From positions 64,001 through 128,000 of IMG/VR virus record IMGVR_UViG_3300005673_000003: a DNA stretch of 64,000 nucleotides; one strand, given 5' to 3'. The translations under genes were made by a program, and so were the position numbers. The notes under the pieces are model-generated. The model saw only the letters and a list, made by a program, of their open reading frames with translations. It made no database searches and was not told the origin of the DNA. Shown piece by piece: positions 1 through 64,000 of the stretch (the stretch's first letter is position 1; the number at the start of each line of letters is the position of its first letter). Origin of the DNA: a virus.

Positions 1-1355
1 TTGCTACGCAATAGAGCGCGGGCTTCTTTGTTCATCGGGACTTGCCTCGGAGAGGGTAGACTTGCGCCTGCCTCCCTTTGGTCTTACAGTCCCTCCCAAA
101 GCAGAAGCCCCACTTCCTGAGGCCAAAATCCGCAAGCCTTCATTTCTGATATTGATCGCCGCATTGATGTCCCTATCATGCCGTTCTTGGCAGTGAGGAC
201 AGACAAACGATCGGACTGAGAGATCCATTTTCTCTAGCGTCAACAGTGTGTTTGAGCACAGATGGGAAGACGGGAAGAATCGCCCAATCTCCAGATACAC
301 CTTGCCTTCAAACTCCGCCTTGTATTTGAGCATGGTACAGAACTGTCCCCAACCGACATCGCTTATTGCCCTGGCTAGGTTGTGGTTCTTGACCATGTTC
401 TTAACCGCTAGATCTTCCACCACAATTACTTGGTTTTCGTTGACTATCTTGCGGGATAGCTTGTGATGAAAGTCTTCTCTTACTCGTGCAATCTTGCTAT
501 GCACTTTGGCAACTTTTAACCGCGCCTTGTTGCGATTCTTGCTGCCTTTTTCCCGTCTAGACAGCTTACGCTGCTTCCGTTTTAGGTTGCGTTCATGCTT
601 TTTGAGGTGGCGAGGGTTTGCGAACTTTGAGCCGTCAGAAGTAATAGCAAAGTCTGTCAATCCCAAATCGATCCCAATTGCCTTTCCCTCGCTGGAAGAT
701 TCAGGCTTTTCTATGCCGTCATCGACCAGTAGAGAAGCGAAGTATTTCCCGTCTGGGTTCCTGGACACCGTGACAGTTTTTATAGTCCCCTCAATAGGTC
801 TGTGAATCTTGGCTGTAACTGTTCCCAGCAAACCAGGAAACTTGATTGCAGACTCAGAAATTACTTTGACGTTTTGAGGAAACTGAACCGACTGTCTATA
901 GTGTTTCGATTTGAAGTTGGGATACTTTGCTCTGCCCTCAAAGAAGTTTTGGAACGCTTGAGATAGATTCAAAACTGATTGCTGCAAGCATTGAGAATAA
1001 CACTCTTTCAGCCATTCATGCTCCGCTTTCAGGATGGGAATCTGTTTCTTCATATTGAAAGCAGAGATTCCCTTGCCTGTCGTCTTGTACGTTTCCGTCA
1101 TGACAGACAAGCAATGATTCCACAGCCATCGAGTACAACCAAAATGCTTGGCTAGCGTGATGGACTGCTCATCGGTGGGATAAATTCTGACCTTGACTGC
1201 TTTCAACATGTCTCTATATTAGCATAAACCCAGCATTGCGATAAAGGCTTATCTGTCACGATTCCTAGATAGTTTGTTCCTTCGCTTCGCTCAGTCACGC
1301 GGCTCTCATCCCGACGCTGACCGTTCCGGTACAGCGCGGGGCTTCCCGCCTAGTA
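1..1355 (-). mobile_element. Non-autonomous IS605/IS1341-like element (tnpB only); right end runs off the window
   Basis: tnpB plus GC-rich hairpin-like left end at about 1290-1352; no tnpA; boundary approximate. Confidence 0.75.
4..1209 (-). CDS. tnpB: IS200/IS605-family RNA-guided endonuclease TnpB
   Basis: N-terminal KVRIYPT HTH, RuvC-I IGIDLG, RuvC-II VVEDL, zinc finger CPHC, RuvC-III DRDINAA. Confidence 0.95.
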   Translation of the reverse strand: MLKAVKVRIYPTDEQSITLAKHFGCTRWLWNHCLSVMTETYKTTGKGISAFNMKKQIPILKAEHEWLKECYSQCLQQSVLNLSQAFQNFFEGRAKYPNFKSKHYRQSVQFPQNVKVISESAIKFPGLLGTVTAKIHRPIEGTIKTVTVSRNPDGKYFASLLVDDGIEKPESSSEGKAIGIDLGLTDFAITSDGSKFANPRHLKKHERNLKRKQRKLSRREKGSKNRNKARLKVAKVHSKIARVREDFHHKLSRKIVNENQVIVVEDLAVKNMVKNHNLARAISDVGWGQFCTMLKYKAEFEGKVYLEIGRFFPSSHLCSNTLLTLEKMDLSVRSFVCPHCQERHDRDINAAINIRNEGLRILASGSGASALGGTVRPKGGRRKSTLSEASPDEQRSPRSIA

Positions 1356-1356
1356 G

Positions 1357-1755
1357 CTAACGAGATTGAGCAGGGTAACTAGAGGAGGTTATGGGAGCTT
1401 CAGAAGATTGCGACTTAGCGGGAGGCGGGAACAGCAGCAAGAAAATAATGATTGCCGCCAGTCCGCCGCTGAAAACTTTCGACCAAAAGAAGTGAGAATC
1501 AAAAGCTCGATTGAGATTGATAATTTGAATTTGCAAGTCGTTTGCCCGAGCTTGCAGCTCATCATTTTTCATTTTTTGAGCTTCCAGAAACTTCCGAAAA
1601 TCAACGGCTGGCACAAATAAACTTGAGTTATTCGGAGGAGTCCGAGGGGGGTTAGCAGGGTTAGCAGACTGTTCGTAAGCTTGAGCGATCGCGTTTTTAG
1701 TTGCGTCCATTTGAATTACTTCCTTAATACTTTTTTGGTTTTCTACCTGAATCAA
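1357..1755 (-). CDS. Hypothetical coiled-coil membrane-anchored protein
   Basis: ORF with C-terminal hydrophobic helix GGLAAIIIFLLLF; start uncertain. Confidence 0.5.
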   Translation of the reverse strand: MIQVENQKSIKEVIQMDATKNAIAQAYEQSANPANPPRTPPNNSSLFVPAVDFRKFLEAQKMKNDELQARANDLQIQIINLNRAFDSHFFWSKVFSGGLAAIIIFLLLFPPPAKSQSSEAPITSSSYPAQSR

Positions 1756-1763
1756 TCCGTCGC

Positions 1764-2057
1764 TTAATCCAATCCGAGAGCAATACTGGGAACGCGAACA
1801 CCCTTTTGTTCAGCCAGGGATTGACAAGCTCTTGCACCGAAATAGCATTGCATTGAGCCGAAAACATCCTGACCGCCATCCTTGAATACTTCAGCAAAAG
1901 TCATTGCCATCATTGCGTAGGCTCTGCCGCTCAAATTCAAGGCTGCTAAAGTCGCCTTAAATTGCTCTAATTCCTCTGCGCGGGTCTGCAAAACCTCATT
2001 GACTTCGTTCTGGGTAATAGTGTTAGCGATCGCTTGCTCTTGCCGTCCGATAGCCAT
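1764..2057 (-). CDS. Hypothetical early protein
   Basis: RBS AAGGAAGG, leader motif and promoter at 2124-2168 upstream. Confidence 0.65.
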   Translation of the reverse strand: MAIGRQEQAIANTITQNEVNEVLQTRAEELEQFKATLAALNLSGRAYAMMAMTFAEVFKDGGQDVFGSMQCYFGARACQSLAEQKGVRVPSIALGLD

Positions 2058-2123
2058 ATTGATTGCCTTCCTTTATCGATTGATTACTACTTGAAAAAAG
2101 GAGCCGAATTGCTCGACTCCTTA

Positions 2124-2168
2124 ACTGTAAGCGCTATTCAAGAAAATGTCAACATCTATCAATCTTTT
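2124..2168 (-). promoter_or_regulatory. Conserved sigma70-type early promoter, copy 1
   Basis: AAAAGATTGATAGATG-TTGACA-17 nt-TACAGT. Confidence 0.8.
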
Positions 2169-2183
2169 GCTGATTAAGTGCCT

Positions 2184-2357
2184 CTATTGAGCTTCTGGCG
2201 GTTGCTCCGGCGGTTGCTCTGATTCTGATTTTTGAGCATTTTGGGAATATCCCAGTAGTTGCCGCTGCTGTTCCATGAGCTGCCTTGCTGCCGTCTGGTC
2301 TTGAGCGGAGCTATTAAAGCGGATAGAAACGGTTCTGCCTCTACGAGATACTTTCAT
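2184..2357 (-). CDS. Small hypothetical protein (57 aa, MKVSRRGRTV...EQPPEQPPEAQ); below the ORF-track cutoff
   Basis: Translated by hand; GGAG RBS supplied by the IS right end. Confidence 0.6.
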   Translation of the reverse strand: MKVSRRGRTVSIRFNSSAQDQTAARQLMEQQRQLLGYSQNAQKSESEQPPEQPPEAQ

Positions 2358-2418
2358 CAAAAATTCTCCGGGACACCCCCATCCTCGCGCAGCAGGTGGG
2401 GGAGGGATAGGAGCGTCA

Positions 2419-3582
2419 TTAAGCGGGGTTCGATGCCCCGTTTAATGACAAGTATTGTGGGCGAGTGACCAGTAACCCCGTTGCGCGGTGGAGTAACTGC
2501 ACTTTAGAAGCCGTAAACTGCCCGATACGCTTCCAATTGAAATCAGACACAGAGACTTGCCGTTCTGTATCTCCACTCACCCACCCGACACTAACCCTGC
2601 CTGCCATTTCCGCTCGTACTAAATCACCCTTCCTGAATCCATGTCGGGTGGTGGTGCCGCCATATTTGCGGCGGACTCCACCCTTTGCCGGAACCATCAG
2701 GTGCAATTGTCTGCGGGAAATGGGCGGGCGGCGAATCACCACAAAGGGGGCGGTTGTGACTCGCACGTCGCCAACCCAATGATGACCACGGGTATTGGCA
2801 GTGTGAAATGATGTATAGCGAACAAACTGACTACAAGCCAGGGCAATCCCGTCAACAGCATGAGTTTCAGGCTTGGCATCACCCTTGCTAGTTTTTTGCT
2901 TTTCCAGATTCAGGTGATTTCTGAGACTGGCAGTTTCCCACCCGTAGAGAGTGGAGGCTGGAGCCAAAGTTGCTAATTGCTCTAGCATCCATTTTTGCCC
3001 CACCATGACCGCACTGAATCCTTTCCCGGAACGGGCGGCTTTGCGGCCAGATGTGAGGTCTACATCGGCCTTAACGTACTCAAAAACAATTTGGCTAATC
3101 GGGAAAACACGACACAATTCTTGTACCGTGCGATATTCCAATTGTCGATTGCTTTTGATGCTGGGCGGGACACCCTTCTGCCGACGATTACTAAATCGCT
3201 TTTGCCGATGAGCGCGTTGATTAAAGGGAAGTTTGCGGTTAATCCGCCTGCCTCTACGTCCACGTCGCATCAGTTTTTGATTGGCTTTGTGTTCCTTTAC
3301 TGTGTCAAATGGCAACAGCAGATGTGCCATGAACAGAGTCGCTTTGGCTGATTGCACAGCAATCCCGCTGTAATGCTTGCCTGGGTCAATGCCAACCACA
3401 ATGGGCTGAGTTTCCTTACCAGAAGGTTCGGCAATCAATTGGACGCAATAGATACCTATGTCATTAAAAAACTCCTTGGCTTTGCCTGTTTTGACCCAAC
3501 GTTTTGCTCTGCTTGCCTTCGTTGGCATCAGGACTTGTCCATCGGGTGCTAGTACGGGAACTCGAACTTGTTGGTTTTCCAT
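2419..3582 (-). CDS. isrB: IsrB RNA-guided nickase (PLMP + RRXRR + split RuvC, no HNH)
   Basis: VLMPTK PLMP motif, VGIDPG Ruv[10 protein letters not shown] bridge helix, FEYV, HAVDG; no HNH/zinc motif. Confidence 0.85.
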
Positions 3583-3803
3583 GAGAGAGATAATCCCTTA
3601 CGGTTGTTTGCCCCTTTGACCACGCAAATCACAAATGTCTTGCCCTTACGCCCGACTGAGTAAACAGTCTTACAACTAGCCCGGATTCGGGGGGTGTCCG
3701 GTAGTGTATGTCGTGATTGCGCTCTTTGGCCTATTCAACGCTTACGGTGTGGGTCTTACTCCCCTCACTCCCCCACCTCGCCTAAGCAGGTGGGGTTGTT
3801 GAA
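3583..3803 (-). ncRNA. Putative omegaRNA scaffold of isrB
   Basis: About 220-nt structured noncoding region between the left end and the isrB start, the known position of IscB/IsrB omegaRNAs. Confidence 0.7.
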
Positions 3804-4357
3804 ACTTTTCTCCTGTTACGATTACGATTGCGTTTACCGCCCTCCGTAGCCCGATTGTTCATCCAGCGAATGAATTGCTGAGGATTTCCGTAGGTCAGCC
3901 GATTGCGGCCATTTCCAGCCAGCCTCCAACCGCCTTTGGTGGGATACAGATCAACTCGAAGACCTTTGTAATTGATGATGAGGTGCGCTCCGTTATTTTT
4001 GGAGACGTAGCCGATACTAGCGGCTTTCAAAGCGTTTACGAATACCTCATTCCTGGATTCCCTATTGAGCTTCACATCGGCATCATGGGCACGCCAGTAC
4101 TCCGAGCTACCAGGCTCCAGAAGCTCTATTGGGGGAGAAGTATTGGGGAATAAAATTTCGTTGACCGAAATCTCATCCTTCATGCTCTGGTAGGCTTCTA
4201 GCGCTTTATCCTTATTGGTGTAAGCCAGCTCATCGAGCGGTAGAGTATGCCCTGGAATGTGAATAGTGATGAGCCAGAACCCATCCTCCGGTTGGAGCAA
4301 GATCACCCGATAGCGGCCTGCAGCACGCTCCCTGACTGGCTGAATTGCAACTACCAT
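3782..4357 (-). CDS. Hypothetical protein; last codons (STTPPA*) supplied by the IS left end
   Basis: RBS GGAGAGGGAG and leader motif upstream. Confidence 0.65.
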   Translation of the reverse strand: MVVAIQPVRERAAGRYRVILLQPEDGFWLITIHIPGHTLPLDELAYTNKDKALEAYQSMKDEISVNEILFPNTSPPIELLEPGSSEYWRAHDADVKLNRESRNEVFVNALKAASIGYVSKNNGAHLIINYKGLRVDLYPTKGGWRLAGNGRNRLTYGNPQQFIRWMNNRATEGGKRNRNRNRRKVSTTPPA

Positions 4358-4440
4358 GCTCCCTCTCCGAATACCTTTAATTTCACGATGTACCTACCTT
4401 CGATAATCGATTGATTTTTGCTTTGCCTCTGATTCAATCC

Positions 4441-7400
4441 CTAGTAGTTCACTACATACCCTGACGGCTTTTTATCAATCACGACGATTTTGGTTTTCAC
4501 CCCAGTCCGCCGCTCACTGGAGTTAAACGCTCCATCCTCCACTTCGTAAATAGCCGCGCATCTGCGACTACCCAAATACTCCAGCCATTCTCTAAACTGA
4601 GTTGGTTTAGCCTCCTTTCTGTACGTGAAGTTATTGCACATAATGGCAACCAATCGGCCATCCCATCGCAACATCTCTGTTGCCGCTAGGATGTGATCAA
4701 TATCTCCGAACTCGCCATACTCTTTGCCCCAAGGAGGATTCATGACGATCCGATCGTACTGGCATCGGAAATTTGGATCCTTAGCAGCGGCCAGGGCATC
4801 GTCATGAACCGGATCATAGCCCTTGAATTTAAGGATCTCTCTTAAGCTGGGAGCAATCTCGATGACATCGGGCCATACCCCTGCAAATTTATGAATAGCA
4901 TCTGCGATATGGCCGCTGCCAGCTTCCGGCTCTAGCACCCGATGTCCGGGCTGTATTTGAGCTAGCTTGATAATATATTCAGCCAATTTATCAGGAGTGG
5001 GGAAGTAGCCAGCAGGAGGGCGGCTGATTAATCCATTTTTAAGCTCCCGGATCCGGCGATCGGCTATCTCCTGCTCCGACTCGGATTCGATTAAAGGCTT
5101 GAATAAATTGATTAATTTTTCAAGCTCTTGCATGGAGTTAACCTTGAGCTGCTTGAGGATATTGCGAGACTCGTCATGGCTCGACCAGTGGCGATCGTGA
5201 ATGTTAAAGATGCCAGCATAGTAGCCTTTGTAGTCGCTCCGATGAAATCTATCGACCTGCTTAATCAGCCATTCAACCTGCTTCTTCGTCGAGATATTGA
5301 ACAGCGCCATGTCGGGGACCGTATCGGTTTCATGCATATCTGCCAGTCTATTTAGAGCGGATTGCACTTTCTTCATCGCCCATCCGTCAGCGGCAACAGA
5401 TGCGGCCATTCGAGCTTTTCGGTGAGTATTGGTAGATCTAGGAGCCAGCTTCTGCCGAATGGTATATTCCATGCTTGCGGCTATATCCCGAAACTTGGCT
5501 GCACGCTCCTCGCTAATCCGGCTCAGATTGCCCTGCTTCACAGAAGCGGGTTTCTGCTTCAACGCTTCTATCTGCTCTTTTAATTGATTGATTTCTGATT
5601 CAGCTTCACCAGCATCAACCGAGATATTGACGGTAACGGATTCACCAGCGCTCATCGTTTTAGGTGCGGGAGCAGGCTTAGAAGAGGGCTGATTATCCTT
5701 CCAGGCATCTGCAACCGATTCATGGAAATATCTGAACGCTGCACCCCGAACATTTAGCACGCCAGCCTCCCCATCGGCGTAGAGCATTTCTGGGTTATCA
5801 GAAAACTCATTCACATCAATTTCTTGAAACAGATCTGGCCGCGCTTTGAAAACATCTCTCAACCATTCGGGCTGAATCTCATCAACCCATTCGGCAGGCA
5901 GATTGTAAGGGGTTGCGGGAGGAACTGAGCCATAGCCAAAAATATCCTCATATCTGCACTCCTGGTAGCCGTTGGCAATATTGGATCTTTTTGCGTTAGA
6001 TGCAAATTTAAGAACTTCCTCGGTACTTTCAAAGTGCTGGGAGCTTTTAGTTCCGGTAGTTCCAATCTGACCCCAATGATAAAAAGCTACTCGACGATAC
6101 TCGTCAAGCTTAAAGCCGCAGAATTCACCGGATGAATTTTTGTAGTATTTCCAATCGACAGGATGAGCGGTGGATGCTGGGGAGTTCTCAGGCTCCCCGA
6201 ACAACTTTTTTGCGGGAACCTCCACGTAGCCTTTAGATAGCTTTTCTCGCGCCTTCTCAATAGCGTAGGCAGTGGCTATGTTGATACCGCCCATTGCCTT
6301 AACTTGCCGTTGCCCTGATGTCCCTACCCTGCCCCAATGCAGATGCAGCTCTCTTTCGCCAGCTTTGTAACCCCAGAACTTATGCGAATTCTCGGAAGGG
6401 TTTTCATACTCAAAATAACGCCAGCCAGCTACATCCTCCGCACCGGAAGGCTTGCCGGGATTATGAGCAGGCTTTGCAACCTCGAAAACCGATACAGTCA
6501 TCGATAGCAATTCTTCTCTAGGGAGCCGCGATAAATCCATCGCAAACCCTTCAGTGCCGGGATTATGGGAAGCCTGCCAGGTAGCGACGATTAATTCATC
6601 AATTCCCCGTCTTCCGCTTGTATTGGAGCGATAGGGAGCGAATCCGCACTCAGCCAGCAGTAGATTTAAGTCAGACTTGGGTTTAAGGTTAACGAAATCA
6701 ATCTCGACTTTATCCCCTCTGATATGCGCTGCAACGCCTTCTTGTGGCTTGGGAGGCTCTACTACCTCGACGGGGGTTTCTGGAGCTTCTACCTGCTGTT
6801 TTAGGAGGATGGTAGAAAGATCTGGAATGGGCACAAATTGAGCGGGAGCTTCCTGCTCTTGGGTTTGGGGTGCTGCCGCTGCCTTGGGGCTAAAGAATTC
6901 TTGCTTCAGCAGATTAGCGAATTCGATCGCTGCCGGGGTTGCTTTGGTGTACCAGATATTTTGCCGTCTGGAATAGCTGAATCCGGCACTCTTGACCAGC
7001 TCCAAAATATCATCAGAAGGCTTGCTGGAGAATCGCAACTCGATCCCACCCTTAGCCTCGTTATGCGTGATCTCCATCTCGATTTCCCCAGGAGCGGGAG
7101 ATGCAGTTTGGACTTGAGGTTTATCAGCCTTGTAGAAGCTATGCTGAGCTAAGCATTCGCGAGGAAGCTCATTGGGATATTTCCGATGGCACTCCCAGTA
7201 TTGCCTATGGCCTTCCAGATTTCCAGACTCATAAGAGTAGGAGTAGGATACTTCCCCCTTCCATTCGTGGCGATGCTCTTTCAAGTAAACTTCCGCTTCA
7301 TCGTAGTATTTATAATTTGCCTGCTTAGCAAGCTCTAGACCCTTCTCGTAAGCCTGCTTGGAATAATTGCGATGACAGAATACATAATCAGCTCCCCAGC

Positions 7401-7653
7401 TTACCTCCTCACCCTTGTAATGGCTGGTGTGATAGGTTTTCAGATCTTGCTGCCCATCGAAGCTAGCACCCTGGAATGGGTCAACGATCGCCTCGACCTC
7501 TTTCGCGGTAGGCCCATCCTCCCAGGAGACATCGATACTGGAGCCGCCGCTATAGGACTTGGAGCGGACAGAGAACTTGCAGTCCGGGAACTTCTCTTTT
7601 AGCGCTTCTCGAATAAGTTTTGCTGTATCTGTAAGGCTGATAGAACGGGCCAT
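4441..7653 (-). CDS. Polyvalent protein: LPD29-like N-terminus, two WGR domains, C-terminal N6-adenine DNA methyltransferase
   Basis: KFSVRS..YSGG..IDVSW (LPD29-like); HWGRVGTSGQ and HWGQIGTTG (WGR); FPTP, LEPEAGSG, IVMNPPW (MTase). Confidence 0.8.
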   Translation of the reverse strand: MARSISLTDTAKLIREALKEKFPDCKFSVRSKSYSGGSSIDVSWEDGPTAKEVEAIVDPFQGASFDGQQDLKTYHTSHYKGEEVSWGADYVFCHRNYSKQAYEKGLELAKQANYKYYDEAEVYLKEHRHEWKGEVSYSYSYESGNLEGHRQYWECHRKYPNELPRECLAQHSFYKADKPQVQTASPAPGEIEMEITHNEAKGGIELRFSSKPSDDILELVKSAGFSYSRRQNIWYTKATPAAIEFANLLKQEFFSPKAAAAPQTQEQEAPAQFVPIPDLSTILLKQQVEAPETPVEVVEPPKPQEGVAAHIRGDKVEIDFVNLKPKSDLNLLLAECGFAPYRSNTSGRRGIDELIVATWQASHNPGTEGFAMDLSRLPREELLSMTVSVFEVAKPAHNPGKPSGAEDVAGWRYFEYENPSENSHKFWGYKAGERELHLHWGRVGTSGQRQVKAMGGINIATAYAIEKAREKLSKGYVEVPAKKLFGEPENSPASTAHPVDWKYYKNSSGEFCGFKLDEYRRVAFYHWGQIGTTGTKSSQHFESTEEVLKFASNAKRSNIANGYQECRYEDIFGYGSVPPATPYNLPAEWVDEIQPEWLRDVFKARPDLFQEIDVNEFSDNPEMLYADGEAGVLNVRGAAFRYFHESVADAWKDNQPSSKPAPAPKTMSAGESVTVNISVDAGEAESEINQLKEQIEALKQKPASVKQGNLSRISEERAAKFRDIAASMEYTIRQKLAPRSTNTHRKARMAASVAADGWAMKKVQSALNRLADMHETDTVPDMALFNISTKKQVEWLIKQVDRFHRSDYKGYYAGIFNIHDRHWSSHDESRNILKQLKVNSMQELEKLINLFKPLIESESEQEIADRRIRELKNGLISRPPAGYFPTPDKLAEYIIKLAQIQPGHRVLEPEAGSGHIADAIHKFAGVWPDVIEIAPSLREILKFKGYDPVHDDALAAAKDPNFRCQYDRIVMNPPWGKEYGEFGDIDHILAATEMLRWDGRLVAIMCNNFTYRKEAKPTQFREWLEYLGSRRCAAIYEVEDGAFNSSERRTGVKTKIVVIDKKPSGYVVNY

Positions 7654-7698
7654 AGGAACTCTCTGACGTTAATTGATTGATTGCTACTTACATTTTTA

Positions 7699-7745
7699 AT
7701 TGTAATTAAAAAGATTGATAAATGTCAACATCTATCAATCTTTTT
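7699..7745 (-). promoter_or_regulatory. Early promoter copy 2 with palindromic operator
   Basis: TTGACA-18 nt-TACAAT; AAAAGATTGATA/TATCAATCTTTT inverted repeat flanks the -35 box. Confidence 0.8.
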
Positions 7746-7768
7746 CTTTTATTTCTTTGTAAGGCTTG

Positions 7769-8509
7769 CTATTGCTGGGATTCCAGCGCTTTTAGACCTG
7801 CAGCAATGATTCGCCGGATCAGCCTGCTATCGCGCTCTGATGGACGAGAGCGGAGCTTGCGAATTGATTGATAAAACTCCTCTGGCAAGCGAATCTCGTA
7901 ATTCTCGGAGAAATAAGCTTTAGGAGGCATCACCTCTTCTGGATTTTCAGTTAAAGCCTTTGCCCCAGCTTCGACGACAAATCGAACTGCTTCCGGCTTC
8001 CATCGGCTTGAATCTCCCCAAGCAATGTGAGTAGGCCGAAATTTCTTTATCCGCTCCCACTCGCTTTCAGGCAACCGAAATGATACAGGCCGCTCTCTGG
8101 GTTCGCACTGAATCACCTCCAGGTGATTCGGCGCAATGCAGAGTTGATTCATGCAAAGCGTTCGGCTTTGCTCCTCTGCCTCCAGCTCTCGCCCCAGCTT
8201 TTTAGACAGTACGAAGCGGCGAACGGAATAGGTGCGCTTCGCATTGCGAAATACTGGCAACCCAAAATTATTGACAGCTCCACCCCAGATCATGCAGCCA
8301 CCCTCTAATGGAGGGGAGCTATCAGGAGCAGGCTGAGGGACGATTCGGCCAACCTCCTGCCAGCCAGCTAGAATATCCTCAAGCGATCGGTTCGCATAAT
8401 CCTGATTATTTGGCAACCGGATCATCTTGGATCTATCGGCTCCAGGCTCTTTTTTCCTCTTCTTTTTGGTCTTCCGCTTCAAAATACGTCCGTTGTGTGA
8501 TGTCAGCAT
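7769..8509 (-). CDS. Degenerate phage HNH-like domain fused to ribbon-helix-helix-like DNA-binding domains
   Basis: GCMIWGG...LCMNQLCIAPNHL; C-terminal VSFRLPESEW and YEIRLPEEF repeats. Confidence 0.55.
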   Translation of the reverse strand: MLTSHNGRILKRKTKKKRKKEPGADRSKMIRLPNNQDYANRSLEDILAGWQEVGRIVPQPAPDSSPPLEGGCMIWGGAVNNFGLPVFRNAKRTYSVRRFVLSKKLGRELEAEEQSRTLCMNQLCIAPNHLEVIQCEPRERPVSFRLPESEWERIKKFRPTHIAWGDSSRWKPEAVRFVVEAGAKALTENPEEVMPPKAYFSENYEIRLPEEFYQSIRKLRSRPSERDSRLIRRIIAAGLKALESQQ

Positions 8510-8604
8510 ATATCAATCATTCTACCCTGTGTAACTACTAAAACCTTATACAAGTGAGGGCTGCAAGGATATGCGGATAAAACGCCTGTTCTAAAATCGA
8601 TTGA

Positions 8605-8645
8605 TTTTAGGAGTCCGAGCTAGGGGTTAACCGGACTCCTAAAAC
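8605..8645. terminator. Bidirectional rho-independent terminator
   Basis: TTTTAGGAGTCCG...CGGACTCCTAAAA. Confidence 0.7.
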
Positions 8646-8649
8646 CCTC

Positions 8650-10317
8650 TTAGATTGCGAATAGCTCCGAAACTTGCTCATCGGCTGATAAGCTTCCCAG
8701 CGAAGGAATTGTGATGATGTTTTCCGGCTTGATAAACCGCTTCAGGACTCCTGTATCAGCACTACCGATCGCCAGAGCGTAAACTTCAAAGCAGAGATGC
8801 TTCTGCTTTTTATTGAACTCTTCCAGCCAGGAATCGTATAAGGGAGCCTCCCCATCGGTAATCAGAAGGATATCAGCTCCTTTGTACTGCGAATACTTCT
8901 CGATGCACTCAACTGCTGAATCAAGGGGACGCATAAAGTTGGTGCCGCCATTGGAGAAGTAACCCATAGCAGACAGCATCCGGCCCAGATCTTTCTCTTT
9001 GGGGGCAAAGTCATCAATCCGCTTGACACAGGTATCGAATTGAATCAAGCGGAAATGACGCTTCTGCTTCTGCGCCAATCCCAGCATCGCCAAGCAAAGA
9101 GCCTTAGCTTCCATATTCGGGGTGCCTTCCATAGAGCCTGAAACGTCATCCAGGACAACCAGTGGGCCTCTGCCTAGTTTTTCCTTGCCGCCCATTTTGT
9201 ACTGAGTCAGGGAATGCTCGACCAAATCTTTTTTGAAGAGCTTGCGAGTCTTGGGCATGTGGAACTGGAGTAATTCGGCAGGGACGATCCGAGAAAGATC
9301 ATCTCCTTGCTCCAAGCTCTTGATTTCGCGAGGAACATTAATACTCTTTGACTCAGATTTCTTAGCAGCAATCTTTTTCAAGCGGCCAGCTTTTTTCAAG
9401 ATGCCCTTTAGCTTGCCGCTCCGCTGGATTTTACCAGCCAGGGATTGCAATTCATCCGAATTGCCGATGAACTGATCCTGCCCTTCCTCCAGGCCGTACC
9501 CAAGAGCAGCGAACATTTCTTGTGTCTCCTGGACGGATTCAGAAGCTTCTGCAAGCGCGAGGGAGATAGCACCTGCCAGCATTTCTTGCTGATCTTGCGG
9601 CATATCCTCCTGACTCATTGCACCTGACCCCTGACCCTGGCCCGGTTGACCTTGCTGACCCTGCTCTGATTCATCCCCCTCGCCCTCGCCAGAGCCGATC
9701 AAATCTTCCAAGGTCATTTCCATTGCTTCGTCCCGCAATATCTCTTCGCCTGCTTTCTGAGCATCCTGATTAGAATCGGCATTAAACATATTTTGTGTCC
9801 ATTTCTGGATAAAGCGGACGGCTTCCATGCCCTCTGCGGTCAATCGCTGAATGTCCGCTTTATCCTCCGGTCGCTTACGCCTCACCAGGGGCACTACTTG
9901 ACGGCGCAATTCATTCGGATTCTGCAGCGGCTGAGGAGGGGTAGCCAGCCGCTTAGCTAGAGATTGGATAAACACGTTTGCAGCCATCCCAGCTAGGAAA
10001 GCTTTGCCTTCCACCTGCTCTTGCAGCTCTTTGAAATCCTGGCTATCAGTCAGCTCATCATGGAGAATCTTTGCCCATTGAGCTTCCGGCTTAATCTTAG
10101 CTTCCGGCAAGCGGGTGCCCTCTTCCTCGGTTGTGTACGAGCTTTCATCTGCCGAGTAGAAGCGATGGAAAACTTCCGCTGCAAACTGGGGAAAGCTGTA
10201 AATCTTCTCAGAACCAATCTGGATGTACTGATCGCAATCCTGATCCTTGCGGCGAAATCTATAAAATTGACTCTTATCCCAGTAGGGGAGCTGATAAACC
10301 AGGGATTCTTCAAACAT
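8650..10317 (-). CDS. vWA-domain protein (ViaA/CoxE-like partner of MoxR)
   Basis: MIDAS DVSGSM, GGTNF, ITDG. Confidence 0.85.
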   Translation of the reverse strand: MFEESLVYQLPYWDKSQFYRFRRKDQDCDQYIQIGSEKIYSFPQFAAEVFHRFYSADESSYTTEEEGTRLPEAKIKPEAQWAKILHDELTDSQDFKELQEQVEGKAFLAGMAANVFIQSLAKRLATPPQPLQNPNELRRQVVPLVRRKRPEDKADIQRLTAEGMEAVRFIQKWTQNMFNADSNQDAQKAGEEILRDEAMEMTLEDLIGSGEGEGDESEQGQQGQPGQGQGSGAMSQEDMPQDQQEMLAGAISLALAEASESVQETQEMFAALGYGLEEGQDQFIGNSDELQSLAGKIQRSGKLKGILKKAGRLKKIAAKKSESKSINVPREIKSLEQGDDLSRIVPAELLQFHMPKTRKLFKKDLVEHSLTQYKMGGKEKLGRGPLVVLDDVSGSMEGTPNMEAKALCLAMLGLAQKQKRHFRLIQFDTCVKRIDDFAPKEKDLGRMLSAMGYFSNGGTNFMRPLDSAVECIEKYSQYKGADILLITDGEAPLYDSWLEEFNKKQKHLCFEVYALAIGSADTGVLKRFIKPENIITIPSLGSLSADEQVSELFAI

Positions 10318-10357
10318 AACGCCTTACTCCGATAATCGATTGATTTGCTTACTTACT

Positions 10358-10403
10358 AAGGTATGCGATCCACCCTAAAATGTCAACATCTATCAATCTT
10401 TTT
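10358..10403 (-). promoter_or_regulatory. Early promoter copy 3
   Basis: AAAAGATTGATAGATG-TTGACA-17 nt-TACCTT. Confidence 0.75.
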
Positions 10404-10496
10404 ACCTAAAAAGCAGGAAAGCCCGGAGGGGTATACCTTCCGGGCATTGTCTCGTAAGCACAATCAATCATGGAGCGAGACAAACTTGATTCCCGA

Positions 10497-11747
10497 TTAC
10501 GCTAGCTCAATCTCGGAGAGCTTGGCGATTACTTCCTTTTGATGGATCTGGGAAATACTGCTGTAAACCTTGTGAGCTGTCTTGCTCCGAGAGGATTCTT
10601 TGGGAGCGTTTTTCATGACAACTTCCAAGTCTGCCAATATTTCAGAAAGCTTACTATTGGCAGCATGAAGCGCGAATTTCAATTTAACTGTCGAGCCGGC
10701 GGAAGCGGAATTTTTCAGATTAGCGACTACTTGAGCCGCTGTCTTCGCCATCTCTTCTAACTCTTTATTCTTGTCGTCGAGAATCGCTTTGATAGCTTTT
10801 TCTACTTTGGGCTTCTCTTCTAAAGTTGACCAATAAACCGCTTTGAGGATTTCGATATGATCCTCAATCACAACGTCGCTACCGTGGAGCAGCGCATAGG
10901 CTTGCAGGATTCGCATGATTTGACTGACGCAGACACGATCGCTTTGCCGGATTCCCTCATCTTGCAGCCTGCGCTCCAGATCATCGAGCAAGTCAATGAT
11001 ATGCTCCCCAACCTTGACGGTTTTAACCATTGCCTGGTACTGCTCCAATTCCTCGATTGTGAATCGCTCTTTGATTTCGGGAGTCTTTTCCAGTCCCGCC
11101 GTCCGCATACGGAGCTTTTTCTTACTGCGAGGAGAAACATAATCAACCCAGTAGCGTAAAGGAATTCTGTTCCAGAACGCTTGCAGACGGCTATCCTCGT
11201 CGTCATCCGGCAATTCGTTTGACAGCCCGAACATCGAAACCAGGGGAGCGTTAACGACGCTCTTACCGTTAACCACTTGCTTATCCAGGATTAAGCCCAG
11301 GAGTAGGTTTAGAGATGCGCTATTGCACTTGAAAATTTCATCTAAAACCGCCAGATGCACATCGGCCAGCTTGCCATCCAGGTCGCGACAGGTTTCATTA
11401 TTCTCCAGCGCTCCCAGGTCAATCGAGCCTAGCAGCTCATCTGCGCGAGTATCAGCACCCAAGAGATAGTAAAAACTCTTCCCGGTAAAGGCTGAGATTA
11501 AATCGCGGCTCATCTCGGTCTTACCAGTACCAGGAGCACCTCCGGCAAACAAGTTATATCCGGTCAGCAGAGCAACCAGCATCCCCTTAGACAAATCCTC
11601 TCTTTCCAGCCATTTAGCAGAGAGCTGATTTGCTAGGTTCAGCAGACGAGCAGGGTTAGGGATATTCAGATCAGCGGAAACCGCTTCTAGCTCAGCAGAT
11701 TCTGCTTTGATTGCTTTGCCATTCAGGGTTGCTTTAACAGTAGCCAT
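10497..11747 (-). CDS. MoxR/RavA-family AAA+ ATPase
   Basis: Walker A GAPGTGKT, Walker B LDEIFK, SNELP, SDR motif. Confidence 0.9.
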   Translation of the reverse strand: MATVKATLNGKAIKAESAELEAVSADLNIPNPARLLNLANQLSAKWLEREDLSKGMLVALLTGYNLFAGGAPGTGKTEMSRDLISAFTGKSFYYLLGADTRADELLGSIDLGALENNETCRDLDGKLADVHLAVLDEIFKCNSASLNLLLGLILDKQVVNGKSVVNAPLVSMFGLSNELPDDDEDSRLQAFWNRIPLRYWVDYVSPRSKKKLRMRTAGLEKTPEIKERFTIEELEQYQAMVKTVKVGEHIIDLLDDLERRLQDEGIRQSDRVCVSQIMRILQAYALLHGSDVVIEDHIEILKAVYWSTLEEKPKVEKAIKAILDDKNKELEEMAKTAAQVVANLKNSASAGSTVKLKFALHAANSKLSEILADLEVVMKNAPKESSRSKTAHKVYSSISQIHQKEVIAKLSEIELA

Positions 11748-11957
11748 AACGCTCTTCTCCGTTAATTGATTGATTGCTGCTTACATTCAATATACTAAGC
11801 CTATATTTACCGTATGGCAAGGGTTTTGGTAAAAATAATTTTGTTGATTGATAGGAGCTTACATTATCAGGGTTTTGCGGGATATTGCATAAAAAAAGAG
11901 GGTGTATCGTGGCACCCTCCATAAATCAATCAATAAGCTGTCGTTATGAAATCCGAT

Positions 11958-12314
11958 TTAATCCATAGGCACTCCGTTTCTAGATAGAAAACCTTTGATC
12001 AGCTCCCCTACTACATCAGACATCTGTTTTTCATGCTGGATGCAGTAGATTTTCAGAGCCTGATGGAGCGATCGCTGGACGTACACCCCACCAAGGTTGA
12101 TGTAGTCTGGGTTTCGATGCTTTGCAGCCTGCTCCCCCTGCCCCTTATAAAGCACTTTAGGAGAGCCTTGCTGCTCGGTAGGTGATTTCCCCTTACCTTT
12201 CCCCTTAGCGCTGCTTTTGGCTGGGCTGATGGAGGCAACGGGAGGAGGGGAAGGCTCTGGTAGCTCCGGCTCTGGAGATGCTTTTTTCTGAAATAAATTT
12301 TTGAGCTTTGACAT
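11958..12314 (-). CDS. ParG-like ribbon-helix-helix partition protein
   Basis: KHRNPDY...GVYVQRSLHQALKIYC...MSDVVGELI; directly downstream of parA. Confidence 0.7.
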   Translation of the reverse strand: MSKLKNLFQKKASPEPELPEPSPPPVASISPAKSSAKGKGKGKSPTEQQGSPKVLYKGQGEQAAKHRNPDYINLGGVYVQRSLHQALKIYCIQHEKQMSDVVGELIKGFLSRNGVPMD

Positions 12315-12353
12315 GGTATTCCCTGAGATGAAGATTTTTAGATTTCTAGAATT

Positions 12354-13052
12354 CTATCGCTTAAGAGACTCCAGGAGTTCACTGCCAACCCATTCGTAGT
12401 AAATCCAGGCAACTTGGCCCGACTTACCGAGCAGGTTTAAGCTTTTCCCTTCCAGCGCTGCCCGTTGGTGGATGGCCCGTTGCAGCCTGGTATGAGCTGA
12501 GAAGATGGGAATATCTTCTTCCCGGAATGACTCTAAAATCTCAATCGTCAGGGAGCTGGCCCAAATTGATTGATTCTTGAACTCGCCAGCTTGCTTCTGG
12601 ACTCTGCCGGGAGGAGTTGCTTGGGTCAGGAGGATTCGATAATTCTTGATACCCCGGTCATTCATATACCGAGCCTGGGATAAGGCTACACCCAAATCGA
12701 GCGCATCGGGCTTGGTTGGCACTACGAGCAGAGAAGAGTTCTCAGCGAGTGCGGTCAGATCTTCCGCGTCGGGTCGAGCAGGGGTATCAATCACGATGAA
12801 TTCGTATTCATCCATATCACCCGGATCATCGGCATCCACTACCTTGAAGGGGTACAGATCTGCCCCTCCTCGCTCTACCCAATCCAGTGCTGAGCGGTTT
12901 TGATCTCCATCAATCAGGAGAGTGCTTCCGATCTCTCCCAGATAGGTAGCCAGATGAATTGCTGTGGTAGTTTTTCCGACTCCTCCCTTAAAAGCTGCCA
13001 GGGAGATGATTTGCGGCTCTTTTGCCTTTCCTCGCTTCCTTGATTTCGCCAT
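12354..13052 (-). CDS. parA: ParA partition ATPase (type Ib)
   Basis: Deviant Walker A KGGVGKTT, IDGD, VIDTP. Confidence 0.92.
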   Translation of the reverse strand: MAKSRKRGKAKEPQIISLAAFKGGVGKTTTAIHLATYLGEIGSTLLIDGDQNRSALDWVERGGADLYPFKVVDADDPGDMDEYEFIVIDTPARPDAEDLTALAENSSLLVVPTKPDALDLGVALSQARYMNDRGIKNYRILLTQATPPGRVQKQAGEFKNQSIWASSLTIEILESFREEDIPIFSAHTRLQRAIHQRAALEGKSLNLLGKSGQVAWIYYEWVGSELLESLKR

Positions 13053-13074
13053 ATTGCCACCTTGATAATCGATT

Positions 13075-13120
13075 GATTTTAGATTTTTAGATTTTGCAAT
13101 TTCTAGATTTCTAGATTTTA
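13075..13120. repeat. 8-bp periodic GATTT(T/C)TA array upstream of parA; candidate centromere
   Basis: Similar arrays at about 12333, 14548, 17617, 42522 and 51622. Confidence 0.6.
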
Positions 13121-13130
13121 CAGCAAGCTA

Positions 13131-13988
13131 TCAAGATTTCTCCTTTCTTGCCATGAGCATCACGGCAGCATCCGCGCTAACCTTATGAAGCGCGGCTTTA
13201 ACGGAAAGCCCTCGCAGATGCCAGCGAAGAGCGCTAGCTATGGTTCTCCGGCGATCATCGTCGGTACTAATACCCTTAGTTTCAGGTTTGGATTCAATGC
13301 TCTCGTAAATGTTAGCGACTTGCCCCCTGATAAAATCGACTGTTGTAATTGGCAGCAATTTGCATAATGAGTCGAGCGAAAGCCTTGAGAACCGATCCCT
13401 ACCATCTGGCACCTTAAGATTCTCCCAATCCTTAAATTTGAAGGCAGGGGCACCCATACTAGCCGCTGCGTTAGCGATCTCTATTTGCTTCTTGAACTCG
13501 ACATTCTCAAGCGGATTGAGGTCGAACAGGGTTTCGCTTAAGTTGGGAGCTGGCTTGCTAATATCGGCAGCCGCTTCCCAAGCATCCCTCGCAAGGTTGT
13601 ACAAATCCGTATACGAAAAACCAAGAGCGGCAATTGCATCATAGGATTCCCCAGGAGGAGCAAAGTCAATGCCTGGAAATTGATTAATTATCGACCAAAG
13701 CTCTTGATAGAATGCTCCCTTCGATGCTGCCAGCTCTTTCAGAATAAAAAAATGAACATTCTCGAACGGGCAATAAACCATCGGCTGCACTTTGCCTGAC
13801 AGCTCCAAGCACTTATTCAATCCTGCCCGAAGCCCACGGAGGCAAACGTAGTTAAGGGGAGCCTTTCGATCGTCAAACTTAAATTCAACCGCTTCCAATT
13901 TGGAGCCATCATCTAAATAGATGTGGGCCAGCCCGACTGCTGTATCTACACGAGCTAAGCCAACGAAAAACACCTTAGGCCGCTGCAT
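13131..13988 (-). CDS. Hypothetical protein, possibly a degenerate RNase H-fold with a cyanobacterial 'ALRWxxRGL' C-terminal domain
   Basis: Pattern resembles cyanobacterial RNase HI-like proteins; catalytic acidic residues not evident. Confidence 0.4.
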   Translation of the reverse strand: MQRPKVFFVGLARVDTAVGLAHIYLDDGSKLEAVEFKFDDRKAPLNYVCLRGLRAGLNKCLELSGKVQPMVYCPFENVHFFILKELAASKGAFYQELWSIINQFPGIDFAPPGESYDAIAALGFSYTDLYNLARDAWEAAADISKPAPNLSETLFDLNPLENVEFKKQIEIANAAASMGAPAFKFKDWENLKVPDGRDRFSRLSLDSLCKLLPITTVDFIRGQVANIYESIESKPETKGISTDDDRRRTIASALRWHLRGLSVKAALHKVSADAAVMLMARKEKS

Positions 13989-14535
13989 CTTTGCCCTCCT
14001 CTTGCTCCTGCTCTTGCCATGATTCCATCAACTGCTTTTCTATCTGCTCCCAACCAGGAAGCTTGCGAATGTCCAGCTTCAAAGCGCTGTAAATTGCCGG
14101 ATCAAGTAATACTCCAACCTCCCAGCGATTCTCAAAATGCTGGACAGCGTAGCTATGCCCGTCTCCAAAAATTCCGTGAGGGATAACTTTCAATTCTTCC
14201 TCAGTCCATCCTGCCAGCTCTGCATAGCAACGCAACCGGAAATCGACAGAATAAAACACATCGTCGTCATCGTAAATTTTAATCCAGCAGTGGGGAAACT
14301 CGATGTACTGCAGCGTGCCAGATTCATCCTCGCGGCTGAGGATAGCGCTCCCCCAACAGATAAGGGTAGGGATACCCAATAGCTCTAGATCATGGGCTAC
14401 CAACCGGGAGCAGCCATCGCACTCAGTTGGAGATTGATCAGCACTTCGCAGGTAGGCTTCCAGGGTTTGACGCGATAGCTTACCCCCACCAAAAGTCGCG
14501 TTCAGCATCCATTCCGGCTCAAATCCACTTTCCAT
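13975..14535 (-). CDS. Hypothetical protein (possible transglutaminase/papain-like C-H-D pattern)
   Basis: ECDGCS...PHCWI...VDF. Confidence 0.45.
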   Translation of the reverse strand: MESGFEPEWMLNATFGGGKLSRQTLEAYLRSADQSPTECDGCSRLVAHDLELLGIPTLICWGSAILSREDESGTLQYIEFPHCWIKIYDDDDVFYSVDFRLRCYAELAGWTEEELKVIPHGIFGDGHSYAVQHFENRWEVGVLLDPAIYSALKLDIRKLPGWEQIEKQLMESWQEQEQEEGKDAAA

Positions 14536-14623
14536 AACTCCACGTCCTAGAAATCTAAAAATCTAAAAATCTGAAAATAAAGGGGGAAAGCGTTATCCCC
14601 CTCTTAATCAATCAATTCGCAAC

Positions 14624-16003
14624 TTAGAAGCCAGCGAGGGCAACATCATCTAGCTCAATCTCTGCAGCGGCTTCCGGCTCCATGTCAAGCTCTTCCTCTT
14701 CTGTAGGCTCTTCAGTTTCCTCAACTTCTGGATGGGGAGCGGGAGCTGGAGGAGCGGGAGCCTCTTCCTCGGCCTCCTCTTCAGCCTCCTCTTCCTTGAT
14801 TTCTGGGGTGGGGGGAGCGGGAACCTCTTCGGGTGCATCCATTCCGACCAGGGAGAGTAGCTTAGAGGCAGTGCCCTTAAGGATACCGGAGTAAGAGCGT
14901 GCTTCAATCCGCAACTCTTTGAGGAGGCAATCTTTCTCCTCGCCATCCTCCATTGCAGCCATCGTATCAATGCGTTGCTTAAGGTCTTTCAGGCGGTCTT
15001 CCAGCGAGGATACGCCGCACCATTTTGACAATTCAGCATTAGCGGCAGTAGGCTCTTGAATCCAATCTTGATCTAATAGCTCTTCCTGGATTTTATCAAG
15101 CCGTACTTGCAGTTCCCCTTTATCTTTGGGGTAGGAGGGGAACTGGGGGCTAAATTCCAGCGCTTTATCTGCCAGGGAGCGCACCGGATCTCCAATCTGC
15201 CCACCACCGGACATCTCATCGAATAGCTCGACTAACCCCTGGATGCTCGACCAGGAATTCGCTAGGTGGGGAACCGTTTTTTCATCGGGAGCGGCAGGGT
15301 CAAAATCTCGGAGGCGATTGAAGAAAAGCGCGATCGCCTTGGAGAGTTTAGCGGAAGTTTTGGGGAGATCTTCCTGCATCGTCTTGCGAATTTGACCCAT
15401 CCAGAACTGTAATTCTGGAGACATTTTGGCAATTTCTGTGATCGAGGGAACCCGGATCGGCCCCTCCTTAAGATTGAGCTTGAAATTCTCGCGAATCTGG
15501 TCATTAGTAGGGAATTCCAGGGAGTACTTGTAAAAATCCTCCATCGCATCTGCTTGCGTCAAGATTGCCTGCAGCCGACCGTCATAAATTTGATGTGCTT
15601 CTTCTGCGCTATCGAGCAATTCTTGGATCAGCTCCTCTTGGAGCTTCATCAACTCTTCCCAGCCAGCATCAAAATCAGCTTTGAATCGAGCAGGAAACCA
15701 CCAGCGGTTATCTCCTGCGCTAATCATCTGGCACTTGCGCTGCAAGGTATCGAAGGCATTCCCCAACTTGGTGCCAGCTTCCCGAATCCCCCACTTCTTA
15801 GAGCCTTTCATTACCTGGAAAACAGGCAACGTAAATTTAGCGTCCGCTCCGTTACTCTTAAGGGTAGCCATTAGACCGGGAGCAGCCAGCTTCTCATTCT
15901 TCAAGGAGACGTAACCTTTACCTACAGACTGAGTAACGACCACAAAGTAGCTACCTTCAGGAGCACCATTAGCAGGGACGAGATCAGGAGTATTGCTGGT
16001 CAT
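14624..16003 (-). CDS. DUF3150-like protein with acidic Pro/Glu-rich tail
   Basis: WWFP...FPTNDQIRENF pattern; MoxR-vWA neighbourhood; start moved to ATG 16003 after RBS and leader motif. Confidence 0.55.
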   Translation of the reverse strand: MTSNTPDLVPANGAPEGSYFVVVTQSVGKGYVSLKNEKLAAPGLMATLKSNGADAKFTLPVFQVMKGSKKWGIREAGTKLGNAFDTLQRKCQMISAGDNRWWFPARFKADFDAGWEELMKLQEELIQELLDSAEEAHQIYDGRLQAILTQADAMEDFYKYSLEFPTNDQIRENFKLNLKEGPIRVPSITEIAKMSPELQFWMGQIRKTMQEDLPKTSAKLSKAIALFFNRLRDFDPAAPDEKTVPHLANSWSSIQGLVELFDEMSGGGQIGDPVRSLADKALEFSPQFPSYPKDKGELQVRLDKIQEELLDQDWIQEPTAANAELSKWCGVSSLEDRLKDLKQRIDTMAAMEDGEEKDCLLKELRIEARSYSGILKGTASKLLSLVGMDAPEEVPAPPTPEIKEEEAEEEAEEEAPAPPAPAPHPEVEETEEPTEEEELDMEPEAAAEIELDDVALAGF

Positions 16004-16042
16004 GATTGCCTTCCGCTTACCGATAATTGATTGATTAATCCA

Positions 16043-16090
16043 ATAGTAGCGGCCCACCCCAAAAATGTCAACAACTATCAATCAATTATT
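16043..16090 (-). promoter_or_regulatory. Early promoter copy 4
   Basis: AATTGATTGATAGTTG-TTGACA-17 nt-TACTAT. Confidence 0.75.
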
Positions 16091-16196
16091 TTAGATCCCC
16101 GCGAATCCCCCATTATGTAAGGAAAAATAAAGCCTGCAGGATAGGAGCCTGCAGGCTAGAAGGAAGTATCTCTTAAGTACTATTGTACTTGGAGGA

Positions 16197-16442
16197 CTAT
16201 CCAACCTTACCTTTCTCCCGCTCCTCCTTACGTTGCCGCCGAAATTCCCGAAAATCCTCCCAAGCTCCATAATTTGAGACAGCCGCCTTAAAGCGCTTAA
16301 CCCACCGAGCCATAGCCTCTTCCCAGACGTAAGAAGCGAGGAGCGCTAAGTAGCCGATAACTACTACAAGAGCAGCTAAGCCGATTGTATATAGAACATA
16401 GGCTGAAATAAACTGACAGAATTCAAAGTATGATTGCAGCAT
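16197..16442 (-). CDS. Small membrane protein
   Basis: Hydrophobic N-terminal helix, RBS GAGGG. Confidence 0.55.
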   Translation of the reverse strand: MLQSYFEFCQFISAYVLYTIGLAALVVVIGYLALLASYVWEEAMARWVKRFKAAVSNYGAWEDFREFRRQRKEEREKGKVG

Positions 16443-16462
16443 TTTCCCTCTTAATCAATCAA

Positions 16463-16675
16463 TTATTCATCGAGCCATGCTTTGCATCGCCAAGCAGCGC
16501 TAATGATTGCGTGCCCAAGCTCCGGGCTGGGGGCAGAGTAGACTCTAAAGATTCGCTCCAGCATTGCAAAAACCTGTGAATTTGAGATGGGGAGCGCTGG
16601 CTGGTTAGCGTCCAGGTAGGAGCTAAGGACGATCGTTGAAGCGTAGAAATCAATTTCAGCAGGAGATTGCGGCAT
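16463..16675 (-). CDS. Small hypothetical protein (MPQSPAEIDF...)
   Basis: GAGG RBS before ATG 16675; overlaps the end of the upstream gene. Confidence 0.5.
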   Translation of the reverse strand: MPQSPAEIDFYASTIVLSSYLDANQPALPISNSQVFAMLERIFRVYSAPSPELGHAIISAAWRCKAWLDE

Positions 16676-17108
16676 CCTCTTCCTCCTCCTCGTCCTCATC
16701 CTCTTCTTCTGCTGGGAAGGAGTACTTGCGCTCCTTCTGCTCGGAAGCATCGTAAACGGGCTGACTCCATCCCTGCACGATAAACTCTTTGGCTCCTGCT
16801 TCCGATGGATCGGACTGGAAAACCAGCAACCGGAGTTTGTAATCTCCGTTGACAATATCGTATTCCCCATTCTGGTCATACCGTTGAGCGAAAATCTCAG
16901 CCGCTAATCTAGGCTCAGTTGCGTAAACCTTGGATTCCCAATCACCCTGAGAATGATCTTCGATTTGAGCATTCTTATCGCCAGGGTAGCTCTCGTCGAT
17001 TCGCTCCAGAACCTTCACTCGGTAGGCTATGCAATTATGAGTTCCCGACCATCCAAGCCAAGCAAATTTATCGCAACGGGAGCAGCGATCGTAAGTGGCA
17101 GCCATCAA
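16656..17108 (-). CDS. Hypothetical protein with N-terminal Cys/His motif and acidic tail
   Basis: CSRC...HNC; coupled to the upstream gene. Confidence 0.55.
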   Translation of the reverse strand: MMAATYDRCSRCDKFAWLGWSGTHNCIAYRVKVLERIDESYPGDKNAQIEDHSQGDWESKVYATEPRLAAEIFAQRYDQNGEYDIVNGDYKLRLLVFQSDPSEAGAKEFIVQGWSQPVYDASEQKERKYSFPAEEEDEDEEEEEDAAISC

Positions 17109-17590
17109 GCCAACCCTCCATCGACCAGATTCCAGATAGCGTTGTACTGCTCAGGGGTGAGCGTCATTTTTGCGGCCTGGATGAATCGCTGATTTCGCTC
17201 CTTCGCTTTTGATAATGCGGTGCAGACTACTCTAATATGCAATCCCTTAATCGCTCTAGCCTTGGTAAGCCGGAGAAAATAATCAGTATCAGCTCTTTCT
17301 CCCGTATCGTACTTTTTCGCTGCCGCTGCCGCATACTTAGCGTTTATCAGCGTCAGCTCTGCATCTAGGATGAGCTTCAAATCTTTGAGAGTATCGAGCG
17401 GCAGATTATCCAGATCTTCCTGAGTGAAAACTCCCATTACTGTTTCAATGGTTAGAGCTGCCTTAACTTCGCCTCGCCGCTCAGCCTGAATCTCTTCTAC
17501 CGAAAGATGCGTTGGCTTACTGGGAATTCGGGGATTGGGCGAAATTGTGGGTAAAGTTGGCCGCTGTAGAGCCTGGGATTGATTTTGCAT
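17105..17590 (-). CDS. Hypothetical protein
   Basis: GGAGG RBS and leader motif. Confidence 0.65.
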   Translation of the reverse strand: MQNQSQALQRPTLPTISPNPRIPSKPTHLSVEEIQAERRGEVKAALTIETVMGVFTQEDLDNLPLDTLKDLKLILDAELTLINAKYAAAAAKKYDTGERADTDYFLRLTKARAIKGLHIRVVCTALSKAKERNQRFIQAAKMTLTPEQYNAIWNLVDGGLA

Positions 17591-17651
17591 TATTCCTCCA
17601 GCTAATTAATTGATTGATTTTTAGAAATCTAAATTTCCAGATTTCTAATTT

Positions 17652-18677
17652 TTAGAATCCAGCTTCAGGATCTCCTGATAGCGCGGCTTCGGTTTGCTCT
17701 AAATAAGCAAGGAATTCATAGAGCTGGGTATCGTTTAAGTTTTTCCGGGTTGTGGTGTTAAATCGATTTTTTAGCTCCTGCTTAGCTCTTGATGTGGGCC
17801 AGCCAAGACGGTCTAGAGCATCATCGATCAATCGCATCATTTCGTCGCGACCATCAATATCGATAAGCTCTGAATCATCCTCGTCATCATCAACGCTATC
17901 GAAACCATAAACGCCTTTGATCGGGACATCCTCTGCTTCCGCCGCTGGCTCTGGAATCTCATTACCGGAGATAGGGAAGCTGCCGCCACCAAACTTGCCG
18001 CCGAAATAGCCGCGCATCCACTCAGCGGATGGCTCCAGAGACAGCAGAGACTTAACCATGTCTACCACTTTGCCATCATCCATCTTGCGCTTCACTGGGC
18101 CAGGGGAGCGGCGAAGGACGATGGGTATTTGATGCAGTCCCACCCTAGCTTGCTGACTCAATTTGACCAGCGATTGCAGATTCTTCTTTAATCGCTTTGC
18201 ATCCTCCCAGGAGGTTGAAGTGCTGATCAAGGCACCAACTATGTCATCATCTAGTAGCTCCTTGACGACGATCGAGAGCTGTAGAGCTGGCTTGCAATCC
18301 CTACATTTCTTGCCGGATGCGATGCAAGGCTTAGACTCTCTGCTGTAACTGCCTTCTGGAGTGCGCCAGAGGTAGATCTGGGAGCCGTTGCAAAGCTTGT
18401 GAACAGTCTTCCCTTTCTGGGATTTCATGGTTGATTGGAAATTCTCAGCGATCGTCGAGAATGCCAGGTATCCCCTGATTACGGTTGGCTTCTGTCCATA
18501 GTGCTGCTCAAAAGCTTGCTGCACTTCCGGGAGCTTGGTCTTCAGTCGGAAATAATCCAAGTCTCGGCCAACGTTGTCGCCTTTGGGTGCCCCTTTCGCC
18601 AGGTATCCAAGGACGGGCAGGGAGAACGATTCGAGATCATCAAGATCATCAGTTAATCCAGTAATTCCATTCATCAT
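17652..18677 (-). CDS. Gp3-like / recombination directionality factor-like protein
   Basis: KGAPK...DLDYFR...CNG...C..CKP..L pattern. Confidence 0.6.
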   Translation of the reverse strand: MMNGITGLTDDLDDLESFSLPVLGYLAKGAPKGDNVGRDLDYFRLKTKLPEVQQAFEQHYGQKPTVIRGYLAFSTIAENFQSTMKSQKGKTVHKLCNGSQIYLWRTPEGSYSRESKPCIASGKKCRDCKPALQLSIVVKELLDDDIVGALISTSTSWEDAKRLKKNLQSLVKLSQQARVGLHQIPIVLRRSPGPVKRKMDDGKVVDMVKSLLSLEPSAEWMRGYFGGKFGGGSFPISGNEIPEPAAEAEDVPIKGVYGFDSVDDDEDDSELIDIDGRDEMMRLIDDALDRLGWPTSRAKQELKNRFNTTTRKNLNDTQLYEFLAYLEQTEAALSGDPEAGF

Positions 18678-18680
18678 GAT

Positions 18681-19064
18681 TTAATCCTCCACATCCGCGC
18701 CCATGTACTGCTGTTTTGTTTTCACGGTTTTCCGCCTTGCCTGGAGGAGGATTGGTTCCGCTTGATTGCGAATCTCCTGGCGCGATAAAGCGAACATCTG
18801 ACTCAGAACCTCTTGTGGATTCTCGCCAGGTATCAAGTCATACCAGAGGGAAACCTCCACCGTTAGGGAATTCCAGTTCCCAAGATCAAACTTGCGGCCC
18901 AGCTTTGTAGAGATCATTTTTAATCCCTCAATATCTCCGGTATCAGCAGAGGCAGAGGGAGGCTGAATTTGAGGTGATTGAGTATCCTCAGAGGGTGCAA
19001 TGGGAAGCGTATCAGTTCCCTCAGTATTCCCTGAAACAGATACCTCTTTATTCTTAATCGGCAT
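18681..19064 (-). CDS. Hypothetical protein
   Basis: RKFDLGNWNSL motif, leader motif upstream. Confidence 0.55.
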   Translation of the reverse strand: MPIKNKEVSVSGNTEGTDTLPIAPSEDTQSPQIQPPSASADTGDIEGLKMISTKLGRKFDLGNWNSLTVEVSLWYDLIPGENPQEVLSQMFALSRQEIRNQAEPILLQARRKTVKTKQQYMGADVED

Positions 19065-19109
19065 AAACTAAACAACTCCCAAATTGATTGATTATTGCGC
19101 TGAAGGTAG

Positions 19110-19481
19110 CTACCAGGATGGTGCTGCCATTAGTTTAATGTGAGCCTGGTAGCTCCGCTGATTTTTCTGATGCCGTTCAATTAGCCAGCTCTCCGCTTTA
19201 TCCAGCGAGGTGAATCGCTCCTCCTTGTGAGCACCAACCAGTGATACGGCAATCCATACCCCTCTGAATTGCCGGATTACTCCGACTCTGACTTCAGATT
19301 CCGGGCTATTTTCAGCCGAAAACCAAAGGGTGTGGAAGGTTGCCAGAATATCTTGCGTCTGCACCTTTCGATACCCAGCTTTTTCGGTTACAAAAATGTT
19401 GCCAGAAGCATTGCTAGAAACAATTGAGCCTTGCTCTTCGGTGCCAATGCTAACCAGGGGAGCAATATTTGGTTTATCCAT
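19110..19481 (-). CDS. Hypothetical early protein
   Basis: Follows promoter copy 5 and the leader motif. Confidence 0.6.
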   Translation of the reverse strand: MDKPNIAPLVSIGTEEQGSIVSSNASGNIFVTEKAGYRKVQTQDILATFHTLWFSAENSPESEVRVGVIRQFRGVWIAVSLVGAHKEERFTSLDKAESWLIERHQKNQRSYQAHIKLMAAPSW

Positions 19482-19519
19482 AATCTAAAACCGCTAACGA
19501 ATAATTGATTGATAGCTCC

Positions 19520-19565
19520 AATATAGTCAGCTCAAAATAAAATGTCAACATCTATCAATCTTTTT
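19520..19565 (-). promoter_or_regulatory. Early promoter copy 5
   Basis: AAAAGATTGATAGATG-TTGACA-17 nt-TATATT. Confidence 0.8.
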
Positions 19566-19664
19566 CTTATGGCTTATACTTACAGAAGCGCTATCCCAGT
19601 CTCACTGGTGGTTTGCGCGATCTACCTGATAATCGATCAATTAATCGCCCAATTAATCATCGCT

Positions 19665-20390
19665 ATGCAGAAATCAACTCTAAAAGCTCCTGAGACTCGC
19701 GCTAACGTATTGCATTCCAGTGCAAGCAATGAACACTACACTCCTACTTTGATTGCCCAGAAAAGCAGGAATATCTTGGGAGGGATTGAATTGGATCCGT
19801 GTAGTTGCAAGCTGGCAAACGAAATAATCCGAGCGGAGCAGTACTACTCGTTAGAAGAGGGAATAGACGGGCTGCAGCAATCCTGGAAAAGCCGCTCCCT
19901 ACTGCTGAATCCCAGAGGAGGGCAGATCAGGGATCGGGAGTTTATCAAGCGCTATGGCACATCATCATCGATCGCGGCCTGGGGTAATGAGCTGAAGCGG
20001 CGATGGGAGGTTGGAGAAGTTCAGCAAGCCATCTTCATTGGATTCCAACTTAGTGTCCTGCGGCTATGCCCTGGTTTTCTGTCATTGCCATTTTGCGTCC
20101 CCAGAGAGCGGCTTTGCTTCTGGACAACACCGCACGCTCTGCGACAAGCAGAAGCAGCGAAGCGGAAGCCGGATTTACAATTTGTGGAGCGATGGATCCT
20201 TGAGTGCATCGATAAAGGCGAGTGTATCGACTCTGAGCATGGGTTTCTGGTGCCATCCCATTCGCCCAGTCACGATAATGTGATCATCTTTTTCCCGCCT
20301 AAAAAAGATGGAAGGGAGGAAGCCCTTGCAAACTTCGCGGCAGAGTTTGCGGATGTTGGAGAGATCGCCAATCTGAGATTCTGGAGATAG
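19665..20390 (+). CDS. Phage Dam-like DNA N6-adenine methyltransferase with variant catalytic motif
   Basis: NEHYTP...IELDPCS...DGLQQSW...LNPRGG. Confidence 0.7.
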   Translation: MQKSTLKAPETRANVLHSSASNEHYTPTLIAQKSRNILGGIELDPCSCKLANEIIRAEQYYSLEEGIDGLQQSWKSRSLLLNPRGGQIRDREFIKRYGTSSSIAAWGNELKRRWEVGEVQQAIFIGFQLSVLRLCPGFLSLPFCVPRERLCFWTTPHALRQAEAAKRKPDLQFVERWILECIDKGECIDSEHGFLVPSHSPSHDNVIIFFPPKKDGREEALANFAAEFADVGEIANLRFWR

Positions 20391-20456
20391 ATCCAAAAAA
20401 ATGCAGCCCCGATAGATTTCTATCGGGGCTAGATGATTGGGTGCAATGCAACGAGC

Positions 20457-20801
20457 TTAAGCGGGAATCAGATCCAGGCCAGCTTCTAAGTCCATCAACT
20501 CCATCTTGCTTCTAAAATATCGCTTAGCCTCTGGTGGCAATGCTGCTTCGAGGGTCAGTAAAGCCTTGCCCATTAGATCGTTGGTGCCCTGCAAATAGCG
20601 GTTTATTTGATCTGGGCCTACGTATTTATAGCGATCGGGATAGCGCCGCTCCAAGTGGAGAGTGCGCTCACTAATGTAAGCCTGGTAAATACCAAAGAAG
20701 TTCAAAGTCTCCCGGTAAATCGTGCGGTGAGACGAATTCTGCTTCGTTTTTTTCGAGCGCATTTTTTTCATATTAGCCATAGTTGAAAAACCCATCATCA
20801 T
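20457..20801 (-). CDS. Putative XRE-type transcriptional regulator
   Basis: QINRYLQG..DL...L..LE.ALP; divergent from a second HTH gene. Confidence 0.45.
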   Translation of the reverse strand: MMMGFSTMANMKKMRSKKTKQNSSHRTIYRETLNFFGIYQAYISERTLHLERRYPDRYKYVGPDQINRYLQGTNDLMGKALLTLEAALPPEAKRYFRSKMELMDLEAGLDLIPA

Positions 20802-21120
20802 CTTGCCATCGATTCTAACAAAATTGGAGTTTTTTACAATGTCATTTACAAAAGTTTACACGCTGAAGAGAGTTAATGGAGGCTGAATATTACGCCAGTA
20901 GCAAATAACACATCCCAGCCGTCTGCCGTGAAACTTTGCAAACAATTTACAGTAGAAGGAGGTTTTTTGCGCTCCAAAGATTTATCCTGTAAAGGGTTAT
21001 ACATCCCTATTCGATCAAAAATATCCGCCAAAAGAGGTAGATATTTTACGATAGGGGAGAAGTCGTGCATTCCCTTAGCTGCTAGCTCGTCTGTCTTTCT
21101 TAGCTTTTTAAGTTTTAACA

Positions 21121-21564
21121 ATGAGTAACTTACCTGAAAATCAAGTTCATCTAGAAGCAGGGCATTCGGATTCTAAATTGGCACAATCCGAATCATCGCA
21201 AGCAGAGGAACCTGAGCCGATTACAAAACCCTCACTAGAAGATTTCATGCTCCTCGCGTTAACAGATCTAGAGGGTCTGACCGGAGTTGATTCCTCCGAT
21301 TGGAGTCGCTGGTTCAACGGTGCTTTACTATCGGAGCGCATTTTAATCAAAGCCGCAGAACCCCTTGGATTAACCGCTGGGCAACTTCTAGACTTCATCT
21401 CTCGCAGGCGTGAAGCTACGCTCGGCCTGCGAAAAGCTGGGAGGAAATTCACCCCAAAAGAAATGCAACTGGTAATCAATCGGCAATCAAAAAAGGGCCA
21501 GGGCGGAACAGGAAATTCAGGAGGCAAGTCTAAAGCTTCCAGCCTGGAATCCGTTTGCGCCTAA
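21121..21564 (+). CDS. Cro/CI-type HTH regulator
   Basis: LTDLEGLTGVDSSDWSRWFNG HTH. Confidence 0.6.
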   Translation: MSNLPENQVHLEAGHSDSKLAQSESSQAEEPEPITKPSLEDFMLLALTDLEGLTGVDSSDWSRWFNGALLSERILIKAAEPLGLTAGQLLDFISRRREATLGLRKAGRKFTPKEMQLVINRQSKKGQGGTGNSGGKSKASSLESVCA

Positions 21565-21565
21565 A

Positions 21566-21690
21566 TAAAAATGGGAGGGGTGAACCCCTCCCAGCAATAA
21601 TCAATCAATTAATCGTCGGAAAGGCAGAGCGGAATCAACTTCTACGTAACGAGAAGAAGTTATCAAAGCCCGTCTTTTAGACTCTTAACT
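21566..21690 (-). ncRNA. Candidate antisense small RNA
   Basis: TTGCAA-18 nt-TATAGT promoter (21726-21697); GC hairpin plus U-tract terminator at 21593-21567; carries the complement of the leader motif. Confidence 0.45.
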
Positions 21691-22266
21691 TCCCTCACTA
21701 TATACAAGATCCAGAGAGGCTTGCAACTCGCTCTACGGGCCGCTTGTAGCAAGATCCAATGTCATGATGACAGGTTACGCTGTATAAAATATTGCAAGCT
21801 GTACGGATGCGGCTTGCAAGTAAAGGGCTAGGGGTGGATCAAAAAATAAAAAGAAAGATCCCTTTGCTAAAAATTTGGATCAGGCTACAATCTTGATCGG
21901 TAAAGCCTGGGTGAGCGGCTATCTGGCCTAAAAATTAATCAATTTTTGACCCCCAAATAGCAAATCACCCCCAGAGTTAGCCGCTCTGGAGGTTTTATTA
22001 GTCAAATTTATTTTTCCTAACCATTCAAACAAAAGCACTCAAGGAGAACTTCGATTGAATTTCAGTCGTATGATAACCATCCCTCTCAGGAGGTTTCAGC
22101 TCGTATGATAACACTACGCGCTAGAGATTGCCATAGGGCAGGCAATATTTTTTCTAATGGGAGCAGCCGTTGGTACCAGGGGTATCAGCGGTTTTGTCGT
22201 GCGTTTGCGGCTTTCAATAATCAATCAATAATCAATCAATAATCATCGGAACCGGAGTAGGTTTAT

Positions 22267-22614
22267 ATGTTTGCGAGTTCGTGTTTTAGTTTTCCGGCAG
22301 GCGATAGATGCCTGACTATCCGGGAAAGCTTAGTCAAAATTTGCGATGGAAATGCGTGCGCTGCCGCGATCGTGCAGCTGCTTAATGAAGTCGAGGCTTA
22401 TTCTCGAATCGCGGAAGGCCAGGGGAAGCCTGCCTGCTATATGGCATCCAGCGATATAGCTGATCAATTGTTTTTTACCTGGCATCAGGTAACGATTTCA
22501 GACGCAATCCGCTTTTTAGAAGAGAAGGGATTTGTAGAAACCGATTACAATACAGCCTCGCTGGTTGTGAAATCCGTCAATCAAGCCCTGGAAGCATTGG
22601 GAGGCGAGTCATGA
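22267..22614 (+). CDS. Short paralog of the Rep N-terminal winged-helix domain
   Basis: IRESLVKICDGNACAAAIVQLL matches IRNCLRVICDENGCAAAILNNL in the next gene. Confidence 0.7.
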   Translation: MFASSCFSFPAGDRCLTIRESLVKICDGNACAAAIVQLLNEVEAYSRIAEGQGKPACYMASSDIADQLFFTWHQVTISDAIRFLEEKGFVETDYNTASLVVKSVNQALEALGGES

Positions 22615-24044
22615 CGCACGCTAATACCGTCCAGAGGACTAGCTGCATTAGGTTCCCCAAAAATGATCCTTTCGCGATAATCAGAAACTGCTTAAGGGTT
22701 ATCTGTGATGAGAATGGATGCGCGGCTGCAATCCTAAACAATCTTATATCTTGGCATGACAGCAAGTTAAGCTATCTACCTCAAGCAAAACAGAAAAACC
22801 GTGTAGCAGAGATGCATGGAGATGAGGGCACCCAGGATACATCTCTGCTTGTGTACCTTACAGAGCAGGATTTAATCGATGCAGGTATCAGGGAATGGAA
22901 GAAGGATTCAATCAGGAAGGCTATCAAAATCCTGGTGGAAAAAGGCTATGCATCCATTCACAGTAATCCCAACCCCAGATACAGCTTCGATAAAACTCGA
23001 TATTTCTTGCTACATCCAGAACCTGTTCAAAAAGCTCTGGATGAATTCGAGTATGGAGAGCCGGAACCCGATGAGCCAAAAACCGATGATCGGCGGTCGG
23101 AAAAACAATATCGAGAGGTTGGGGAAGCCAAAACCCTTGATACGGGAGAATTTGAAGCGGATCAGCTAGGTCAAGAAGCGGAAAACCAGCAATCGAAAGC
23201 GGAAATCCGCTCACGACAATCGGGGAATCAATCGTCGCAATCGGAAAACGAATTATATACAAAGATCCATTCCTTAGATCCTTGCTTAGATCCCTCTCCC
23301 CCCTTTAATCCCCCCAACGGGGAGAATGGGGAGGGAGGTGCTTCGCAACCGGATCAAGAATCCGAACCGGAACAGCCAGCAATCATTCCTCCTCTTGCTG
23401 CGATTCCGGATCAGCAAGAATCTGGCACACAACCAGAAGGCTCTATACCGGACAAATATTCCGCTGCCGCCGATTTTGTTTTTGAGGAGAAATTTGCTCC
23501 TGATGCAAAGTGGTGGCCCGTCCATGAGGCTCCCTGGAGAAAAGATTTGATCAACTTCAAGGACTCCATGATCCAGGCTTTCCTTACGGTGCATCCCCGA
23601 AATTCAAGCGATTGGTACTGGTTAGAGAACGGCAGTCCGAATGTATGGCAGGTTGAATCCAAGCTCCAGAAATTGGAGGGAGGCGCAAGGATGCTGACTC
23701 TGGATGGCACTTCCCTGGATGCACGCGCTAAACTCCTCAAGCTTTGGGAGATAGCTCAGCAAATCGAAAACGGGGAACTGCAGGTAGCTAGCACTGGGCA
23801 GGCATCCAAGCAGCTCCTGCCAGTCGATGAATACGAACGGATTAAGCAGCAAGCGATCGCCCAATCAGAACAGCGGCTGCAGGAGACGGAAGCTCTGGTT
23901 AATCAAGCTAAGCCAATCAAGCCAGCCGCAGAGCTGCCAGCAGCATCGCAATTAGATCCAATCCAGCAAGCGAGGATTGCTAGAACGCAAGCTGCAACCG
24001 TAGATCGCTCTCGTGCCACGCTCAGAAAGCGAATTGCAATCTAA
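22611..24044 (+). CDS. Putative replication initiator (wHTH)
   Basis: SIRKAIKILVEKGY...NPRYSFDKTRYF; directly upstream of dnaB. Confidence 0.65.
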   Translation: MTHANTVQRTSCIRFPKNDPFAIIRNCLRVICDENGCAAAILNNLISWHDSKLSYLPQAKQKNRVAEMHGDEGTQDTSLLVYLTEQDLIDAGIREWKKDSIRKAIKILVEKGYASIHSNPNPRYSFDKTRYFLLHPEPVQKALDEFEYGEPEPDEPKTDDRRSEKQYREVGEAKTLDTGEFEADQLGQEAENQQSKAEIRSRQSGNQSSQSENELYTKIHSLDPCLDPSPPFNPPNGENGEGGASQPDQESEPEQPAIIPPLAAIPDQQESGTQPEGSIPDKYSAAADFVFEEKFAPDAKWWPVHEAPWRKDLINFKDSMIQAFLTVHPRNSSDWYWLENGSPNVWQVESKLQKLEGGARMLTLDGTSLDARAKLLKLWEIAQQIENGELQVASTGQASKQLLPVDEYERIKQQAIAQSEQRLQETEALVNQAKPIKPAAELPAASQLDPIQQARIARTQAATVDRSRATLRKRIAI

Positions 24045-24095
24045 TTCCCGCAACGATTTCAAGCAATAAATCAATCAATTATTCGGAGAAGTAAC

Positions 24096-25490
24096 ATGGA
24101 TTCTGCAAAGTTTAATTCTGGAAAAAACTCTGGAGCTGGAACGCTGGTCAGCCTGCAAGGTGGGAGCCGCCCTCAATCGCTGCATGACGAGGAAGGGGAA
24201 GCCTTCGTGATTGGGGCTATCCTGCTAGATCCTGACCGGGTGTATGACGTTTTTGAGCAGATTCCCCACCCAGAGGCGTTTTACTCGGAGTCCCATCGCA
24301 CTATTTATGCTGCTCAGCTTAAGTTAGCAATGGACGGGAGCCTGCCAGATCTGCCAGCGGTCGCTACCCAACTGAAGAAGAGTGGGGAGCTAGAGCAGGT
24401 AGGAGGCCGCGCTTTCTTGGCAGAGTTGATGGATGGCTGTCTATCCAGCGCTGGAGTAGAGATAGCGGCAGGGGGAGTGCAAGAGTTCTTTGTACGCCGC
24501 AAATTACGCGCTATAAGCTTCGATAATGGCAAGTTGGCAGAAGACCTCACAATCCCGATCGCGCAAGTCCTAGAGCGTTCAGAACAGGCTCTGTACGGTG
24601 TAGATTCTGGGGTGGTGGATGACTGCTTAAAATCCCCTCAAGAATTAGCTTCGACTTTGAGGCTAGTCTATGCAACCGGAAAATCGCCTGGGATGGCCTC
24701 TGGCTTCCTCGACTACGATGCCCTGACCGGAGGATGGTTCCCTGGGCAGCTCAATATCGTGGCCGCTCCTACGGGCCTTGGGAAATCTCAATTCGTGATT
24801 GCCTCAGCCATCAACTTTGCCCGGAAGCATAACCTGCCCTGCTTCATCTTTTCGTGCGAAATGACTGCTGAGGAAGTGGGTCACCGCATCGTTGCAAACC
24901 TATCGACGATTGATAGTGATTTACTGATTCAGTGCAAACCCCTGTCTCCTGCAGATGCTGCAAAGCGCGATCGCGCAGTAGATCAACTAGAAAATCATCT
25001 ACCAATCTACGTTTTTGAGATGGCATCTCCATCGGTCGGATTAATCCGGCAGGTGTTGCGGCGTGCCAGTATGCAATATGGAAAACTGGGCCTGGTTATT
25101 CTGGATTACCTGCAACTGGCAGGCAACGAAGAGGGCGAAAGAAGCGGCACCCGAGCAGAGGAGCTAGATAAAATCGCTAGAGCCTGCAAAGGTGCAGCAA
25201 TCCAATTCAAAGTCCCGTTTATTGCAGTTTCCCAAGTTAAACGAGCGGTAGCTGACCGCCAGAATAAGCGGCCCCAGGTCAGCGACTTGAAGGAATCGGG
25301 AGCGCTGGAGAACCATGCTAACCGGATCATCATGCTCCATAACGATTACTACTATGACCCTCAGAATGCAGTTGATAAGGGGTTAATTGAAGTCATCGTA
25401 GCCAAGAATCGTAACGGCAAAAAAGGTGATTGCAAGATGATTTTCTTGCCAGAGTTCAGTCAGTTCCTAGACATATCCAAGTCTTATTAG
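24096..25490 (+). CDS. dnaB: Replicative DNA helicase
   Basis: APTGLGKS, FSCEM, LDYLQL, SQV.R, DLKESGALE, AKNRNG. Confidence 0.95.
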   Translation: MDSAKFNSGKNSGAGTLVSLQGGSRPQSLHDEEGEAFVIGAILLDPDRVYDVFEQIPHPEAFYSESHRTIYAAQLKLAMDGSLPDLPAVATQLKKSGELEQVGGRAFLAELMDGCLSSAGVEIAAGGVQEFFVRRKLRAISFDNGKLAEDLTIPIAQVLERSEQALYGVDSGVVDDCLKSPQELASTLRLVYATGKSPGMASGFLDYDALTGGWFPGQLNIVAAPTGLGKSQFVIASAINFARKHNLPCFIFSCEMTAEEVGHRIVANLSTIDSDLLIQCKPLSPADAAKRDRAVDQLENHLPIYVFEMASPSVGLIRQVLRRASMQYGKLGLVILDYLQLAGNEEGERSGTRAEELDKIARACKGAAIQFKVPFIAVSQVKRAVADRQNKRPQVSDLKESGALENHANRIIMLHNDYYYDPQNAVDKGLIEVIVAKNRNGKKGDCKMIFLPEFSQFLDISKSY

Positions 25491-25668
25491 AGTCTGCTTG
25501 CGAGATTCTTGCATGATTGGGTATTGCTTTACACTTACTGAATCAGCATCCAATCAGCTTGAATTCAGGGTCATCCTAAAGACTGATTTTCCCAGGGTGC
25601 TTTTATGCTGTGCCCTTTGCAACACGGCAATAATCGATCAATTATTAACTATTGAATTGGCGAATTAT

Positions 25669-25810
25669 CAGATCAAGATAAGATCAAACCTCTTTCCAAC
25701 AAAGGATCAAAATAAGATCGAGATGGGATCAAAATAGGATCTAGCTCAGATCTTGATAAGATCTAGACCATTTTCAAAATAGGATCTATTATCTAGATTG
25801 ATAGATAATT
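25669..25810. repeat. GATC-dense imperfect repeats (AAAATA(A/G)GATC); candidate origin iterons
   Basis: About nine GATC sites in 140 bp, AT-rich, next to rep-dnaB. Confidence 0.5.
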
Positions 25811-25888
25811 ACTTTTTGGAGGTTTGAGGATAGGGTTTTTCTAACTTGCATCTGTTGACCGTAATCCATAGCTTCGAGGGATTAAAAG

Positions 25889-26518
25889 ATGCTGTACACT
25901 GCTTCTTGGAAAAAGGGAAAAGATTACATTCACGGCCAAGCTTATTCGATCAGCCTAAAGGCTCCTCGAAATCTCGATTTTCCGATTGAGCACTTAGATT
26001 TTTTTAAGCCCACTCAAGGACTGCTGGATTTCTGGTATCAATCAGATAAATCCGAGCAGGCATGGCAGGAATACGAATCCCGATATTGGAAGCTAATCTT
26101 AGCTCCAGAGCGGAAAAATCCAATCATGTCCTGGCTCAATAGTTTGCCGCCGCAAAAAGATTGTACGCTCTGCTGTTTTGAGGTTAGTAATCGCTACTGT
26201 CACCGACGCTTAGTAGAGCTAATCATCAGAAAATATCGGCCAGAGCTATGGGTGGGTGACAGTATCCGCGCTACTCTGGAGATTGGCGATAGGGTAGAGC
26301 ATAAACTGTTGCCTCAGAAAGGGATTGGAACCGTTCTTGACCGGATGGCAACATTAGCTTATGTAATCTGGGATGATCTACCTCTTGGGGCTGTTCGCTC
26401 GGTTGTTCATCCAGTTAAAAGTGGGAATTACTACAACCAGATAGGCAATCCGTTACCCTACCCAGGCAACCTTTTGCGGCGAATCGAGGAAAGCAATAAT
26501 CAATCGATTAAAGGATAG
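25889..26518 (+). CDS. DUF488-family protein
   Basis: LYTAS...TLCCFE....CHRRLV. Confidence 0.7.
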   Translation: MLYTASWKKGKDYIHGQAYSISLKAPRNLDFPIEHLDFFKPTQGLLDFWYQSDKSEQAWQEYESRYWKLILAPERKNPIMSWLNSLPPQKDCTLCCFEVSNRYCHRRLVELIIRKYRPELWVGDSIRATLEIGDRVEHKLLPQKGIGTVLDRMATLAYVIWDDLPLGAVRSVVHPVKSGNYYNQIGNPLPYPGNLLRRIEESNNQSIKG

Positions 26519-26524
26519 TAGGCA

Positions 26525-27400
26525 ATGAGCGAAAAAACCGCGATCCAATGGGCGAGGCACACATACAATCACTGGATTGGGTGCGCTAAAATCTCTGAGG
26601 CTTGCAGCGATTGCTACGCAATCAACTCAACCCCTGTGCGAGTATTTGGTATCCAGTGGGGAACAGGGAAGCCTCGCTATTTAACAAGCGAGGAAAACCG
26701 GAAAAAGCCCTTAACTTGGAACCGAGTAGCTGAAGGGGTGGAGGAGCCAGTTCGAGTTTTTGGAAATAGCTTGAACGATTGGCTTGACGAGGAGGTTGAT
26801 CCTTGCTGGTTAAGCCAATACCTTATGCTCATCCATCGCTGCCGGAATTTAATCTGGATGCTCTTATCTAAAAGGCCGGAGAATTGGAGAGATAGGATCG
26901 AAAAGGCTCTTAGATGCCTGGAGGCTGAAAAGGATGATCCAGAAAAAGAAACCGAGCATCATGCTGGCACGATCGCTATGTTAAAACGCTGGCTGCAAGG
27001 CACCGCTCCGGGGCATATCTGGGTAGGTTCTACCACCGAGAATCAGCGCTGGGCAGATGAGCGGATCCCGGCATTAATGCAAATTCCAGCCGCTATCCGC
27101 TTTCTGTCTGTAGAGCCGATGTACGGGCCGTTGCAGATTCAAAGCTACCTAAAAACTGGATTGATCCATTGGGTGATCTGTGGAGGCGAGTCGAAGCAGA
27201 AGCGGAGCGAGGCTCAACCCTTTATCATTGGTGATGCTCAAAGTTTGATGAGCCAGTGCCGAGATGCTGGGGTGAGCTTCTTCTTCAAGCAATTCGGCTC
27301 CAATCCGATTGGCTTGGATTACAAGCTGAAGGATAAAAAAGGCGGCAATATCGTTGAATTCCCGGAGGAATTCCAGGTGCAGGAATTCCCAATTAGCTGA
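26525..27400 (+). CDS. Gp37Gp68/DUF5131-family protein (radical-SAM-like)
   Basis: TAIQW..HTYN.WIGC.KIS..C.DCYA, LSKRPE, FLSVEP, WVICGGES, FFKQ. Confidence 0.88.
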   Translation: MSEKTAIQWARHTYNHWIGCAKISEACSDCYAINSTPVRVFGIQWGTGKPRYLTSEENRKKPLTWNRVAEGVEEPVRVFGNSLNDWLDEEVDPCWLSQYLMLIHRCRNLIWMLLSKRPENWRDRIEKALRCLEAEKDDPEKETEHHAGTIAMLKRWLQGTAPGHIWVGSTTENQRWADERIPALMQIPAAIRFLSVEPMYGPLQIQSYLKTGLIHWVICGGESKQKRSEAQPFIIGDAQSLMSQCRDAGVSFFFKQFGSNPIGLDYKLKDKKGGNIVEFPEEFQVQEFPIS

Positions 27401-27421
27401 ATAATTGATTGATTTTTGAGA

Positions 27422-27835
27422 TCACGGTTGAGGAGTTTGCCAAAGCACTTTCCCGACCGTGATTTTTGTATCTTTGGTGATTGGCGTGTAGGGTGATCCG
27501 ATTTGCACCTGCAAGGTTGCTGTAGGGTAGCCTGTTTTCTGGTCAATATCCTTCAGTGCTGAATCTAATTTGCTGGCTGGGTCAGAGGGCTTGGATAGCA
27601 GTTTTGTGGTATCGGTAAATGTTGCCAACCATCTCCCTTCGGTTGCAGGAGGCACCGGAGCAATGTAGGTGCATACTACCGGAGGGCAGTAGGTTTTAGA
27701 TTTCGAGTTATCCACCACCGAGGCTCTTACGACTGTATCTGCTCCTACAAGCTGCCCATTGTAAGCAACCCGGATCTTTGGGGTGAACGGCTCCCCAGCG
27801 GCCAGCTCTGGCCTATCGACAGGTTTGAATGTCAT
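27422..27835 (-). CDS. Putative virion-associated protein
   Basis: Last gene of the coupled structural operon. Confidence 0.5.
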   Translation of the reverse strand: MTFKPVDRPELAAGEPFTPKIRVAYNGQLVGADTVVRASVVDNSKSKTYCPPVVCTYIAPVPPATEGRWLATFTDTTKLLSKPSDPASKLDSALKDIDQKTGYPTATLQVQIGSPYTPITKDTKITVGKVLWQTPQP

Positions 27836-28328
27836 GCGGATCTACCTCTGTACTGTCCTCTAAAACTTCAATCTCAAGCTGAGCTGACTCGATCTCTACG
27901 CTAACCTGATTCGGTAGATACTCCAGCTCAATTTCTGGAGCATCAAATTCTATACCAGCTTCTGCCAAGCTAAATTCCAGTGCTGGCTCGATCGCCTTAT
28001 CCAGCACTACCTCAAAATCATTTTCAGTTGCGACAATCAATTCCTCCTCCTCCTCAAATTCCAGCAATACCTCTGGGGCCGGATCAAACTCAAGCGCGAC
28101 TCCTACCGGAATGAATTCCAAGCTCATTACATCCTGCTCAATCCATACCCCAGGCAGGGATACCTCAAAAATCAGCTCTACAGCGCTCGGAGGGTCGAGG
28201 GTGATAGAAATGCAATCCGGCGTAATAGGAATCCGTCTGGGGAGCAGCAACCCGCGAGTAGCTCTCGCTACTGGCCCCAGCGTTACTCCCCTGGTCGCTC
28301 TTGAGAATGGAGTTCCTTGCCTAATCAT
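27813..28328 (-). CDS. Acidic hypothetical protein with ATRG repeats
   Basis: Translationally coupled in the structural operon. Confidence 0.5.
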   Translation of the reverse strand: MIRQGTPFSRATRGVTLGPVARATRGLLLPRRIPITPDCISITLDPPSAVELIFEVSLPGVWIEQDVMSLEFIPVGVALEFDPAPEVLLEFEEEEELIVATENDFEVVLDKAIEPALEFSLAEAGIEFDAPEIELEYLPNQVSVEIESAQLEIEVLEDSTEVDPHDIQTCR

Positions 28329-28927
28329 CTGGAATTCATCCAGCTACAGAACTGCCCAACCATTTCCCTGTCTAGCATTCCAATCGCCGCATCATTTCTT
28401 AGCATTAAAAGTGCAGAAGCGGGAGTAAGCGGCTGAGCGTATGGACGCTCCCCTACCATTGCGTCAAACATATCAGCCAAGATCAAACACCAATGTTTTG
28501 ATTGCCATTCTAGAGCTTTGCAAAATTCAGGAGGGTAGCCATGCTCATTGCCCTCGTTTTCTATACCTAAAGGCAGGCGGCAATGATGGGAGCGCACCAG
28601 CTCAACAACTTCTGGCTGATTATAGAAATGCAGAAGTAGCAGGTAGCCTTCATCTGGATGAGAGCGAATCTCAAGTAAATCTCGCTCCGTCAAGAAGTCT
28701 TTGATCTTCCAATCCAGATCCCGGTTCATGCAAAGCAACTGGCCGAAATCGTGCAGAATCCCAGCTTCAAACAATGCTCTTTGATCTTCGACTGATAAGC
28801 CGATATGCTTAGCGAAAGCTGCCGCAATCTTGGAAACCCTGCAACAATGAAACCATTTCCACGGACTCCAGCGAAGGAGCTGATATTCTGCAATATCTGA
28901 TACTTCCCGAAAAGAAAGAAGTGTCAT
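28325..28927 (-). CDS. Stand-alone HD-GYP phosphodiesterase
   Basis: LHDFG, HPDEG, SHH, HGYP, ADMFDAM..ERPY. Confidence 0.85.
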   Translation of the reverse strand: MTLLSFREVSDIAEYQLLRWSPWKWFHCCRVSKIAAAFAKHIGLSVEDQRALFEAGILHDFGQLLCMNRDLDWKIKDFLTERDLLEIRSHPDEGYLLLLHFYNQPEVVELVRSHHCRLPLGIENEGNEHGYPPEFCKALEWQSKHWCLILADMFDAMVGERPYAQPLTPASALLMLRNDAAIGMLDREMVGQFCSWMNSR

Positions 28928-29949
28928 GGTAGGTCGCTCCGGGTAATAGTTGTTTGCATCCCGTCTGATGAAATATTTACCAATAATCGCTTACTCCCTG
29001 CAATCTGCTGAGATTCGTCAGCTATCAGAGATACGCCTGCTTTCATTCCCATGAGCGTGTAAATATCATCCAATTGCATCCCAAGCTGAGAGGCGATGAT
29101 CGCGCTTACGACATTGGCTGGATTCTGCGGAGCTATTACCACTCCTCCCCCAGTAAAAGAAAATTGACTCGAAAATTGATTGATTTCTGATTGTATTATT
29201 CCAATCTGAATGAGAGTAGTATCGACGCTTGAATCGATCAGGCTAATCTGAGTGCTAATCGTTGCTACCTGAGCGATAACGGTAGTGATCATAGAATGAG
29301 CCGATTGAATCTCTGATAAGGCATCGTTTAGGGTTGTTCGATCATTACTATCGAAGCTATTGCTGGCTTGATCTCCTATGTCTGCCATCAATTTGCCAGC
29401 AGTGCCAGCCCCGGTAAACCCAGATGTAGAGCTACTCCAAACAGAATCGGCGATCGCTTGATTTCCGGCTGTCGATAAAGATCTGCCAGAATATCCCCAG
29501 ACTTGCTCCGGCGTTACTCCCCCTCCTCCTCCTTGATTGACAAGGTACGAGGTTTGAATATCTGAAAATTGCGGCTCGATGATGACTGGATTTGATAGCC
29601 CATTTAACTCGTAAATCGGCAAGCCAGCATCTTCCCCGAAGAGATTTGCTCCGCTGAACCGGATGACGTGATGATAATCGGCAGGGACTATCCTCCAATT
29701 CATCCCATTTTGATTCTGCAAGTAAATATCTGCTGTTGCATAGACCTGATTCCCCAAGAGATCGACAAATCGCCTTCCTCCTCCAGACTGCCGGAAAGGG
29801 AATCGATATTTCAGATTATCGGATTCCCCCCACCAAATTTCTCCAGCACTCCACAAATCTCTCAATACATCATAAGTGGCGATTATCGGACTCCCCGGCA
29901 ACGCCTGCTCTGTAATTGTTCGAGTGGGGCCATCAAAAATAAACGGCAT
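28924..29949 (-). CDS. Putative virion structural/fibre protein
   Basis: Gly/Ser-rich, coiled coil, operon context. Confidence 0.55.
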   Translation of the reverse strand: MPFIFDGPTRTITEQALPGSPIIATYDVLRDLWSAGEIWWGESDNLKYRFPFRQSGGGRRFVDLLGNQVYATADIYLQNQNGMNWRIVPADYHHVIRFSGANLFGEDAGLPIYELNGLSNPVIIEPQFSDIQTSYLVNQGGGGGVTPEQVWGYSGRSLSTAGNQAIADSVWSSSTSGFTGAGTAGKLMADIGDQASNSFDSNDRTTLNDALSEIQSAHSMITTVIAQVATISTQISLIDSSVDTTLIQIGIIQSEINQFSSQFSFTGGGVVIAPQNPANVVSAIIASQLGMQLDDIYTLMGMKAGVSLIADESQQIAGSKRLLVNISSDGMQTTITRSDLP

Positions 29950-31568
29950 TAAGCAGCGGCTCTAAATGCGGTGGTTTCCTGTCCTCGAAGCTGGAAGATT
30001 TGAGTCGTGTTGTTATTGATAACAAAAGCATACTCCTGCGGTAGGAGCTGGCCTGGAGCTGATAGAGTCACGATGATTGGAATCGCTGTGTTTGCTGGGT
30101 GGTTAAATTGATTAAATGTCTCAAAGGCAACCGCGAACGACAAGCTAGTATCTCCTGTGATCGTGCCCTCGATTGCCGCGCCAGCGGAATCAAGAATGGA
30201 CGTAATTCCATCAGTATTAAACACCGAGGCGAGATATACAGCAAATTTCGCTGTCCCGGTCAGGTATGGAGCAACCAGGAATTGCAAAGTGAATGCCGCA
30301 ACCCTTGCAAATTTGCGGCCAACCCCTATTGAATCGATAAAGGTGGAATCGTTACGCTCGGAAGCTGGCAGGCCATCGGTGTAACCTCGATACGTTACGT
30401 CAGAGGTACCGATAAACGTGCTGATAGCTGGAGAATGCCCGCCCAGAAGCGTTCCAGAGCCAGCATCAATATCAGTTGCTTGCTGTCTAACCAGCCAGTT
30501 TAATTTGGTGTGAACTTCTTCCTTAGTTGCCCCAGTCCGAGCAATAATCGCATCAAAATCATAGCTATTGCTTTCAATCGTTCGAGCTGCAACCGGAGAA
30601 TGCCGTGTATACGTGATGCTGGTGTAAGGCGCACTAGAAGAGATTGTTGCATCAGAAACCTTTACCGACCCGTCCGCATTCGCTAACACCAAGTCTAATT
30701 GGTCGTTCATGAACAGGGTGTATTTTTTGGCGGTCAGGCTCCCTGTATCCGGCTGCTCAATAAACAGATTGTAGTAGACAACCGTTCGACCCGGCTCTGC
30801 CAGCTTTGCTACGAAGTAACTCCGGCGATCGATGCTGTTCGGCACATCGCGAATCAATACCAATTGATTGATGTACCCCTGCGTTACGAAATCTGCAATC
30901 GTTCCACCCGCAGTTTGCCAGAACCTGGCTTGCCCGGTTCCGGCATAAAAAGCGGGAGAGTTGACGTTCATGTACTCCCTTTCGAGAGCATTTGATTCAC
31001 CATTTCTGACGATTACTGCCCCATCCCTAAGCGCGTTAATTGTATCCTCGTCATGAAGATCCCAGCCGTCAACAAGTTCAATCGTTTCAGCGTCAGGTCT
31101 TCGTTCTGTATACGGGAAAGGATAGGAATCGTAATCGCCAGAATCCCAGAGCGTTTGTAGTTCCGATGTTAATGCGATTTGAGCAACCCCATCTACAAAG
31201 TCGAGTCCAGAGGTTGCAACGAATTGGATCGTCTTTTTAAGCCTTTGGATTGTGCAAGCAAAAGAGGCTCCAGCCGCTTGCGTCGTTAGCACTGCCCCTG
31301 AATTGCTAGGAGAAAAACTGGATATGGTAATTGCTCCCGCTGCAACTGTATCGATCGTGGCGTATCCATTATTCGGGTTAGTCGGATTGGCGAATCGAAT
31401 AATAATTCGATCTCCAACCTCAAAGCCTTTGCTGATAAACTCGTTTGCTGAATCGGAGATAGTACTTGTTGCTGAGTTAATGCTAATCGTCGTTCTCTGA
31501 GTTAGTTCGACGATATTTAATTTTAGGTTGCTGGTATTTAATCCAGACTGATTAGTTATCTTCGGCAT
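29949..31568 (-). CDS. Putative virion structural protein
   Basis: Thr/Ala/Ser-rich beta composition, operon context. Confidence 0.55.
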   Translation of the reverse strand: MPKITNQSGLNTSNLKLNIVELTQRTTISINSATSTISDSANEFISKGFEVGDRIIIRFANPTNPNNGYATIDTVAAGAITISSFSPSNSGAVLTTQAAGASFACTIQRLKKTIQFVATSGLDFVDGVAQIALTSELQTLWDSGDYDSYPFPYTERRPDAETIELVDGWDLHDEDTINALRDGAVIVRNGESNALEREYMNVNSPAFYAGTGQARFWQTAGGTIADFVTQGYINQLVLIRDVPNSIDRRSYFVAKLAEPGRTVVYYNLFIEQPDTGSLTAKKYTLFMNDQLDLVLANADGSVKVSDATISSSAPYTSITYTRHSPVAARTIESNSYDFDAIIARTGATKEEVHTKLNWLVRQQATDIDAGSGTLLGGHSPAISTFIGTSDVTYRGYTDGLPASERNDSTFIDSIGVGRKFARVAAFTLQFLVAPYLTGTAKFAVYLASVFNTDGITSILDSAGAAIEGTITGDTSLSFAVAFETFNQFNHPANTAIPIIVTLSAPGQLLPQEYAFVINNNTTQIFQLRGQETTAFRAAA

Positions 31569-31785
31569 TATCAGTAACCTCCTTCGATAAAATTAGTGAC
31601 ATTGACGTTCCTGAAACTCTTATTAACCCGTCCTCGATAGAAATTTGAGTTGGTACAAATCCAGTGATTTTACCTCCTCTCCTCAAGATCAAAAAACGGT
31701 GAATCATCGGATCTTCGCAGATTGCTCCATTTGCTAGATCGTTTGTTGAGCGAATGACGATATACTTCATACCTCGCTCCTCCAA
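31552..31785 (-). CDS. Small hypothetical protein
   Basis: Fills the gap in the operon, GGAG RBS. Confidence 0.45.
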   Translation of the reverse strand: MEERGMKYIVIRSTNDLANGAICEDPMIHRFLILRRGGKITGFVPTQISIEDGLIRVSGTSMSLILSKEVTDNAEDN

Positions 31786-33464
31786 GCTGTTGACTCTGGC
31801 TGCTCAACGCTAATAAACTGATCTACGCTTCTCAGTAAAAAAGACCTGTTTCGATAGGGTTGATACCCTTCTTTGTTGATTAAAATATCAACTTTTTGAT
31901 CGTAGCCAGGGTAAGGATAAGAATAGCTTTCGGTTGTACCAGTGCTTGATACCTTGTAGATAACTGTGGATACTCCAGATAAGCGTATTGTAAGCTCAGA
32001 GCCAGCAAGAATATCGGTAAATATTAGCGTCGGCTGAGGAGCTAATACGATTACATTTCCCGTTAAACCTGAAGCATTAATGCCGTTAGCTGTAGTTCCA
32101 CCTGCTGTATTAGCCCAGTTTTTATCGGTTGTAGTCAACGCATCTCGAATAATGGTTAATGTTCCTGTTCCGGTAATCACCCAGTCATTCGTATTACCTG
32201 AAAAAATGTTCTCATCTGTGTAGACCGTTAAATCGCCAGATAAAACTATTTTTATAGCTCCAGCAGGAGTAACATTATCAGTAAAGCTCGCTCTGTTAAT
32301 ATCCTGGCTTCCATCCCAATTGAAAGCCCCAGCAATATCGGTGCCTGCCGTGATCGTGCAGTTTGCAAATCCTCTATTTGATGATGAATTTAGGCAGTCG
32401 CAATTTGAAAAAATCACACCATTGAAATTACTTGGCCCTTCTAATTGATCAGCGCCAAGATTGGAAATTACGCCACCAAACCAAATAAAATTTGCAGATG
32501 GTGAACCAATGATGACGAGCTTCCATTTAGAAGAAGAAGAGTAGCTGGTGCGAATTGATCTCCAATAACAATTAGCGGATAGATTAATTGTTAGCCCCAA
32601 ATAATTGGGGAGAACAATTGAGTGCTGAGGATTTGCAGAAATTCCATCAGACCCCGCGAAAATGAGGTTTTGATCAACTACTTCAAAACGTGAAGCAGTC
32701 GAGCCGTTGCCAAAAAATAATGGAATTTTGGAATAAAAACTGCTGCCCAGAGAAGGTAGCAAAAAAGTTCTCTGGGTATTTTCCGAGTAATTAGAAAGCG
32801 TTCGAAAACTCCCCGGAGTACTGCTATCACCAGCCGTCAGGATCAACCCCGAAGTGCTGCAAAAGCGATCATGGTAAGCTGTAATTCCAGCCGTAGTATT
32901 AGCCTGAAAATACCTAAATTCAATAGCATAAATAGTTGCCGGATTGAACGAACCTACAGTGGTTGTCGCGAGAATTGCCTGATTAAGATCGATTACTGCG
33001 CTTTGCCAACCTTCGGTGTTTCTTTTGGCTGCCGCGCTGGTGATAAAATCGGTATCCCCACCGTAGATTGGGTAATCCCTGTAAATTGTAGCTCCGCTAT
33101 CTGAATAGATCCGGAGCGTCATTCCGCCCAGCGATCGCGGATCCATTACCGACAGTCCGCCACTCCCAGCGTAAAGATCAATCTGAAAATGGATGACAAA
33201 TAAAGAATTTGAGAAATTACTTGGATTCGTTGCACCCAATTGGGTCATGGTAAACCGAACTGCTACCCATTGCAGGTAGCCAAATTCGGTGAATAGATTA
33301 TGGCATAACCCACCGTCAATCCCTTTCTTTTCGATGTATTCGCTATTCTGCCCTAAGATATTCGCGTTTACCGCCCCACCATCACGGGAGGTCGTGCCTG
33401 TGCGAGTTCCAGAGGTATTAAACGCCCCAAGTACATTAATTCCCGAAACGATAGGAGGAGCCAT
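31767..33464 (-). CDS. Putative beta-helix / receptor-binding virion protein
   Basis: Asn/Ser/Thr-rich repeats (FSNC, FANC, FTDN, FSGN). Confidence 0.5.
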   Translation of the reverse strand: MAPPIVSGINVLGAFNTSGTRTGTTSRDGGAVNANILGQNSEYIEKKGIDGGLCHNLFTEFGYLQWVAVRFTMTQLGATNPSNFSNSLFVIHFQIDLYAGSGGLSVMDPRSLGGMTLRIYSDSGATIYRDYPIYGGDTDFITSAAAKRNTEGWQSAVIDLNQAILATTTVGSFNPATIYAIEFRYFQANTTAGITAYHDRFCSTSGLILTAGDSSTPGSFRTLSNYSENTQRTFLLPSLGSSFYSKIPLFFGNGSTASRFEVVDQNLIFAGSDGISANPQHSIVLPNYLGLTINLSANCYWRSIRTSYSSSSKWKLVIIGSPSANFIWFGGVISNLGADQLEGPSNFNGVIFSNCDCLNSSSNRGFANCTITAGTDIAGAFNWDGSQDINRASFTDNVTPAGAIKIVLSGDLTVYTDENIFSGNTNDWVITGTGTLTIIRDALTTTDKNWANTAGGTTANGINASGLTGNVIVLAPQPTLIFTDILAGSELTIRLSGVSTVIYKVSSTGTTESYSYPYPGYDQKVDILINKEGYQPYRNRSFLLRSVDQFISVEQPESTAWRSEV

Positions 33465-33469
33465 CGCTG

Positions 33470-33838
33470 CTATCCTCTTCCAGCTACTAGCTTCACTTGA
33501 TGCATCAAGGCAACTCCCCGATGATCAACCTCGCTCATGTACTGGCAGAAATAGCGCTGTCCACCATGCTCGAACTGAGCTGAAGCTAAGTCCTGCCTGG
33601 TCAGATTGAGAGCAGGGAAATAAACCATTAACTCCCCTTCCTTGCTGGAGAGTTGCGGAGTATCAATACCGCTTAATTTTGGGGGCTTCAGCGTGCCATA
33701 AAATAGCTTCTTCGATTCCGATTTCTTGGGCGGAATTCCCAGTGCCGGATTACCTGCTTCGGTCGCTGCTTTGATTAGGTGAAACCGTAACCCTTCTTCC
33801 CGAATAAGTTCAGCAATATCTGCATGACTGATTAACAT
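33470..33838 (-). CDS. Putative head-closure protein
   Basis: Size and position after the head-tail connector. Confidence 0.45.
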   Translation of the reverse strand: MLISHADIAELIREEGLRFHLIKAATEAGNPALGIPPKKSESKKLFYGTLKPPKLSGIDTPQLSSKEGELMVYFPALNLTRQDLASAQFEHGGQRYFCQYMSEVDHRGVALMHQVKLVAGRG

Positions 33839-34434
33839 AGATCCTCCTTCGCTATCTCTGCGGAGATAGAAAGAGTCAGAAATTCAAAAAAAGTAGAGGC
33901 TAGGGCAGCATCTATCGAGTTCATGCTGACTTCCTGCTTGATTGCTGCCAGTGCTTGCTCTACTGTTTTTGCGGCCCGATAGCTGCGCTCCGATAGCAAA
34001 GCGTGCCAGCAATCGCAAATCGAAAAGACTTGCACCAGGTAGGGAATTTCAGCGCCCTCTAAGCTGTGTGGGTAGCCTGTACCATTAATTCGCTCATGGT
34101 GCAGCTCTACGATTTCTAGGATTGGCTGAAAAGACGCGAAATCTTCCAGTAGCCTTTTCCCTGCGATCGTATGCTGCCGGATGGCACTCCATTGCGCGTA
34201 GTTTAATCGGCCTGATTGCTGGAGAATAGAGGTATCTACGAATAGGTTGCCAATATCATGCAGGTAAGCCCCAGCTTCCAGCGTAGCCAAGTCATAGGGT
34301 AGCAATCTGAGATACTTGCCAAAATCGGAGCAGAGTTTTACCAGTTGCGGCAAACTTCTCTCCAGTGGATCATGAAATTGCTGTTGCTGCGCTAGCAATT
34401 CCAGTACATCTTTTTTCGGCAGTAAATCTCGCAT
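33832..34434 (-). CDS. Stand-alone HD-GYP phosphodiesterase
   Basis: LHDIG, HTIAG, HHERINGTGYP...EIP, ICDCW..L.SERSYR; start at ATG 34434 after the leader motif. Confidence 0.88.
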   Translation of the reverse strand: MRDLLPKKDVLELLAQQQQFHDPLERSLPQLVKLCSDFGKYLRLLPYDLATLEAGAYLHDIGNLFVDTSILQQSGRLNYAQWSAIRQHTIAGKRLLEDFASFQPILEIVELHHERINGTGYPHSLEGAEIPYLVQVFSICDCWHALLSERSYRAAKTVEQALAAIKQEVSMNSIDAALASTFFEFLTLSISAEIAKEDLC

Positions 34435-34459
34435 AATCGATTGATTATTAAACTGGTTG

Positions 34460-35125
34460 CTAAACAACTGGGCTTCCACCTGTTTGCAATGCCTGCTTGA
34501 ATTCGCGCAGAGGCCCAAATAAGCGATCGGCATTGGTTTGCCCAACTTTGCTATCTGACACCTTCCAGGATTTCTTCAGGCCGCTCGGAAGCTGGAAGGA
34601 TTCAACATCTTTAGCTGCTTCATCGAGAAGGCTAAAGTTAACTGGATTGCCGGATTGAATCATGAGGATTAATGCCTCAAAAATGCAATCGCCAACAATA
34701 GCCGGAATTGGGTCATAGCCTGCAATGTAAGTCACGATCGCGCATGTCAGCGGGTTGAGTAAATTGATCGTTCGCACGCCTCCAATCTGGCAAGTATCTT
34801 TGGTTGGCAGATAGTACGGGAGCCTATTTGGGATAGGTTGCACATTGACAATCGAAATGATGGGATAGTTTGAGGTGCAGGCTAGCGGCGATAAGGCATC
34901 CGCGCCCAGGCTCTCTGTATACTGCGTTGGCGCAATACGATAACCCACCCACTGATCTACTCGCTCTTCCAGTTTGCGTAGAATCAATTCCAGAGTGGAT
35001 TGATTGGCAGGATCTAAGAGCATCTCAATCAATCCTGAATTCTCAAATCCGGTCAATTCGTAAACCGGCTGGAGAAGGGTTAGCTGCTCGATCGCTTGCT
35101 GTGCGGTCAGATATGCCAAGGCCAT
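34460..35125 (-). CDS. Putative head-tail connector/adaptor
   Basis: AYLT...VTYIAGY.PIP pattern, downstream of the major capsid gene. Confidence 0.65.
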   Translation of the reverse strand: MALAYLTAQQAIEQLTLLQPVYELTGFENSGLIEMLLDPANQSTLELILRKLEERVDQWVGYRIAPTQYTESLGADALSPLACTSNYPIISIVNVQPIPNRLPYYLPTKDTCQIGGVRTINLLNPLTCAIVTYIAGYDPIPAIVGDCIFEALILMIQSGNPVNFSLLDEAAKDVESFQLPSGLKKSWKVSDSKVGQTNADRLFGPLREFKQALQTGGSPVV

Positions 35126-35128
35126 TGG

Positions 35129-35482
35129 CTAACCCCCAGAACTCTTAGATTTTCGCTTCCCCTTAATTGATTGATTTTCCGGTTGAGATTCCGCTAATTC
35201 CTCGCTCTCTGCAATAGTATCTACAGCCGCTTCCTCTACCTTCTGGGGAGTTGCTTCATTGCCTGCTTTAGAATCGGCTACAGGCTCGTCTGCAGTAATC
35301 TGAGGAGATGGAGGGTTGTAGTACTCCGCGTAACCAGCTTCGACCAAAAGTTTATCAATACGCCCTCCAAAGCTTTTAGCTCCATTCGGTTTTCGTAAGC
35401 TACCCACTCCTACCAGAGTAGTCAGGATTGGCGCTTTCCATTTGTTTGTAGCTGTGATCATGATTTCCTCCCTGAACTTCAC
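35129..35482 (-). CDS. Hypothetical protein following the major capsid gene
   Basis: LVEAGYAE motif, position. Confidence 0.5.
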   Translation of the reverse strand: MKFREEIMITATNKWKAPILTTLVGVGSLRKPNGAKSFGGRIDKLLVEAGYAEYYNPPSPQITADEPVADSKAGNEATPQKVEEAAVDTIAESEELAESQPENQSIKGKRKSKSSGG

Positions 35483-35519
35483 CTAAGCAGATAGGGGCAA
35501 AACGCCCCTATCAATGAAT

Positions 35520-36602
35520 CTAGTTAGCCGTGGTGTAAGTCCATGCGGAGCCGCGAGGTGCGGTCACGTCCAACCTGTAAATATCGGCCCCCCTGTTTTT
35601 GGCATAGAGCACGCCATAGCAGAGAATCATCCGCTTCTCGGTCAACGGTACGTTATTAGCGAAGGTCGTGATCTCAAAAATCTGCGGATCAAACGTCTGG
35701 GCACCACCCAGAGGTACTACGCCTTTCCAGACCAGCTTATTGATGTCGATAAACCAGAAGTTGATTGTATCGGGATCTGTATTTGCGCCAGCCGTATCGC
35801 TCAGGAATGGGGTCATGCTGATGGGCACCTTGCCCCAAGGGGTCAGGATTGCTGGCACCTGTACACCAGGAATTACTTCTACCAATTGGGTGAAGAGCCG
35901 CTTCTCCTCGATTTCTCGCTGAATCAGATTCCAGCCAGCACCAGTAGTGATGATGTCAGTGATTCGATGGTTAGTAACCCGATTAGACATAATCCGGGTG
36001 CAGCATTCGACCAGCTTCTGAGAAAGGCTGGTTTCTGGGGTGGTTGCCGTAATATCCAGCGTGAAAACATGGTTTGAGGTCGGCATCAACTGGGGAATGC
36101 CATTGAATTGCAAGGCATCAGAGGTGGCATTTCCAGTGAATAATCCCAGTTCGAGCAGCATTGTAGCTGCATCAATCATATCGTTGGTATCCCTCGCAAC
36201 CTGATCACCGTAGGGGCGACCCTGCTGCTCGTACAACGACCGAGCATAATGGCTCCAGTCAATAAAGCCGGAGACGCATTTTACTTCCTGCCCTGGATCG
36301 GTTAAATCCTGGCGATTGGTTAATCCACCTTGACCCGCGACAGTATTCAGCGTAGACTTCGCGCTAAATCCAACCGCTGGCAATTGGGTCATTCTGATTT
36401 CTTTGATGATATCCGCTTCCGCTGGCTCCTTGGGCAAGCGTGCCCAGAATGGCGCGTTGCGGTACAAATAATCACCGATTTCAGGCATGAAATCCTGTCT
36501 GACCGTGAAGCGGCCCATGTTCGTAGCCGCTGCCTGAGTGAGGCTATCGAAAAGCTGATCCGCTTCCGATACATTCTGAAAATTAACTCCTGCAATAGTC
36601 AT
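35520..36602 (-). CDS. Major capsid protein (HK97-fold, inferred)
   Basis: LFTGN....QFNGI, TPWG.VPI..TPFL; strong RBS; follows protease/scaffold. Confidence 0.75.
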   Translation of the reverse strand: MTIAGVNFQNVSEADQLFDSLTQAAATNMGRFTVRQDFMPEIGDYLYRNAPFWARLPKEPAEADIIKEIRMTQLPAVGFSAKSTLNTVAGQGGLTNRQDLTDPGQEVKCVSGFIDWSHYARSLYEQQGRPYGDQVARDTNDMIDAATMLLELGLFTGNATSDALQFNGIPQLMPTSNHVFTLDITATTPETSLSQKLVECCTRIMSNRVTNHRITDIITTGAGWNLIQREIEEKRLFTQLVEVIPGVQVPAILTPWGKVPISMTPFLSDTAGANTDPDTINFWFIDINKLVWKGVVPLGGAQTFDPQIFEITTFANNVPLTEKRMILCYGVLYAKNRGADIYRLDVTAPRGSAWTYTTAN

Positions 36603-36656
36603 TCCGCCTTCTCCTTGATGGTTAATTGATTGATTAGTGGGTTGCTGGGGAGAGGC

Positions 36657-38411
36657 TTAAACCATCTCAGGGAGTTGCTGCATTCTGAGCTTATGGATCT
36701 CATCACGCAGTTGCACTCGACGGGCCATCATAGTTGGATCTGTCGAGCTTTGAGCTTCTTGCAGCCGCGCTTCTAGTTGCAGGATTTGCCCATCAATAGA
36801 TTCAGGATCAATAGTCTTGCTGGCGGTAGAAGCTGCAACGATGCCGCTGCTCATCCGAGCGGGAGCACCAGTGGGATTAAGTAAGCTAGCAAGGGTTTCT
36901 TTAGCAGTCTTCCGGATCATTGCCTGCATCTCTTGTTGCTGTTGAGCAGCTTGAGCGGCTACCTTTTGTTCTTCCTCTTGCTGAATCTTGGCATTGCGCT
37001 CGTCTACTAGAACTTTCACGCTACTGACCAAAGGCGTTACCAGTTCGCTAAGCTGAGTAATCATTTGAGCTTGAGCATCAAACGCCGCTTTAATTTCTTC
37101 GTTCATTTCGATTTCTCCGGTTGGTGGTTCTTGAGTTGAATCAGGGGTTATCGGATCGCTTTCAGCAGAGACTGCGGTAGCCTCCGGTTGCTCCGATCGC
37201 TCTGCATTGATTGCCTCTGCCGAAGCCGCGATTAATTGGCTAACGACTCGGTTAAACTCCTCTGATGGCCTTAACCGAGTCGTCAGCTTTTTAAGTCTGC
37301 CGCTGCCCCGATGCTGATCCTCTTCTGGAGGCTTATCTTCGGAGGGTCGGGAGCTGGCAACCAATTCTGTTTGCTGAAATGTCGCTGCATCCTTGTAGAG
37401 GATGTTCGCGCCAAGGAGGATGAGCTTGTCTACCACATGGGCCATCTCCCCGTTAACCTCTTCGTCATGCCCTGGAGCGTAGGCATTGATCGAAAATCCA
37501 AGACTTTGTTTATTTGCCCGAATCTGAGCTACCTTTTCAGGCTGATTGAATGGGAATAATGAGCCACGCACCCAGAAACCGTTATCTTGCCGTAGGGTAG
37601 CTCCCAGCATCACTCCAACGATTTCATCGTTCGCATGATGATCGAGCGTGTCAGCGGCATCTAATGGCAATCCGACGCACTGATTAACTGCTTCCTCTGC
37701 AACTGCGCGAGGGATGTACAGCTTCTTCCCTGGCCCCTTCGCTGGCACGCCTTCAGAGAGCTGATCAACGGTAAATAACTTGCCTTCAATCGGGAGCCGA
37801 TTTCCTGCCCCTGCTTCGATTAAATCCAGGCTGCAGGGCAAGCTATACATATCCGCCGCTTCGTGCCCAACCTCCGGTTTCGCTGCCGCTAATTGAGCGA
37901 GGCTTGCAGAGATTGCCGGATAGCTGGTCGCCAGCTCCTGTAAATACTTTTGCAGATCTTGGATTAATTGATTGATTTCTTCGGTGCCCTCACCTTCCGC
38001 TACATCGTAAACAGCGTCCTGGAAAAACCAGGAGAATGACCAGAGAATGTTGTCCAGCCGCTGATACCAGTTGGAGCGATCGACGAAATTGGTGAACTCC
38101 GATGCTTCGATATGGGCATCTTCTGCGCCCGCTTGAGTCTCCTCCGGTTTTGATTCCGATTGAGATTCAGTTACAGCCGCTGAGCTGGCATCGTCAGAGC
38201 GTAGGCCAGCCTGGGTATCTTCCTCGTCCTCGTCGCCATCGAGCAAGCCAGCATCCCCTAGAATTTCCTGGATTGCTTTGGCAGCGTTAGCTATTCCTTC
38301 CAGAGCGGATGCTAATTTTTTTTCATTTTTTGAGCTAATTGATTTACCTGCTGCCTGGGTTGCTGGCGTGAATCCCCTGGCTGGAGGTCGTCTTTTGAGG
38401 GTCTTAGGCAT
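36657..38411 (-). CDS. Prohead protease/scaffold fusion
   Basis: DHH...VG...GFSINA...GANIL...A.F core, coiled-coil C-terminus, between portal and capsid. Confidence 0.65.
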   Translation of the reverse strand: MPKTLKRRPPARGFTPATQAAGKSISSKNEKKLASALEGIANAAKAIQEILGDAGLLDGDEDEEDTQAGLRSDDASSAAVTESQSESKPEETQAGAEDAHIEASEFTNFVDRSNWYQRLDNILWSFSWFFQDAVYDVAEGEGTEEINQLIQDLQKYLQELATSYPAISASLAQLAAAKPEVGHEAADMYSLPCSLDLIEAGAGNRLPIEGKLFTVDQLSEGVPAKGPGKKLYIPRAVAEEAVNQCVGLPLDAADTLDHHANDEIVGVMLGATLRQDNGFWVRGSLFPFNQPEKVAQIRANKQSLGFSINAYAPGHDEEVNGEMAHVVDKLILLGANILYKDAATFQQTELVASSRPSEDKPPEEDQHRGSGRLKKLTTRLRPSEEFNRVVSQLIAASAEAINAERSEQPEATAVSAESDPITPDSTQEPPTGEIEMNEEIKAAFDAQAQMITQLSELVTPLVSSVKVLVDERNAKIQQEEEQKVAAQAAQQQQEMQAMIRKTAKETLASLLNPTGAPARMSSGIVAASTASKTIDPESIDGQILQLEARLQEAQSSTDPTMMARRVQLRDEIHKLRMQQLPEMV

Positions 38412-38551
38412 GGCTATTATCCTTAAAACAAAACAGCCACGCTGAAGCCCTCAGCATGGCTGTTTACGGTTAATCAATGAGTTTTTGGAAATCCGCCTGA
38501 AGACGGAGGAATCAGCTAGAGTCTAGCATTCCATATCATAAGTCTACAAGA

Positions 38552-39874
38552 TTAATCAGCTTCGGTATCGGTTTCATTGCTGTTATCCTGCTTATCGTCA
38601 TTCCCGCCAGCATTGGATTGATCCTGTTGTTGCTGGGGATTTGGCTCCCCGTCAATCGACCCATTCACGAAGCGGTCAACCTCCACTGGGTCAACATCTC
38701 GACTCGATCGAACTTCATTAAGCGTCAGGATGCCTGCTTGGTAATCTTCTCGCGTCTCAGCTCTCAGTTCCGCTTCGCTGCGCGGCTCTTTGTAAATCCG
38801 CTTATATTGAAAATCTGGGATGTAGAAATCTACAACTTCTTCCGCCAACCCCTCGTCTATCGTTTGAGCGACGGGTACGATTGCTGACTGAAAGGTTTTA
38901 TCAGCCGAGGCTCCAGCAGTAGCACGATTATCATGCTCGACCACGTTCATATCGCGGTTCGTCAATGAGAAACACATTGCAATAATCTGCAGGAGGTATT
39001 GGCAGTACAACTGATACAATCCAGTATCATTCGCGGCCCCAGCCTTTAGAACCGATGGCTGACCTGGGCCGCCAAAGATCATTTTCTTTTTGTTCCCAAC
39101 TACCTCAACCTGCCAGTACTCGCGAAAAGCGTCTAGCTGCCCCGAATTCACATCTCCCAGGAATAACATATACTCCTGGACTGCATTACTGGTTGTAGTT
39201 TGCTGGTAATCTGAAAGCCCCAGCCACGCATTAATAATGTTAAATGCAATCTCCAGAGGCGACGGAGGGACTGCCTCATAGCTATTCACATTATTCACCA
39301 GCATGAACATATTTTCGGACATGATCGGCACTGGCTCTTTACTCTTGCCGTAATCCAGGAATTTAGGCACTACCCCTTCCCTTTGGGGAGTCCAGTCCTT
39401 GTTGAGCCTAATCATGGCAGAGTTAGCAGGCCATAGCCAAAACGGACGCTCCGGATCTCCGGTTCCCTGCCGCTCGATGCAGGCGTAGTTGATTGTCAGC
39501 AGATCATCCGCGATCGCGGCCTGGAATGCCCGATTAGTATTCAATGTGGCATCCGCATTTGGCTTCTGAAGTGCCCTGGTTGCGTACTTGGCAACCTGAA
39601 TGGCTGCTTCATTTTTCTTCAGTTCCATTGGCGGATTGATTACCCACGGCATTCTCAAAATGCCGTCTGTAATCTGTTTGATTGCTGAAAAAGCTGGAGG
39701 AGTCCTGGTGAATCGACGGAGTTGCTCGTACCTTACCCGCTCCAAGTTTGAGATAGGCCGGAGCAAATCTTTTGGCTGAGCAAACGGGTATAAGCTGCTC
39801 CGGGTGACAACCGGGTATAAAGTTCCCATCGGGAGCGTATTGCTGATTCTTTCGGGTGCTTGCTGCTCTGCCAT
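38552..39874 (-). CDS. Phage portal protein
   Basis: SPLEIA, IAMCF, GILTLNEVR (HK97-type portal motifs). Confidence 0.85.
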   Translation of the reverse strand: MAEQQAPERISNTLPMGTLYPVVTRSSLYPFAQPKDLLRPISNLERVRYEQLRRFTRTPPAFSAIKQITDGILRMPWVINPPMELKKNEAAIQVAKYATRALQKPNADATLNTNRAFQAAIADDLLTINYACIERQGTGDPERPFWLWPANSAMIRLNKDWTPQREGVVPKFLDYGKSKEPVPIMSENMFMLVNNVNSYEAVPPSPLEIAFNIINAWLGLSDYQQTTTSNAVQEYMLFLGDVNSGQLDAFREYWQVEVVGNKKKMIFGGPGQPSVLKAGAANDTGLYQLYCQYLLQIIAMCFSLTNRDMNVVEHDNRATAGASADKTFQSAIVPVAQTIDEGLAEEVVDFYIPDFQYKRIYKEPRSEAELRAETREDYQAGILTLNEVRSSRDVDPVEVDRFVNGSIDGEPNPQQQQDQSNAGGNDDKQDNSNETDTEAD

Positions 39875-39913
39875 AAAAGATTGGATCCATTAATAATTAA
39901 TTGATTACCAGGA

Positions 39914-40162
39914 CTAGATAACTGAAGTAACCTCCAGGTAAACTCGTCTACCTGGCTCTAAATCATCAAATACTCTGCCAATCTGATTCCTTCTAAGAAA
40001 TTCCCGGTATTGCTTCGGATTAGCCCCCCTGCGGCCCATAAAGAAGGGTAGTGGGGTGCCATCGTAGGTAGCCGGACTAATCTCGGAATTACTTAGCGGA
40101 TAGCCGTAAAATGATACCGGAGAGGGGATTTTAGATTGAGTGCTAACATCGAGAACGCCCAT
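39914..40162 (-). CDS. Small hypothetical protein (possibly tail-X/LysM-like)
   Basis: RRNQI...DLEPGRRVY. Confidence 0.35.
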   Translation of the reverse strand: MGVLDVSTQSKIPSPVSFYGYPLSNSEISPATYDGTPLPFFMGRRGANPKQYREFLRRNQIGRVFDDLEPGRRVYLEVTSVI

Positions 40163-40181
40163 AGACTGATTATTTAATTCC

Positions 40182-40442
40182 TTGGATGTATCTACAATTT
40201 CAGTATTTCAAGCTTATTCTAGAATGCAAGCCCCCGGTGGAATATGGAATATGAAAGACCCCGAAAAGATTGCAACAGCTATCCTTGATGATTGCCATGT
40301 TCCCATTGGAGGACTGCGAGAATCCCTGAAGCAAAAAATAATCACAGCAATCCGAAGCGATCGCTGTGATTCTAATGAATACATTCAGATGCGGATGGCA
40401 GAGTTTAGGATGATGGTTGAAAAAGCTTTGCAGGATCAATAA
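40182..40442 (+). CDS. Small hypothetical protein
   Basis: Fills the gap; start probably at MKDPE. Confidence 0.35.
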   Translation: MDVSTISVFQAYSRMQAPGGIWNMKDPEKIATAILDDCHVPIGGLRESLKQKIITAIRSDRCDSNEYIQMRMAEFRMMVEKALQDQ

Positions 40443-41125
40443 GGCTGCCCATAATTCTTCGCGCAAGTCTTGCCGTAGCCAACCTCTTTAGAGCGGTCAT
40501 CCGTCAGCTTCCGGCAGCAAAAGCAGCATCGACCGGATGATTTGCCGTACTCAGCGGCTACCTTGGCAGGATTAGCAGCGAACTCGACCAAAAGCTCTTT
40601 TACGTCATCGGTACATTTTGCAGTAGGGAGCAGAACCCCATCGGGCATGATCTTACCCAGATATTCCCCATCTGCAGATTTCAGATAGATAGCCCCAGGA
40701 TTCTTACTATTCAGCTTTGCCAGGGATAGGCTGATTTCTAAGCCAGCTTTGGTTGCAAGCGCGATCGACGGATTCTTAAGCTTGGCCCCAGCGAAGCTGA
40801 ATAACTCTTTAATCTTAAGTAAGCTGGCAGCTCCCCCCAGATCAGTTCCCTTTGGAACGGGCTTAGCGGCCTGATTAGCTTCAGCAAGCTTCTCGTTCGC
40901 AAGCTTATGCAGCCAGCCCAGTTGATAGTAGGAAAGCTCTCTGGTGCCATGAATAAACTCACTGCAAAGCTTTCGAGCGAAGTCTCCGGTTAGAGACTTG
41001 CAGATCTGGTAAGCTTCAAGGTCACTCATTACAGCTTTCACGACTTCCCCGTTCTTAAGGGTGAACTCGCGAGGTTGAGCGGATTGCTTAGCAGCGGCTT
41101 CCAGCTCAGGGCAGTAAACGGTCAT
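40436..41125 (-). CDS. DUF6011-containing protein
   Basis: CCFCCRKLTDDRSKEVGYGKTCA. Confidence 0.75.
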   Translation of the reverse strand: MTVYCPELEAAAKQSAQPREFTLKNGEVVKAVMSDLEAYQICKSLTGDFARKLCSEFIHGTRELSYYQLGWLHKLANEKLAEANQAAKPVPKGTDLGGAASLLKIKELFSFAGAKLKNPSIALATKAGLEISLSLAKLNSKNPGAIYLKSADGEYLGKIMPDGVLLPTAKCTDDVKELLVEFAANPAKVAAEYGKSSGRCCFCCRKLTDDRSKEVGYGKTCAKNYGQPY

Positions 41126-41166
41126 AGGTCTTCACTCCGAAAATCGATTGATTATTGCTTAATCCA

Positions 41167-41212
41167 AAGATAGCCGCTCCCTCTGGAAAATGTCAATATC
41201 TATCAATCTATT
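41167..41212 (-). promoter_or_regulatory. Early promoter copy 6
   Basis: AGATTGATAGATA-TTGACA-18 nt-TATCTT. Confidence 0.7.
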
Positions 41213-41243
41213 TCCTGGGTAGAGCTGTAAAACCCTATCAAAG

Positions 41244-41417
41244 CTAGCTTTCGGGCTTCTCTTTATGCTGTAAAGCTGCTTTCAGGGGGATCTTAATGAT
41301 CTTGCTTGGGGTGCCCTGGTGGTCAGTCCCTACCATGAGAGGGGTGAGTTTGGCACGCCTTTCGATTTCTTCAAGGAGAGCAGGCGGCAGGGGATTAGAG
41401 GGGTCAGAGTACGGCAT
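41244..41417 (-). CDS. Small hypothetical protein (57 aa, MPYSDPSNPL...); below the ORF-track cutoff
   Basis: Translated by hand; fills the operon gap. Confidence 0.4.
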   Translation of the reverse strand: MPYSDPSNPLPPALLEEIERRAKLTPLMVGTDHQGTPSKIIKIPLKAALQHKEKPES

Positions 41418-41430
41418 ATTTAATTTGAAT

Positions 41431-41676
41431 TTAATTTGAAGTCGATTCCATGATCAGCAAGCTAGCCAGGAGGCCGATGATGATCCCGACAAGGAAAAAG
41501 ATGTCGGGTATCAGTAGGTTCCCTATCAGCAATAGGATAGCAGCGCAGAGAATAAGTATCGGATATTTTAGCCAGCGCTTCTTTTTAACCAACTGAGCGG
41601 CTAGTAAAGCGGCTAAGCCTCCCAGCTCTCCGACTATAAAACCCATACAAAAGGCGAAAATATGTAATCCAATCAC
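41431..41676 (-). CDS. Small multi-pass membrane protein
   Basis: Two to three hydrophobic helices, GGAG RBS. Confidence 0.55.
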   Translation of the reverse strand: MIGLHIFAFCMGFIVGELGGLAALLAAQLVKKKRWLKYPILILCAAILLLIGNLLIPDIFFLVGIIIGLLASLLIMESTSN

Positions 41677-41698
41677 TCTATTTCTCCGATTGGTTCAA

Positions 41699-42058
41699 TT
41701 ACTCCAGGGCTTCTCTCCACGCTTCGTCTGTCGGCTCCTTGAGGACTCCCAGTTTATGAAATACGATTAGCTGCAAGTCTCGCGCTCCCCGGCAGATCCT
41801 TTCCTCTGGCTGCCCGGAAAGAGCTGGGGCATGACAAAATTGGTTGCTATCATGCATGACTTGATAAACAAGCGCTTCATAGCCAAACTCGCCAAGCTCG
41901 ACTCCCTGCCCATCTCCTCGCCAGGGGCAGGTAGCACACTTTCGAGGCATCACATTATTTGGATCATATTCCTGTTTGCTTGCCTGCACCTCCTTTGGGA
42001 TGCGCGATCGCGCTTTTACAATATCGTGGATTGTGATTCTCTTCTTTTTCCTTACCAT
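41699..42058 (-). CDS. Cys-rich hypothetical protein (DUF6283-like)
   Basis: CATCPWR...FCH...ICRG. Confidence 0.55.
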   Translation of the reverse strand: MVRKKKRITIHDIVKARSRIPKEVQASKQEYDPNNVMPRKCATCPWRGDGQGVELGEFGYEALVYQVMHDSNQFCHAPALSGQPEERICRGARDLQLIVFHKLGVLKEPTDEAWREALE

Positions 42059-42087
42059 GATTGCTCTCCGATTAATTGATTGATTTT

Positions 42088-43893
42088 CTAGAATGCCAAG
42101 CTACCAGCTTTTCGCATATTGTCAACCTCTCGAATCCGCTGCTTCAAGTCGTATATCTTTGCTGCTAGCTCATCGTCTCCATTTTCAATCCATTGGGCCT
42201 GTAGCTCCTCAAGCTCTGCCTGCAGCCCTACCTTTTCAAGCTGGCAGATGCAGAGCAGGACAAGCGGCATTGCTGATTCGATATTCTCAGCCTCGGCATC
42301 CGGCATCAGCTCTTTGGGGCATCCCTTCTCCTGGATTGCTAGCCATTGGGCAAATAGATTTGAGCTGCCCTGAGCTTCTATCTCCAGGATTTGCTCCCAA
42401 TCCCCTGCCCTGGCTGTAAATCCAACCTGATACCCTTCGAGCATGGATCGAAACTCTTCCCGAATATCAGGGCAATGCAGGTAAACCTGAAGCAGCTTCA
42501 ATTCCGCTTTTTCTAAATGTCCAGATTTCTGAATTTTTAGATTTTTAGATTTCTGTCTATTCCCCCTTAAGTGATTGGATAAATCCTCTTCTAATCGCCT
42601 GACCAGTGCGGGTTTACCGCGCCCCAGTTTTTCAGCGCACCTCCTCAAGGCATTGGAGCGATTGGCAGCATCTGGCAGGGATTTAAGAAGCTCCACCGTA
42701 TCGCGACTGGCTTGCTGGAAGCTCGACACATCATCCAAGTCTTTGTCGCTGATAATCCGGCCCAGCTTCCAATCAAACCAGGATTGAGCTTCCATGATTA
42801 GCTGCTGAAGCTCCTCGATTGGATGCTGGGATAGAAATTCGTCGGGATCTTTCCCTGCAAGCGTCAGCACGCTCACCGATACCTGTCCAGCCTGAATCAG
42901 GGGGGAAGCTTCGGTCAGTACCCTGCCTACCGCTCCCTGCCCTGCCTTGTCGCTATCAAAGAGCAGTAGGAATCTCTTGGAGGTAGTATGCCGAATCGCT
43001 TGCCGGATATGCCCGATAGACAGGGAGGTACCCATCGAAGCAACTACATTTTTGACTCCGGCCCGGTGCATTGCTATGACATCAAACTGGCCTTCGGTAA
43101 AAATCACTTGCTCAGCTTTGGCGATCGCCTCCACTGCCCGATGCATTCCAAATAAGTATCTCCCTTTCTGAAAAATCTCTGTCTCCGCGCTATGCAAGTA
43201 CTTCGGGCTATCTTCTGGCGTGATAGCTCTGCCGCTGAACCCCACTACTCGGCTATGCTCATCAAGCAGTGGGATAATCAATCGATTCCTGAAAAAGTCG
43301 AATGCTCTCCCATCCTTACTGGATGCCAGGGATGCTTTTTGCAGCAACTCCAATGAAAAGCCTTTCTGCTTCAGGTGGTCAAGCAACCCCTGCCAGCTCT
43401 TAGGAGCAAACCCCAGCCGCCACTCGCTTATCTCCTTGATGTTGGTTTTTCTCGACATCAAGTATTGCCAGGACGGGGAATTGTTAGCCTGCTCCCGTCG
43501 CAACTGCATCTGGAACCAGATACAAGCTGCTTCATTCATCTCGAATAACCGTTTTTGGAGGAGCAGCTTTTCCTTCAGCGCTTGCTCATCCTCTGCATCC
43601 TGCAACCGGATCTCAATCTGGTATCTTTCAGCCAGGTGCAGAACTGCATCGGCAAAGCTCATCCGGTTAGTGTCTTGGATAAACCGGAGGGCATCGCCAC
43701 CCTTGCCGCATCCATGGCAGTAATAGTAATTCTTCGCTGGATTGACGGTGAATGATGGGGTGCGCTCCTCATGGAACGGGCATAGCCCCTTATGCTCCCT
43801 TCCAGCTTTCTTGAGTACAACCTGTTCCTGGACGATTTCCAGAAGCTCTGCACGCTCCCGAATTTCCGTTAAAGTCTGCTCTGCGAAACGCAT
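42088..43893 (-). CDS. dnaG: DNA primase
   Basis: CHC2 zinc finger CPFH...CHGC, TOPRIM EGQFD / FDSD.AG, KDPDE. Confidence 0.95.
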   Translation of the reverse strand: MRFAEQTLTEIRERAELLEIVQEQVVLKKAGREHKGLCPFHEERTPSFTVNPAKNYYYCHGCGKGGDALRFIQDTNRMSFADAVLHLAERYQIEIRLQDAEDEQALKEKLLLQKRLFEMNEAACIWFQMQLRREQANNSPSWQYLMSRKTNIKEISEWRLGFAPKSWQGLLDHLKQKGFSLELLQKASLASSKDGRAFDFFRNRLIIPLLDEHSRVVGFSGRAITPEDSPKYLHSAETEIFQKGRYLFGMHRAVEAIAKAEQVIFTEGQFDVIAMHRAGVKNVVASMGTSLSIGHIRQAIRHTTSKRFLLLFDSDKAGQGAVGRVLTEASPLIQAGQVSVSVLTLAGKDPDEFLSQHPIEELQQLIMEAQSWFDWKLGRIISDKDLDDVSSFQQASRDTVELLKSLPDAANRSNALRRCAEKLGRGKPALVRRLEEDLSNHLRGNRQKSKNLKIQKSGHLEKAELKLLQVYLHCPDIREEFRSMLEGYQVGFTARAGDWEQILEIEAQGSSNLFAQWLAIQEKGCPKELMPDAEAENIESAMPLVLLCICQLEKVGLQAELEELQAQWIENGDDELAAKIYDLKQRIREVDNMRKAGSLAF

Positions 43894-43927
43894 TTATCCA
43901 TACCGATCGATTGATTGCTTACCCTAT

Positions 43928-43972
43928 ACGGTAGGCTTCCATGCTGAAAATGTCAACATCTATCAATCTTTT
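43928..43972 (-). promoter_or_regulatory. Early promoter copy 7 (dnaG)
   Basis: AAAAGATTGATAGATG-TTGACA-17 nt-TACCGT. Confidence 0.75.
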
Positions 43973-44000
43973 ATGATTTACTGCCAATAATCGATTGATT

Positions 44001-45443
44001 TTAGCTGCTAGGGATGCCTGGAGAGGATGACTCATTGGCAGCAACAGCTCCCTCGATAAATGATGCCCAGATGGAGCGGCCCACAACGCCAGCAGAGCTA
44101 GCTCTCAAGATAAAATCATCTTTACTCTTAAACGGCTGGTAGTTGCGAAGCTTTTTCGCTTGCTGCTCATTGGCTAATCCAAACTTCTCGACAATCTGAG
44201 CATCGGTCACATTCTTATCTGACAGAGCCTTGTTGATTTCGTCCTTTACAAACTGGTCGCGTGCTACCTGATCTGACGCTTTCTGGCCCAGCTTTGCTTG
44301 GAAATAGGCATCCCATTCTGGAGGATTGCTTTGATCTTTGGAGATACCAGAAGCCCCGGATTGCCTCATGGTCAATCCGCAGGCCGCAATCTTGATTAAT
44401 GTCTGAGCTGTAGCCGATCTCCCGAATACTGAGGAATTTCGGCTTAAATCCTGATTGGAGATCGCCTTCTTGATTGCCGCATAGTCAACTTGCAACTGCT
44501 CGACCTGGCTCTTTAAGTCGGCTGGCAGTCCGCCTGTATTCCCGGTCTGAATTGCATCTGCCAATCTGCCGCTATACTTCCCGACACCATTGGTTTTCCC
44601 GGCAATCTCATTGGCGATCGCATCATCCAGCTTGCTCCCCAGTTTTTCCAGCACCTCTTTAGGAATCAAGCCAGCCACAGCCGCTTGCATTAATGCGCTT
44701 GAAGATAGTCCAGCTACCGCACCAATATTGCCAGCCTTATTGCCCTCCAGTAAATTGGTCAATTGCTGGTTCTCTTGAGGGGTAAGACATTTTGCTAAAA
44801 CTGCGGTTGCCGTTGCAATAGTCCCTTGTCGCTCCCGCTCTGCATCGGTGATTTTTTTATTCCATCGGGTTAATTCAGTATCCATTAGCGGTTTAGCAAA
44901 GCGATGTTCCGATTCTTTGCCGCCCAATAGCTCTAAACTTATATCCACCTTTGCATAATGGAAACCTTTGCCACCTGGGAATGGGTGCTCCTTGCTAACT
45001 TTAATTCCCCGGCAAATCAGGGGAGCTACCGATTTAATCTCGCCCTCGGTGTAGAGGAGTGTCGGAGCATTGCCAGTTGCTGGATCAATTTGCTGCAAGG
45101 TCATACAGTTCTCGACCCACTCAGAAATATCTTTATCTGGACTGTAGAACTCCAGCGTCAGATTGAAGTCTCTTGTAGAGATGTTTACAAAGTTACTTCC
45201 AAGCCTTAGTGAATGGCCTTCTTGATTGCGACGGTTTTGTTGCTGAGATTGATCGCTCTTGATGATCCCATTCCCCAGGTTTAGCGGCTTGCCCTTATAC
45301 GGGCCAGATAGAAAAACAATCTTGCAGGGCATTACTCCCTTTGCATAATCCGGCAGGATGATGTCACCGTTTGCTTGCGTAGCTGGGGCCGCTGCTTCGG
45401 AGGTTGGTTTGGGAGAATTGGGAGGCTTAAAGAAGTTGACCAT
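44001..45443 (-). CDS. Putative tail tube-initiator/baseplate protein
   Basis: N-terminal RDFNLTLEF...AKVDISLE resembles contractile-tail tube-initiator domains. Confidence 0.45.
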   Translation of the reverse strand: MVNFFKPPNSPKPTSEAAAPATQANGDIILPDYAKGVMPCKIVFLSGPYKGKPLNLGNGIIKSDQSQQQNRRNQEGHSLRLGSNFVNISTRDFNLTLEFYSPDKDISEWVENCMTLQQIDPATGNAPTLLYTEGEIKSVAPLICRGIKVSKEHPFPGGKGFHYAKVDISLELLGGKESEHRFAKPLMDTELTRWNKKITDAERERQGTIATATAVLAKCLTPQENQQLTNLLEGNKAGNIGAVAGLSSSALMQAAVAGLIPKEVLEKLGSKLDDAIANEIAGKTNGVGKYSGRLADAIQTGNTGGLPADLKSQVEQLQVDYAAIKKAISNQDLSRNSSVFGRSATAQTLIKIAACGLTMRQSGASGISKDQSNPPEWDAYFQAKLGQKASDQVARDQFVKDEINKALSDKNVTDAQIVEKFGLANEQQAKKLRNYQPFKSKDDFILRASSAGVVGRSIWASFIEGAVAANESSSPGIPSS

Positions 45444-45518
45444 GCCTTGATTATCGCATCAAACAAAAAGGTTGCCTTTGTCGGGCAACCCTATGCAAGC
45501 CTGTCATAACTTGGTTAC

Positions 45519-46061
45519 TTAATTATGATCGTAAAAATCGTAATTGTGAATTCCATGCTGACGATTTTCGTTTGAATCAAATGGAGCACCATCTTTTAAG
45601 AGTTTCTGCCAGTAGGAAACTGCCTCAGCTAAAAACTTGTCACGACTCTCATCCCCCTGCCCGAACAATAGTATTTCTGCATTTACAAGTGGCGGCAGTA
45701 TCGCCTTAAGAAATTCGTAGACTCTACCCAGGAAAATATTAATAGCCTCAGGCTTTACAATCGCTAAAAATATCCCTCCCTCGTTATACGCTGCTGGCAC
45801 TCCTTTGACAGCAAAATGAACCTTTTCAAGCTGATCTTCCATAAATGAAGGAGATAACTCAGTTGCTTCTAGCCAGAAGCTCTTGCAAGCGGATGCAGAA
45901 GCTTGAGTGACCCGAACCTGATTCTTGGCAGACATGACAATCGACCAATTGGCAGGGATGGAGTTAAATGGGCCGGAGTTTTTAATCGGCTCTTTTTTCT
46001 GCTTCTTAATTCTTTTGCCCTTGATTACCCCACCATCAAATCTGTAAGTAAATTGAGCCAT
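45519..46061 (-). CDS. Hypothetical early protein
   Basis: Leader motif upstream. Confidence 0.55.
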   Translation of the reverse strand: MAQFTYRFDGGVIKGKRIKKQKKEPIKNSGPFNSIPANWSIVMSAKNQVRVTQASASACKSFWLEATELSPSFMEDQLEKVHFAVKGVPAAYNEGGIFLAIVKPEAINIFLGRVYEFLKAILPPLVNAEILLFGQGDESRDKFLAEAVSYWQKLLKDGAPFDSNENRQHGIHNYDFYDHN

Positions 46062-46084
46062 ATTGCCTACTGGAAATCGATTGA

Positions 46085-46738
46085 TTATTGACTTCGGATA
46101 ACTCCAAGCTCCATCCCATCCAAGCTTAGCGCTTCTATCTTCTTAAGTTTCCACCCTCTTGAGGTAGACTTAAAGCCAAATGAAACGCCAGCCGATACCG
46201 GATGAAGTAAGCTACGAGCGGCTACGTATCGCGGCCAGCGATTCCCCCCACCTGGCCCAACAGGAACCATGTACAAGCTTTGATTCTCTGCCAGGATTGG
46301 ATAGATTCTATTCCCGCGATAATCGCTAAGAGTCGCGATATAGAGCTTTTCACCCCAGAATAAATGCCTGGAAATTGCCGTTCTCATGAGCTTATTTAGC
46401 TCATCAGTTAAAGCTTCTTCTTCCCCAGGAGAAAACGTTTTCTGCGGATCTAGTTGAATTTCTAATCCACTGCAAATCACTTCGATTTTGCTATCTGCAA
46501 TTAACTGCACCTGCACAGAAAAGGGGAACTGATGCCCCTTGAATAATCGATTGATAAATGATTTGCAATCCCCTAAAGTTCCGGTTTTTACAGCTTTCGC
46601 CGCAAACCCTTCTCTAGTTTTATACTTGCGTATTGGGATCTTCACCATGTAAACGGTTTTATCGCCTCTAAAATCCTGATGGATGCTTAAGAAACGATGC
46701 TCCTGGACATAATAAATGATGTCCGTCTTGCTAATCAC
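46085..46738 (-). CDS. Hypothetical early protein
   Basis: Follows promoter copy 8. Confidence 0.55.
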   Translation of the reverse strand: MISKTDIIYYVQEHRFLSIHQDFRGDKTVYMVKIPIRKYKTREGFAAKAVKTGTLGDCKSFINRLFKGHQFPFSVQVQLIADSKIEVICSGLEIQLDPQKTFSPGEEEALTDELNKLMRTAISRHLFWGEKLYIATLSDYRGNRIYPILAENQSLYMVPVGPGGGNRWPRYVAARSLLHPVSAGVSFGFKSTSRGWKLKKIEALSLDGMELGVIRSQ

Positions 46739-46767
46739 GAGAGTTAACCGATTGATTATTTAGCCTA

Positions 46768-46814
46768 ATTCTATTGAGCTGATTATTTTTTGTCAATATC
46801 TATCAATCTTTTTT
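46768..46814 (-). promoter_or_regulatory. Early promoter copy 8
   Basis: AAAAGATTGATAGATA-TTGACA-17 nt-TAGAAT. Confidence 0.8.
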
Positions 46815-46815
46815 G

Positions 46816-48081
46816 TCAACGGCTTCTAGCCGGATGCCAAAATGCTTTTGTTGATAGGTATAGAAAATCTGTGCCGGGATTGCTTGGATCAGAGCGAATC
46901 CGAATTTGATAATTAGTATTTGTGACCAGCAATCGCTCAAAATAATCAGACGGATTTAAGTATCCTGCTGTCACCGCGTTCAGCCCCCCATTTACTTCTT
47001 GATCCGCTTGAGCTGGATCAGAGATATAGATAGCGCTATTACTTGAAGCAGGATAATATTGGCCGAATACTTGCACCTCGCAATTAAGCCCTGGAGGTAC
47101 GCTGACGTGAACCAGAGTCGCTGTAGTTGGCACCGAAGCAGAATAATTGATGAAATGATTGACCCACGTACACTTAGAGCCATTCTGAACAAAATCAACA
47201 ATGCTTCCGGCTGCATCGGTAGCGATCGACCAGATTAACGCACAATTCCAGCCGCTAGGAGCATCGCTTGCGTCAATAGACTCACTGAATCCGAAATCAA
47301 CCGCGCTCCTATCAGCCTTCTGCATTGCAAAGCAGTGATACCACGTATAGGCAGCGATACTCCCAGAGAATAGCCCTCCATTTCCCGAACCCTCTGCCCA
47401 GGTTGCATCTAAGCGCTTCACGATAGGGGAAGGAAACGCAACTATTCGGTCATGCACCCAGGCAGAGCCAGATGAAAAATCAAGTCTGGTTTCTGGGTAA
47501 GTCGCATTCCTACTGGCGGTCAATCCGTAAATAAATCCAGCTACCGGAGCGTTATAGTTAACAGATCCAGAATTAGCGTCAACGTAGCCCTTTGTAGCGG
47601 CATCGGATGCTTCTACAGGGGTTGCCAGATCTATGATCTTCTTGCTCCCTACGCTTAGATCAGAGGTTGGAGTAGCAAATTGATCCAATCTTAAAGCGGC
47701 TGCAACCGATTGGACGGATGGGGAGAAATCAGAAAGCTTTGAAGCGGTCAGAGTGGGAATATCAGCGGCGGCTAGCGTCCCTCCTGCTGTTACCCTGCCC
47801 TTTTCATCGACATTGATTTTCGTGTAAGTTCCAGGCGTTACGCCTGTATTTTCAAGCGCTAAGTCGATGGCATGGGTAACAGCATTGTAGGTGCCCGTTG
47901 CATCCCCAGTTATCGCAAACCCGGTAAAAGGCCGGAAGATAGTTGCAGTCGCTTCATCGGAATTGATTGCCGCAAGCTGGCTCCCGCCATTCTGGATGAG
48001 CAATTGCCCAAAGCGAGGGGTTGTAGGCAGGGTGGCCCCAGCGCTTCTTTTTAGCAGTACTTCTAAATTCAGGGTAGTCAT
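46816..48081 (-). CDS. Tail fibre protein
   Basis: GVTPGTYTKINVDEKGRV fibre repeat, DAATKGYVD. Confidence 0.75.
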   Translation of the reverse strand: MTTLNLEVLLKRSAGATLPTTPRFGQLLIQNGGSQLAAINSDEATATIFRPFTGFAITGDATGTYNAVTHAIDLALENTGVTPGTYTKINVDEKGRVTAGGTLAAADIPTLTASKLSDFSPSVQSVAAALRLDQFATPTSDLSVGSKKIIDLATPVEASDAATKGYVDANSGSVNYNAPVAGFIYGLTASRNATYPETRLDFSSGSAWVHDRIVAFPSPIVKRLDATWAEGSGNGGLFSGSIAAYTWYHCFAMQKADRSAVDFGFSESIDASDAPSGWNCALIWSIATDAAGSIVDFVQNGSKCTWVNHFINYSASVPTTATLVHVSVPPGLNCEVQVFGQYYPASSNSAIYISDPAQADQEVNGGLNAVTAGYLNPSDYFERLLVTNTNYQIRIRSDPSNPGTDFLYLSTKAFWHPARSR

Positions 48082-48094
48082 TAATCAATCAATT

Positions 48095-49189
48095 TTAGAA
48101 CGTGCCAGCGTCAATCGTGGTTAGAGCGGCGAATGCGGTATCAATGGCTGTCGCAGTCCTTGCGTCAACCGCGCTATCGAAATCAGTGATTTTAGAGACG
48201 GTCAGATCATTCCCGATGTGAGCGGCAGCGATCGGTGTTGCTTGCCAGGTTCCCGTTGTGATGGCTCCAACGGTTACTATCGAGGACTGGCCTGCATAGG
48301 CAGAGTCAATGCTTATCGTATTGCCGGATTGAGTTAGTCCGGTGCCAGCGATCGTACTACCTCCTCCGCTGAATGCGGTGAACGTCAGTCCGGTTACACC
48401 TAAAGAGATTGGGCCAGGAGTAATCAGGCTGAATCCCAATCCAGCATTAACTATCCCCTCCTCCACGAAGGTGTACATCCCTGTAGTCACCTTCTCGGAA
48501 GTATCTGAATCGGATGCCCTAACAAGTGCCTCCCCTTCCCCGGCAAAGATGTAAATCCCGTTTGTTTCTGGTGTAGTCTGGTTTTTCACCAGAATCCTAT
48601 CTCCAGGATTGAGCGTGATACCATCTAGAACTGTTGGAGTGGTCGGTATATGCTCTGTGGTAGCCGCTCTAACCGATGCTTTAATATCTAAGCCCTGCAC
48701 CAATCCATCGGCATAGGCTTTGTTGACAAGATCAGTTCCAGCGAGTGGAGTACCTGCATTAGTGACTCGATAGCCCCCTAAATTGAGGTTGGCCCCAGAA
48801 GTTGCAAGCTGATCCAATCTCAGCAGTGCTGCCGCTGCCTGAGCCGCAGTTGTGAAATTGCCAATTTTCGTATGGGTCAAATCTGGAATATCGGATTCCG
48901 CTAAATTAGCTCCAGCAACTACTCTCCCCTTCGCGTCTACGCTGACTTTTGTGTAATCACCTGAAGTTACGCCGCTATTAGCCAGGGTGACATTAATCGA
49001 AGTGCTGCCAATTCCACTCACATCTCCTGACAAGGAGATTGCTTGGTTGGCAAGCAAATCTTTCGGGGTGCCGTCAGCCTTAATAATGACAGCATCTTCC
49101 CCGCCGTTCAATAGGAGCATTTCGCCCCATTCATAGCTGGGAGGGAGTAATCCGCTTAAAGATCTCCGCAATAGAATCTTAGTCATCAA
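48095..49189 (-). CDS. Tail fibre protein
   Basis: GVTSGDYTKVSVDAKGRV, LDIKASVRAATT, GDRILVKNQT...NGIY. Confidence 0.8.
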   Translation of the reverse strand: MMTKILLRRSLSGLLPPSYEWGEMLLLNGGEDAVIIKADGTPKDLLANQAISLSGDVSGIGSTSINVTLANSGVTSGDYTKVSVDAKGRVVAGANLAESDIPDLTHTKIGNFTTAAQAAAALLRLDQLATSGANLNLGGYRVTNAGTPLAGTDLVNKAYADGLVQGLDIKASVRAATTEHIPTTPTVLDGITLNPGDRILVKNQTTPETNGIYIFAGEGEALVRASDSDTSEKVTTGMYTFVEEGIVNAGLGFSLITPGPISLGVTGLTFTAFSGGGSTIAGTGLTQSGNTISIDSAYAGQSSIVTVGAITTGTWQATPIAAAHIGNDLTVSKITDFDSAVDARTATAIDTAFAALTTIDAGTF

Positions 49190-49209
49190 AAACCTCGATA
49201 ATTGATTGA

Positions 49210-51621
49210 TTAAAATATCCCACCGTCCAGTACTCCTCCTCCTGAGCCTCCCCCTCCTGCCACCTCGATCGCAGTTACCCGACTATCAAGCGCGGTGATA
49301 TTTCCAGTTGCTCCGACCATCTGAGCCAAGAGAAACTGAATCTGCCCTGGAATCGGGAAAATCTGTTGCAATGCAAAATCATTGAGGTACACGCCGTTAT
49401 CCTGGACATGCAAGCCCCAATCCCCAGAAGCGCTTCTGATTGATGTCTCGCCGGAAATTGCAGTCTGAGCAGCGGATACGTTAATCCTGCTTCCGCTAGC
49501 CTGGACGCTTGATAGAGCGGTCTGCCCAGTCTTATCGAACCCTTGCAGGAGCGCCCCCAGTTTCGGATCTAAGGTCAATCCACCAGATCCCTTGCCGATA
49601 ACTTGCATCACCATCTTGCCGAGGGATTTCATCAAGCCACCATCTTTGCCAAAATCAAAACCCCCATAAGGACTCTGAGCACCAACTCCTTTCTCTGTTG
49701 CATACACTCGATGTTTGCCGAGCTTGGCACGCAATTCGCTTGTGAATTTATCAACCTGCACTTTCGCTCTAGCAATCTGCTCACCAATTGAATTCACAAA
49801 TTTAGTCAACTGCTTTTGAGCATCCCCCAACATCTGCCCGAACTGCTGAGTCAGCCCGGAGAACATCTGCGAGAGCATCTGCGATGGATTGCCAGTCAGG
49901 GAGCCAAGGCCGCTTAAACCAGGCAAACTGGTGATACCGGAGAGCATCTGTGAGAGGTTGCTAAATTGCCCTTTAGCGATCGCATCGGTTAATTTCTGCA
50001 TATCCGGCAAGGCATTGCTAAATGGCAACGCTTTTGTCAGGCTGCTGATTGTCTGCCCATTGAACCCCTTCGCAATACTGCCCAGCATTCCAGTGATGCC
50101 AGCTTCAAAATCTCCCCCATTAACCAATCCCTTGATCAGCGACGGGGAAATGAATCCCTGTAATTCTTTAGGGAGCGTGCCAAGTATTTGAGCGGGAATA
50201 TCCTGCAATCGTTGCTGTTGCTGCTCTAATTGCTGAGCGATTGGCAGCGTCTGCGATGGCAGCAGTGGGGCCGTACCTTCCAGAATTGACTTAGCCTCAT
50301 CGAACAGATTGGAGATTGGCTCTACCTTATCTGCAATCCCCAGAGCAGACAGATTCTTGAAGCTATCGTAGCCCTCTGGCAGCGCTTTGCTCAAGATAAA
50401 CTCTGCCTGCAAATCCAGTGAGTGACCCAAGCCTTTTAGTACATTTATATTTGCTGCCGATTCTTCAATGGGTTGAGTAAGTACATCAGAAGCGCTTAAA
50501 AAGCGATTGATTTCTGATAAGGAGGGTTTCTGTGCCAGAATCTCTTGCAGCGCTGGCAGGAGCGCCCCTATACCGCTGGCTACGCTTGCCTCTACCTGAT
50601 CAAATAAAGTTTGCCCCAGGTCAGCGATTGGCTGTTTCTGAATCTCCTTTAATACGTTTATACCAGTTTGCAAAGTAGAGCCAATCCCGTTGCTTAGCTG
50701 CCCCAGGAACTCGCTTGCACTGGTAGCTAGCTCCGCTAAGCTCTCCTGATTAGCTGTACTACTCCCTGTACTACTCCCCAGATTTCCCAGAAGCGTACTT
50801 GATAACCCCAGATTTTTAAGCAGCTCTTGAGCTTGTCCAAGCTGCCCTCCCAGAAGCTTTTTAGCCTGGTTTTTTAATCCGGTCAGCTCCGGTGCTGGCC
50901 CCAGCAGTTCAGACGTACCAGGCTCAAGTTTTAGCTCATTTTTGGAGGCTTCCGCTCGGAGGTAAGCGCGGCCATCGGCGGTTAGAATCTGAGTTGCATC
51001 GCCTGCAGAGCGTTGGGTAATCTGCCCGTCCTTACTTTGGACGATTGAGGATTTGCTATTTTCTACCCGATTGGTGCCATCTTGTTGCAGATGATTCCTG
51101 GCTCCCCCTTGGGTCTGGTCGATTTTATCTCCGGTGCGAGTTACTTGGCTGGTGACTCCATGCGGGAAGGCATGGGTTTCCTCGGTATTGCGATCGTCTT
51201 TGATTTTGAATATCTGGCCCGGTGATTGGGTACCATGCACCTCGATACTCCGGTCAAAGATGGGGTTAGGTTTATCTACTCTGCTATGTAAGGCTCCCAG
51301 CATAAGCATATATTTCGGGTTGCCAAACATGGGCAGTAAGGCAACCTGGCTCCCTGGCTGGAGGTAGCGATGCGCTCCCCCTTCCTTGCCATTGCAAACG
51401 TACTCCTCCAGCACCCATACCATGCCGTCCCAAGAGTTCGGCAAAGTCTGATTTATTGCCAGTAAATCGCACTGCACTTTAACTCGCCCCAAGCCTTCTG
51501 GATCATCCGATGACTCGATTCGATTCAAAATCGCAGGCACCCAGCCGCTTATAAGTCCCTGCTGAGCTTGGGGAGTATGCGCTTCTGGTAAATCTGGCCT
51601 GACAAGTTTCTCGAACGACAT
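49210..51621 (-). CDS. Baseplate spike (gp5/gpV/VgrG OB-fold) with long helical insertion
   Basis: DDPEGLGRVKV...PGSQV..L...G.P. Confidence 0.7.
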   Translation of the reverse strand: MSFEKLVRPDLPEAHTPQAQQGLISGWVPAILNRIESSDDPEGLGRVKVQCDLLAINQTLPNSWDGMVWVLEEYVCNGKEGGAHRYLQPGSQVALLPMFGNPKYMLMLGALHSRVDKPNPIFDRSIEVHGTQSPGQIFKIKDDRNTEETHAFPHGVTSQVTRTGDKIDQTQGGARNHLQQDGTNRVENSKSSIVQSKDGQITQRSAGDATQILTADGRAYLRAEASKNELKLEPGTSELLGPAPELTGLKNQAKKLLGGQLGQAQELLKNLGLSSTLLGNLGSSTGSSTANQESLAELATSASEFLGQLSNGIGSTLQTGINVLKEIQKQPIADLGQTLFDQVEASVASGIGALLPALQEILAQKPSLSEINRFLSASDVLTQPIEESAANINVLKGLGHSLDLQAEFILSKALPEGYDSFKNLSALGIADKVEPISNLFDEAKSILEGTAPLLPSQTLPIAQQLEQQQQRLQDIPAQILGTLPKELQGFISPSLIKGLVNGGDFEAGITGMLGSIAKGFNGQTISSLTKALPFSNALPDMQKLTDAIAKGQFSNLSQMLSGITSLPGLSGLGSLTGNPSQMLSQMFSGLTQQFGQMLGDAQKQLTKFVNSIGEQIARAKVQVDKFTSELRAKLGKHRVYATEKGVGAQSPYGGFDFGKDGGLMKSLGKMVMQVIGKGSGGLTLDPKLGALLQGFDKTGQTALSSVQASGSRINVSAAQTAISGETSIRSASGDWGLHVQDNGVYLNDFALQQIFPIPGQIQFLLAQMVGATGNITALDSRVTAIEVAGGGGSGGGVLDGGIF

Positions 51622-51643
51622 AGAATTTTAGAATTCTAAATTT

Positions 51644-52111
51644 TTAGATTTTCATTTGTTTTTGCTGCTTCATTAGCGCTTGCCAGAAGCCCATTGCTTG
51701 CTCTCTAGTCCAGCCGCTTGCAGTGTGCTGAAAGACTTTTACATCGGTGGCAACCCGAAATCTCATGCCTTCATCTTCTGGATGTCGGACAACCAAAATG
51801 GAGTGAATATCGTCATCGACTATCAGGCTGTTCCCCGGTGCATCTGCTGGCGTAGGAGGCCGATAGAATGCATGGCAATGTGGATGCTCCTCAAAGTAAG
51901 CTCGGTCAGACTCCATCTGCTTATCAATAATCTCGCTTTTCTCTTCTGATAGCCGGAAGGGTTGAGCCTTTGCTGCCTGGGCCGCTCTAGATTCATCTAA
52001 TTGCTTGAATTGCCGGAGTTCATCTAATACAGATTTCCCTCTTGGCTTCTTCATCGGTTTTCGAGAGCTAATATCTGCCGATACGCTTTCATCAGAATTG
52101 ATTGATTCCAT
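51644..52111 (-). CDS. Hypothetical protein
   Basis: GAGG RBS and leader motif. Confidence 0.55.
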   Translation of the reverse strand: MESINSDESVSADISSRKPMKKPRGKSVLDELRQFKQLDESRAAQAAKAQPFRLSEEKSEIIDKQMESDRAYFEEHPHCHAFYRPPTPADAPGNSLIVDDDIHSILVVRHPEDEGMRFRVATDVKVFQHTASGWTREQAMGFWQALMKQQKQMKI

Positions 52112-52140
52112 ACCTACCTCTAAAATCGATTGATTATTGA

Positions 52141-53334
52141 TTATTGAACAAGTTGTATTTGGATATTCTGCTGAATCTCGGCAAGCTGCCAGGGTTCTAG
52201 CGTCAAGCTGGAGAATGCTTCCCCGGTTTCCGCATGGGTCAGCTCGACCGAGGGTACGGCATAAATCCCCTGCACCCGCTCCAGAATGCCTGCGATCGTC
52301 TTTTCAAGCTGCTTATCGCCCCAGATACCTCCTACAGAAGGAGGATTAAGGTTCTGCGAGATAGCCGCCGCTGCCAGATTAAATACCTCAAATTGAGTTA
52401 ACCCATCTATCGCCTTGACCTGGATTACTCCATTCAAAGGAATCACTTCAGCCGCAACTACCACCAGCCTTTCGTCCAGTAATCGGCGAGGTTCTAGCGC
52501 TGCTTCTACAATTGGCTGCATCGTTGCAGGGTAGATGGCAATGGTTCGCAGATCCCGAAAATACCCGTCTAATTCGGGCATCCGGCCTCTAATCACATTC
52601 ACCTTTGTTGCACCAGCCTGGAGCGCGAAGTAGGCATAATCCCGGTCGGTCAAACAGCGATCGCCAGTCCTTAGCCAATCCCTAGTCCTCAGTACCGCAT
52701 CAATCAGCCGCTCTGCATCCCTGCCAGGGGTAACTACTCCCTCGCTGGCAACCGTATCCACGAACGGCACTCCTCGCGCCATCTGATTGAATTCACCATC
52801 TACCAGATTTGTAATTATTCCTGGCTGGCTAATCCGGCAAGGCACCAAAGCGGAATCATCCGTGATTGGAATGTCGGTTTCGACAATGGTGTAAGCACTC
52901 CGGCTACTATCGTAGAAGCTCCGAATTTCTAGCCCTGCTGGAACAGTCACCGGGATGTTATTGGCAACTGCGTCCGCACTGCGAGAAAACCGAACATTGA
53001 TAATTGGATACTCTGCTTCTCGGAGCGTCGTGCCCAGTAGCCGCAACCACTCCAAGATAGTCCCATCCGGCACAAGGTTCATCTCATGCGCGGCTAAGCT
53101 TTGCAGGTAGATCAGCACCCCGGCAAAGATGGCATGAGCACTGCCCGGAGTCTTCGCACTAAAAGGCGATGGATCTCCATTGGGTAAAGGCTGAGCCAAT
53201 CGATCCATGATGGCAGCATAAAGCGCATCATTATCGAATGGATATAACTCCTTGGCAGCGACCAGGCTCGGATCCTGCTGTAGAGCGGATTCTAGCTCAT
53301 AGTACAGTCCGTAATCTGGCATACCATCTCCCAA
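52141..53334 (-). CDS. Baseplate wedge protein J/gp47-like
   Basis: WLRLLG, VPAG, GRDAE, DRCLTDRDY. Confidence 0.8.
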   Translation of the reverse strand: MGDGMPDYGLYYELESALQQDPSLVAAKELYPFDNDALYAAIMDRLAQPLPNGDPSPFSAKTPGSAHAIFAGVLIYLQSLAAHEMNLVPDGTILEWLRLLGTTLREAEYPIINVRFSRSADAVANNIPVTVPAGLEIRSFYDSSRSAYTIVETDIPITDDSALVPCRISQPGIITNLVDGEFNQMARGVPFVDTVASEGVVTPGRDAERLIDAVLRTRDWLRTGDRCLTDRDYAYFALQAGATKVNVIRGRMPELDGYFRDLRTIAIYPATMQPIVEAALEPRRLLDERLVVVAAEVIPLNGVIQVKAIDGLTQFEVFNLAAAAISQNLNPPSVGGIWGDKQLEKTIAGILERVQGIYAVPSVELTHAETGEAFSSLTLEPWQLAEIQQNIQIQLVQ

Positions 53335-53348
53335 AAATTGATTGATTA

Positions 53349-53771
53349 TTAATCGAAGTGAAAGCCTGGGTAACTGGCAACAACCCAGTTCTGCACTGCT
53401 TTTGCCAGCATCCTGGTTCTAAAGTCGAACCCTGCCCAAGCTGGGGAGCTAAAATGCATCCAGCTTTTCACGCTACACCAGAAGGCGATTGATGATTTAA
53501 GGAGTCTGCCTGATGCAGTATTCCAGTAGTTTTCGATCGCCGGATCCATGCCATAGCACCATTTAAGAAATTCTTCTTCCTCCCCCTTTAACTCCGGGTG
53601 CCTGGACAGAAAATCAGCTTTCCATATCTCAAAAGCTAACTGCTCATTCTCCGCCTTCAACCAATCCATCAAAGCGAACCAATTGATTGATTCATTGGGA
53701 TCTAATTGGCATTGATAGCGTCTCCATGCCAGTATTTGAGGATTTACTTGATTACCGTTTTCTGGTTGCAT
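53349..53771 (-). CDS. Hypothetical protein
   Basis: Overlaps the upstream ORF end, GGGAAG RBS. Confidence 0.5.
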   Translation of the reverse strand: MQPENGNQVNPQILAWRRYQCQLDPNESINWFALMDWLKAENEQLAFEIWKADFLSRHPELKGEEEEFLKWCYGMDPAIENYWNTASGRLLKSSIAFWCSVKSWMHFSSPAWAGFDFRTRMLAKAVQNWVVASYPGFHFD

Positions 53772-54006
53772 TTTCTATCTCTTCCCGCTGCTTCTCGTAT
53801 GTCTCCACCAGCTTTTTTGTGAAAAACTCCCGTCGAGAGATCGGGAGATTATAAATATCTTCAATCGAGGAGAATGGAGCTTGATCTCCCACCGTCAGGA
53901 AGAAAGCTACTTCGTTTAAGTAGCTTTCATCTACTCCCCTATTAAGCAGGGTAAGACAGAAAGGTAGGCAGATCCCGCCAGGGCACCTCCGCACTCCAGT
54001 CGTCAT
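53752..54006 (-). CDS. Small tail/baseplate chaperone partner, possibly made by -1 frameshift
   Basis: IEDIYNLPISRREFF motif; no start codon after the upstream stop. Confidence 0.55.
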   Translation of the reverse strand: MTTGVRRCPGGICLPFCLTLLNRGVDESYLNEVAFFLTVGDQAPFSSIEDIYNLPISRREFFTKKLVETYEKQREEIENATRKR

Positions 54007-54913
54007 AGCCGCAAGCGCGGCAAACCATCTCGATCGTCATCGCTGGCCCGAAATTAGAGACTTTATTGATGCACTTTTGGAGGTACGATCTATCCCTAGC
54101 AGTTAGCTGCTCATATAGCGCTTCGATGCCAGCGGCTGAGATTGCGGTACGGTCAGAGTTCATTGAATTGCCGTAAGCCTCTGATTCTGGGAGTCCCACC
54201 ACGGTATTAAGCAAAATCCGATGGTTTACCCGATACTCTGCCTGCCCATCCTTCGCCTGCTTTGCCATCCGCTTCAAATCGTAGAGCTTGGGAGCGCGAA
54301 TCTGGATGCGCTTAATAAAATCCTCGAAAACGGTTGCACCATCTGGCAGCACAATCTCAATAATCGGATGGGTCAACCCTTTGACCATCTGCACCTCTAC
54401 GGTACTCAAATCGGAGTATTCGCCTTCCCGGTCTTTGTTGACCGTTTGGCAGATTGGGCATTGACCCGATAGCTGCACATCTGGGCCAATCGCATCTAAC
54501 CGTAATTGGAGCAATACCTGCAACGCATCGGCTAGGAATAGGTTCTCGCAGAGTTTTTGTGTAGACAAGCTCTGACTCTTTGCTACTTCCGCGATCGGAG
54601 TGCCGCCAATCGTTTCAATCATTCGCGACAGGAAAACTGGAAGCACTTCTGCGATTTTGTCTCGATAGCGAGTCGTCAGGGCTGATAATTCAAGCTCGTC
54701 CTTACCTGTGAAGGCTTTGAGGGTAAAGCTCTGCTGCCGCTCCCCATTCGCATCAAACCAGCCTATCGGCAGAGTATGCTGACAGGCTGATAGTAAAGTG
54801 GTTTCAGTTGTAATACTATCCAATAAAGTGGCAGGTTTTGAAGCGTTCTCTACAACCTCTGGTGCTGATTGAAAACCTTGAGCTTCTGAGGTTGCTGCGG
54901 TTGTTTTAGCCAT
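53942..54913 (-). CDS. Baseplate hub/tail assembly chaperone (T4 gp26-like) with CxxC ribbons
   Basis: FTGKDE, CPIC, CRAC, ARDR.YL. Confidence 0.6.
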   Translation of the reverse strand: MAKTTAATSEAQGFQSAPEVVENASKPATLLDSITTETTLLSACQHTLPIGWFDANGERQQSFTLKAFTGKDELELSALTTRYRDKIAEVLPVFLSRMIETIGGTPIAEVAKSQSLSTQKLCENLFLADALQVLLQLRLDAIGPDVQLSGQCPICQTVNKDREGEYSDLSTVEVQMVKGLTHPIIEIVLPDGATVFEDFIKRIQIRAPKLYDLKRMAKQAKDGQAEYRVNHRILLNTVVGLPESEAYGNSMNSDRTAISAAGIEALYEQLTARDRSYLQKCINKVSNFGPAMTIEMVCRACGYDDWSAEVPWRDLPTFLSYPA

Positions 54914-54975
54914 AGAATTCCTATCATAGGTGCTTGTTAAAGCCTACAACAGAATTCCGTGAATGAGTTGAGTAT

Positions 54976-55470
54976 TTACAAACGGAAAGGCTCCAGGTTC
55001 TTGGGCAGGTATAGCGGATGGCTTGGCATTCCGGCCCCAGTGATTTTTAAGCAGTGCAAATCTGGAATCATCGCAGTTACCTGGCGGTGTCGATCCCTAT
55101 ACACTCCATGATTACCCCAGGCTGCAACAACGATTTTCGCTTTGGCAGCGCACTCTATCAGGTAGCGATCGTTCTCCTCGCCAATCGGCTCTGCCTGAGC
55201 TTTCATCACGTTTGGGTCAGTGGCCCGGTATGCAAAAATGTTGGTCATACAGAGCGCGGAATAACCCCAGCTTTTCGCGTATCGGATGCAGCGGCGAACG
55301 GTTGGATCGTCCTGCACCTCATCTGCGGTGCTGGGATTCAAAGCAATAAACATGCAAAAATTCGATTCCCAATCATCCCCCCATCTTCGCCAAAGAGTGT
55401 ATCGGTACTGGCGGCAAGGGGAGAATATCGCTATTTCTTGCGCGGCTGGAAAAATCGATAGCTGATTCAT
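54976..55470 (-). CDS. DUF1643-family protein
   Basis: YRYTLWRRW, LNPSTAD..DDPT.RR, NIFAYRATDP, AWG, HPLY. Confidence 0.9.
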   Translation of the reverse strand: MNQLSIFPAAQEIAIFSPCRQYRYTLWRRWGDDWESNFCMFIALNPSTADEVQDDPTVRRCIRYAKSWGYSALCMTNIFAYRATDPNVMKAQAEPIGEENDRYLIECAAKAKIVVAAWGNHGVYRDRHRQVTAMIPDLHCLKITGAGMPSHPLYLPKNLEPFRL

Positions 55471-55557
55471 TGCTGGCTGATAATTGATTGGATTATTACT
55501 GGGGCGCGGGTTATGCCCCTACTGCTAGACTTTAGCGATCGCTGATCTTTAAGTATC

Positions 55558-55706
55558 GCTTACATCGTCATTATGTCTTATTTCGGGCGGGAGTAGCGAT
55601 ATCGCTCATATAAGGATTTGGTCGCGCTTTTCGGCCAGGTATAAGCAGGATGAGTCAAACAGGTCTTGCCATTCTCGCATAGATGAGACATAATGACGAT
55701 GTAAGC
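55558..55706. repeat. Perfect 21-bp inverted repeat flanking a 107-bp segment that contains a -35 box
   Basis: GCTTACATCGTCATTATGTCT (55558-55578) and AGACATAATGACGATGTAAGC (55686-55706). Confidence 0.85.
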
Positions 55707-55733
55707 AAATCAATCAATTATCGGAGAAGCGCA

Positions 55734-56501
55734 ATGATTACCGTTACCAATAACTACCCCAAGGATCTGAAAGCCGCTATCGCTCATGAATTGTTCACCC
55801 CCAACGCTAAGCCTAAGAAAGCCGATCTAATTGCGGCTATCGAAGATTACAACGCTAAGCAATTAGAGGGTAGAGATGCCATCTCTACCGAGCCTGAAGC
55901 CGTTGCAGTTGCCAGCGAAGCGACTGAGCAAGTAACCGAGCTTGCCATCCCTGCAGTTATCGATCAGAATTTGAAAAAGGTGCTGGAACCCGATGTTCTT
56001 GAGTCTACCGAATCTGAAAAGCAATTAAATGATGAAATGGCTGCGTTCTTGAACAAGAAGCATGAAGAAGCTTATGGGGATGCAAAGCCAAAAGCAAAGG
56101 CTAAAAAGAGTGCTCCCAAAAAAGAATGGAGTACTCAGGATGATGAAATTCTAAGAAAGGCTTGCGAAGCTGGCAAAGCAGATAGATTTAATCGGGCAAA
56201 ATTTATCCTTGAATTAGTAGAAAGAGGTCAATCGATTAAAGAGATCGCATCAAGAATGGGTTTATCTACGAGTAAGGTTCAGCGTGAATCTAAAGCAATG
56301 CAAGTCTACAATCTAAGCCAGATCGTCAAGCAACTCTACGCAGATCAACAGTTATCCTGGGCAGCAATTCATGATGAGCTTGCGATTAAATCCATCAAAG
56401 ATACAAGCGTCGAGCAGTTTGATAAATTAGCCGCTGAAGTAGCAGGACGCAGGAAGCGTAAATCTAAACTAAATCAATCTAATGAGATTCAATCTGCCTA
56501 G
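55734..56501 (+). CDS. ParB/KorB-type HTH protein lacking the ParB N-terminal domain
   Basis: GQSIKEIASRMGLSTSKVQR...L...VKQL....LSW; start after leader motif and GGAG. Confidence 0.6.
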   Translation: MITVTNNYPKDLKAAIAHELFTPNAKPKKADLIAAIEDYNAKQLEGRDAISTEPEAVAVASEATEQVTELAIPAVIDQNLKKVLEPDVLESTESEKQLNDEMAAFLNKKHEEAYGDAKPKAKAKKSAPKKEWSTQDDEILRKACEAGKADRFNRAKFILELVERGQSIKEIASRMGLSTSKVQRESKAMQVYNLSQIVKQLYADQQLSWAAIHDELAIKSIKDTSVEQFDKLAAEVAGRRKRKSKLNQSNEIQSA

Positions 56502-56898
56502 TTAGATACTGTAGCCGCTTGCCAATAGATAATCCGATCATGGGATCAATGATCGGATTATCTACATACTTTCTGAAGGATAGATACCTTGAGCCAGCTA
56601 AAACAAGCAGTGCTGCATCCTGATTGAATTGCTCAAAGATTTGTCCTCCTACATGAAAAGCCCATTTATCCAGTTCATTTTTCGAGAAATCATTTAGCGT
56701 CAGATTGTACGGCTGAACCAGTTGGCTGGAATGAATTAAGTAATATTTGGCCGATAAAATGTAAATCGGCAGACCAAGTTTTTCTGCATATCCTCTTGAT
56801 TTAATAAATAAGCTGGATTTGTACAAATCGATCGCGGGTTCAGGTTTATTTGATTTTTGTTTGACGCATGAGATTAAACATGCTTGCGGCTGACTCAT
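56479..56898 (-). CDS. DUF6884-family protein
   Basis: LISCVKQK...AIDLY.S.LF...ILSAKY.LI...PYN.TL...LAG..Y...IGKRL. Confidence 0.8.
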   Translation of the reverse strand: MSQPQACLISCVKQKSNKPEPAIDLYKSSLFIKSRGYAEKLGLPIYILSAKYYLIHSSQLVQPYNLTLNDFSKNELDKWAFHVGGQIFEQFNQDAALLVLAGSRYLSFRKYVDNPIIDPMIGLSIGKRLQYLTRQIESH

Positions 56899-56913
56899 AA
56901 GTAACGACTCCAG

Positions 56914-57738
56914 TTAATTTCCACGAGGATACCCGATAAACTCTTTGGCTATCCTCGCAATGACCTGACCCCATGCGATCGCTGGATTCTCGTCAAGCTC
57001 CCCCTCTTGCTGCACCAGCTCGTAAGCTTGCTTGATTAACTCCATATCCTCATGAGACGCTTTGAAGAATACCGATACATGATCACCAGACTCTTCAAAG
57101 CGCTCCCCATGCTGGCCTTGCTGCCCCTGAAAGGTGCTTTGGATGCCGCTCCCCTGAGAACCCCCAGAAGCGTACTGCTCTCCTCCTCCCCCTGCCGCCG
57201 CTGTCGCTTCATTGCGGCGTTGCTGATTCGCCTGGTGGTCGCTGTAAGCATCCTGGAAGGAGCCGCTACTGCCGTAATTATCCCAATCCGCTTCTGATAG
57301 CTTGATCAGCTCGTTTAGCTCATTCTCGGTGTAGGGTACCGCCTTAATCGTATCCACTCCCATATCTTGCTGAATATCGGCCAGCAGCTTTGCTAGGTCG
57401 ATTTTATCCATCTCGCCTCGGGTGCTGTCCAGCACTACCGTCAGCTTCTTTGCTTCAGCGTCGGATAAGTCGTGGATGATATTGACGTAAATCACCTCCT
57501 CATCCTGCATCTCCTTCCAGCGATGCTCCCCATTAATGATCTGATATACCTCCTGTTTTTCGGGGTGGGGCCGCACCAGGATTTCCTCTACCTGCCCAAC
57601 CCAATCCAGCGACTCTCGTAGAGCCTCCTGGGTGCGCTCTTTCATTCGATTGGGATTCCAATCATTCGGCTCCAATTGACTGGGATGCAACGGAACCGCT
57701 CTCTCGATTTTGTACAAAGATGACAACATGATTTCCAC
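56914..57738 (-). CDS. ParB/Srx N-terminal-domain protein associated with dpdA
   Basis: PNDWNPN...ILVR...IINGEHRW. Confidence 0.85.
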   Translation of the reverse strand: MEIMLSSLYKIERAVPLHPSQLEPNDWNPNRMKERTQEALRESLDWVGQVEEILVRPHPEKQEVYQIINGEHRWKEMQDEEVIYVNIIHDLSDAEAKKLTVVLDSTRGEMDKIDLAKLLADIQQDMGVDTIKAVPYTENELNELIKLSEADWDNYGSSGSFQDAYSDHQANQQRRNEATAAAGGGGEQYASGGSQGSGIQSTFQGQQGQHGERFEESGDHVSVFFKASHEDMELIKQAYELVQQEGELDENPAIAWGQVIARIAKEFIGYPRGN

Positions 57739-57785
57739 CTATCTCCTATCTCGATTAATTGATTGATTTTCTGATGCGCTAGAAG

Positions 57786-58919
57786 TTACCAGCTAATGCC
57801 TCTAGCTGCCCACAGCTTAGTAGATTCTTCCTCAAGCTTTTTATATTTGCGGATAGCGGCTCGAAGTACATGAATGTTTGCGGCCATAGCCGCATCAGAT
57901 TCTTTGTAGCGAGGAATATTTTTTATCCCGGCAACATCTCCACCACCAAACCGAAGGCTAGAAACCCAGCTACTTGAATCAGAGGAATAGCAAGGGTAAC
58001 GCTTGAGCACCCATTCAGTAGTTACGCCTAACAAGTGAATCTTAGGCATCTTGCCAGTCTTCTTGTAATAACTCATGACGATATGGAAGCAGCTATCTAG
58101 CCAAGCCTGTAGCAACTTCTTATTCCTCGTATAGGGCACCAGTCCGCCTAATGCGACGTAATCGTAGCCGCTAAGGGTATGGTGGAGATGCCGCAGATCT
58201 ACCCCGAAAGTGACAATAGGGAGCGGCCTCATTCCCAGGCTTTCTAGAATCGATTGATTATTCCAACTGGCATCTTGATCTCCAATTACGTCGAGATTCA
58301 TAAAATGGAGCGCTGCCATCTTACTTCTCCGGCGCTTATCGAAATCAAGCGCCCATTCCGCATACTCTTGCGGCGTTATGGTTTTTCCGGTTGACCATGC
58401 AGTGAACGCGCCAGAGTCGATGATCACCCTCGGTCTAAGGTCAACAAGGTTGCTGATAGCAGCGATCGTATCGGTTACTTCCTTTCGGTCGGCATAGGTT
58501 GCTAAATGATTGTCATGCTCTGGCTTGATTTGCTTTTCCATCTCTTTTTCCATCTCTGGAGTGGCAGAATGCCCAGCGATATGGATATTCATGGGAGTAT
58601 GCCATGAATCACGCCATTGCTCCTCTTGCTCTTGGTAGGCATAGCTAAATAAATTTTCTGTCTTTCCCTCTTCTGGAAGCAGTTCCTTAACCGATCTCTG
58701 GCCGCTCAATCTTGCTATTGTATCTGTAAGGTGAATTCGCATTGCTTTCTGGTGTAACCTTGCTAATTCATTCCATAGCTCTGCCCATTTCTTCTCATAG
58801 CCTGCATGGGCAAAGCTGAGCAAAGATCCGGTTGCAAGCTCCTCAGCAAGAAGGACTCTGGAATTCCTGCCATCCGGCAATGTATCACTGGCTCCCGCCC
58901 ATACAAAATGCACCTTCAT
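57786..58919 (-). CDS. dpdA: DpdA-like 7-deazaguanine DNA transglycosylase, copy B, with three tandem N-terminal modules
   Basis: IIDSGAF, NLDVIG, ALGGLV, IHLLG, SSDSSSW; start at MKVHF. Confidence 0.8.
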   Translation of the reverse strand: MKVHFVWAGASDTLPDGRNSRVLLAEELATGSLLSFAHAGYEKKWAELWNELARLHQKAMRIHLTDTIARLSGQRSVKELLPEEGKTENLFSYAYQEQEEQWRDSWHTPMNIHIAGHSATPEMEKEMEKQIKPEHDNHLATYADRKEVTDTIAAISNLVDLRPRVIIDSGAFTAWSTGKTITPQEYAEWALDFDKRRRSKMAALHFMNLDVIGDQDASWNNQSILESLGMRPLPIVTFGVDLRHLHHTLSGYDYVALGGLVPYTRNKKLLQAWLDSCFHIVMSYYKKTGKMPKIHLLGVTTEWVLKRYPCYSSDSSSWVSSLRFGGGDVAGIKNIPRYKESDAAMAANIHVLRAAIRKYKKLEEESTKLWAARGISW

Positions 58920-58926
58920 ACAGCGA

Positions 58927-59746
58927 TCACCAGCTAATCCCCCTGCCTGCCCACAGCTTGGTTGCCTCCTCTTCCATCCGCTTATATTTGCGGATAGCCG
59001 CTCGAAGGACATGGATGTTTGCAGCCAGGGCAGCATCGCTTTCCTTGTACCTGGGAACCTGCTGAATCCCTGCAATATCACCGCGCCCAAACCGCAAGCT
59101 GGCAACCCATGAACTCGAATCAGAGGAGAAGCAGGGATAGCGTTTCATCGCCCAATCGCTGGTTATCCCCAGCAGATGCACCTTGGGCATTTTGCCAGTC
59201 TTGCGATATTGGGCCATGACAATTTGGAAGCAGTGATCTAGCCAAGCCTGTAGCAACTTCCGGTTGCCAGAATGGGGCACCAGTCCGCCCAGTGCGACGT
59301 AATCATAATTTTCAATCGCTCTTTGCAGATGGATAATATCCGCGCCAAAAGTAATGATCGGGATGGGTCGCATCCCTAGCCCTTCTAAAATTGATTGATT
59401 AATCCATGAAGCATCTTGATCTCCAATCACATCCAGGTTCATGAAGTGAAGCGAGTCCATCCGGTGCCGCCAGCGGCTATCAAAATCCTTTGCCCACTCA
59501 GCGTACTCTTTAGGGTCAACTGCCTTGCCAAGCGTGAATGCCGTGAACGCTCCAGAGTCAATGATTACTCTGGGTCTGATGCCTTGCTGTTGCAGGACGG
59601 GTTTGTAGGCTGGCTCCTCATTTTTGTAGGCATAGCTCATGTTTGTAGGCATAGCTCATGAGATGGTTCGAGGTTGATTCGAGTAAAAGGATTTGCTGCT
59701 GAATCCGGCTATTACCAGATGGATTCGCCGCGATATAGATATTCAT
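58927..59746 (-). pseudogene. dpdA: DpdA-like copy A, frameshifted by a 19-bp tandem duplication (catalytic core 58927-59640 intact)
   Basis: ATG 59746 gives MNIYIAAN...NHLMSYAYK; removing one repeat unit gives an 801-bp ORF. Confidence 0.75.
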
Positions 59747-60456
59747 TAAGCGGTCACTGGCTGCAATTCCCGATGCTTCCAGATTGGGTCAGGAACGCCC
59801 GCCTCTTGGAAGCCTCTATCTCTTAGCAAGCAGGCCGCACATTTACCGCAACCCCCTTTAACGCCTTGATAGCAGGTATGAGTCAGCTTCATGATTGACT
59901 CAAATTTATCTCCCATCACCTCCATTGCTAGGTGGACTGATTGAGCCTTGGTGAGGCTCATTAACGGAGTTTCGATAATGAATTTCCCAGGCTCTCCAAA
60001 ATTGGCAAGGCTTAAAGCATCCTGAAGCGCATCAATAAATACTCTGCGGCAATCTGGATAGCCAGAATAATCCGTCTCGCATACACCAGTAAACAATGTA
60101 TCAATCCCTCGCACGATCGCTCGATTGGATGCAATCGTAAGGAACAAAGCATTTCTGGATGGTACAAAGGTGCTGGCTATACCATCCGGTACATCCCCAG
60201 GAGCAGAATATTCTGGCACCTGATTATCAGAAACCAGCGGCGAGGTTCCTTTAAGCACTTTCCCCAGCTCGATAACTTCATGGGATTCAACGCCCATAAT
60301 CTTGCCTATCTGCACTGCAGATTCAATCTCGATTGAATGCTTTTGGCCGTAATCGAATGTGACGCAGTGTACTTTATCGAAAACCTGCTTAGCAACCGCC
60401 AAACAGGTTGTAGAGTCCTGACCGCCGCTAAGAATAACCAAACATTGATTAGACAT
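59746..60456 (-). CDS. queC: 7-cyano-7-deazaguanine synthase
   Basis: SGGQDS, FDYGQKH, VPSRN, SGYPDCR, TCY...CGKCAAC. Confidence 0.96.
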   Translation of the reverse strand: MSNQCLVILSGGQDSTTCLAVAKQVFDKVHCVTFDYGQKHSIEIESAVQIGKIMGVESHEVIELGKVLKGTSPLVSDNQVPEYSAPGDVPDGIASTFVPSRNALFLTIASNRAIVRGIDTLFTGVCETDYSGYPDCRRVFIDALQDALSLANFGEPGKFIIETPLMSLTKAQSVHLAMEVMGDKFESIMKLTHTCYQGVKGGCGKCAACLLRDRGFQEAGVPDPIWKHRELQPVTA

Positions 60457-60631
60457 TATTCCTTCCTTGATAGGGTTTGCAGATTTCGTTCCAGACTCTC
60501 TCGTAAGCTATCTCGTACTCTCTGTAAGCAAAACTCATCAGGTAATTGGCCCATAACTCTTGAGTCATCACCTGTCCGGTAAAAATTGATTGATGACTGC
60601 GATCGTTAGGCTGGCTAAGGTGGATTTGCAT
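60449..60631 (-). CDS. Free-standing DpdA N-terminal module peptide (60 aa)
   Basis: MQIHLS...NYLMSFAYREYE...W, homologous to module 2 of DpdA-B. Confidence 0.65.
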   Translation of the reverse strand: MQIHLSQPNDRSHQSIFTGQVMTQELWANYLMSFAYREYEIAYERVWNEICKPYQGRNNV

Positions 60632-60642
60632 ACTGCTATCGA

Positions 60643-60827
60643 CTAAGGATTACGAGTGTTTTCGATATGGCTGATTAGAGCTTCCCAGTACTGTTTCCAT
60701 CGGTGTTCATGCTCTCGAAATGCGTAGGACATTAAACTATTGCAGTAGAGTTCATCTGCCAAAAGAACCCTGAAGTCCTTACCGTCTGGCCTGTTATCCC
60801 CCCCGATTTAGCTAGATGAATTCTCAT
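60643..60827 (-). pseudogene. Free-standing DpdA N-terminal module, out of frame at a G7 tract
   Basis: [10 protein letters not shown] then, in the -1 frame, DNRPDGKDFRVLLADELYCNSLMSYAF, matching PDGRNSRVLLAEELATGSLLSFA of DpdA-B. Confidence 0.65.
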
Positions 60828-62491
60828 CTCATCAACTCCAGTACTTCTGCTCTAGCGCTTGCATCCTTCCGAAACACCCCACGCATACAGCTTGTAACCG
60901 TCTCCGAACCAGGCTTAAGCACTCCGCGAGTGGTCATGCAAGTATGGGCAGCCTTGAGAATTACAGCTACTCCAGACGGGTTAAGGATGCGCTCAATGGC
61001 ATCTGCTAACTGGTCAGTCAATCGCTCTTGCAATTGAGGTCGAGCGGCTAAAATATCCAGGCAGCGAGGAATCTTGGATAGCCCAACTACCTTTCCTGAT
61101 GGGATGTAAGCTACATGAGCAACACCGTAGAAGGGAAGCAAATGATGCTCACAATTATGGGTTAGTATCCCGCAAACCAGGAAAGTCGGATGCTCATCAC
61201 ACTGAAAGCTATAAACCTTTATCGGCTTATCAATTGTTTCGACGGATGCTACCGGAATAAATTCGCTTTCTCCCAGATCTAGGGTATGCTCAATCTGCTC
61301 AAACCCATGCTTGTTAAACCATCCCCGTCTATCCCATCCCATCCCGATATACATTGCGAAGCATCCAGCACCGTTATTTACGGGATAAGGCTTTGAGCCA
61401 ACTGCATCTCCAAGTTCATCTAAGAAGCCCTTATTTGTGCTTACGATGATTTGAGCAACCCCCTTCTTAAGCTGCTTTTGTGAACCATCTCCATCGGTGT
61501 ATCCCTCAAGAAATCCATCCATAATGGATTGATCTGTCAGTACGATTTTTGGCAATCGAAATATTTTCGTCTTTGATTTGCTGCCCAGATTAAACGGAAG
61601 CCCAAGCTGCTTTAGTAGGCGTTTCGCAATTTGGCTTGACGTGAATCTAACTCGGAATTGATCTACATCCTCCTTCCTGAATCCGCTACGCTTCTTAATT
61701 TTTTGTATGGGCACCTGAACTCCAAATGCTCCCACTAATGCTTTTTGAAACTTCTCAGCAAACCATTCATCGCAAACCTCCAGGCATACTCGCCTAGCAT
61801 CCTGGATCGAACCATCAGAAGCGATCGCGCCAAGCACGTATCCCAGATCCCTATTCAGATTAAAGGCAAATTGCTCTTTACATAAAGTTCTGGGATTAAT
61901 CCATTCGATAAGCTCTCCCGGATTAAGTTTGCCAGCTTCCTGCCAGCCGTACGGGGTTTTAATTGGATGATCTGGAGTAACCCCTATCTCGATGCCGTTG
62001 ATAAGCTTTAATCGGGTTATCGAAGGAGCTTCATGAGAGGTGACGGATTTAACCGTAGTCTGCACTGGAATTCCATGCTGAAGAGTCCATAGCCTATCTC
62101 CAGCTTTAATACTCCTTGCTTTTCTTGCCCCGCCAACCGCATTTACCAATTGATAGCCTGGTAAACATAAGCTGAAAAACTGAATATCCCGAATCAGTAC
62201 TATCTCATCATGGGTGCATTCAAAGGTTTTTACGAGTGGCAGCAATGGGTCTTCATGCAATCCAGCCGTAATCGTCGCCCAATGCTTTGCAACCCTGGCA
62301 GGAGTATCTCGCATCCCATCGCCGTCAAGCTTAGCTCCCCACAATAAACGCATTGCCGAGGATAGATGTGTTTCCACCTGAGCGAGTGTAGAGGCATCGA
62401 CTGGTGCAGGTTTCGTTGATCTGGACTGCAAGCAATCCTCTAAGTCCAGATTCTGAAAGTCGCTCGAAAAGCCATTCTGCGATCGCTTCAC
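60824..62491 (-). CDS. folE: GTP cyclohydrolase I with intein; start uncertain
   Basis: DTPARVA, FFSL|intein|[30 protein letters not shown]. Confidence 0.93.
61154..62167 (-). mobile_element. Intein with LAGLIDADG homing endonuclease (338 aa)
   Basis: Starts CLPG, TPDHP block B, LGAIASDG and [10 protein letters not shown], ends HN before Cys+1. Confidence 0.92.
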
Positions 62492-62759
62492 TCGTCGGAT
62501 TCTCCATCTCTAATGTGTCGTTAAGATGCCAATGATCTAAAAATTGATTGATTAACGGATTGAGCGCTGCTTTGATTTCCGAATAATCCATCACCATACC
62601 CTGCTTAGGCCCAGCGGTTTGCAGTGCATCCCCTTGGACGTAAATAATCCCTTTCCAGCTATGACCATGCAATCGGGCACACTTGCCATCATGGTTGGGC
62701 AGAAAATGAGATGCTTCAAAGGAAAACTCCTTTCCTAGAATCCATTTAGGTTGCATCAC
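62331..62759 (-). CDS. queD: 6-carboxytetrahydropterin synthase
   Basis: [28 protein letters not shown]. Confidence 0.95.
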
Positions 62760-63367
62760 CGCACTCCTATGTATTTGTGCATTTGAAGAGAAAGGCGGTA
62801 GCCAGGATTAGAGCGCAAGAGGTAAAGGCAGATTGGCAGCGTGCGCTCCCGGTCATCCCACTCCGACTGCAGGAAGACTGGCACCATTGGATCTTCTGGT
62901 AGCCACTTCCGATAGAATGCCAGCTCGTCGCCTGACGAAATGACGATTTTAATCTCGCTGGCATTTACCCAGAATTCGGGCTGCACCGGATACTTAGGAT
63001 TCAGATGCTGTTTAGGGCTAAGTGTTATCCATACCCCTGTAGGCAGCTTCTGCCATGCCGCTCCACTGGTTTCGATATGAACCGTTTTATTAGCGGCGTG
63101 CAGCGCTGCAACCAGCTCTGGTAGATTGCGCTGAATAAATGGCTCCCCACCCGTAATCACCACCCTGGAAGACTTTAATCTCCCAATCAAATCACTAATC
63201 TCTTGCTCTGATTGAGGTAAAAATTTGCCACCATCAGAGTAGCCGGTATCACACCATCGGCAACCAACCGGGCATCCATACAGCCTGATAAAGTCACATG
63301 GCGTGCCTGCCCAGTAGCCTTCCCCTTGGATTGTTTGCTGAAAATCTTCCTGGACTCGGATTCTCAC
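62756..63367 (-). CDS. queE: 7-carboxy-7-deazaguanine synthase (radical SAM); GTG start at 63367
   Basis: TIQGEG, CPVGCRWCDT, ITGGEP, IETSG, LSPK, LSLQMHK. Confidence 0.92.
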   Translation of the reverse strand: MRIRVQEDFQQTIQGEGYWAGTPCDFIRLYGCPVGCRWCDTGYSDGGKFLPQSEQEISDLIGRLKSSRVVITGGEPFIQRNLPELVAALHAANKTVHIETSGAAWQKLPTGVWITLSPKQHLNPKYPVQPEFWVNASEIKIVISSGDELAFYRKWLPEDPMVPVFLQSEWDDRERTLPICLYLLRSNPGYRLSLQMHKYIGVR

Positions 63368-64000
63368 GGAAATGGGTGGGTTCGGGAGGGGTGAAGCCCC
63401 TGGCTTCAGACATGGGGAGGTAATAGCCCCTCCCGCGCCTGCGGTAGCAGGCAGAGTCTCAAAATCCATACGAATAACCGTCCTTCTTGTGGATTGGTTT
63501 GCAATATTTGTGGCTGATACCTGCCACCCTTCCGGCAGTGGTGTTGATATCGAAACTGCCTGATGCACGACAAAGAACTCGACCCACATAAGAGCCGATT
63601 TTCTTACCTGCTGTAACAGTTGCGGTAACGATATCGCCTGTTTGAAAGCCTTTGTGAATCTGGACTCTGGATTTATGGCGAGTGGGAAAGCCGTACTTAT
63701 CCGTTCCACACATCTGCCGACTTCCATGCCCTTTTGCCGCAATCAGCAACGGCTTTGAAGCGAGAACTTTCAACGTTCCAACATTGCCAACACACGCCGC
63801 ATCAAACCAATGAGATTTAGGCAGATTTAACCGAGTGCGATTGAACTTGGTTTGTCCACCTGTCCCCGTGGTTACTGGCAAACCCGTTATCTTCAGAGCG
63901 TTGAACAATGCCCATCGGGTAGAGTTGACCGCAGCCGCATCTTTAAGCGGTGATTTTGCCTGTTTGAGAATTCGACTCAGCAAATCAGGCTTATCCGCTA
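63368..64000 (-). mobile_element. IscB-encoding IS200/IS605 element; right end abuts the queE start
   Basis: Right-end hairpin CTCCCCATGTCTGAAGCCAGGGG followed by GTGAGA. Confidence 0.7.
63459..64000 (-). CDS. iscB: IscB, C-terminal part (5' end outside the window)
   Basis: KSPLKDAAAVNSTRW, TKFNR, KSHWFDAACVG, GFQTGD, DGYSY. Confidence 0.9.
   Translation of the reverse strand, partial: ADKPDLLSRILKQAKSPLKDAAAVNSTRWALFNALKITGLPVTTGTGGQTKFNRTRLNLPKSHWFDAACVGNVGTLKVLASKPLLIAAKGHGSRQMCGTDKYGFPTRHKSRVQIHKGFQTGDIVTATVTAGKKIGSYVGRVLCRASGSFDINTTAGRVAGISHKYCKPIHKKDGYSYGF

Follow-up and report, generated by a model that had tools for sequence, protein, structure and literature searches.

A short oriented sequence word before many genes of a 149-kb cyanobacterial phage, and its possible role as a stoperator-like operator

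Results

The window analysed here is a 64-kb stretch of the complete 148,728-bp genome of a phage of a filamentous cyanobacterium. It comprises ~71 genes by our own gene calls, which were used to class all positions within it. Genes for DnaB, primase, portal, baseplate J, ParA and MoxR/VWA are among those preceded by an asymmetric word of 12 letters, AATCAATC(A/G)ATT (Table 1), so that early, replication and structural genes carry it alike, as the initial annotation of the window had stated. That annotation had counted more than 30 copies by eye. We found 38 exact copies of AATCAATCRATT in the window (0.02 expected; none of 100 shuffles had as many) and 58 with at most one mismatch (1.5 expected), including all 24 positions listed earlier, each recovered within 1-2 nt (2074, 19503, 22219/22230 and 43905 with one mismatch). 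The whole record holds 103 exact copies of AATCAATCRATT and 0 exact matches to the reversed word.

Table 1 Copies of the word and associated features in the 64-kb window
Feature	Position	Strand	Context
Leader copy AATCAATCGATA, 1 mismatch	2074..2085	(-)	16 nt 5' of gene 1764-2057; early promoter and hairpin upstream
Leader copy	7671..7682	(-)	17 nt 5' of 1070-aa LPD29/WGR gene (4441-7653); early promoter precedes
Leader copy	10334..10345	(-)	16 nt 5' of VWA gene (8650-10317); early-promoter -10 is 12 nt before
Leader copy	11764..11775	(-)	16 nt 5' of MoxR AAA+ gene (10497-11747); TTGCCA-17-TAGTAT promoter and ATGTAAGCAGC stretch precede
Leader copy	13067..13078	(-)	14 nt 5' of ParA-like gene (12354-13052); AAATCTAR repeat array before
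Leader copy	16025..16036	(-)	21 nt 5' of gene 14624-16003; begins 6 nt past early-promoter -10, hence at about +1 of transcript
Two overlapping leader copies, AATCAATCAATTAATT	17604..17619	(-)	5' of gene 17105-17590
Leader copy	19082..19093	(-)	17 nt 5' of gene 18681-19064
Leader copy TATCAATCAATT, 1 mismatch	19503..19514	(-)	21 nt 5' of gene 19110-19481; early-promoter -10 is 5 nt before
Tandem copies, AATAATCAATC x2.7, 11-bp period	22215..22248	(+)	Leader of 22267-22614, first gene of replication operon; copies at 22219/22230 with one mismatch
Leader copy	24069..24080	(+)	15 nt 5' of DnaB helicase gene (24096-25490)
Leader copy	26498..26509	(+)	15 nt 5' of gene 26525-27400; overlaps 3' end of preceding ORF
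Leader copy	36624..36635	(-)	21 nt 5' of 360-aa structural gene 35520-36602
Leader copy AATCAATTAATT	39895..39906	(-)	20 nt 5' of portal gene (38552-39874)
Leader copy	41142..41153	(-)	16 nt 5' of gene 40436-41125; early promoter precedes
Leader copy	42074..42085	(-)	15 nt 5' of gene 41699-42058
Leader copy AATCAATCGATC, 1 mismatch	43905..43916	(-)	11 nt 5' of DnaG primase (42088-43893); early promoter precedes
Leader copy	46075..46086	(-)	13 nt 5' of gene 45519-46061
Leader copy AATCAATCGGTT	46746..46757	(-)	5' of gene 46085-46738; early promoter precedes
Leader copy	49200..49211	(-)	13 nt 5' of gene 48095-49186
Leader copy	52124..52135	(-)	12 nt 5' of gene 51644-52111; CAATAAT heptads before
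Second copy near 52124..52135	52096-52107		Just within ORF 51644-52111
Leader copy	53336..53347	(-)	13 nt 5' of baseplate-J-like gene (52141-53322)
Leader copy	55708..55719	(+)	14 nt 5' of lone plus-strand gene 55734-56501; orientation that of gene, not block
Leader copy	57757..57768	(-)	5' of ParB_N (DpdB-like) gene 56914-57729
Leader copy CATCAATCAATT, 1 mismatch	60584..60595	(-)	15 nt 5' of mini-gene 60449-60568
Sense copy in ORF	5582..5593	(-)	Encodes EINQL of 1070-aa protein
Other ORF-internal copies	Starts 5106, 7862, 12564, 13678, 29174, 30862, 34435, 35165, 37966, 46545, 50501, 53681, 58248
Probable ORF-internal copy	Start 59389		Intergenic by own gene calls; inside DpdA paralogue by other analyses
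Antisense copy in ORF (sole one in window)	43276..43287	(+)	G variant, inside primase gene
Sense copy, non-leader	43989..44000	(-)	Right after upstream stop codon; ~22 nt upstream of early-promoter box
Inverted copy	11924..11935	(+)	Gene strand UAUUGAUUGAUU; 1 nt 5' of terminator of ParA-RHH operon
Inverted copy	14606..14617	(+)	Gene strand AAUUGAUUGAUU; between stop of 14624-16003 and its terminator
Inverted copy	16453..16464	(+)	10 nt 5' of start of minus-strand gene 16197-16442
Inverted copy	48083..48094	(+)	Fills 13-nt gap, stop of 48095-49186 to start of 46816-48081
Candidate anti-leader RNA	21563..21695	(-)	Predicted; weak promoter TTGCAA-18-TATAGT, match 9/12
Anti-motif source in candidate RNA	21599-21610	(+)	Copy of word
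Early promoter, AAAAGATTGATAGATGTTGACATTTT-N17-TAnnnT	16043..16087	(-)	Example
Other early promoters	Begin near 2147, 7723, 10381, 19543, 41191, 43951, 46791

Sense copies located 7-36 nt 5' of a start codon number 27 in the window and serve 25 of the ~71 genes (35%), i.e. about one third rather than most genes as originally claimed; among window genes whose upstream gap measures 25-100 nt, ~60% have one. The rest are 16 sense copies and one antisense copy in ORFs, two inverted copies directly 5' of a start and 12 other intergenic copies. Over the whole genome, a sense copy is found no more than 40 nt upstream of 56 of 171 genes, and the median distance between motif end and start codon is 16 nt. 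Non-coding DNA constitutes 12.5% of the genome yet houses 66 of the 103 exact copies, and 75 of 88 intergenic copies (85%, p = 5e-12) are in sense orientation, in agreement with the earlier description of a mostly intergenic, sense motif close to the ribosome-binding site. Where neighbouring genes share a strand and are 25-200 nt apart, 79% of the copies between them are found 10-21 nt from the start, compared to 26% under uniform placement; this anchoring was matched in 0 of 5000 simulations of uniform placement and is independent of gap length. The word is on the 5' side of the GGAG Shine-Dalgarno sequence (SD), mostly 3-5 nt away, and SDs of motif-bearing genes are somewhat stronger. In predicted leader RNAs the word is the most accessible part, and leader copies are more single-stranded than flank-shuffled controls (0.65 vs 0.57, p = 1e-4); no accessibility signal was found for ORF-internal copies.

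The word occurs both after host-type promoters and between cistrons, including before structural genes with no visible sigma-70 promoter. Eight of ten ATTGATAGATGTTGACA-family promoters have it 5-16 nt past the -10, as do most 'ATGTAAGC' promoters, without exception on the transcribed side, and all copies lie clear of -35 and -10 hexamers. The upstream box of the early promoters, which adjoins the -35 on the non-transcribed side, repeats the word imperfectly and in inverted orientation. The likeness to this box noted in the initial annotation is real, but exists in inverted orientation (ATTGATAGAT vs ATTGATTGAT). The A/G at position 9 is the main variable position (A:G = 71:32 by position counts), and rarer transitions occur at positions 4, 5 and 8 as well. 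The argument that A/G reflects wobble pairing to a U is weak, since variation is restricted to the two YR steps and A-to-G is almost absent at positions 1, 2, 6 and 10, where wobble pairing would allow it equally.

About 45% of copies misfit a pure leader role, being ORF-internal (~40), inverted (~13) or, in a few cases, upstream of promoters. Coding sequence contains 37 of the 103 exact copies, and ~49 ORF-internal copies when at most one mismatch is allowed. These are as exact as intergenic ones, use all three reading frames and occupy lineage-specific, indel-prone spots that homologues in the relative G001 do not share. Four paralogous tape-measure repeats with ~73% nucleotide identity each retain the word unchanged, and one 12.8-kb gene contains eight copies. 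Read on the gene strand, an intrinsic terminator directly follows 3 of 13 inverted but 1 of 75 sense copies (p = 0.01); the copy at 14606..14617 is the exact complement of the leader copy of gene 14624-16003, and by eye the copies at 21599 and at genome position 53220 have the same terminator layout. The predicted fold of the candidate RNA around 21599 (z = -2.5) begins with a 5' hairpin, leaves the anti-motif single-stranded and ends in a strong terminator.

The word has a density of 692 per Mb in the phage and 0.84 per Mb across 57 genomes from the order to which the host likely belongs, a ~820-fold difference that marks it as phage-private. Enrichment, strand, distance and host comparison, named in the initial annotation as its check, all speak for a true signal. 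Complementarity to 16S rRNA of host-family cyanobacteria is no better than that of shuffled words. Relatives with 58% portal identity have a sister word, AATCAATTGATT, which is a perfect palindrome, often with palindromic flanks AG...CT, and has ~70% of its copies within ORFs, as is typical of a site for a DNA-binding protein that evolves together with the phage. None of the relatives found is near enough to map synteny breaks, and the closest is classed as a provirus. The phage encodes ParA-like and ribbon-helix-helix (RHH) proteins, and a search for a tyrosine integrase found none. The ParB_N protein (56914-57729) resembles DpdB and not a partition protein. Among repressor candidates only a weak HTH match at 21121-21564 with a poor structure model was obtained. 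Pfam scans detected neither an RNA polymerase or sigma domain nor a gene for a ribosomal protein or a known RNA-binding protein. A single, unrearranged form was present in four metagenome runs.

Discussion

The word is a phage-private control signal of a kind known from other phages. The regulon proposed in the initial annotation stands as a genome-wide, strand-oriented, shared cis-element; the annotation had named four agents without preference (an sRNA, a protein binding RNA, a protein binding DNA, a recombination site), and the present evidence narrows this list, though not to a single one. Mycobacteriophage L5 has an operator and 24 asymmetric 13-bp stoperators that are mostly intergenic and transcription-oriented (PMC5712189, PMC9283540), and some Cluster A phages are parABS plasmid prophages (PMC5712189, PMC9283540, PMC6550527). 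Like our 12-bp word, Cluster A stoperators (read by L5 gp71 or the TipsytheTRex repressor) are short, asymmetric and present genome-wide in many copies, mostly in short intergenic gaps; they are likewise oriented with transcription, lacking in the host and variable in consensus among related phages. The cyanobacterial phage differs in having ~100 rather than ~24-30 copies, a fixed distance to start codon and SD, about one third of copies inside ORFs, no overlap with a promoter hexamer and a repressor that is only putative. The plasmid prophage P1 has 22 dispersed, asymmetric 17-bp C1 operators serving many operons of a large genome (PMC8546580). The best match to the relatives' palindrome are the 17-bp dyad repeats of Cluster O, of which >30 are dispersed over the genome, at least about one third of them in coding regions (PMC4351075); the word here, unlike these dyads, is asymmetric and oriented. 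Start-associated sequences (SAS) of Cluster K mycobacteriophages are asymmetric, single-orientation and phage-private, and directly precede the start codons of numerous unrelated genes (PMC3203893, PMC12699233). SAS, however, include the SD core 3-7 bp from the start, number 11-19, are confined to the non-structural arm and are almost never in ORFs, whereas the word here is genome-wide, often in ORFs and distinct from the SD, on whose 5' side it lies at 10-21 nt from the start. C1 operators of P1, for their part, sit at promoters and do not precede every third gene, and they are not known to occur in ORFs at the density seen here.

Tentatively, we favour a phage-encoded regulator that reads the word on DNA; the word would then be a polar operator resembling stoperators, and the phage probably a plasmid prophage. 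This is suggested by phage-private density, asymmetry and sense bias of intergenic copies, the plus-strand copy of the lone plus-strand gene in a minus-strand block, placement downstream of promoters, the relatives' palindrome, the inverted word at the early-promoter -35 box and the L5 and P1 precedents. ORF-internal, inverted and promoter-upstream copies argue for a DNA site rather than a translation signal. Start anchoring and SD spacing, by contrast, are direct predictions of a role in the mRNA and are only indirectly accounted for by a DNA roadblock, and the predicted single-strandedness of leader copies also counts against it. So do the weak outcome of the repressor search, the lack of overlap with promoter hexamers, unlike the true L5 operator, and a site number three to four times that of any characterised network; temperate growth, moreover, is something we infer, with a ParB_N protein that is DpdB-like instead of partition-like.

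The main rival, which we regard as unlikely, is a G-free, unstructured 5' untranslated element that acts as RNA, either as ribosome standby or enhancer site or by binding a phage protein that tags the messages of the phage for translation or shields them from RNases such as RNase E. Anchoring at any gap length, the position just 5' of GGAG, the invariably transcribed side of promoters, the sense bias, the accessibility and the stronger SDs would all follow, but nearly half of the copies are outside leaders, internal ones are kept exact without an accessibility signal, and the relatives' version is palindromic and mostly in ORFs. Twelve invariant bases (~22 bits, estimated from position counts) also far exceed the needs of a generic AU-rich enhancer, 16S rRNA complementarity is at shuffled-word level, the host does not use the word, and the Pfam inventory offers no candidate protein. 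Pairing of phage RNAs with the leaders is distinctly improbable. Here the complement AAUUGAUUGAUU 5' of a terminator hairpin, supplied by the candidate RNA 21695-21563 (-) and by the 3' ends of two operons, which terminate at 11924 and 14606, would pair beside the SD with more than 50 leaders and switch translation or stability of these messages. The enrichment of inverted copies before terminators, the layout shared by 21599 and 53220 and the predicted fold fit this, common variants at positions 4, 5, 8 and 9 would still pair via G-U, and an antisense RNA repressor, c4, reported for P1 is a precedent (cited in PMC8546580). Yet the candidate is a prediction with a weak promoter, the word does not admit A-to-G at positions 2, 6 and 10, although pairing would survive there too, and ORF-internal copies and the palindrome are left unexplained.

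A middle or late promoter served by a sigma-like factor of the phage or by a phage RNA polymerase that escaped recognition, comparable to the late TATAAATA box of T4 or to T7-type promoters, would suit a private, strand-specific, conserved word close upstream of genes, structural ones without visible sigma-70 promoters included. We consider it very unlikely: a transcript starting downstream would lose or barely include an SD 3-5 nt away, the word already follows strong sigma-70-type promoters at eight of ten early genes, eight copies lie within one gene, and Pfam scans revealed no polymerase or sigma domain. The recombination site also proposed in the initial annotation, with the word as microhomology for shuffling gene or promoter cassettes, fared poorly and is extremely unlikely. 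Promoter-cassette homology does stop at the 3' edge of the word, and stoperators and Cluster O repeats mediate deletions (PMC5712189, PMC4351075), but other internal repeats, namely tape-measure modules and DpdA paralogues, neither begin nor end at it, the metagenome runs show no rearrangement, 12 bp is short for homologous exchange, and neither SD anchoring nor strand bias is predicted.

Under the stoperator-like reading, the word would be the recognition site of a sequence-specific phage factor rather than a host signal, read as double-stranded DNA. A putative repressor protein would bind it and stop host RNA polymerase that had started at the many strong sigma-70-type phage promoters or was reading through from upstream genes. 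Sites after each promoter or upstream cistron and right before the ribosome-binding site would make the block most useful and burden proteins least; additional copies may sit at tolerant spots of long genes. The ParA-like and RHH genes, the missing tyrosine integrase and the proviral closest relative are compatible with lysogeny, and the partition-like pair without an integrase makes carriage as a plasmid probable. The block would thus keep the 149-kb genome silent while the prophage is carried.

Abundance of the word and its tie to gene starts

In the window, the 12-base word AATCAATCRATT (A or G at position 9) is matched exactly 38 times, compared with an expectation of 0.02, and 58 times with one mismatch, compared with 1.5. 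Genome-wide we counted 103 exact copies, with A at position 9 in 71 and G in 32; this non-palindromic word is by far the most frequent 12-mer of the genome, which confirms the abundance noticed in the initial annotation. All coordinates that had been assigned to copies were right to within 1-2 nt. The accompanying claim that the word stands before most genes was too strong, as a sense copy at most 40 nt upstream was found for 56 genes (33%) genome-wide and for 25 of about 71 in the window, on the basis of our own annotation of 171 genes, which after refinement of starts cover 87.5% of the genome. The non-coding 12.5% of the genome holds 66 of the 103 exact copies and coding sequence the other 37.

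The extended consensus around leader copies, i.e., sense copies just before a gene start, is caat-AATCAATCAATT-atc-GGAG-(6-9 nt)-ATG. The word itself is G-poor, with a separate GGAG 3-5 nt 3' of it; its median distance to the start codon is 16 nt (interquartile range 14-18). Within gaps of 25-200 nt between genes on the same strand, 79% of the copies are located 10-21 nt from the start, compared with 26% under uniform placement, and the stop-to-word distance absorbs the variation in gap length (r = 0.85); the tie to gene starts is therefore real and no artefact of short gaps. Of the genes with a gap of 25-100 nt, approximately 60% are preceded by the word; it precedes no gene among the 30 that overlap a neighbour. 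Of the 88 intergenic copies, 75 are in sense orientation; the strand and the distance bias described initially are both upheld. Copies are spaced along the genome only slightly more evenly than at random (CV 0.79 versus 0.98), and the largest gap between copies is no smaller than the random expectation.

Copies outside leaders

When up to one mismatch is allowed, about 45% of all copies are non-leader copies. Those inside ORFs account for about 33% (41 sense, 8 antisense), a sense bias only mildly above the 2.25:1 expected from stop-codon avoidance alone (p = 0.017; expectation from our own frame count of both word variants). They use all three frames and encode NQSI, INQ(L/F) or SIN, and at their positions homologues in the related 97-kb Leptolyngbyaceae provirus G001 usually have other residues or alignment gaps. 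The tape-measure gene contains eight copies in three paralogous groups. All 12 bases are kept in its four 'NQSII' copies, while the surrounding repeats are only ~73% identical, a pattern that argues for selection acting on these copies at the nucleotide level.

Approximately 13 intergenic copies are inverted, two of which fill stop-to-start gaps. On the gene strand, an intrinsic terminator immediately follows three of the 13 inverted copies but only one of the 75 sense copies (p = 0.01). In the transcription units from 16036 to 14606 and from 13078 to 11924, the 5' end would thus be complementary to the 3' end. Further sense copies follow a stop codon and precede a promoter (Table).

Promoters and the word

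Ten promoters share the form AAAAGATTGATAGATGTTGACATTTT-N17-TAnnnT and serve early and replication genes; in eight of them, the word is 5-16 nt 3' of the -10 element. Mutual homology of these promoter cassettes extends as far as the 3' edge of the word and no further. The promoters of a second group (TTGCCA or similar, N17, CATAAT-like, then ATGTAAGCAGC) lead straight into the word. Being 3' of the promoter elements in both groups, the word is therefore never a sigma-70 promoter itself. After promoters, the leader word is always on the transcribed side, sometimes from +1, and no copy overlaps a promoter hexamer. The likeness to the early-promoter box that had been pointed out before is real but imperfect and inverted: the box ATTGATAGAT, which abuts the -35 element and is not transcribed, corresponds imperfectly to an inverted copy of the word (ATTGATTGAT).

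Sequence variation and predicted RNA structure

Variation in the word is restricted to transitions at positions 4, 5, 8 and 9 (pattern AAT-YR-AT-YR-ATT). The A/G position had been read as fitting pairing to a U in an antisense RNA. The variants are indeed compatible with G-U wobble, but the A-to-G changes at positions 2, 6 and 10 that a single antisense RNA also predicts were not seen, and two YR steps in an otherwise fixed DNA site would fit the pattern equally well.

In 51 natural leaders, the word has a predicted unpaired score of 0.65, compared with 0.57 after shuffling of its flanks (p = 1e-4), and is the most open stretch of the predicted leader; 33 internal sense copies show no predicted accessibility effect. 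These predictions support an open ribosome-binding region around leader copies, whether or not the word itself is read as RNA. A candidate minus-strand RNA is predicted to begin with a hairpin and to end in a strong terminator, with the anti-word single-stranded (fold z = -2.5). A non-coding gap, a candidate origin or control region, contains two 20-bp direct repeats, several hairpins and a tandem of the word (Table).

Coordinates of features associated with the word and of selected phage genes (window positions unless stated otherwise)
Feature	Position (strand)	Remarks
AAAAGATTGATAGATGTTGACATTTT-N17-TAnnnT promoters	2147, 7723, 10381, 16066, 19543, 41191, 43951, 46791; genome position 134095	Near-identical, strong
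Inverted copies of the word	11924, 14606, 21599; genome positions 17548, 53220	0-9 nt before terminators, gene strand
Sense copies of the word	43989, 8595; genome position 134134	Just after stop codon, upstream of promoter
AAATCTAR arrays	12332-12352, 13081-13117, 14552-14572, 17631-17643, 42531-42551, 51638-51650	Around ParA/RHH pair; dispersed
ParA-like and RHH genes	11958-13052 (-)	Walker ATPase (232 aa), then 118-aa protein with C-terminal ribbon-helix-helix
LPD29/WGR protein	4441-7653 (-)	1070 aa
MoxR-type AAA+ ATPase and VWA-domain protein	8650-11747 (-)	Paired
HTH-like protein	21121-21564	Weak match
Candidate RNA	21695-21563 (-)	
Non-coding gap	21565-22266	650 bp; between weak HTH-like gene and replication operon
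Direct repeats GGTTATCATACGA(G)CTGAAA	near 22060-22115	Two, 20 bp
Tandem of the word	22215-22248	11-bp tandem, inside the gap
Portal protein	38552-39874 (-)	
FolE (GTP cyclohydrolase I)	60824-62491 (-)	Split by intein with LAGLIDADG domain
HEARO (IscB guide) RNA	757-991 (-) of L066	Just right of window; 155 bits

Distribution of the word and candidate readers

In 57 genomes of the relatives' host order, the word occurs 288 times in 341 Mb (0.84 copies per Mb, compared with 692 per Mb in the phage), which rules out a host-wide signal. Pairing to 16S rRNA, as in the T7 gene 10 epsilon-type enhancer, was likewise rejected: with four host-family 16S sequences, the longest paired run was 8 including G-U, equal to the mean of shuffled words. 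A 17-mer scan of IMG/VR and, among the matches listed, one with 'word + N2-6 + GGAG' gave single chance matches only and no other contig with a repeated word. The early-promoter 21-mer had three chance matches in AT-rich DNA of metagenome contigs.

A sister word occurs in the nearest relatives. Searching G001 for AATYRATYRATT gave 13 matches, and ~35 with one mismatch; the majority are the perfect palindrome AATCAATTGATT or AATTAATTGATT, often flanked by AG...CT or followed by a T run. Only ~30% of the G001 copies are intergenic, and five or six are right before an ATG. Small phage-like contigs of one Leptolyngbyaceae genome have up to six copies in 4.9 kb. Across (pro)phages of Leptolyngbyaceae (G001, loci L046-L050, and loci L051-L055), AATCAATTGATT is often followed by TTTT and sometimes abuts an ATG without a ribosome-binding site (SD), and one tape-measure copy (peptide INQLF) is common to the relatives and this phage. 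The word therefore changes with phage lineage, as would be expected of a site that co-evolves with a phage-encoded reader, and in its older form it resembles the binding site of a symmetric protein that recognises DNA.

Several candidate readers were rejected. No repressor was found beyond a weak HTH match, which has no PDB relative and an unusable model (pLDDT 53). For the RHH protein, a role at the separate AAATCTAR arrays that surround its operon is more plausible, and the ParB_N protein, considered as a KorB-type regulator, adjoins DpdA and is for that reason regarded as DpdB-like. The word can be likened to WATCAANNNNTTR, which we take to be the consensus of IHF/HU-type architectural sites; no PF00216 match to an IHF/HU-family protein was found in the phage. 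A link to IscB/TnpB target sites was dismissed, there being no word at the element's end.

The phage, its host and its lifestyle

The virus record is complete (148,728 bp with direct terminal repeats; window, bases 64,001-128,000) and contains 68 occurrences of the cyanobacterial palindrome GCGATCGC. The nearest relatives of its portal protein (58% identity) are in a prophage-like region of Timaviella obliquedivisa and in Leptolyngbyaceae metagenome-assembled genomes; no close ones were present among viral contigs, and alignment-based searching returned only relatives at 58% identity or less. On the strength of the palindrome and the portal relatives, we take the record to derive from a large tailed phage infecting filamentous cyanobacteria. 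The phage encodes a tape-measure-like ORF of 4,282 aa, whose homologue in a relative (L037) bears the Pfam tail tape-measure domain, DnaB and DnaG, a 7-deazaguanine DNA-modification set (FolE with intein, QueC, a TGT/DpdA-type protein and the ParB_N/DpdB-like protein), several DNA methylases, and IscB and TnpB elements. The LPD29/WGR gene adjoins the MoxR/VWA pair, and an early promoter and the word are upstream of each of the three. HEARO RNA, adjoining the IscB gene, was the only match of an Rfam scan, and a tRNA scan found no tRNA genes anywhere in the phage. Pfam-type scans detected no tyrosine integrase, HU/IHF protein, RNA polymerase, sigma factor or ribosomal proteins. None of the sequencing runs listed with this phage was an RNA run; the four DNA metagenome runs contained one strain, with no rearrangements seen.

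The ParA-like and RHH genes resemble a type Ib partition pair. The AAATCTAR repeat around them is dispersed, has an 8-bp period (11 matches versus 0.85 expected) and may serve the RHH protein as centromere or operator. This pair together with the absent integrase suggests a plasmid prophage, and because G001 is moreover classed as a provirus, lysogeny of this phage is plausible.

Comparison with known systems

The L5-type repressor binds an operator and 24 asymmetric, transcription-oriented, mostly intergenic stoperators (PMC5712189, PMC9283540), and P1 C1 has 22 dispersed asymmetric operators in a plasmid prophage (PMC8546580). Like Cluster A stoperators, the word is short, asymmetric and dispersed in tens of copies (103 exact in 148.7 kb), is mainly intergenic (66/103, though 37 are coding) and keeps a single orientation (75/88 intergenic and 41/49 ORF-internal copies sense). 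A Cluster A stoperator copy overlaps the early lytic promoter, whereas the word is downstream of the -10; this operator-over-early-promoter feature is thus absent. By analogy, the word appears to work most like stoperators. Cluster A sites are bound by the immunity repressor of the phage and stop elongation when they stand between a promoter and a gene; because no repressor was found here and promoter hexamers are not overlapped, we do not claim that the word belongs to the stoperator family.

The start-associated sequences (SAS) of Cluster K mycobacteriophages are similar in position, single orientation and absence from the host (PMC3203893, PMC12699233). However, SAS occupy the ribosome-binding position with AGGAG, 3-7 bp from the start codon, are confined to the non-structural arm and almost never occur in ORFs, whereas the word has no SD core, keeps a greater distance from the start, also precedes portal, baseplate and other structural genes, and is frequently ORF-internal. 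It therefore fails four defining SAS features (SD core, start distance, one-arm limit and ORF rarity). The relatives' palindrome resembles unexplained Cluster O repeats (PMC4351075). Our literature search found nothing comparable for a cyanophage; such dispersed words with a fixed orientation have been described in mycobacteriophages (stoperators, SAS) and P1.

Possible functions of the word

We tentatively favour a stoperator-like DNA operator as the putative role of the word, a reading that is possible and far from assured. A DNA site read by a phage protein would account for all classes of copies. Its anchoring to starts would take the extra assumption of a polar block placed after every promoter and before the gene, the compact genome leaving a short leader. 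Anchoring, SD spacing, sense bias and accessibility of the majority class would all be neatly explained by a cis-acting or protein-read element of the mRNA leader, but this leaves unexplained the exact ORF-internal, inverted and promoter-upstream copies as well as the promoter box and the palindromic word of relatives, and we consider it unlikely.

With still less probability, the word would be the target of anti-leader RNAs, for which the wobble-compatible variants and the inverted copies before terminators can be cited, and against which the missing A-to-G changes speak. In a specific and similarly improbable version, anti-leader RNAs with AAUUGAUUGAUU just 5' of a terminator, derived from the non-coding locus at 21.6 kb and from early-operon 3' ends, would pair with the identical 12-nt leader beside the SD of >50 phage messages, or close single messages into 5'-3' panhandles. 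If true, this genome-wide RNA switch would control when, or whether, a third of the phage genes are translated. That a word which follows promoters serves as a late promoter is very improbable. Least probable, and hardly to be expected, is a recombination linker, another role raised in the initial annotation: the homology of promoter cassettes does end at the word, but the metagenome runs contained a single unrearranged strain. The probability left by these five readings falls to something not yet thought of.

Significance

The word is a strong, phage-private signal and marks a variant phage control network, notable for its density and for combining anchoring with spread. With approximately one site every 1.4 kb, and a site for one in three genes, this network is denser than any characterised one. 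Traits kept apart elsewhere are joined, namely the start-codon anchoring of SAS and a stoperator-like oriented spread that is genome-wide and partly ORF-internal. Together with its reader, the word could serve as a compact, orthogonal control part for cyanobacterial engineering. Identification of the reader would allow a direct test of whether such 'gene-start words' act on DNA or RNA, and would reveal how one signal allows a large phage of filamentous cyanobacteria to control its whole genome.

Follow-up and report, generated by a model that had tools for sequence, protein, structure and literature searches.

Among the systems described so far, ISC1-1_MA of Microcystis aeruginosa NIES-843 inserts at the target N/ATGA (a slash marks a junction throughout), as proven on empty sites, and it has paired subterminal hairpins and no target duplication (Kapitonov, Makarova and Koonin 2016, PMC4810608). 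It is established that TnpA carries out single-strand insertion beside a 4-nt target (PMC4810608) and that IsrB nicks under the direction of an RNA whose guide, the 5′ flank, sits just 5′ of the omegaRNA scaffold (Hirano et al. 2022, PMC9581776). The target-adjacent motif (TAM) is NTGA/TTGA for DtIsrB, the IsrB of Desulfovirgula thermocuniculi, in which R323 and Q326 read G3 and A4 of the motif, and NTG for the Crocosphaera and Dolichospermum enzymes; IsrB genes in cyanophages, such as K2IsrB, are already known (PMC9581776). For the IscB elements of Geobacillus stearothermophilus, the text available of a preprint reports co-orientation with the upstream gene and re-cutting of the excised donor joint by the nuclease (Meers et al. 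2023, bioRxiv 10.1101/2023.03.14.532601). Start codons, ribosome-binding sites and gene junctions have 0 occurrences in PMC4810608, and in the literature that could be searched we found no mention of start codons or ribosome-binding sites in the context of IsrB elements.

Here we analysed a 64,000-nucleotide stretch of viral DNA (the window), comprising bases 64001-128000 of the 148.7-kb virus record IMGVR_UViG_3300005673_000003, which has direct terminal repeats. A co-oriented gene block on its minus strand (4357..1357) consists, in order, of a 191-aa open reading frame (ORF), a 387-aa ORF, a 57-aa ORF and two more small ORFs, with a TnpB gene lying separately just past the block (Table 1). 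A first-pass annotation of this DNA had placed an IsrB element at 2358-3803, and this proved exact: both ends agree with those of 41 relatives, with covariation in the omegaRNA and with the empty site of one relative, L025. Judged by its sequence, the element is an intact, ISC1-type member of the IS200/IS605 superfamily that carries the RNA-guided nickase IsrB, nicking being predicted by homology. It is present as a single copy. No Y1 transposase (TnpA) was found across the 148.7-kb phage, so the element is non-autonomous.

Table 1. Features of the IsrB element and its neighbours (positions in the window)
Feature	Position	Strand	Basis or remark
TnpB gene, intact, 401 aa	4..1209	-	HTH_OrfB_IS605, OrfB_IS605 and Cas12f1-like TNB domains
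Downstream putative 57-aa ORF (ORFan)	2184..2357	-	ORF list and homology searches
ATGA: TnpA target, IsrB TAM, start of 57-aa ORF and predicted former TGA stop of the upstream gene	2354..2357	-	Junction sequence, relatives, L025 empty site, target and TAM from the literature
Whole IsrB/omegaRNA element, 1,446 bp	2358..3803	-	Ends set by 41 relatives and the L025 empty site
Element-borne GGAG	2366..2369	-	8 nt before the ATG (2357..2355) of the 57-aa ORF
Subterminal hairpin, isrB-distal end (transposon left end)	2373..2401	-	Direct repeat D1
Strong hairpin spanning the isrB stop codon, no T run	2415..2449	-	Inverted repeat I3, 14-nt arms, 93% complementary
isrB gene, 387 aa, intact	2419..3582	-	Pfam RRXRR PF14239, E 4e-44; DtIsrB 8DMB, E 4e-51
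omegaRNA scaffold, 221 nt, first base of element to isrB start codon	3583..3803	-	Alignment A1, RNAalifold
Subterminal hairpin, omegaRNA end (right end in the TnpA convention)	3767..3795	-	Direct repeat D1 with 2373-2401, 72% identical
New TAG stop of upstream gene, supplied by the element	3782..3784	-	Junction sequence, ORF list; in loop of end hairpin
Upstream 191-aa ORF	3782..4357	-	ORF list; native form predicted 184 aa, ending RRKV
Predicted 20-nt guide AATCGTAACAGGAGAAAAGT (length inferred)	3804..3823	-	5′ flank, the last codons of the upstream gene
Displaced native AGGAG	3810..3814	-	6 nt before the ATG in joined flanks

The 387-aa protein is assigned by homology to IsrB, the HNH-less form of IscB and an OMEGA nickase, with nickase activity predicted. 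Its only Pfam match is RRXRR (PF14239), covering residues 8-181, and no HNH domain was detected in it. A single collinear alignment joins residues 5-370 to DtIsrB (8DMB); in this alignment the RuvC catalytic residues D/E/H-D are conserved, with GIDPG, FEYV and ETHAVD aligned, as is the TAM-reading motif KRIGQF with its Arg and Gln. We collected relatives by scanning, at the protein level, one genome for each prokaryotic species, which yielded 57 loci, all of them cyanobacterial or from the sister lineage. The best full-length relatives found have 66% protein identity. At the DNA level the closest relatives are four decayed remnants that retain the 3′ end (L055-L058), from the filamentous cyanobacterium ESFC-1 and Jaaginema. 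Each of the four remnants still borders immediately on the start codon of a host gene, in one case that of a pfkB-family kinase and in another that of a lipoprotein-type cyclophilin. The ESFC-1 copies likewise have the hairpin that spans the isrB stop codon. These relatives hint at the host lineage of the phage.

The 221-nt region before isrB aligns with the same region of 31 relatives (32 sequences in all), and this alignment yields a shared fold of 44 pairs, with compensatory changes at 38 of them. No Rfam family matched, HEARO (RF02033) included, when the window was searched at the gathering threshold and positions 2200-4000 at E values up to 10. The omegaRNA has its homologues in the RNAs that precede cyanobacterial IsrB genes but lies outside the reach of the Rfam model. 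Inside the omegaRNA, the T or G of alignment column 1 covaries with the A or C of column 86, which indicates that the RNA includes the T at 3803, the first base of the element. A segment at the other end of the element, the GGAG-bearing GGGGGTGTCCCGGAG (2366-2380), is 87% complementary over 15 nt (I2) to an omegaRNA stem segment 1.3 kb upstream (3690-3704). By our estimate such complementarity is at about chance level in 1.5 kb; if formed, the pairing could hide the ribosome-binding site in transcripts that read through the element.

The ends of the relatives, taken from a position-restricted and partly hand-curated table, follow one pattern. In 41 independent relatives a variable base precedes the element, which begins TTCA (or GTCA) and ends N/ATGA followed by unrelated sequence, so that the insertion target N/ATGA holds for 41 of 41 relatives and for the window copy. 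On the minus strand the 5′ junction of the window copy reads AGGAGAAAAGT/TTCAACAACCCC, the element starting at 3803, and the 3′ junction reads CCCGGAGAATTTTTG/ATGAAAG, the element ending at 2358. Similar hairpins lie near both ends in direct orientation, a hallmark of the IS200/IS605 superfamily; there are no inverted termini and no target duplication (the flanks are GT and ATGA). One relative, L025 of Nodularia chucula, provided an empty site. Its joined flanks match nine related genomes gaplessly, with 79-93% identity over about 299 nt, and eight of the nine read ATGA at the junction, for example ...ATTAGATAC/ATGAGCCGC; L073, the most divergent-looking of the nine, has an indel there. The empty site is a native ATGA stop/start overlap, in which the TGA of the upstream gene lies over the start of cobA. 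The common ends of the relatives, the covariation and this empty site together define the window element as 3803..2358, 1,446 bp long.

A different 5′ boundary would change the reading of the phage locus. If the GT before TTCA were part of the element, the boundary would be two bases out, the flanks would join in frame (AAA/ATG AAA) and a single gene of about 240 aa would have been split at an internal Met-Lys, with ...AGGAGAAAAGTATGAAAG as the predicted empty allele. A 5′-GT does belong to ISC1-1_MA as published (Kapitonov et al., PMC4810608), and L002 likewise has GT before TTCA. In alignment, however, the GTCA of ISC1-1_MA matches TTCA and not GT plus TTCA, the base before TTCA is A, C, G or T even between near-identical relatives, and both the covariation of column 1 and the L025 empty site place the boundary at TTCA. 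The upstream protein bears on the question as well. An exhaustive HMMER search placed its C-terminal half (residues about 85-170) in a family of uncharacterized proteins, mostly of about 90-100 aa, that share a motif of roughly VD(F/Y)(W/Y)P..GKW...G....F..W and for which Pfam has no family; most of the aligned distant homologues terminate shortly past the shared domain, a pattern more in keeping with two separate genes than with a single gene split by the element. We rejected the in-frame fusion because of the way the family aligns, the covariation and the empty site of L025, and regard it as highly improbable.

With the boundary at TTCA, the predicted empty-site junction of the phage would be ...AACAGGAGAAAAGTATGAAAGTATC, that is, ...AAAAGT/ATGAAAG (in the longer form, ...AGGAGAAAAGT/ATGAAAG). 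Read in codons, the flanks joined in silico give ...AAC AGG AGA AAA GT/A TGA AAG. This is the junction given in the first-pass annotation, which took AGGAG as the ribosome-binding site, and the motif does stand 6 nt before the ATG. In this well-supported reconstruction, the upstream gene would have ended RRKV-TGA before insertion, its TGA overlapping the ATG of the 57-aa ORF. With the element in place, the upstream frame reads GTT TCA ACA ACC CCA CCT GCT TAG, keeping the Val and gaining six residues (...RRKV-STTPPA-TAG), and GGAG precedes the ATG of the 57-aa ORF. Both the stop seven codons in and the new GGAG had been pointed out before and are there in the sequence. A weak terminator-like site (a 5-bp stem and a T run, 2381..2369) at the element end could lower read-through.

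The same boundaries locate the guide and the TAM, at the positions given for the guide (about 3804-3823) and the ATGA (2357..2354) in the first-pass annotation, and the Arg and Gln that read the TAM are conserved. In the occupied allele TTCA takes the place of an NTGA TAM after the predicted guide, and the element-bearing copy should consequently be spared.

We searched for the empty allele of the phage itself. Pattern scans that allowed 0-4 bases between the flanks found the predicted junction absent from IMG/VR and JGI metagenome contigs, and neither the 191-aa protein nor the 1070-aa neighbour protein identified a related phage in IMG/VR. All three metagenome observations (the record of the window, JGI 3300053491 and JGI 3300005689) carry the insertion, and the two other contigs are identical to the window over the common stretch, with 0 mismatches. 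An empty allele in relatives was thus found for L025 but not for the phage in the collections searched, which makes the stop/start overlap a reconstruction and not an observation.

It is also conceivable, but in our judgement unlikely, that the element landed on a tolerated ATGA in the short stretch behind the upstream gene, that the 57-aa ORF is no real gene and nothing is repaired, and that the overlap and both ribosome-binding motifs are coincidence. The 57-aa product has no homologue but itself among 5.8 billion proteins, and in the homologue search aimed at the empty allele the 191-aa protein matched only its own sequence; with both neighbours being ORFans, the 57-aa ORF is best called a putative gene. 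Relatives do occupy non-genic ATGA sites (10 of 36 by the ORF rule described below), and a stop is met within about 20 codons in any sequence. Against coincidence stand the AGGAG 6 nt before the ATG in the joined flanks, the position of the 57-aa ORF, which takes up most of the gap to the gene that follows, within a co-oriented block of tightly packed genes, and is also called by the JGI pipeline, and the placement of most relatives, and of the element in Microcystis phage Ma-LMM01, on real start codons.

To quantify this placement we used two tests. In the loose test, an ORF of 80 codons or more begins at the junction ATG in 28 of 41 ATGA-ended copies (the window's included), compared with 15% of 679 control ATGA sites taken from the same flanks. 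In the strict test, which used rebuilt empty sites, a junction ATG counted only if its ORF had no earlier start codon and ran to 100 codons or more; this held for 17 of the 36 relatives with both ends (a rule that undercounts, several ‘intragenic’ copies having profile-confirmed N-termini) versus 2.2% of 818 control ATGA sites (P about 4e-19). Ten of the 36 lie at ATGA sites that the ORF rule classes as non-genic. Among non-disruptive sites only, non-genic and start together, 17 of 27 are starts versus 8.7% of controls (P about 3e-12). The excess at start codons is therefore about 20-fold relative to ATGA sites in general and about 7-fold relative to mere avoidance of gene disruption. Profile matches confirm the junction ATG as the N-terminus of galK, dapB, trxA, cobA and a response regulator, the NCBIfam profiles beginning at residues 1-12. 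No start-codon placement is seen in ten sister elements whose target is TTGA. One TTGA-target element, in a Microcoleus metagenome-assembled genome (L021:2349-2380), lies inside an apparent TnpB gene (LKRVDFAFTRFFQGLGGYPKFKPARH...) and looks like one OMEGA element within another.

These counts divide the proposal, made in the first-pass annotation, that TAM choice steers such elements into coupled gene junctions, where their ends repair both neighbours. The enrichment at start codons stands in both tests, but coupled junctions are not favoured: ATGA stop/start overlaps make up 2 of 36 sites (the window and L025) versus 3.7% of control ATGA sites. Nor do the ends look like a general adaptation. 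A GGAG-bearing end occurs in just 9 of 42 elements, namely the window copy, L006, L016, L035, L036 and L055-L058, with the others ending in a T-rich tract; it is a trait of a sub-lineage, not of IsrB elements generally. The early stop needs no special explanation, random sequence stopping about as soon.

Whether the start-codon bias reflects survivorship only has to be weighed here. TnpA may hit any ATGA, with insertions inside genes being lost, so that neither steering by the TAM nor adapted ends would be required. We regard this as possible though not probable. It is consistent with the small share of GGAG-bearing ends, with the 10 of 36 copies at non-genic sites and with a target of just four bases. 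However, the share of starts among non-disruptive sites exceeds what avoiding gene disruption alone predicts, and the co-orientation of IscB elements with their upstream gene, reported in the preprint by Meers et al., fits a need for read-in transcription.

Taken together, the evidence makes it probable, in our view, that a host TnpA put the ISC1-type IsrB element into the phage 5′ of an ATGA, most likely a start/stop overlap, in such a way that reading of both neighbours continues, the guide comes from read-in and the element can home. In this sequence of events, a Y1 TnpA of the host would insert the element into single-stranded phage DNA directly 5′ of the ATGA, which most likely both started the 57-aa ORF and, in its TGA, ended the 184-aa gene upstream. 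The upstream gene would then read six codons into the end hairpin and stop at TAG, and the downstream ORF would retain its own ATG, now behind the GGAG of the element. Since the guide lies outside the element, a guide-bearing omegaRNA requires transcription that enters from upstream; it would probably be made by read-in transcription from upstream phage genes, all genes here being co-oriented. Ahead of the 1070-aa gene there is a promoter-like site (7728..7699); such sites are no commoner than chance. IsrB with its omegaRNA would nick phage copies in which the site is uninterrupted, having the guide match and ATGA, and would spare the occupied site. Such nicking would favour retention of the element after excision and its copying into element-free co-infecting genomes.

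The phage holds four OMEGA-type genes and zero TnpA. Its sole TnpB gene (1209..4) lies on the same strand as the IsrB element, about 1 kb downstream. There are two further RRXRR genes, at G000:C1:19844-20305 (L063) and 128203-128724 (L061), the latter about 200 nt past the end of the window. One is a 358-aa, IsrB-like gene whose element end reads ...CCGGAGACTCA/ATGAGC, with an ATG that opens only 8 codons; the other is a 452-aa open frame with an end near GTGA.

We tentatively suggest a broader reading, which may well prove too strong: ATGA-targeting IsrB elements could be specialized start-codon parkers, with a target and TAM that coincide with ATG plus A. They would settle in the transcribed leader of a co-oriented gene or at its operon junction, where read-in transcription of the guide is guaranteed, and their last 20-30 nt, GGAG in one sub-lineage and a T-rich unstructured tract in others, would keep the downstream gene translated. 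ATGA overlaps would offer a safe harbour in packed phage genomes, and RNA-guided nicking would spread the element among co-infecting phages. The start-codon bias suggests why guide RNAs that start outside the transposon can be expressed at all, and the phage copy illustrates how such elements may persist in gene-dense genomes without polar damage. The latter bears on a possible role of OMEGA nucleases as gene drives between phages that infect together.

Compared with known systems, the element is closest in kind to ISC1-1_MA, which is likewise non-autonomous, encodes only an HNH-less IscB (IscB1, now IsrB), and shares the subterminal hairpins and the lack of target duplication (PMC4810608). 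Kinship was judged from the published termini and not from sequence comparison: the 5′ terminus GTCA of ISC1-1_MA is homologous to TTCA, and its 3′ terminus is ...CG (PMC4810608). ISC1-1_MA resides in a Microcystis genome, whereas the window copy is in a phage. The DtIsrB-omegaRNA complex (8DMB) has the same protein architecture, KRIGQF, and a guide 5′ of a long structured RNA, but that work did not analyse natural target context (PMC9581776). The IscB and TnpB systems of G. stearothermophilus differ in cutting both strands and in having other TAMs, and start-codon placement is not reported in the text available (bioRxiv 10.1101/2023.03.14.532601). In Microcystis phage Ma-LMM01 (NC_008562), the 3′ boundary of the IsrB element with the RRXRR gene gp171, ...TTTTTTCG/ATGA, coincides exactly with the annotated start of gp170, a small gene, and the stop of the upstream gene lies 1 nt before the element; unlike in the window, that gene retains its own TAG and there is no GGAG at the 3′ end. 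The 5′ end of the Ma-LMM01 element (L076:997-1090) has the terminal GTC(A/G)CTAACCCC hairpin segment in three incomplete tandem copies, apparently left by several rounds of insertion or excision at the same place. The N/ATGA target (Kapitonov 2016) and the NTG/NTGA TAM (Hirano 2022) are already published, and a start-codon bias follows naturally from the target. The element itself is ordinary; more notable is the quantified start-codon bias of its ATGA-target relatives, which we found mentioned nowhere in the literature that could be searched and which is absent in their TTGA-target sisters.

Follow-up and report, generated by a model that had tools for sequence, protein, structure and literature searches.

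A conserved candidate gene for a small RNA of about 125 bases is probably carried by the element described here, a virus record that can reasonably be read as the plasmid-prophage of a cyanobacterium. The predicted RNA would be read from the minus strand, between a gene for an HTH protein and the replication genes, and would expose the antisense of a short motif that recurs in the leaders of this phage. We regard it as a credible candidate for an RNA regulator.

Results

The element and the surroundings of the locus

The analysis was carried out on a window (the whole stretch of 64,000 nucleotides, whose positions are marked w) that covers bases 64001-128000 of an IMG/VR virus record; the record is 148,728 bp long and carries direct terminal repeats. 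The cyanobacterial palindrome GCGATCGC was found 68 times, against about 2 occurrences expected. When the element was searched for a tyrosine or serine recombinase, an integrase or a resolvase, no match was obtained, and genes for a ParA-like ATPase and an RHH protein are present. The excess of the palindrome, the result of the recombinase search and the ParA-like and RHH genes together make a cyanobacterial plasmid-prophage a reasonable reading of the element. A search for a T7-type RNA polymerase gave no match in the element either, and the same search matched none of the control genomes, so that its negative outcome carries no weight.

The locus lies inside a non-coding stretch of 540 bp (w21565-22104). 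Its left neighbour, which is convergent to it, encodes a protein with a weak match to HTH_19, and is the first rightward gene from an operator-rich divergent region. The latter spans 320 bp to the left of the HTH gene, carries repeated TTTACA-type boxes, is conserved in a relative, and looks like a switch region. A second HTH protein is encoded at w20457-20801. To the right of the locus begins a rightward module with genes for a protein of 115 aa, for one of 477 aa that weakly matches replication initiators, and for DnaB; no homologue was found for the 115-aa protein, the first of the replication operon. The first-pass annotation had placed the unit between a cro-like gene and rep, and the placement between a regulator gene and rep is borne out, with the HTH gene on the left and the rep/dnaB module on the right. 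The promoter-like sites of the candidate RNA (w21697-21726) and of the replication leader belong to divergent units that do not overlap. The coordinates of all features are collected in Table 1.

Table 1. Features of the candidate RNA locus and of related sites, in window positions.
Feature	Position	Strand	Remarks
-35 box TTGCAA	w21721-21726	-	candidate promoter
-10 box TATAGT	w21697-21702	-	within TTGTATATAGT; 18-nt spacer from -35 box
Predicted non-coding RNA	w21566-21690	-	about 125 nt; fold -39.9 kcal/mol, z = -3.6
5' domain, long imperfect hairpin (predicted)	w21607-21690	-	same architecture in independent folds of the window and L012
Anti-SD box CCUUUCC	w21618-21624	-	antisense of + strand GGAAAGG; sequestered in the predicted 5' hairpin; invariant in L012
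Predicted single-stranded seed GAUUGAUUAUUGC	w21594-21606	-	13 nt; antisense of GCAAUAAUCAAUC
Intrinsic terminator	w21563-21593	-	9-10 bp G+C-rich hairpin and U-tract; dG -18.1
Leader-motif copy AATCAATCAATTAA	w21599-21612	+	followed by SD-like GGAAAGG (w21618-21624); no start codon
Gene for 147-aa protein, weak HTH_19 match	w21121-21564	+	left, convergent neighbour; stop codon 21562-21564
Promoter-like site of the replication leader, TTGCTA-16-TACAAT	w21864-21891	+	rightward; 140 nt from the candidate RNA promoter
Replication-operon leader	w22215-22251	+	tandem motif copies and TAATCATCGGAA before ATG 22267; about 600 nt downstream of the candidate RNA
RHH protein	w11958-12314		
ParA-like ATPase	w12354-13052		
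parA-RHH operon	w11897-13078		5' motif and 3' anti-motif
Operon	w14581-16071		5' motif and 3' anti-motif
rep-dnaB operon	end w27403-27466		5' motif and 3' anti-motif

A candidate minus-strand unit with an orphan terminator

It had been claimed that a minus-strand promoter (TTGCAA-18-TATAGT) and a terminator with its U-tract on the minus strand only bracket about 125 nt, and the promoter-like site and the terminator were both found in place. The terminator hairpin, TGGGAGGGG-TTCA-CCCCTCCCA, runs from w21593 to w21572 on the minus strand and is followed by TTTTTATTT, the U-tract (w21571-21563). On its + strand side, the hairpin is followed by AGCAATAATC, with no U-run. The U-tract abuts the stop codon of the HTH gene, and the overlap with this gene amounts to about 2 nt at most. 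The predicted RNA has ...CCUUUCCGACGAUUAAUUGAUUGAUUAUUGC directly before the hairpin; this sequence, and the leaders of dnaB (w24069) and vWA (w10332) that it was said to complement, read as the annotation had quoted them. The 5' end of the RNA was placed about 7 nt past the -10 box, and the 3' end in the U-tract.

A genome-wide scan gave about 22 strong terminators (hairpin and U-run), most of them 20-105 nt behind a co-oriented gene. The terminator of the candidate RNA is the only orphan in this set, as no co-oriented ORF of at least 60 aa occurs for 5.8 kb upstream of it. The promoter hexamers match at nine of 12 positions; 9 such sites were counted in 5 kb, compared with 6.3 ± 2.8 in shuffled sequences, which is chance level. 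The support for the promoter comes solely from its conservation in a relative (see below). The candidate promoter fits neither of the two clear promoter families of the phage, AGATTGATAGATG-TTGACATTTT-17-TAnnnT and GAGACATAAT-N4-ATGTAAGC.

No ORF within the unit, on either strand, is conserved between the window and its relative L012, and in both of them the SD-like GGAAAGG is followed by no ATG, GTG or TTG start codon. Individual frames were also inspected and rejected as small genes. The + strand frame that opens at ATC (21634-21831, 65 codons) has a 1-nt indel and a TAA in L012. On the minus strand, the frame from TTG 21666 (21 aa) is not kept in L012, while that from TTG 21752 (29 aa) is open there but starts upstream of the -35 box and differs mostly by non-synonymous changes. 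Rfam gave no family at gathering score in the window, and c4 was absent among the matches with E <= 5 for w21450-22300.

Related loci

Homologues of the HTH protein (P0011, 57% identity by BLASTP; P0012 and P0013, 43% each) led to three related loci, L012, L015 and L016. All three share one layout. Behind the HTH stop codon come an A-run and a G+C-rich hairpin, with the U-run on the minus strand, and then a motif copy in + orientation. The U-run is thus found on the minus strand in four lineages, although the hairpin sequences differ. In L012 the hairpin is TTGGGAGGG..CCCTCCCAA and is followed by GCAATAATCAATCAATTAAT. In L015 it is GGGGAGG..CCTCCCC, followed by (CAAT)5 at the end of the contig, so that the promoter stretch falls beyond it. 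L016 has A9 before a GCTGGAG..TCCAGC hairpin, and then AAATCAATTAATCC.

L012 has SRR19886351 as its source environment. Over 2.7 kb, the window and L012 share 70% identity; it is 70-83% within the candidate element at the locus and falls to 32-48% in other non-coding stretches nearby. The same leader motif is used by L012, with four copies in the 2.7 kb. Its promoter hexamers are TTGCAG and TATAGT at the same 18-nt spacing, i.e. 11 of 12 positions are identical, compared with 10 of 18 in the spacer; the 11-mer TTGTATATAGT around the -10 box is identical in L012. It may be noted that L012 alone among the relatives covers this stretch in full, and that the conservation of the promoter is a single comparison, that of the window with L012, whose contig stops just past the -35 box. 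In L016, a sequence similar to the -10 box, TTGTATCATAG, occurs about 130 nt upstream of the terminator, and only this box is similar. At the place equivalent to that of the replication-leader promoter, L016 has TTGCCT-16-TACAAT.

More distant HTH homologues (L017 and L018) carry a different small unit on the + strand and no motif, and were excluded from the comparison. Scans of IMG/VR proteins with Rep, the HTH protein and DnaB yielded no close relatives; the Rep homologues (P0002-P0009) match distantly and only in part, and sit among other genes on their contigs. No match was obtained by blastn against phage and plasmid collections. DNA-pattern searches returned unrelated sequences: a single contig for the leader 19-mer, and one coding region for the 5' domain. 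The matches to the motif plus SD pattern, in a Saccharibacteria MAG and a groundwater contig, were the first codons of rpsL (MPTINQLIRKG), a coincidence.

Taken together, the orphan terminator, oriented alike in four lineages, the hexamers kept in L012, the lack of a conserved ORF, and the seed that is predicted to be open (described below) make a self-contained non-coding unit on the minus strand the best reading of the locus. From these features we infer that the unit is transcribed, and consider it fairly likely that a real minus-strand small RNA gene exists here.

Predicted fold and the seed

The predicted 5' domain folds into an outer helix (AGUUAA/UUAAUU, GUC/GAC, AAAG/CUUU and CGGGC/GC.CUG) that carries an apical stem, CUUCU/AGAAG. 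The 18 pairs of the outer helix form in the window and in L012 alike, one of them with a compensatory change from C-G to U-A. The pair-conservation score was equalled by 253 of 500 shuffles, two sequences having almost no power to detect covariation. For this score the window fold was projected on alignment A1; RNAalifold, run on a MAFFT alignment, mis-paired the centre owing to indels. The + strand of the same stretch gave a fold of -38.6 kcal/mol (z = -4.5). As the two strands fold about equally well, the choice of the minus strand rests on the promoter and the terminator.

Between the 5' domain and the terminator lies the predicted seed. For the window, an unpaired probability of 0.9 or more was predicted, and the predicted fold of L012 leaves the seed mostly open. 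The seed falls within the longest block that is invariant between the window and L012. Its complement, GCAAUAAUCAAUC, represents the 5' and best-conserved half of the leader motif together with the preferred CAAU flank. The complementarity of the RNA to leaders arises because a + strand copy of the motif and an SD-like box lie inside the unit, and is an automatic result of transcribing across any + strand motif copy. It could also be that the copy at the locus is conserved for a role on the + strand or at the DNA level instead.

The leader motif

The 14-mer AATCAATCRATTAT, with up to two mismatches, has 64 copies in the window, against 1.5 expected. When the 12-mer AATCAATCRATT was used with up to one mismatch, 149 copies were found in the 148.7-kb genome. 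Ninety of these are intergenic (about 10% of the genome is intergenic), 50 lie in ORFs in the sense direction and nine in ORFs in the antisense direction; exact copies are sense to the local genes in 86 cases and antisense in 17. An SD-like box and a start codon occur within 30 nt after 60 of the 149 copies, often 10-21 nt after the motif. The SD box begins 2-8 nt from the end of the motif, its core being outside the motif. About a third of the phage genes are preceded by the motif. It is also found in structural regions, including the inside of the tape-measure ORF, and on maintenance genes, namely the rep operon, dnaB and parA. No paper describing the motif in a phage context was found in the literature.

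The information content is limited to about 18 nt, CAAT-AATCAATCRATT-AT, and no -35 element is conserved upstream. In both clear promoter families of the phage the motif begins 5-16 nt past the -10 box, a spacing that puts it at the very 5' end of the primary transcripts. The + strand of the locus reads like other leaders, GCAAT-motif-AATCG-SD. The motif fits a quasi-palindrome, AATYRATYRATT, and a box resembling the anti-motif, AGATTGATAGAT, is found upstream of the -35 box in nine strong promoters. The motif could be read by a protein as a DNA site.

Pairing potential and candidate targets

To compare the copies, the antisense of each was scored for its mean in-register complementarity to all the others. 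The copy at the locus ranks second of 149 in this measure of consensus-likeness. Contiguous pairing of its antisense can extend to at least 16 bp for 48 copies, and for 16 copies to at least 18 bp. At the variable position the locus carries the A variant of the motif, and the U of the RNA can pair with either A or G.

In a genome scan with RNAduplex (background -13.9 ± 4.6 kcal/mol), the best trans sites were leaders. The top site was w26491 (-38.4 kcal/mol), and the second was the replication-operon leader, at w22221 (-38.0 kcal/mol). This leader contains a 27-nt box that is identical at 25 positions to w21595-21621. L016 shows a match of the same extent, 25 of 27 positions, between its terminator-adjacent motif copy and the leader that precedes the first gene of its replication module, in a sequence of its own (TCTAAAAATCAATTAATCCTCAGATTT). 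The replication-operon leader is the best-supported specific trans target, and this lineage-specific match, present in both the window and L016, is the strongest hint of such a target. The 25/27 matches could instead come from a lineage-specific leader consensus.

The antisense box at other terminators

Of the 22 strong terminators, seven have the anti-motif core ATTGATT within the 30 nt before them, where 0.46 would be expected (binomial p = 2e-7). A variant of the anti-motif precedes an eighth, and the sense core precedes none. Most of the terminators with the anti-motif close protein-coding operons that open with the sense motif (see Table 1 for examples). Many RNAs of this phage may thus end in the same antisense box, and the candidate RNA unit is the only gene-less one among them.

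Such recurrent ends could reflect pairing at the RNA level, either between 5' and 3' ends or by regulators derived from 3'-UTRs, or they could be a site at the DNA level. A general function at 3' ends or in the DNA would account for them no less well than a small RNA. A genome-wide RNA-RNA code, in which leaders and anti-leaders pair within molecules, between mRNAs and with the small RNA, and the free-standing unit provides just the antisense box, seems to us rather improbable. If true, most phage messages, and the replication operon with them, would have their translation or stability determined by pairing, a global post-transcriptional control of a kind undescribed for any phage.

Discussion

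Proposed mode of action and alternatives

We propose that the RNA would be transcribed from its own sigma-70-type promoter and would end at the intrinsic terminator, which directly adjoins the convergent HTH gene at its stop codon. It would consist of three parts: the 5' hairpin domain, the 13-nt single-stranded seed GAUUGAUUAUUGC, and the terminator. The seed, joined by the adjacent UUAAUUAGCAGCCUUUCC (written 3'-5') once the 5' hairpin opens, would be antisense to the leader motif and the Shine-Dalgarno box. Pairing in cis would involve rightward transcripts that read through from the HTH gene, and pairing in trans would involve leaders that bear the motif, above all that of the replication operon. 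Pairing with the leaders would mask the ribosome-binding region or form a substrate for RNase III/E. The RNA would then regulate the expression of replication genes and early genes, and the sign of its effect could be positive or negative; both its targets and the direction of its effect are what we infer from sequence features. Pairing with leaders that carry the motif, that of the replication operon in particular, and with local read-through RNA is put forward tentatively as the way in which the RNA works, our confidence in it falling somewhat short of evenly balanced.

The first-pass annotation had interpreted the unit as a master antisense RNA for immunity or lysogeny control, analogous to P1 C4 or P4 CI RNA. 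This interpretation is supported in part: the evidence favours a non-coding unit with a predicted-open seed that mirrors the leaders, and gives no support to the master status, the immunity role or the kinship to c4 and P4 CI. An anti-motif directly before a terminator recurs at seven to eight other transcript ends, and the RNA would be a free-standing member of this wider set of 3' ends and not a unique master switch. The rep operon, dnaB and parA carry the motif too; since these are maintenance genes, the RNA cannot simply silence lytic genes. As regards c4 and P4 CI, the unit has no Rfam match, has a promoter-like site and a terminator of its own, and would present a linear seed, not loops.

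A real RNA might instead act only locally, as a countertranscript like lambda OOP that limits read-through from the HTH gene into the origin/replication region, by transcriptional interference or by cleavage of a perfect duplex; the matches to other leaders would then be incidental, a motif copy merely chancing to fall in the overlap. The placement between an HTH regulator and initiator/helicase genes mirrors cII-oop-O (PMC5869508). The HTH gene lacks a + strand terminator, and the cis complementarity is perfect over 125 nt, the seed window giving -73.9 kcal/mol compared with at best -38 kcal/mol in trans. However, the candidate RNA ends at the stop codon, with essentially no overlap with the HTH coding sequence, whereas OOP and cII overlap by 52 nt. 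Moreover, a purely local role requires neither a motif copy kept in four lineages, nor its rank of second among 149, nor its predicted-open position. We judge this alternative unlikely.

About equally unlikely, in our estimate, is the absence of any dedicated small RNA. The hairpin and anti-motif would then be a further copy of a general terminator module, shielding the HTH gene from transcription that runs leftward out of the origin/replication region. A phage protein would recognise the motif in the DNA, as an operator or in the manner of a stoperator, and the promoter-like hexamers would belong to origin or iteron DNA. Several observations agree with this: the promoter match at chance level, ATTGATT before seven of 22 strong terminators, the fit of the motif to AATYRATYRATT and the position of AGATTGATAGAT in nine strong promoters, and the repeats GGCTTGCAA, CAAGATCCA and GATC around the -35 box, next to rep. 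Left unexplained, however, are the 100 nt from the hexamers to the hairpin, which are conserved and alike in fold, with a compensatory pair in L012, and the fact that the hexamers are kept while the spacer drifts. In addition, transcription from the leftward promoter-like sites at w22070-22134 would meet another hairpin (w21967-21993) first.

In a third alternative, which we consider very unlikely, the + strand is the functional one, and the hairpin, the motif, the SD-like GGAAAGG and the long stem make up an intercistronic element of the rightward mRNA. It might serve as a 5' hairpin that stabilises a processed message, as a ribosome site of the standby or decoy type, or as the leader of an unrecognised small gene. 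In its favour, the + strand reads as all the other leaders do, its fold is about as stable as that of the minus strand, and the 65-codon frame opens at ATC 21634. Against it, neither the window nor L012 has an ATG, GTG or TTG start after the SD-like box, and in L012 a frameshift and a stop codon interrupt the ATC frame. The U-run is a minus-strand feature in all four lineages, and the conserved promoter hexamers are read from the minus strand as well.

Comparison with known systems

We return to the preferred reading, that of a small RNA which may pair with motif-bearing leaders. By position and build, the unit resembles lambda OOP more closely than c4. The OOP unit, between cII and O, possesses a promoter and a hairpin terminator and yields a short leftward RNA that overlaps cII by 52 nt and is antisense to the mRNA of the rightward early operon (PMC5869508). 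The likeness lies in a short, convergent predicted unit in the position between regulator and initiator, with its own promoter-like site and terminator; for the present unit these are features of the sequence alone. The differences are that OOP has one cis target, which it overlaps, while the candidate RNA stops at the HTH stop codon and is antisense to a motif of about 150 copies and to the duplicated replication-operon leader. There is no sequence relationship between the two.

Antisense RNAs near rep are also known from plasmid copy control: CopA, RNA I and RNAIII of pIP501 are small, terminator-ended antisense RNAs by rep, encoded inside the rep leader, and begin to pair by loop-loop kissing. 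The candidate RNA is likewise predicted to be terminator-ended, near rep and complementary to the rep leader. It differs from them in its location, about 170 nt in front of the predicted rep promoter, and in matching the rep leader via the duplicated 27-nt box only.

The c4 RNA (RF01695) and P4 CI are released by RNase P processing from the 5' leader of the operon under their control, are co-oriented with their targets, and carry their antisense boxes (a'/b') in loops. In the phage-plasmids P1 and P7, the trans targets of c4 are repeated boxes that lie downstream on the same side of the genome, a ribosome-binding site among them, and the RNA helps to keep genes silent (PMC8198154). Repeated target boxes that include a downstream ribosome-binding site are found here as well, with 25/27 identity in the rep leader and at least 16 bp with 48 other copies, which describes the potential for pairing. 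In contrast to c4 and P4 CI, the present unit is separate and convergent, with a linear seed and no Rfam match, and its potential targets number dozens as against two.

With respect to the motif, stoperators (the gp71 sites of L5) are dozens of short asymmetric sites, oriented with transcription and located near gene boundaries, that a repressor reads as DNA. The motif shares with them the large number of short, asymmetric, transcription-oriented sites. It differs in its fixed distance before the SD box, at the 5' ends of mRNAs.

The SAS/ESAS of Cluster K mycobacteriophages are a private, asymmetric, phage-wide motif upstream of start codons, whose reader was described as "either RNA or protein" in a paper that also mentions the stoperators of Cluster A mycobacteriophages (PMC3203893). 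Like SAS, the motif described here is asymmetric, has one orientation to the genes and stands just before start codons. The SD box is part of SAS, which occurs only in the non-structural half of the genome, whereas the present motif lies 5' of the SD box and is genome-wide, coding regions included; it is also quasi-palindromic and comes with a candidate gene for a complementary RNA. Start-associated phage motifs have been known since 2011 without an identified reader, and here a comparable motif is accompanied by a conserved candidate RNA gene. As the predicted-open seed is the exact antisense of the motif, and antisense boxes occur at many mRNA 3' ends, the question of the reader becomes directly testable. 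The locus also points to a possible RNA layer in the control of replication or lysogeny in the phage-plasmids of cyanobacteria, a group with almost no experimental description.

Replication leader and HTH-gene region

A promoter-like element, TTGCTA-16-TACAAT, was found on the plus strand at the start of w21864-21998 (w, window coordinate), in the replication leader; its counterpart in L016, a related locus reached via homologues of the HTH protein, reads TTGCCT-16-TACAAT. Next comes a stem formed by 21909-21926 and 21953-21970, the loop of which displays a degenerate sense motif, AAUUAAUCAAUU, and then a terminator-like hairpin together with UUUUAUU. The region w21864-21998 is possibly an attenuator or a plus-strand small RNA, and a kissing interaction is conceivable between this loop and the seed of the candidate minus-strand RNA, i.e., its predicted single-stranded 13 nt antisense to the leader motif.

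Repeats adjoin rep at w21700-21900 and w22066-22112: two copies of GGCTTGCAA plus a third near-copy, two of CAAGATCCA, and two of TCGTATGATAAC, 35 bp apart. Six GATC sites lie within 190 bp beside rep in these same regions, and the repeat DNA is possibly origin or iteron DNA. In w20802-21120, between the 114-aa gene (minus) and the HTH gene (plus), TTTACA/TGTAAA boxes are repeated, and they are kept block by block in L012, another related locus. The boxes probably act as operators in a genetic switch.

Matches in other loci

At the loci of two more distant HTH homologues (L017:900-1030 and L018:740-850), a conserved plus-strand unit was observed 3' of the gene, in the order GTTATAGGAATCTATAAT, CTTCACAAAGC..ACTTTTGGT, and a hairpin plus U-run. 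This unit would represent another, distinct candidate small RNA, in the same genomic position as the candidate minus-strand RNA of the window.

At two loci matched by the DNA pattern scan for motif and SD (L013:1511-1533; L014:5434-5456), the sequence of the motif and its flank, ATCAATCAATTAATTCGGAAAGG, matches exactly the INQLIRKG codons from the beginning of the ribosomal protein S12 gene of a Saccharibacteria MAG. This match was taken as coincidence. The Rfam match to the rpsL leader was weak (E = 2.6) and uninformative.

Promoters and terminators

One promoter family consists of strong, nearly identical sites, AGATTGATAGATG-TTGACATTTT-17-TAnnnT. The upstream box of these promoters is similar to the anti-motif, meaning the leader motif in antisense, and their -10 box is followed at a distance of 5-16 nt by the sense motif. 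Promoters of a second family, GAGACATAAT-N4-ATGTAAGC, lie largely outside the window, and occur also at w55699 and w55565.

A strong terminator hairpin at w2100-2120 (genome 66100-66120, minus) separates a promoter of the first family from the motif and RBS in front of the gene that follows, and is a possible 5' attenuator. Besides the terminator of the candidate minus-strand RNA, a second strong terminator, at genome 9561-9591 (minus, outside the window), is remote (4.6 kb) from any co-oriented ORF of at least 60 aa and near a gene reported as split Rep; no anti-motif was found at it.

When the strong intrinsic terminators (about 22) were considered together, 7-8 had the anti-motif 2-17 nt upstream (p = 2e-7), as AATTGATTGATT or the partial form ATTGATTAA; none of these 7-8 had the sense form. 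The combination of anti-motif and terminator looks like a recurrent 3'-end module.

Coordinates of promoters, terminator sites and transcription units
Feature	Coordinates	Strand
AGATTGATAGATG-TTGACATTTT-17-TAnnnT promoters	w2124-2152, 7699-7728, 10358-10386, 16043-16071, 19520-19548, 41167-41196, 43928-43956, 46768-46796	minus
Anti-motif + terminator, window	w11897-11935, w14581-14617, w27403-27466, w38432-38485	
Anti-motif + terminator, genome coordinates	17509-17559, 53160-53231, 59937-59975	
Units with 5' sense motif and 3' anti-motif	w14581-16071, w11897-13078, w22215-27466, w38432-39906	

Several transcription units have both the sense motif in the leader and the anti-motif ahead of the terminator. 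Because such a unit starts with the one and finishes with the other, the two ends of a single mRNA could pair. Pairing of the 5' and 3' UTRs in the icaR mRNA is a single-gene precedent.

Follow-up and report, generated by a model that had tools for sequence, protein, structure and literature searches.

The locus is the transglycosylase end of a cyanophage operon for preQ0-type 7-deazaguanine DNA modification, and it is best explained, with slightly more confidence than doubt, as a hypermutable cassette system that varies the N-terminal quarter-barrel of the enzyme DpdA. In the genome as it stands, dpdA-B is intact with three cassettes and dpdA-A is split, while two further cassettes are free mini-genes, of which M1 is off (with a tract of seven G nucleotides, G7) and M2 is on. 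Three features go beyond an earlier sequence-only reading of this DNA: arrays of units across the family, a start codon on the units and homopolymers concentrated in unit DNA.

The operon and its six units

Positions are those of the window, the whole 64-kb stretch of DNA analyzed, and every feature described lies on its minus strand. The operon runs in the order queE, queD, folE (with an intein), M1, M2, queC, dpdA-A, dpdA-B, a parB-like gene and a DUF6884 gene, which forms its end (56479..56898; Pfam DUF6884, 9.3e-35). The radical-SAM 7-carboxy-7-deazaguanine synthase gene queE (62756..63370; Pfam Radical_SAM, 1.3e-10, and Fer4_12) has an approximate 5' limit, the listed open reading frame (ORF) extending to 63742, and is followed by queD, of the 6-pyruvoyl-tetrahydropterin synthase family (62331..62759; Pfam PTPS, 2.2e-31). 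The GTP cyclohydrolase I gene folE (60824..62353, start approximate) matches Pfam GTP_cyclohydroI (2.7e-60) in two stretches that are split by an intein with a LAGLIDADG domain (Pfam LAGLIDADG_3 and Intein_splicing), and its stop codon overlaps the start of M1 (ATGA). The stop codon of M2 likewise overlaps the start (TAATG) of the 7-cyano-7-deazaguanine synthase gene queC (59746..60456; Pfam QueC, 8.7e-64). The preQ0 synthesis genes folE, queD, queE and queC are located in the same operon as dpdA, and the predicted activity is the exchange of guanine for a preQ0-type 7-deazaguanine in DNA after replication. Phage DpdA enzymes protect DNA from restriction.

The sequence-only reading had placed six homologous units in this region, and all six, of about 50 aa each, were recovered at the positions given. 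Two are free, distal-type mini-genes: M1 (60643..60827; HMM match 60676-60768, E 4.5e-9) and M2, which is intact with 60 aa (60449..60631; HMM E 1.3e-8). M3, the proximal unit of dpdA-A, is a 42-aa ORF (59618..59746; HMM E 7e-13). The other three are fused in tandem on the intact dpdA-B, as had been described: the M1-like unit 1, M4 (residues 1-59; 58743..58919), unit 2, M5 (residues 60-109; 58593..58742), and the proximal unit, M6 (residues 110-163; 58431..58592), with M5 and M6 each beginning with an internal ATG. They precede the dpdA-B core, which comprises beta3-beta8, a C-terminal helix and the stop codon (57786..58430; core HMM 5e-116). The units align significantly, with Smith-Waterman comparisons against 500 shuffles giving z-scores of 7-19 among M1-M5 (M1-M4, 19.4; M1-M2, 11.3; M4-M5, 10.1) and 7.1 for M6 versus M3. 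An HMM of the unit found all six copies in the 148.7-kb genome with independent E-values of 1e-8 to 2e-17 and no further copy there. The PDG/RVLLA-EL stretch said to be common to M1 and M4 is real. The Trp-rich helix ascribed to the units is present in the distal-type M1, M2, M4 and M5 but missing from M6. These distal-type units make up a separate class with an SYAY-type beta2 and a Trp-rich alpha2, and the mini-genes have a common conserved C-terminal tail that the proximal unit lacks. M2 matched no family in Pfam and nothing in PHROGs, and an ESM Atlas feature search with two distal units returned no match.

At two units the reading frame departs from the earlier description. M1 had been taken for a mini-gene, and the homologous unit is indeed present, but its frame is interrupted. 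From the ATG at 60827 the frame stays open for 31 codons and then meets a stop; the homologous sequence is in the -1 frame after G7 (60798..60804; C7 on the plus strand), within codons for the beta1-alpha1 loop, so that the two parts are joined only across this tract, as a G8 tract would do. M3 had been described as fused to core A, a frame that is broken, as the DNA stands, by a perfect 19-nt tandem duplication in beta2 codons of M3/core A (59623..59660, read from the sequence). The shift leaves the 42-aa unit ORF and a 241-aa core ORF (58927..59652; core HMM 8e-114) that contains a beta2 remnant, beta3-beta8 and the C-terminal helix. Decay of core A is ruled out, every invariant residue (D32, D74, H159 and D178) having been kept. 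Cores A and B are a duplicated pair, as proposed: they are sisters in the tree, lineage-specific paralogues with 75% aa identity and an omega of about 0.08. A recent duplication is ruled out by saturated dS.

A quarter-barrel unit and its core

According to structure models, the unit is beta1-alpha1-beta2-alpha2, the first quarter of the TGT-type (beta-alpha)8 barrel of phage DpdA, and the core (beta3-beta8), which holds the invariant aspartates, is predicted to need one such quarter to close. AlphaFold2 modeled M6 plus core B as a closed (beta-alpha)8 barrel with eight strands (pLDDT 93.9, pTM 0.91), in which M6 provides beta1 (2-6), alpha1 (12-25), beta2 (28-32) and alpha2 (36-47) and the core begins at beta3. 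The model agrees with the earlier proposal that the unit is the first beta-loop-beta of the barrel. Foldseek matched arcTGT, TGT and DpdA (1j2b, 1iq8, 7nq4 and 7ui4) with probability 1.0 and TM 0.50-0.64. In the full three-unit DpdA-B, the core was modeled confidently by AlphaFold2 (pLDDT >90) and the N-terminal part poorly (pLDDT 37-79); Foldseek with this three-unit model was weak, with 7ui4 as the best match (E 1.4e-3).

Profile searches place both proteins in phrog_887 (3.4e-36 for DpdA-B and 7.1e-34 for DpdA-A), with phrog_7068 also matched, and the phrog_887 match on DpdA-B begins at residue 104. By tblastn, 224 phage records match, and the matches of named phage DpdA proteins begin at residue 110 or 111. 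M6 is thus the unit that is also present in canonical phage DpdA proteins. Neither DpdA matched Pfam TGT, or any other Pfam family at E 0.01, and a sequence-profile search of the PDB gave a chance-level match only. Three aspartates, D59, D101 and D205 (D32, D74 and D178 in core A), are invariant in 88 homologues. The roles sought were a general acid/base after beta3, a nucleophile after beta8 and a base-binding Asp; equated by fold position rather than by residue alignment, the three are presumably Asp95, Asp130 and Asp256 of DpdA. The zinc-site cysteine cluster of tRNA TGTs is absent from both DpdA translations, and the only near-invariant Cys is a single one before the SSDSSSW motif. The missing cluster bears on classical tRNA TGTs and not on phage DpdA.

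The sequence-only reading had units acting in trans as well, and M2 is predicted to dock on core A as its beta1/beta2. The complex model of core A and M2 scored 0.87, compared to 0.43 for the best control. Of 80 solved complexes, 58 score at or above the mark used for docking, as do 2 of 110 mismatched pairs. At least 90% of the contacts are the same between runs, the partner has a pLDDT of 78 or more, and M2 residues 2-5 pair with core residues 175-178 (beta8) and 29-32 with core 28-31 (beta3). Because the model resembles the enzyme's own fold, this pass is a likeness and not proof of binding.

The models also bear on a rather unlikely alternative, in which the extra units are regulators, acting through competition for the core or through binding to a different partner (the ParB-like protein, DNA or a host TGT/Dpd protein), and are not alternative barrel parts. 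Modification would then be tuned or shut off with target choice unchanged, and the tracts would switch the modification level. Such a role fits the separate class of the distal-type units, the mini-gene tail missing from the proximal unit and the placement of distal units without confidence in the three-unit model, and it has a precedent in T2 agt as an on/off switch of modification (bioRxiv 10.1101/2025.10.21.683753). Conversely, M2 is predicted exactly at the beta1/beta2 site of the core, and homologues P0061 and P0043, with identical cores, have only distal-type units adjoining the core, so that in these proteins a unit of the distal type must be capable of closing the barrel. In a cassette system that varies the quarter-barrel, the distal units would complete the barrel, and the low pLDDT of these units in the three-unit model counts against that reading.

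Arrays, mini-genes and tracts in related phages

The unit HMM, run on phage DpdA homologues, found one to five in-frame units ahead of the core. Among 120 close homologues, 24 have one unit, 42 have two, 27 have three, 22 have four and 2 have five. The multi-unit forms are confined to the nearest clusters, and cassette sets differ between nearly identical cores. The first codons of 40 distinct units are 22 ATG, 14 GTG, 3 TTG and 1 GTT, with none coding for Ile and no CTG, so that 39 of the 40 units begin with ATG, GTG or TTG, internal ones included. GTG accounts for 14 of the 15 Val first codons compared to a background of 0.23 (P 1.4e-8), and the internal unit starts are probably used for translation. 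Motifs resembling a Shine-Dalgarno (SD) sequence lie upstream of 17 of 24 internal starts versus 301 of 811 (P 0.001), a signal that is confounded with conserved Trp-Asp/Glu-Glu codons.

The relatives, all of which are metagenomic contigs, also have free units. One to three mini-genes lie between folE and queC in relatives with a single dpdA (L007, L008, L009, L012, L013, L025 and L049), and L049 has orthologues of both M1 (out of frame, G10) and M2 (with G7). A search for mini-gene loci returned four known loci among viral contigs and eight among metagenome contigs. Purifying selection acts on the mini-genes, with omega values of 0.02-0.07 that include pairs with an out-of-frame allele. These relatives contradict the claim that queC split copy A; M1 and M2 are therefore conserved stand-alone genes and not the detached head of that copy, and the data point to a grouping of M1 and M2 with mini-genes from other phages and not with the array units of dpdA-A or dpdA-B. 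The complete model of the sequence-only reading, a duplicated three-unit dpdA with queC inserted in copy A and combinatorial specificity, is accordingly quite improbable. The M1-M4 and M3-M6 likeness does mirror the gene order, the cores are sister paralogues and docking in trans is predicted, but the model does not accommodate the folE-queC mini-genes of single-dpdA relatives, the L049 orthologues or the C-terminal tail that the mini-genes have in common.

Within the window, G7 of M1 is the only G/C run of at least 7 nt, and the 148.7-kb genome has two such runs versus about 11 expected; dpdA-B of this genome has no long homopolymer. In the related loci, 18 of 23 G/C runs of at least 7 nt sit in unit DNA, which makes up 4.8% of 254 kb, with orthologous tracts not being independent counts. 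Relatives have G6-G10 at the position of the M1 tract. Tract length differs between near-identical genomes and toggles the frame: one mini-gene with identical flanks is in frame with G7, out with G8 and in again with G10, and an array unit is out of frame with G7 in L005 and in frame with G8 in L007. L012 and L013 share a 5.2-kb identical block with only five differences, all in unit DNA; three are homopolymer indels, two are substitutions, and one of the five creates a stop codon. Both the G6 and the G10 allele are found in more than one independent assembly (the out-of-frame G6 in three), and the frame downstream of the out-of-frame G6 allele is conserved. We infer that the locus varies in phase in vivo. 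About one-third of mini-gene alleles are in frame, the share given by unselected tract lengths, and part of the tract-length differences could be assembly errors. Judged by the frames on either side, about 8 of the 11 out-of-frame alleles lack one base, a majority that also fits homopolymer under-calling or -1 recoding.

It is very improbable that the units have no function and are decaying leftovers of 5' duplications, with frame differences that are homopolymer errors in metagenomes. The metagenomic origin of all relatives and the one-base-short majority agree with such an origin, but the omega values of the mini-genes, the unit positions that are invariant across units only 25-40% identical to one another, the start codons kept in 39 of 40 units and the clustering of 18 of 23 tracts in so little of the DNA do not. 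Further, the in-frame G7 and G10 differ by 3 nt, identical alleles occur in independent samples, substitutions account for two of the differences between L012 and L013, and a C3/C4 indel between these two contigs affects a run too short for the usual homopolymer error.

Another unlikely alternative is that one-base-short G tracts are decoded by programmed -1 frameshifting or transcriptional slippage, with no change in the DNA, to give a short and a full-length product per mini-gene in a fixed ratio. In M1, TCG GGG GGG is a zero-frame slippery heptamer (X XXY YYZ) from which a -1 slip reaches the conserved frame. Six out-of-frame mini-gene alleles fit the scheme by a reading of their frames, as does the G6 allele with its conserved downstream frame in three assemblies. 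However, the alleles in L013, L008, L050 and L025 are in frame, and three alleles (the third mini-gene of L049, G8 in L051 and C9 in L012) carry one base too many; a single recoding rule is thus not conserved.

Proposed mechanism and known systems

In this clade the quarter-barrel has turned into a cassette, with one to five in frame before the core and one to three free between folE and queC. Cassettes have their own start codons, and many have poly-G or poly-C just after beta1. In the mechanism proposed for a hypermutable cassette system, slippage in a tract, or here also the 19-nt duplication, would shift the frame, and the frame state would decide which cassettes are made, fused to the core or free. 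Translation could restart at the start codon of the next cassette, so that under this proposal the enzyme would still be produced; with tracts paired with restart codons, composition would change rather than the enzyme simply being lost. In (beta-alpha)8 barrels, the stretch just after beta1 is on the catalytic face. Whichever quarter closes the barrel, in cis or in trans, would supply a different alpha1 segment, which could alter DpdA activity or the guanines exchanged, and the cassette could in this way affect target specificity. Progeny would then differ in modification pattern, a form of bet-hedging that covers both host restriction and nucleases that target modified DNA. The fullest version, in which interchangeable cassettes in restartable arrays and mini-genes complete the TIM barrel, homopolymers choose among them and the population varies the context or extent of modification, is put forward tentatively.

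HisA/HisF work belongs to the field of half- and quarter-barrel models of TIM-barrel evolution and fragment complementation. A review covers these models (PMC8250049). As in the quarter-barrel models, the (beta-alpha)2 unit would be a module that is independent, can be duplicated and can complete a barrel; unlike the laboratory reconstructions and inferred ancestors of that work, this would be an extant natural system with free quarter-barrel genes. If true, these would be the first extant free-standing (beta-alpha)2 quarter-barrels that complete a TIM-barrel enzyme and would allow a long-standing model of barrel evolution to be addressed directly, and phase-variable choice of a sub-domain would be a new route of enzyme diversification. 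In bacterial phasevarions and shuffling type I hsdS genes, it is either a separate domain for target recognition that varies or a whole gene that is switched. Here, as with phase-variable DNA methyltransferases, hypermutable repeats or cassette exchange would vary a DNA-modifying activity across a population, but what varies is one quarter of the catalytic barrel itself.

Poly-G tracts in Campylobacter phage receptor-binding genes are contingency loci. The T2 gene agt, which codes for a phage glucosyltransferase, also acts as one, and is among the homopolymer contingency loci of T2/T4 (bioRxiv 10.1101/2025.10.21.683753). The present locus resembles phage contingency loci in its coding-sequence homopolymers that toggle the frame and in DNA modification as the target, whereas those loci affect a whole enzyme gene and the tracts here lie in repeated sub-domain cassettes and mini-genes. 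If true, the proposal extends these newly described loci to a modular cyanophage DNA-modification system.

Like phage DpdA (phrog_887; PMC6884629, PMC10516641), the proteins have a TGT-type barrel with a match that begins at the proximal unit, and their genes adjoin folE, queD, queE and queC, with preQ0-type base insertion predicted after replication. Phage DpdA as described has one N-terminal quarter, whereas there are one to five in-frame copies and free mini-genes here and in the nearest clade, with start codons on the copies and homopolymer tracts, and the present genome has two paralogous cores as well. Unit arrays were not found in the DpdA papers searched for repeats or N-terminal features, and the paper on a DpdA whose motif is strictly GA is silent on the part that sets it. 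The locus is a natural variant set for testing what determines the target motif and efficiency of DpdA: the same core is joined to N-terminal quarters that differ within a single genome and among near-identical relatives.

Bacterial DpdA works with DpdB, a ParB-like ATPase, as a required partner (PMC10164549). A ParB-N-domain protein gene adjoins dpdA-B here (56914..57738; Pfam ParB_N, 1.8e-7; phrog_723, 5.4e-23) and is a candidate counterpart of bacterial DpdB. Further likenesses are the fold match (PDB 7ui4; PMC10164549) and four invariant residues, three Asp and one His, of the kind expected at the acid/base, nucleophile and base-binding positions. Unlike bacterial DpdA, the phage proteins have no sequence-level PDB match, are much smaller (one unit and the core together make about 268 aa) and show no CxCxxC-type cysteine cluster, and the setting is a phage counter-defense operon rather than the restriction-modification island of DpdA/DpdB. 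A megablast search with 24 kb against phage records found no match. Relative L005 has queE, queC and dpdA, and the gene after its dpdA matched no family in a family search; a second core in that position was ruled out for both L005 and L004. L004 has the preQ0 genes, queE included, and dpdA in the same order as the window, and the gene after its dpdA has a ParB_N match just below the Pfam cut-off.

Six units and two frame lesions in the dpdA operon

The dpdA operon is located on the minus strand of a 148,728-bp viral record with direct terminal repeats, of which the window is bases 64001-128000. It comprises queE, queD, folE (with a LAGLIDADG intein), two small ORFs, queC, two DpdA-like genes, a ParB-N-domain gene and a DUF6884 gene, and the nearest named relatives are cyanobacterial or cyanophage sequences. 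Both DpdA genes (dpdA-A and dpdA-B) match phrog_887, annotated as phage 'queuine tRNA-ribosyltransferase' (3e-36 and 7e-34), and a Pfam search of the two matched no model. In folE (60824-62491, minus strand) the GTP_cyclohydroI match falls in two stretches around the intein, which contains the homing-endonuclease domain, whereas folE of L004, a related locus on another contig, encodes 173 aa without an intein. The ParB-N-domain and DUF6884 genes (56479-57738, minus strand) follow dpdA-B. In L004 the gene at the equivalent place after dpdA matches ParB_N weakly; a possible bacterial counterpart of the ParB-like protein is DpdB. Where the queE frame extends upstream, it is overlapped by an ORF of 174 aa or more (63459-63998, minus strand), for which a Pfam search gave no match.

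The sequence-only reading had placed six homologous units of about 55 aa here: M1 and M2 as free mini-genes, M3 at the head of dpdA-A and M4-M6 at the head of dpdA-B. All six were recovered at their positions, and a unit HMM run over the whole genome found exactly these six. Local Smith-Waterman alignments against 500 shuffles gave z of 7-19 among M1-M5 and z of 7 for M6 with M3. Two units are not in the state described, however. M1 starts with an ATG at 60827 (minus strand) that overlaps the folE stop, and its frame closes after 31 codons; the rest of its homology continues past a G7 run (60798-60804) in the -1 frame, so M1 is homologous as claimed but is not a single open frame. M3 is not fused to the remainder of dpdA-A, since a perfect 19-nt tandem duplication (59623-59660, minus strand) shifts the frame between M3 and core A, the beta3-beta8 portion of the gene. 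The duplication therefore leaves a 42-aa ORF (M3) and a 241-aa core ORF, which restarts within the duplicated beta2 codons. As it stands, this genome has an intact dpdA-B and a split dpdA-A, with M1 off and M2 on.

The unit as a quarter of the barrel

Matches to named phage DpdA genes start at DpdA-B residue 110/111, the start of M6, so a single unit is the normal N-terminus of the DpdA family. M6 and core B were modeled together with AlphaFold2 using an alignment of 88 homologues, mostly single-unit, and the model (pLDDT 93.9, pTM 0.91) has eight strands. As had been proposed, the unit forms the first beta-loop-beta of the modeled barrel: M6 supplies beta1 (2-6), alpha1 (12-25), beta2 (28-32) and alpha2 (36-47), and the first core element is beta3, at the conserved IDSGAF motif. 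Because the unit supplies beta1 and beta2, the core alone is predicted to be a six-strand, three-quarter barrel. A Foldseek search with the model returned archaeosine TGT, bacterial and human TGT and bacterial DpdA 7ui4 (probability 1.0, TM 0.50-0.64). Three aspartates and one histidine are invariant across the DpdA family and kept in both cores, and they are consistent with the roles of acid/base, nucleophile and base-binding residue reported for DpdA (PMC10164549). Profile, fold and context all group the enzyme with phage DpdA, and it has neither the Pfam TGT signature nor the zinc-site cysteines.

Docking of a free unit was modeled by entering the core A ORF and M2 as alignments. The complex scored 0.87 and the best control 0.43; of solved complexes, 58 of 80 came up to this mark, as did 2 of 110 mismatched pairs, rates that hold only roughly because our own alignments were used. 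The runs agreed in at least 90% of contacts, with a partner pLDDT of at least 78. In the complex, strand pairing joins M2 residues 2-5 to core A 175-178 (beta8) and residues 29-32 to core A 28-31 (beta3), just as in the intact barrel. The model shows that a free unit of the distal type (the class of M1, M2, M4 and M5) is compatible with the beta1/beta2 site, and binding in the cell is a prediction; a docking pass indicates compatibility only, because the model copies the enzyme's own fold. That the units are regulators instead of alternative barrel parts is unlikely, though it deserves some weight.

Mini-genes, arrays and the duplicated core

Relatives with a single dpdA share the gene order folE, one to three unit mini-genes, queC and dpdA with an array, and in locus L049 both M1 and M2 have orthologues, beside a third mini-gene. 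A distinctive C-terminal tail is common to the mini-genes. Where dS was unsaturated, mini-gene omega was 0.02-0.07, including pairs with one out-of-frame allele; these comparisons mark the mini-genes as conserved genes. Such conservation is at odds with an origin in which queC split copy A of a duplicated dpdA, leaving units to be used in combination, an account that we consider highly improbable. The duplication it assumed is real: the tree places core A and core B as sisters. With 75% amino acid identity, saturated dS and an omega of about 0.08, the sequences indicate that it is old, not recent. Two DpdA cores also stand in tandem on another viral contig (L020:2-1452; core, then unit plus core), so paired dpdA genes are not unique to this genome. 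At L012:4990-5140 and L013:4900-5040, between two mini-genes, lies a fused remnant in which the first queC codons are joined to the last folE codons. It looks like a tandem-duplication scar of the folE-mini-gene-queC junction, and such duplication may be the route of mini-gene multiplication.

Applied to the 120 closest database homologues, the unit HMM counted a single unit in 24 proteins, 2 in 42, 3 in 27, 4 in 22 and 5 in 2. At the level of cluster representatives, 15 of the 40 nearest clusters include multi-unit forms, which are all but absent from more distant clusters. Three protein pairs (P0004/P0039, P0022/P0061 and P0007/P0043) have near-identical cores and first units, yet whole cassettes or middle cassettes differ, and in some of them a distal-type unit directly abuts the core. 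The arrays are old, because units of one protein share only about 25-40% identity.

Start codons, homopolymer tracts and a proposed cassette mechanism

The codon aligned to unit position 1 was read from the raw DNA of related loci. In 40 distinct units it was ATG 22 times, GTG 14, TTG 3 and GTT 1 (internal units only: 14, 7, 2 and 1). Ile codons and CTG are single-step, hydrophobic neighbours of ATG, and none of the 40 units has either at this position. GTG accounts for 14 of 15 Val codons at unit starts versus 23% of Val codons in cores (P 1.4e-8), and TTG for 3 of 3 Leu codons versus a 9% background. Since the arrays are old, this rule reflects selection and not youth. SD-like purine motifs precede 17 of 24 internal starts versus 301 of 811 control codons (P 0.001), an enrichment that is only suggestive because the motif overlaps conserved Trp-Asp/Glu-Glu codons.

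The G7 run of M1 is the sole G/C run of at least 7 in the window; the 148.7-kb genome has two, against an expectation of about 11. In relatives the equivalent site, right behind beta1, holds G6-G10 or C8-C9. Of 23 such runs in 254 kb of non-redundant related loci, 18 fall in unit DNA, which accounts for 4.8% of those bases (nominal P 4e-20, with the caveat that orthologous tracts are not independent); counted as distinct positions, about eight lie in units versus five outside, still a strong excess. One mini-gene with identical flanks is in frame with G7 (L050), out with G8 (L051) and in with G10 (L008), and tracts of array units vary likewise (L005, G7, out of frame; L007, G8, in frame). L012 and L013 share an identical 5.2-kb block across the operon whose only five differences all lie inside unit DNA: G7/G8, C9/C8, C4/C3, one missense change and one TAG/AAG between array and core. 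The in-frame TAG (L012:6511-6513) splits a four-unit array from its core where L013 reads AAG, and the first array unit of L013 is out of frame (C3) versus C4 in L012.

One-base-short tracts could instead be decoded by -1 frameshifting or transcriptional slippage without DNA change. The heptamer in the M1 tract is slippery and correctly phased for this, but the rule is not kept by alleles that are in frame or one base too long, and we regard this reading as decidedly unlikely. All relatives compared are metagenomic contigs, and by our frame reading a single base is missing from the majority of out-of-frame alleles, a pattern that homopolymer under-calling would also produce. Nevertheless, that the units have no function and the frame differences are assembly errors is scarcely credible given the selection on mini-genes, the start-codon rule, the 3-nt tract differences and the recurrence of alleles across samples; the G10 and G6 alleles are unchanged in independent metagenome assemblies.

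We lean slightly toward the view that the locus is a hypermutable cassette system that varies the N-terminal quarter of DpdA. Slippage in the tracts, joined in this genome by the 19-nt repeat, would alter which cassettes are translated and whether as fused or as free units. With a start codon on every cassette, translation could resume downstream, so that the core and at least its proximal unit are still made, and free or distal cassettes would take the beta1/beta2 place in the barrel. The tract and the most variable unit columns (12-32) come after beta1, a stretch that by general rule is on the catalytic face of (beta-alpha)8 barrels. It is plausible that a change of cassette could affect DNA target choice or activity. 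Homopolymer contingency loci in phages, one of them in a DNA-modification gene, are already known (bioRxiv 10.1101/2025.10.21.683753, published 2025); term searches of a set of DpdA papers turned up no mention of quarter-barrel arrays, their start codons or their tracts. The other long G/C run of the genome is a G8 about 9 kb upstream of the window start (G000:C1:54917, full-genome numbering), which sits where short ORFs of both strands meet and may be a second slippery site.
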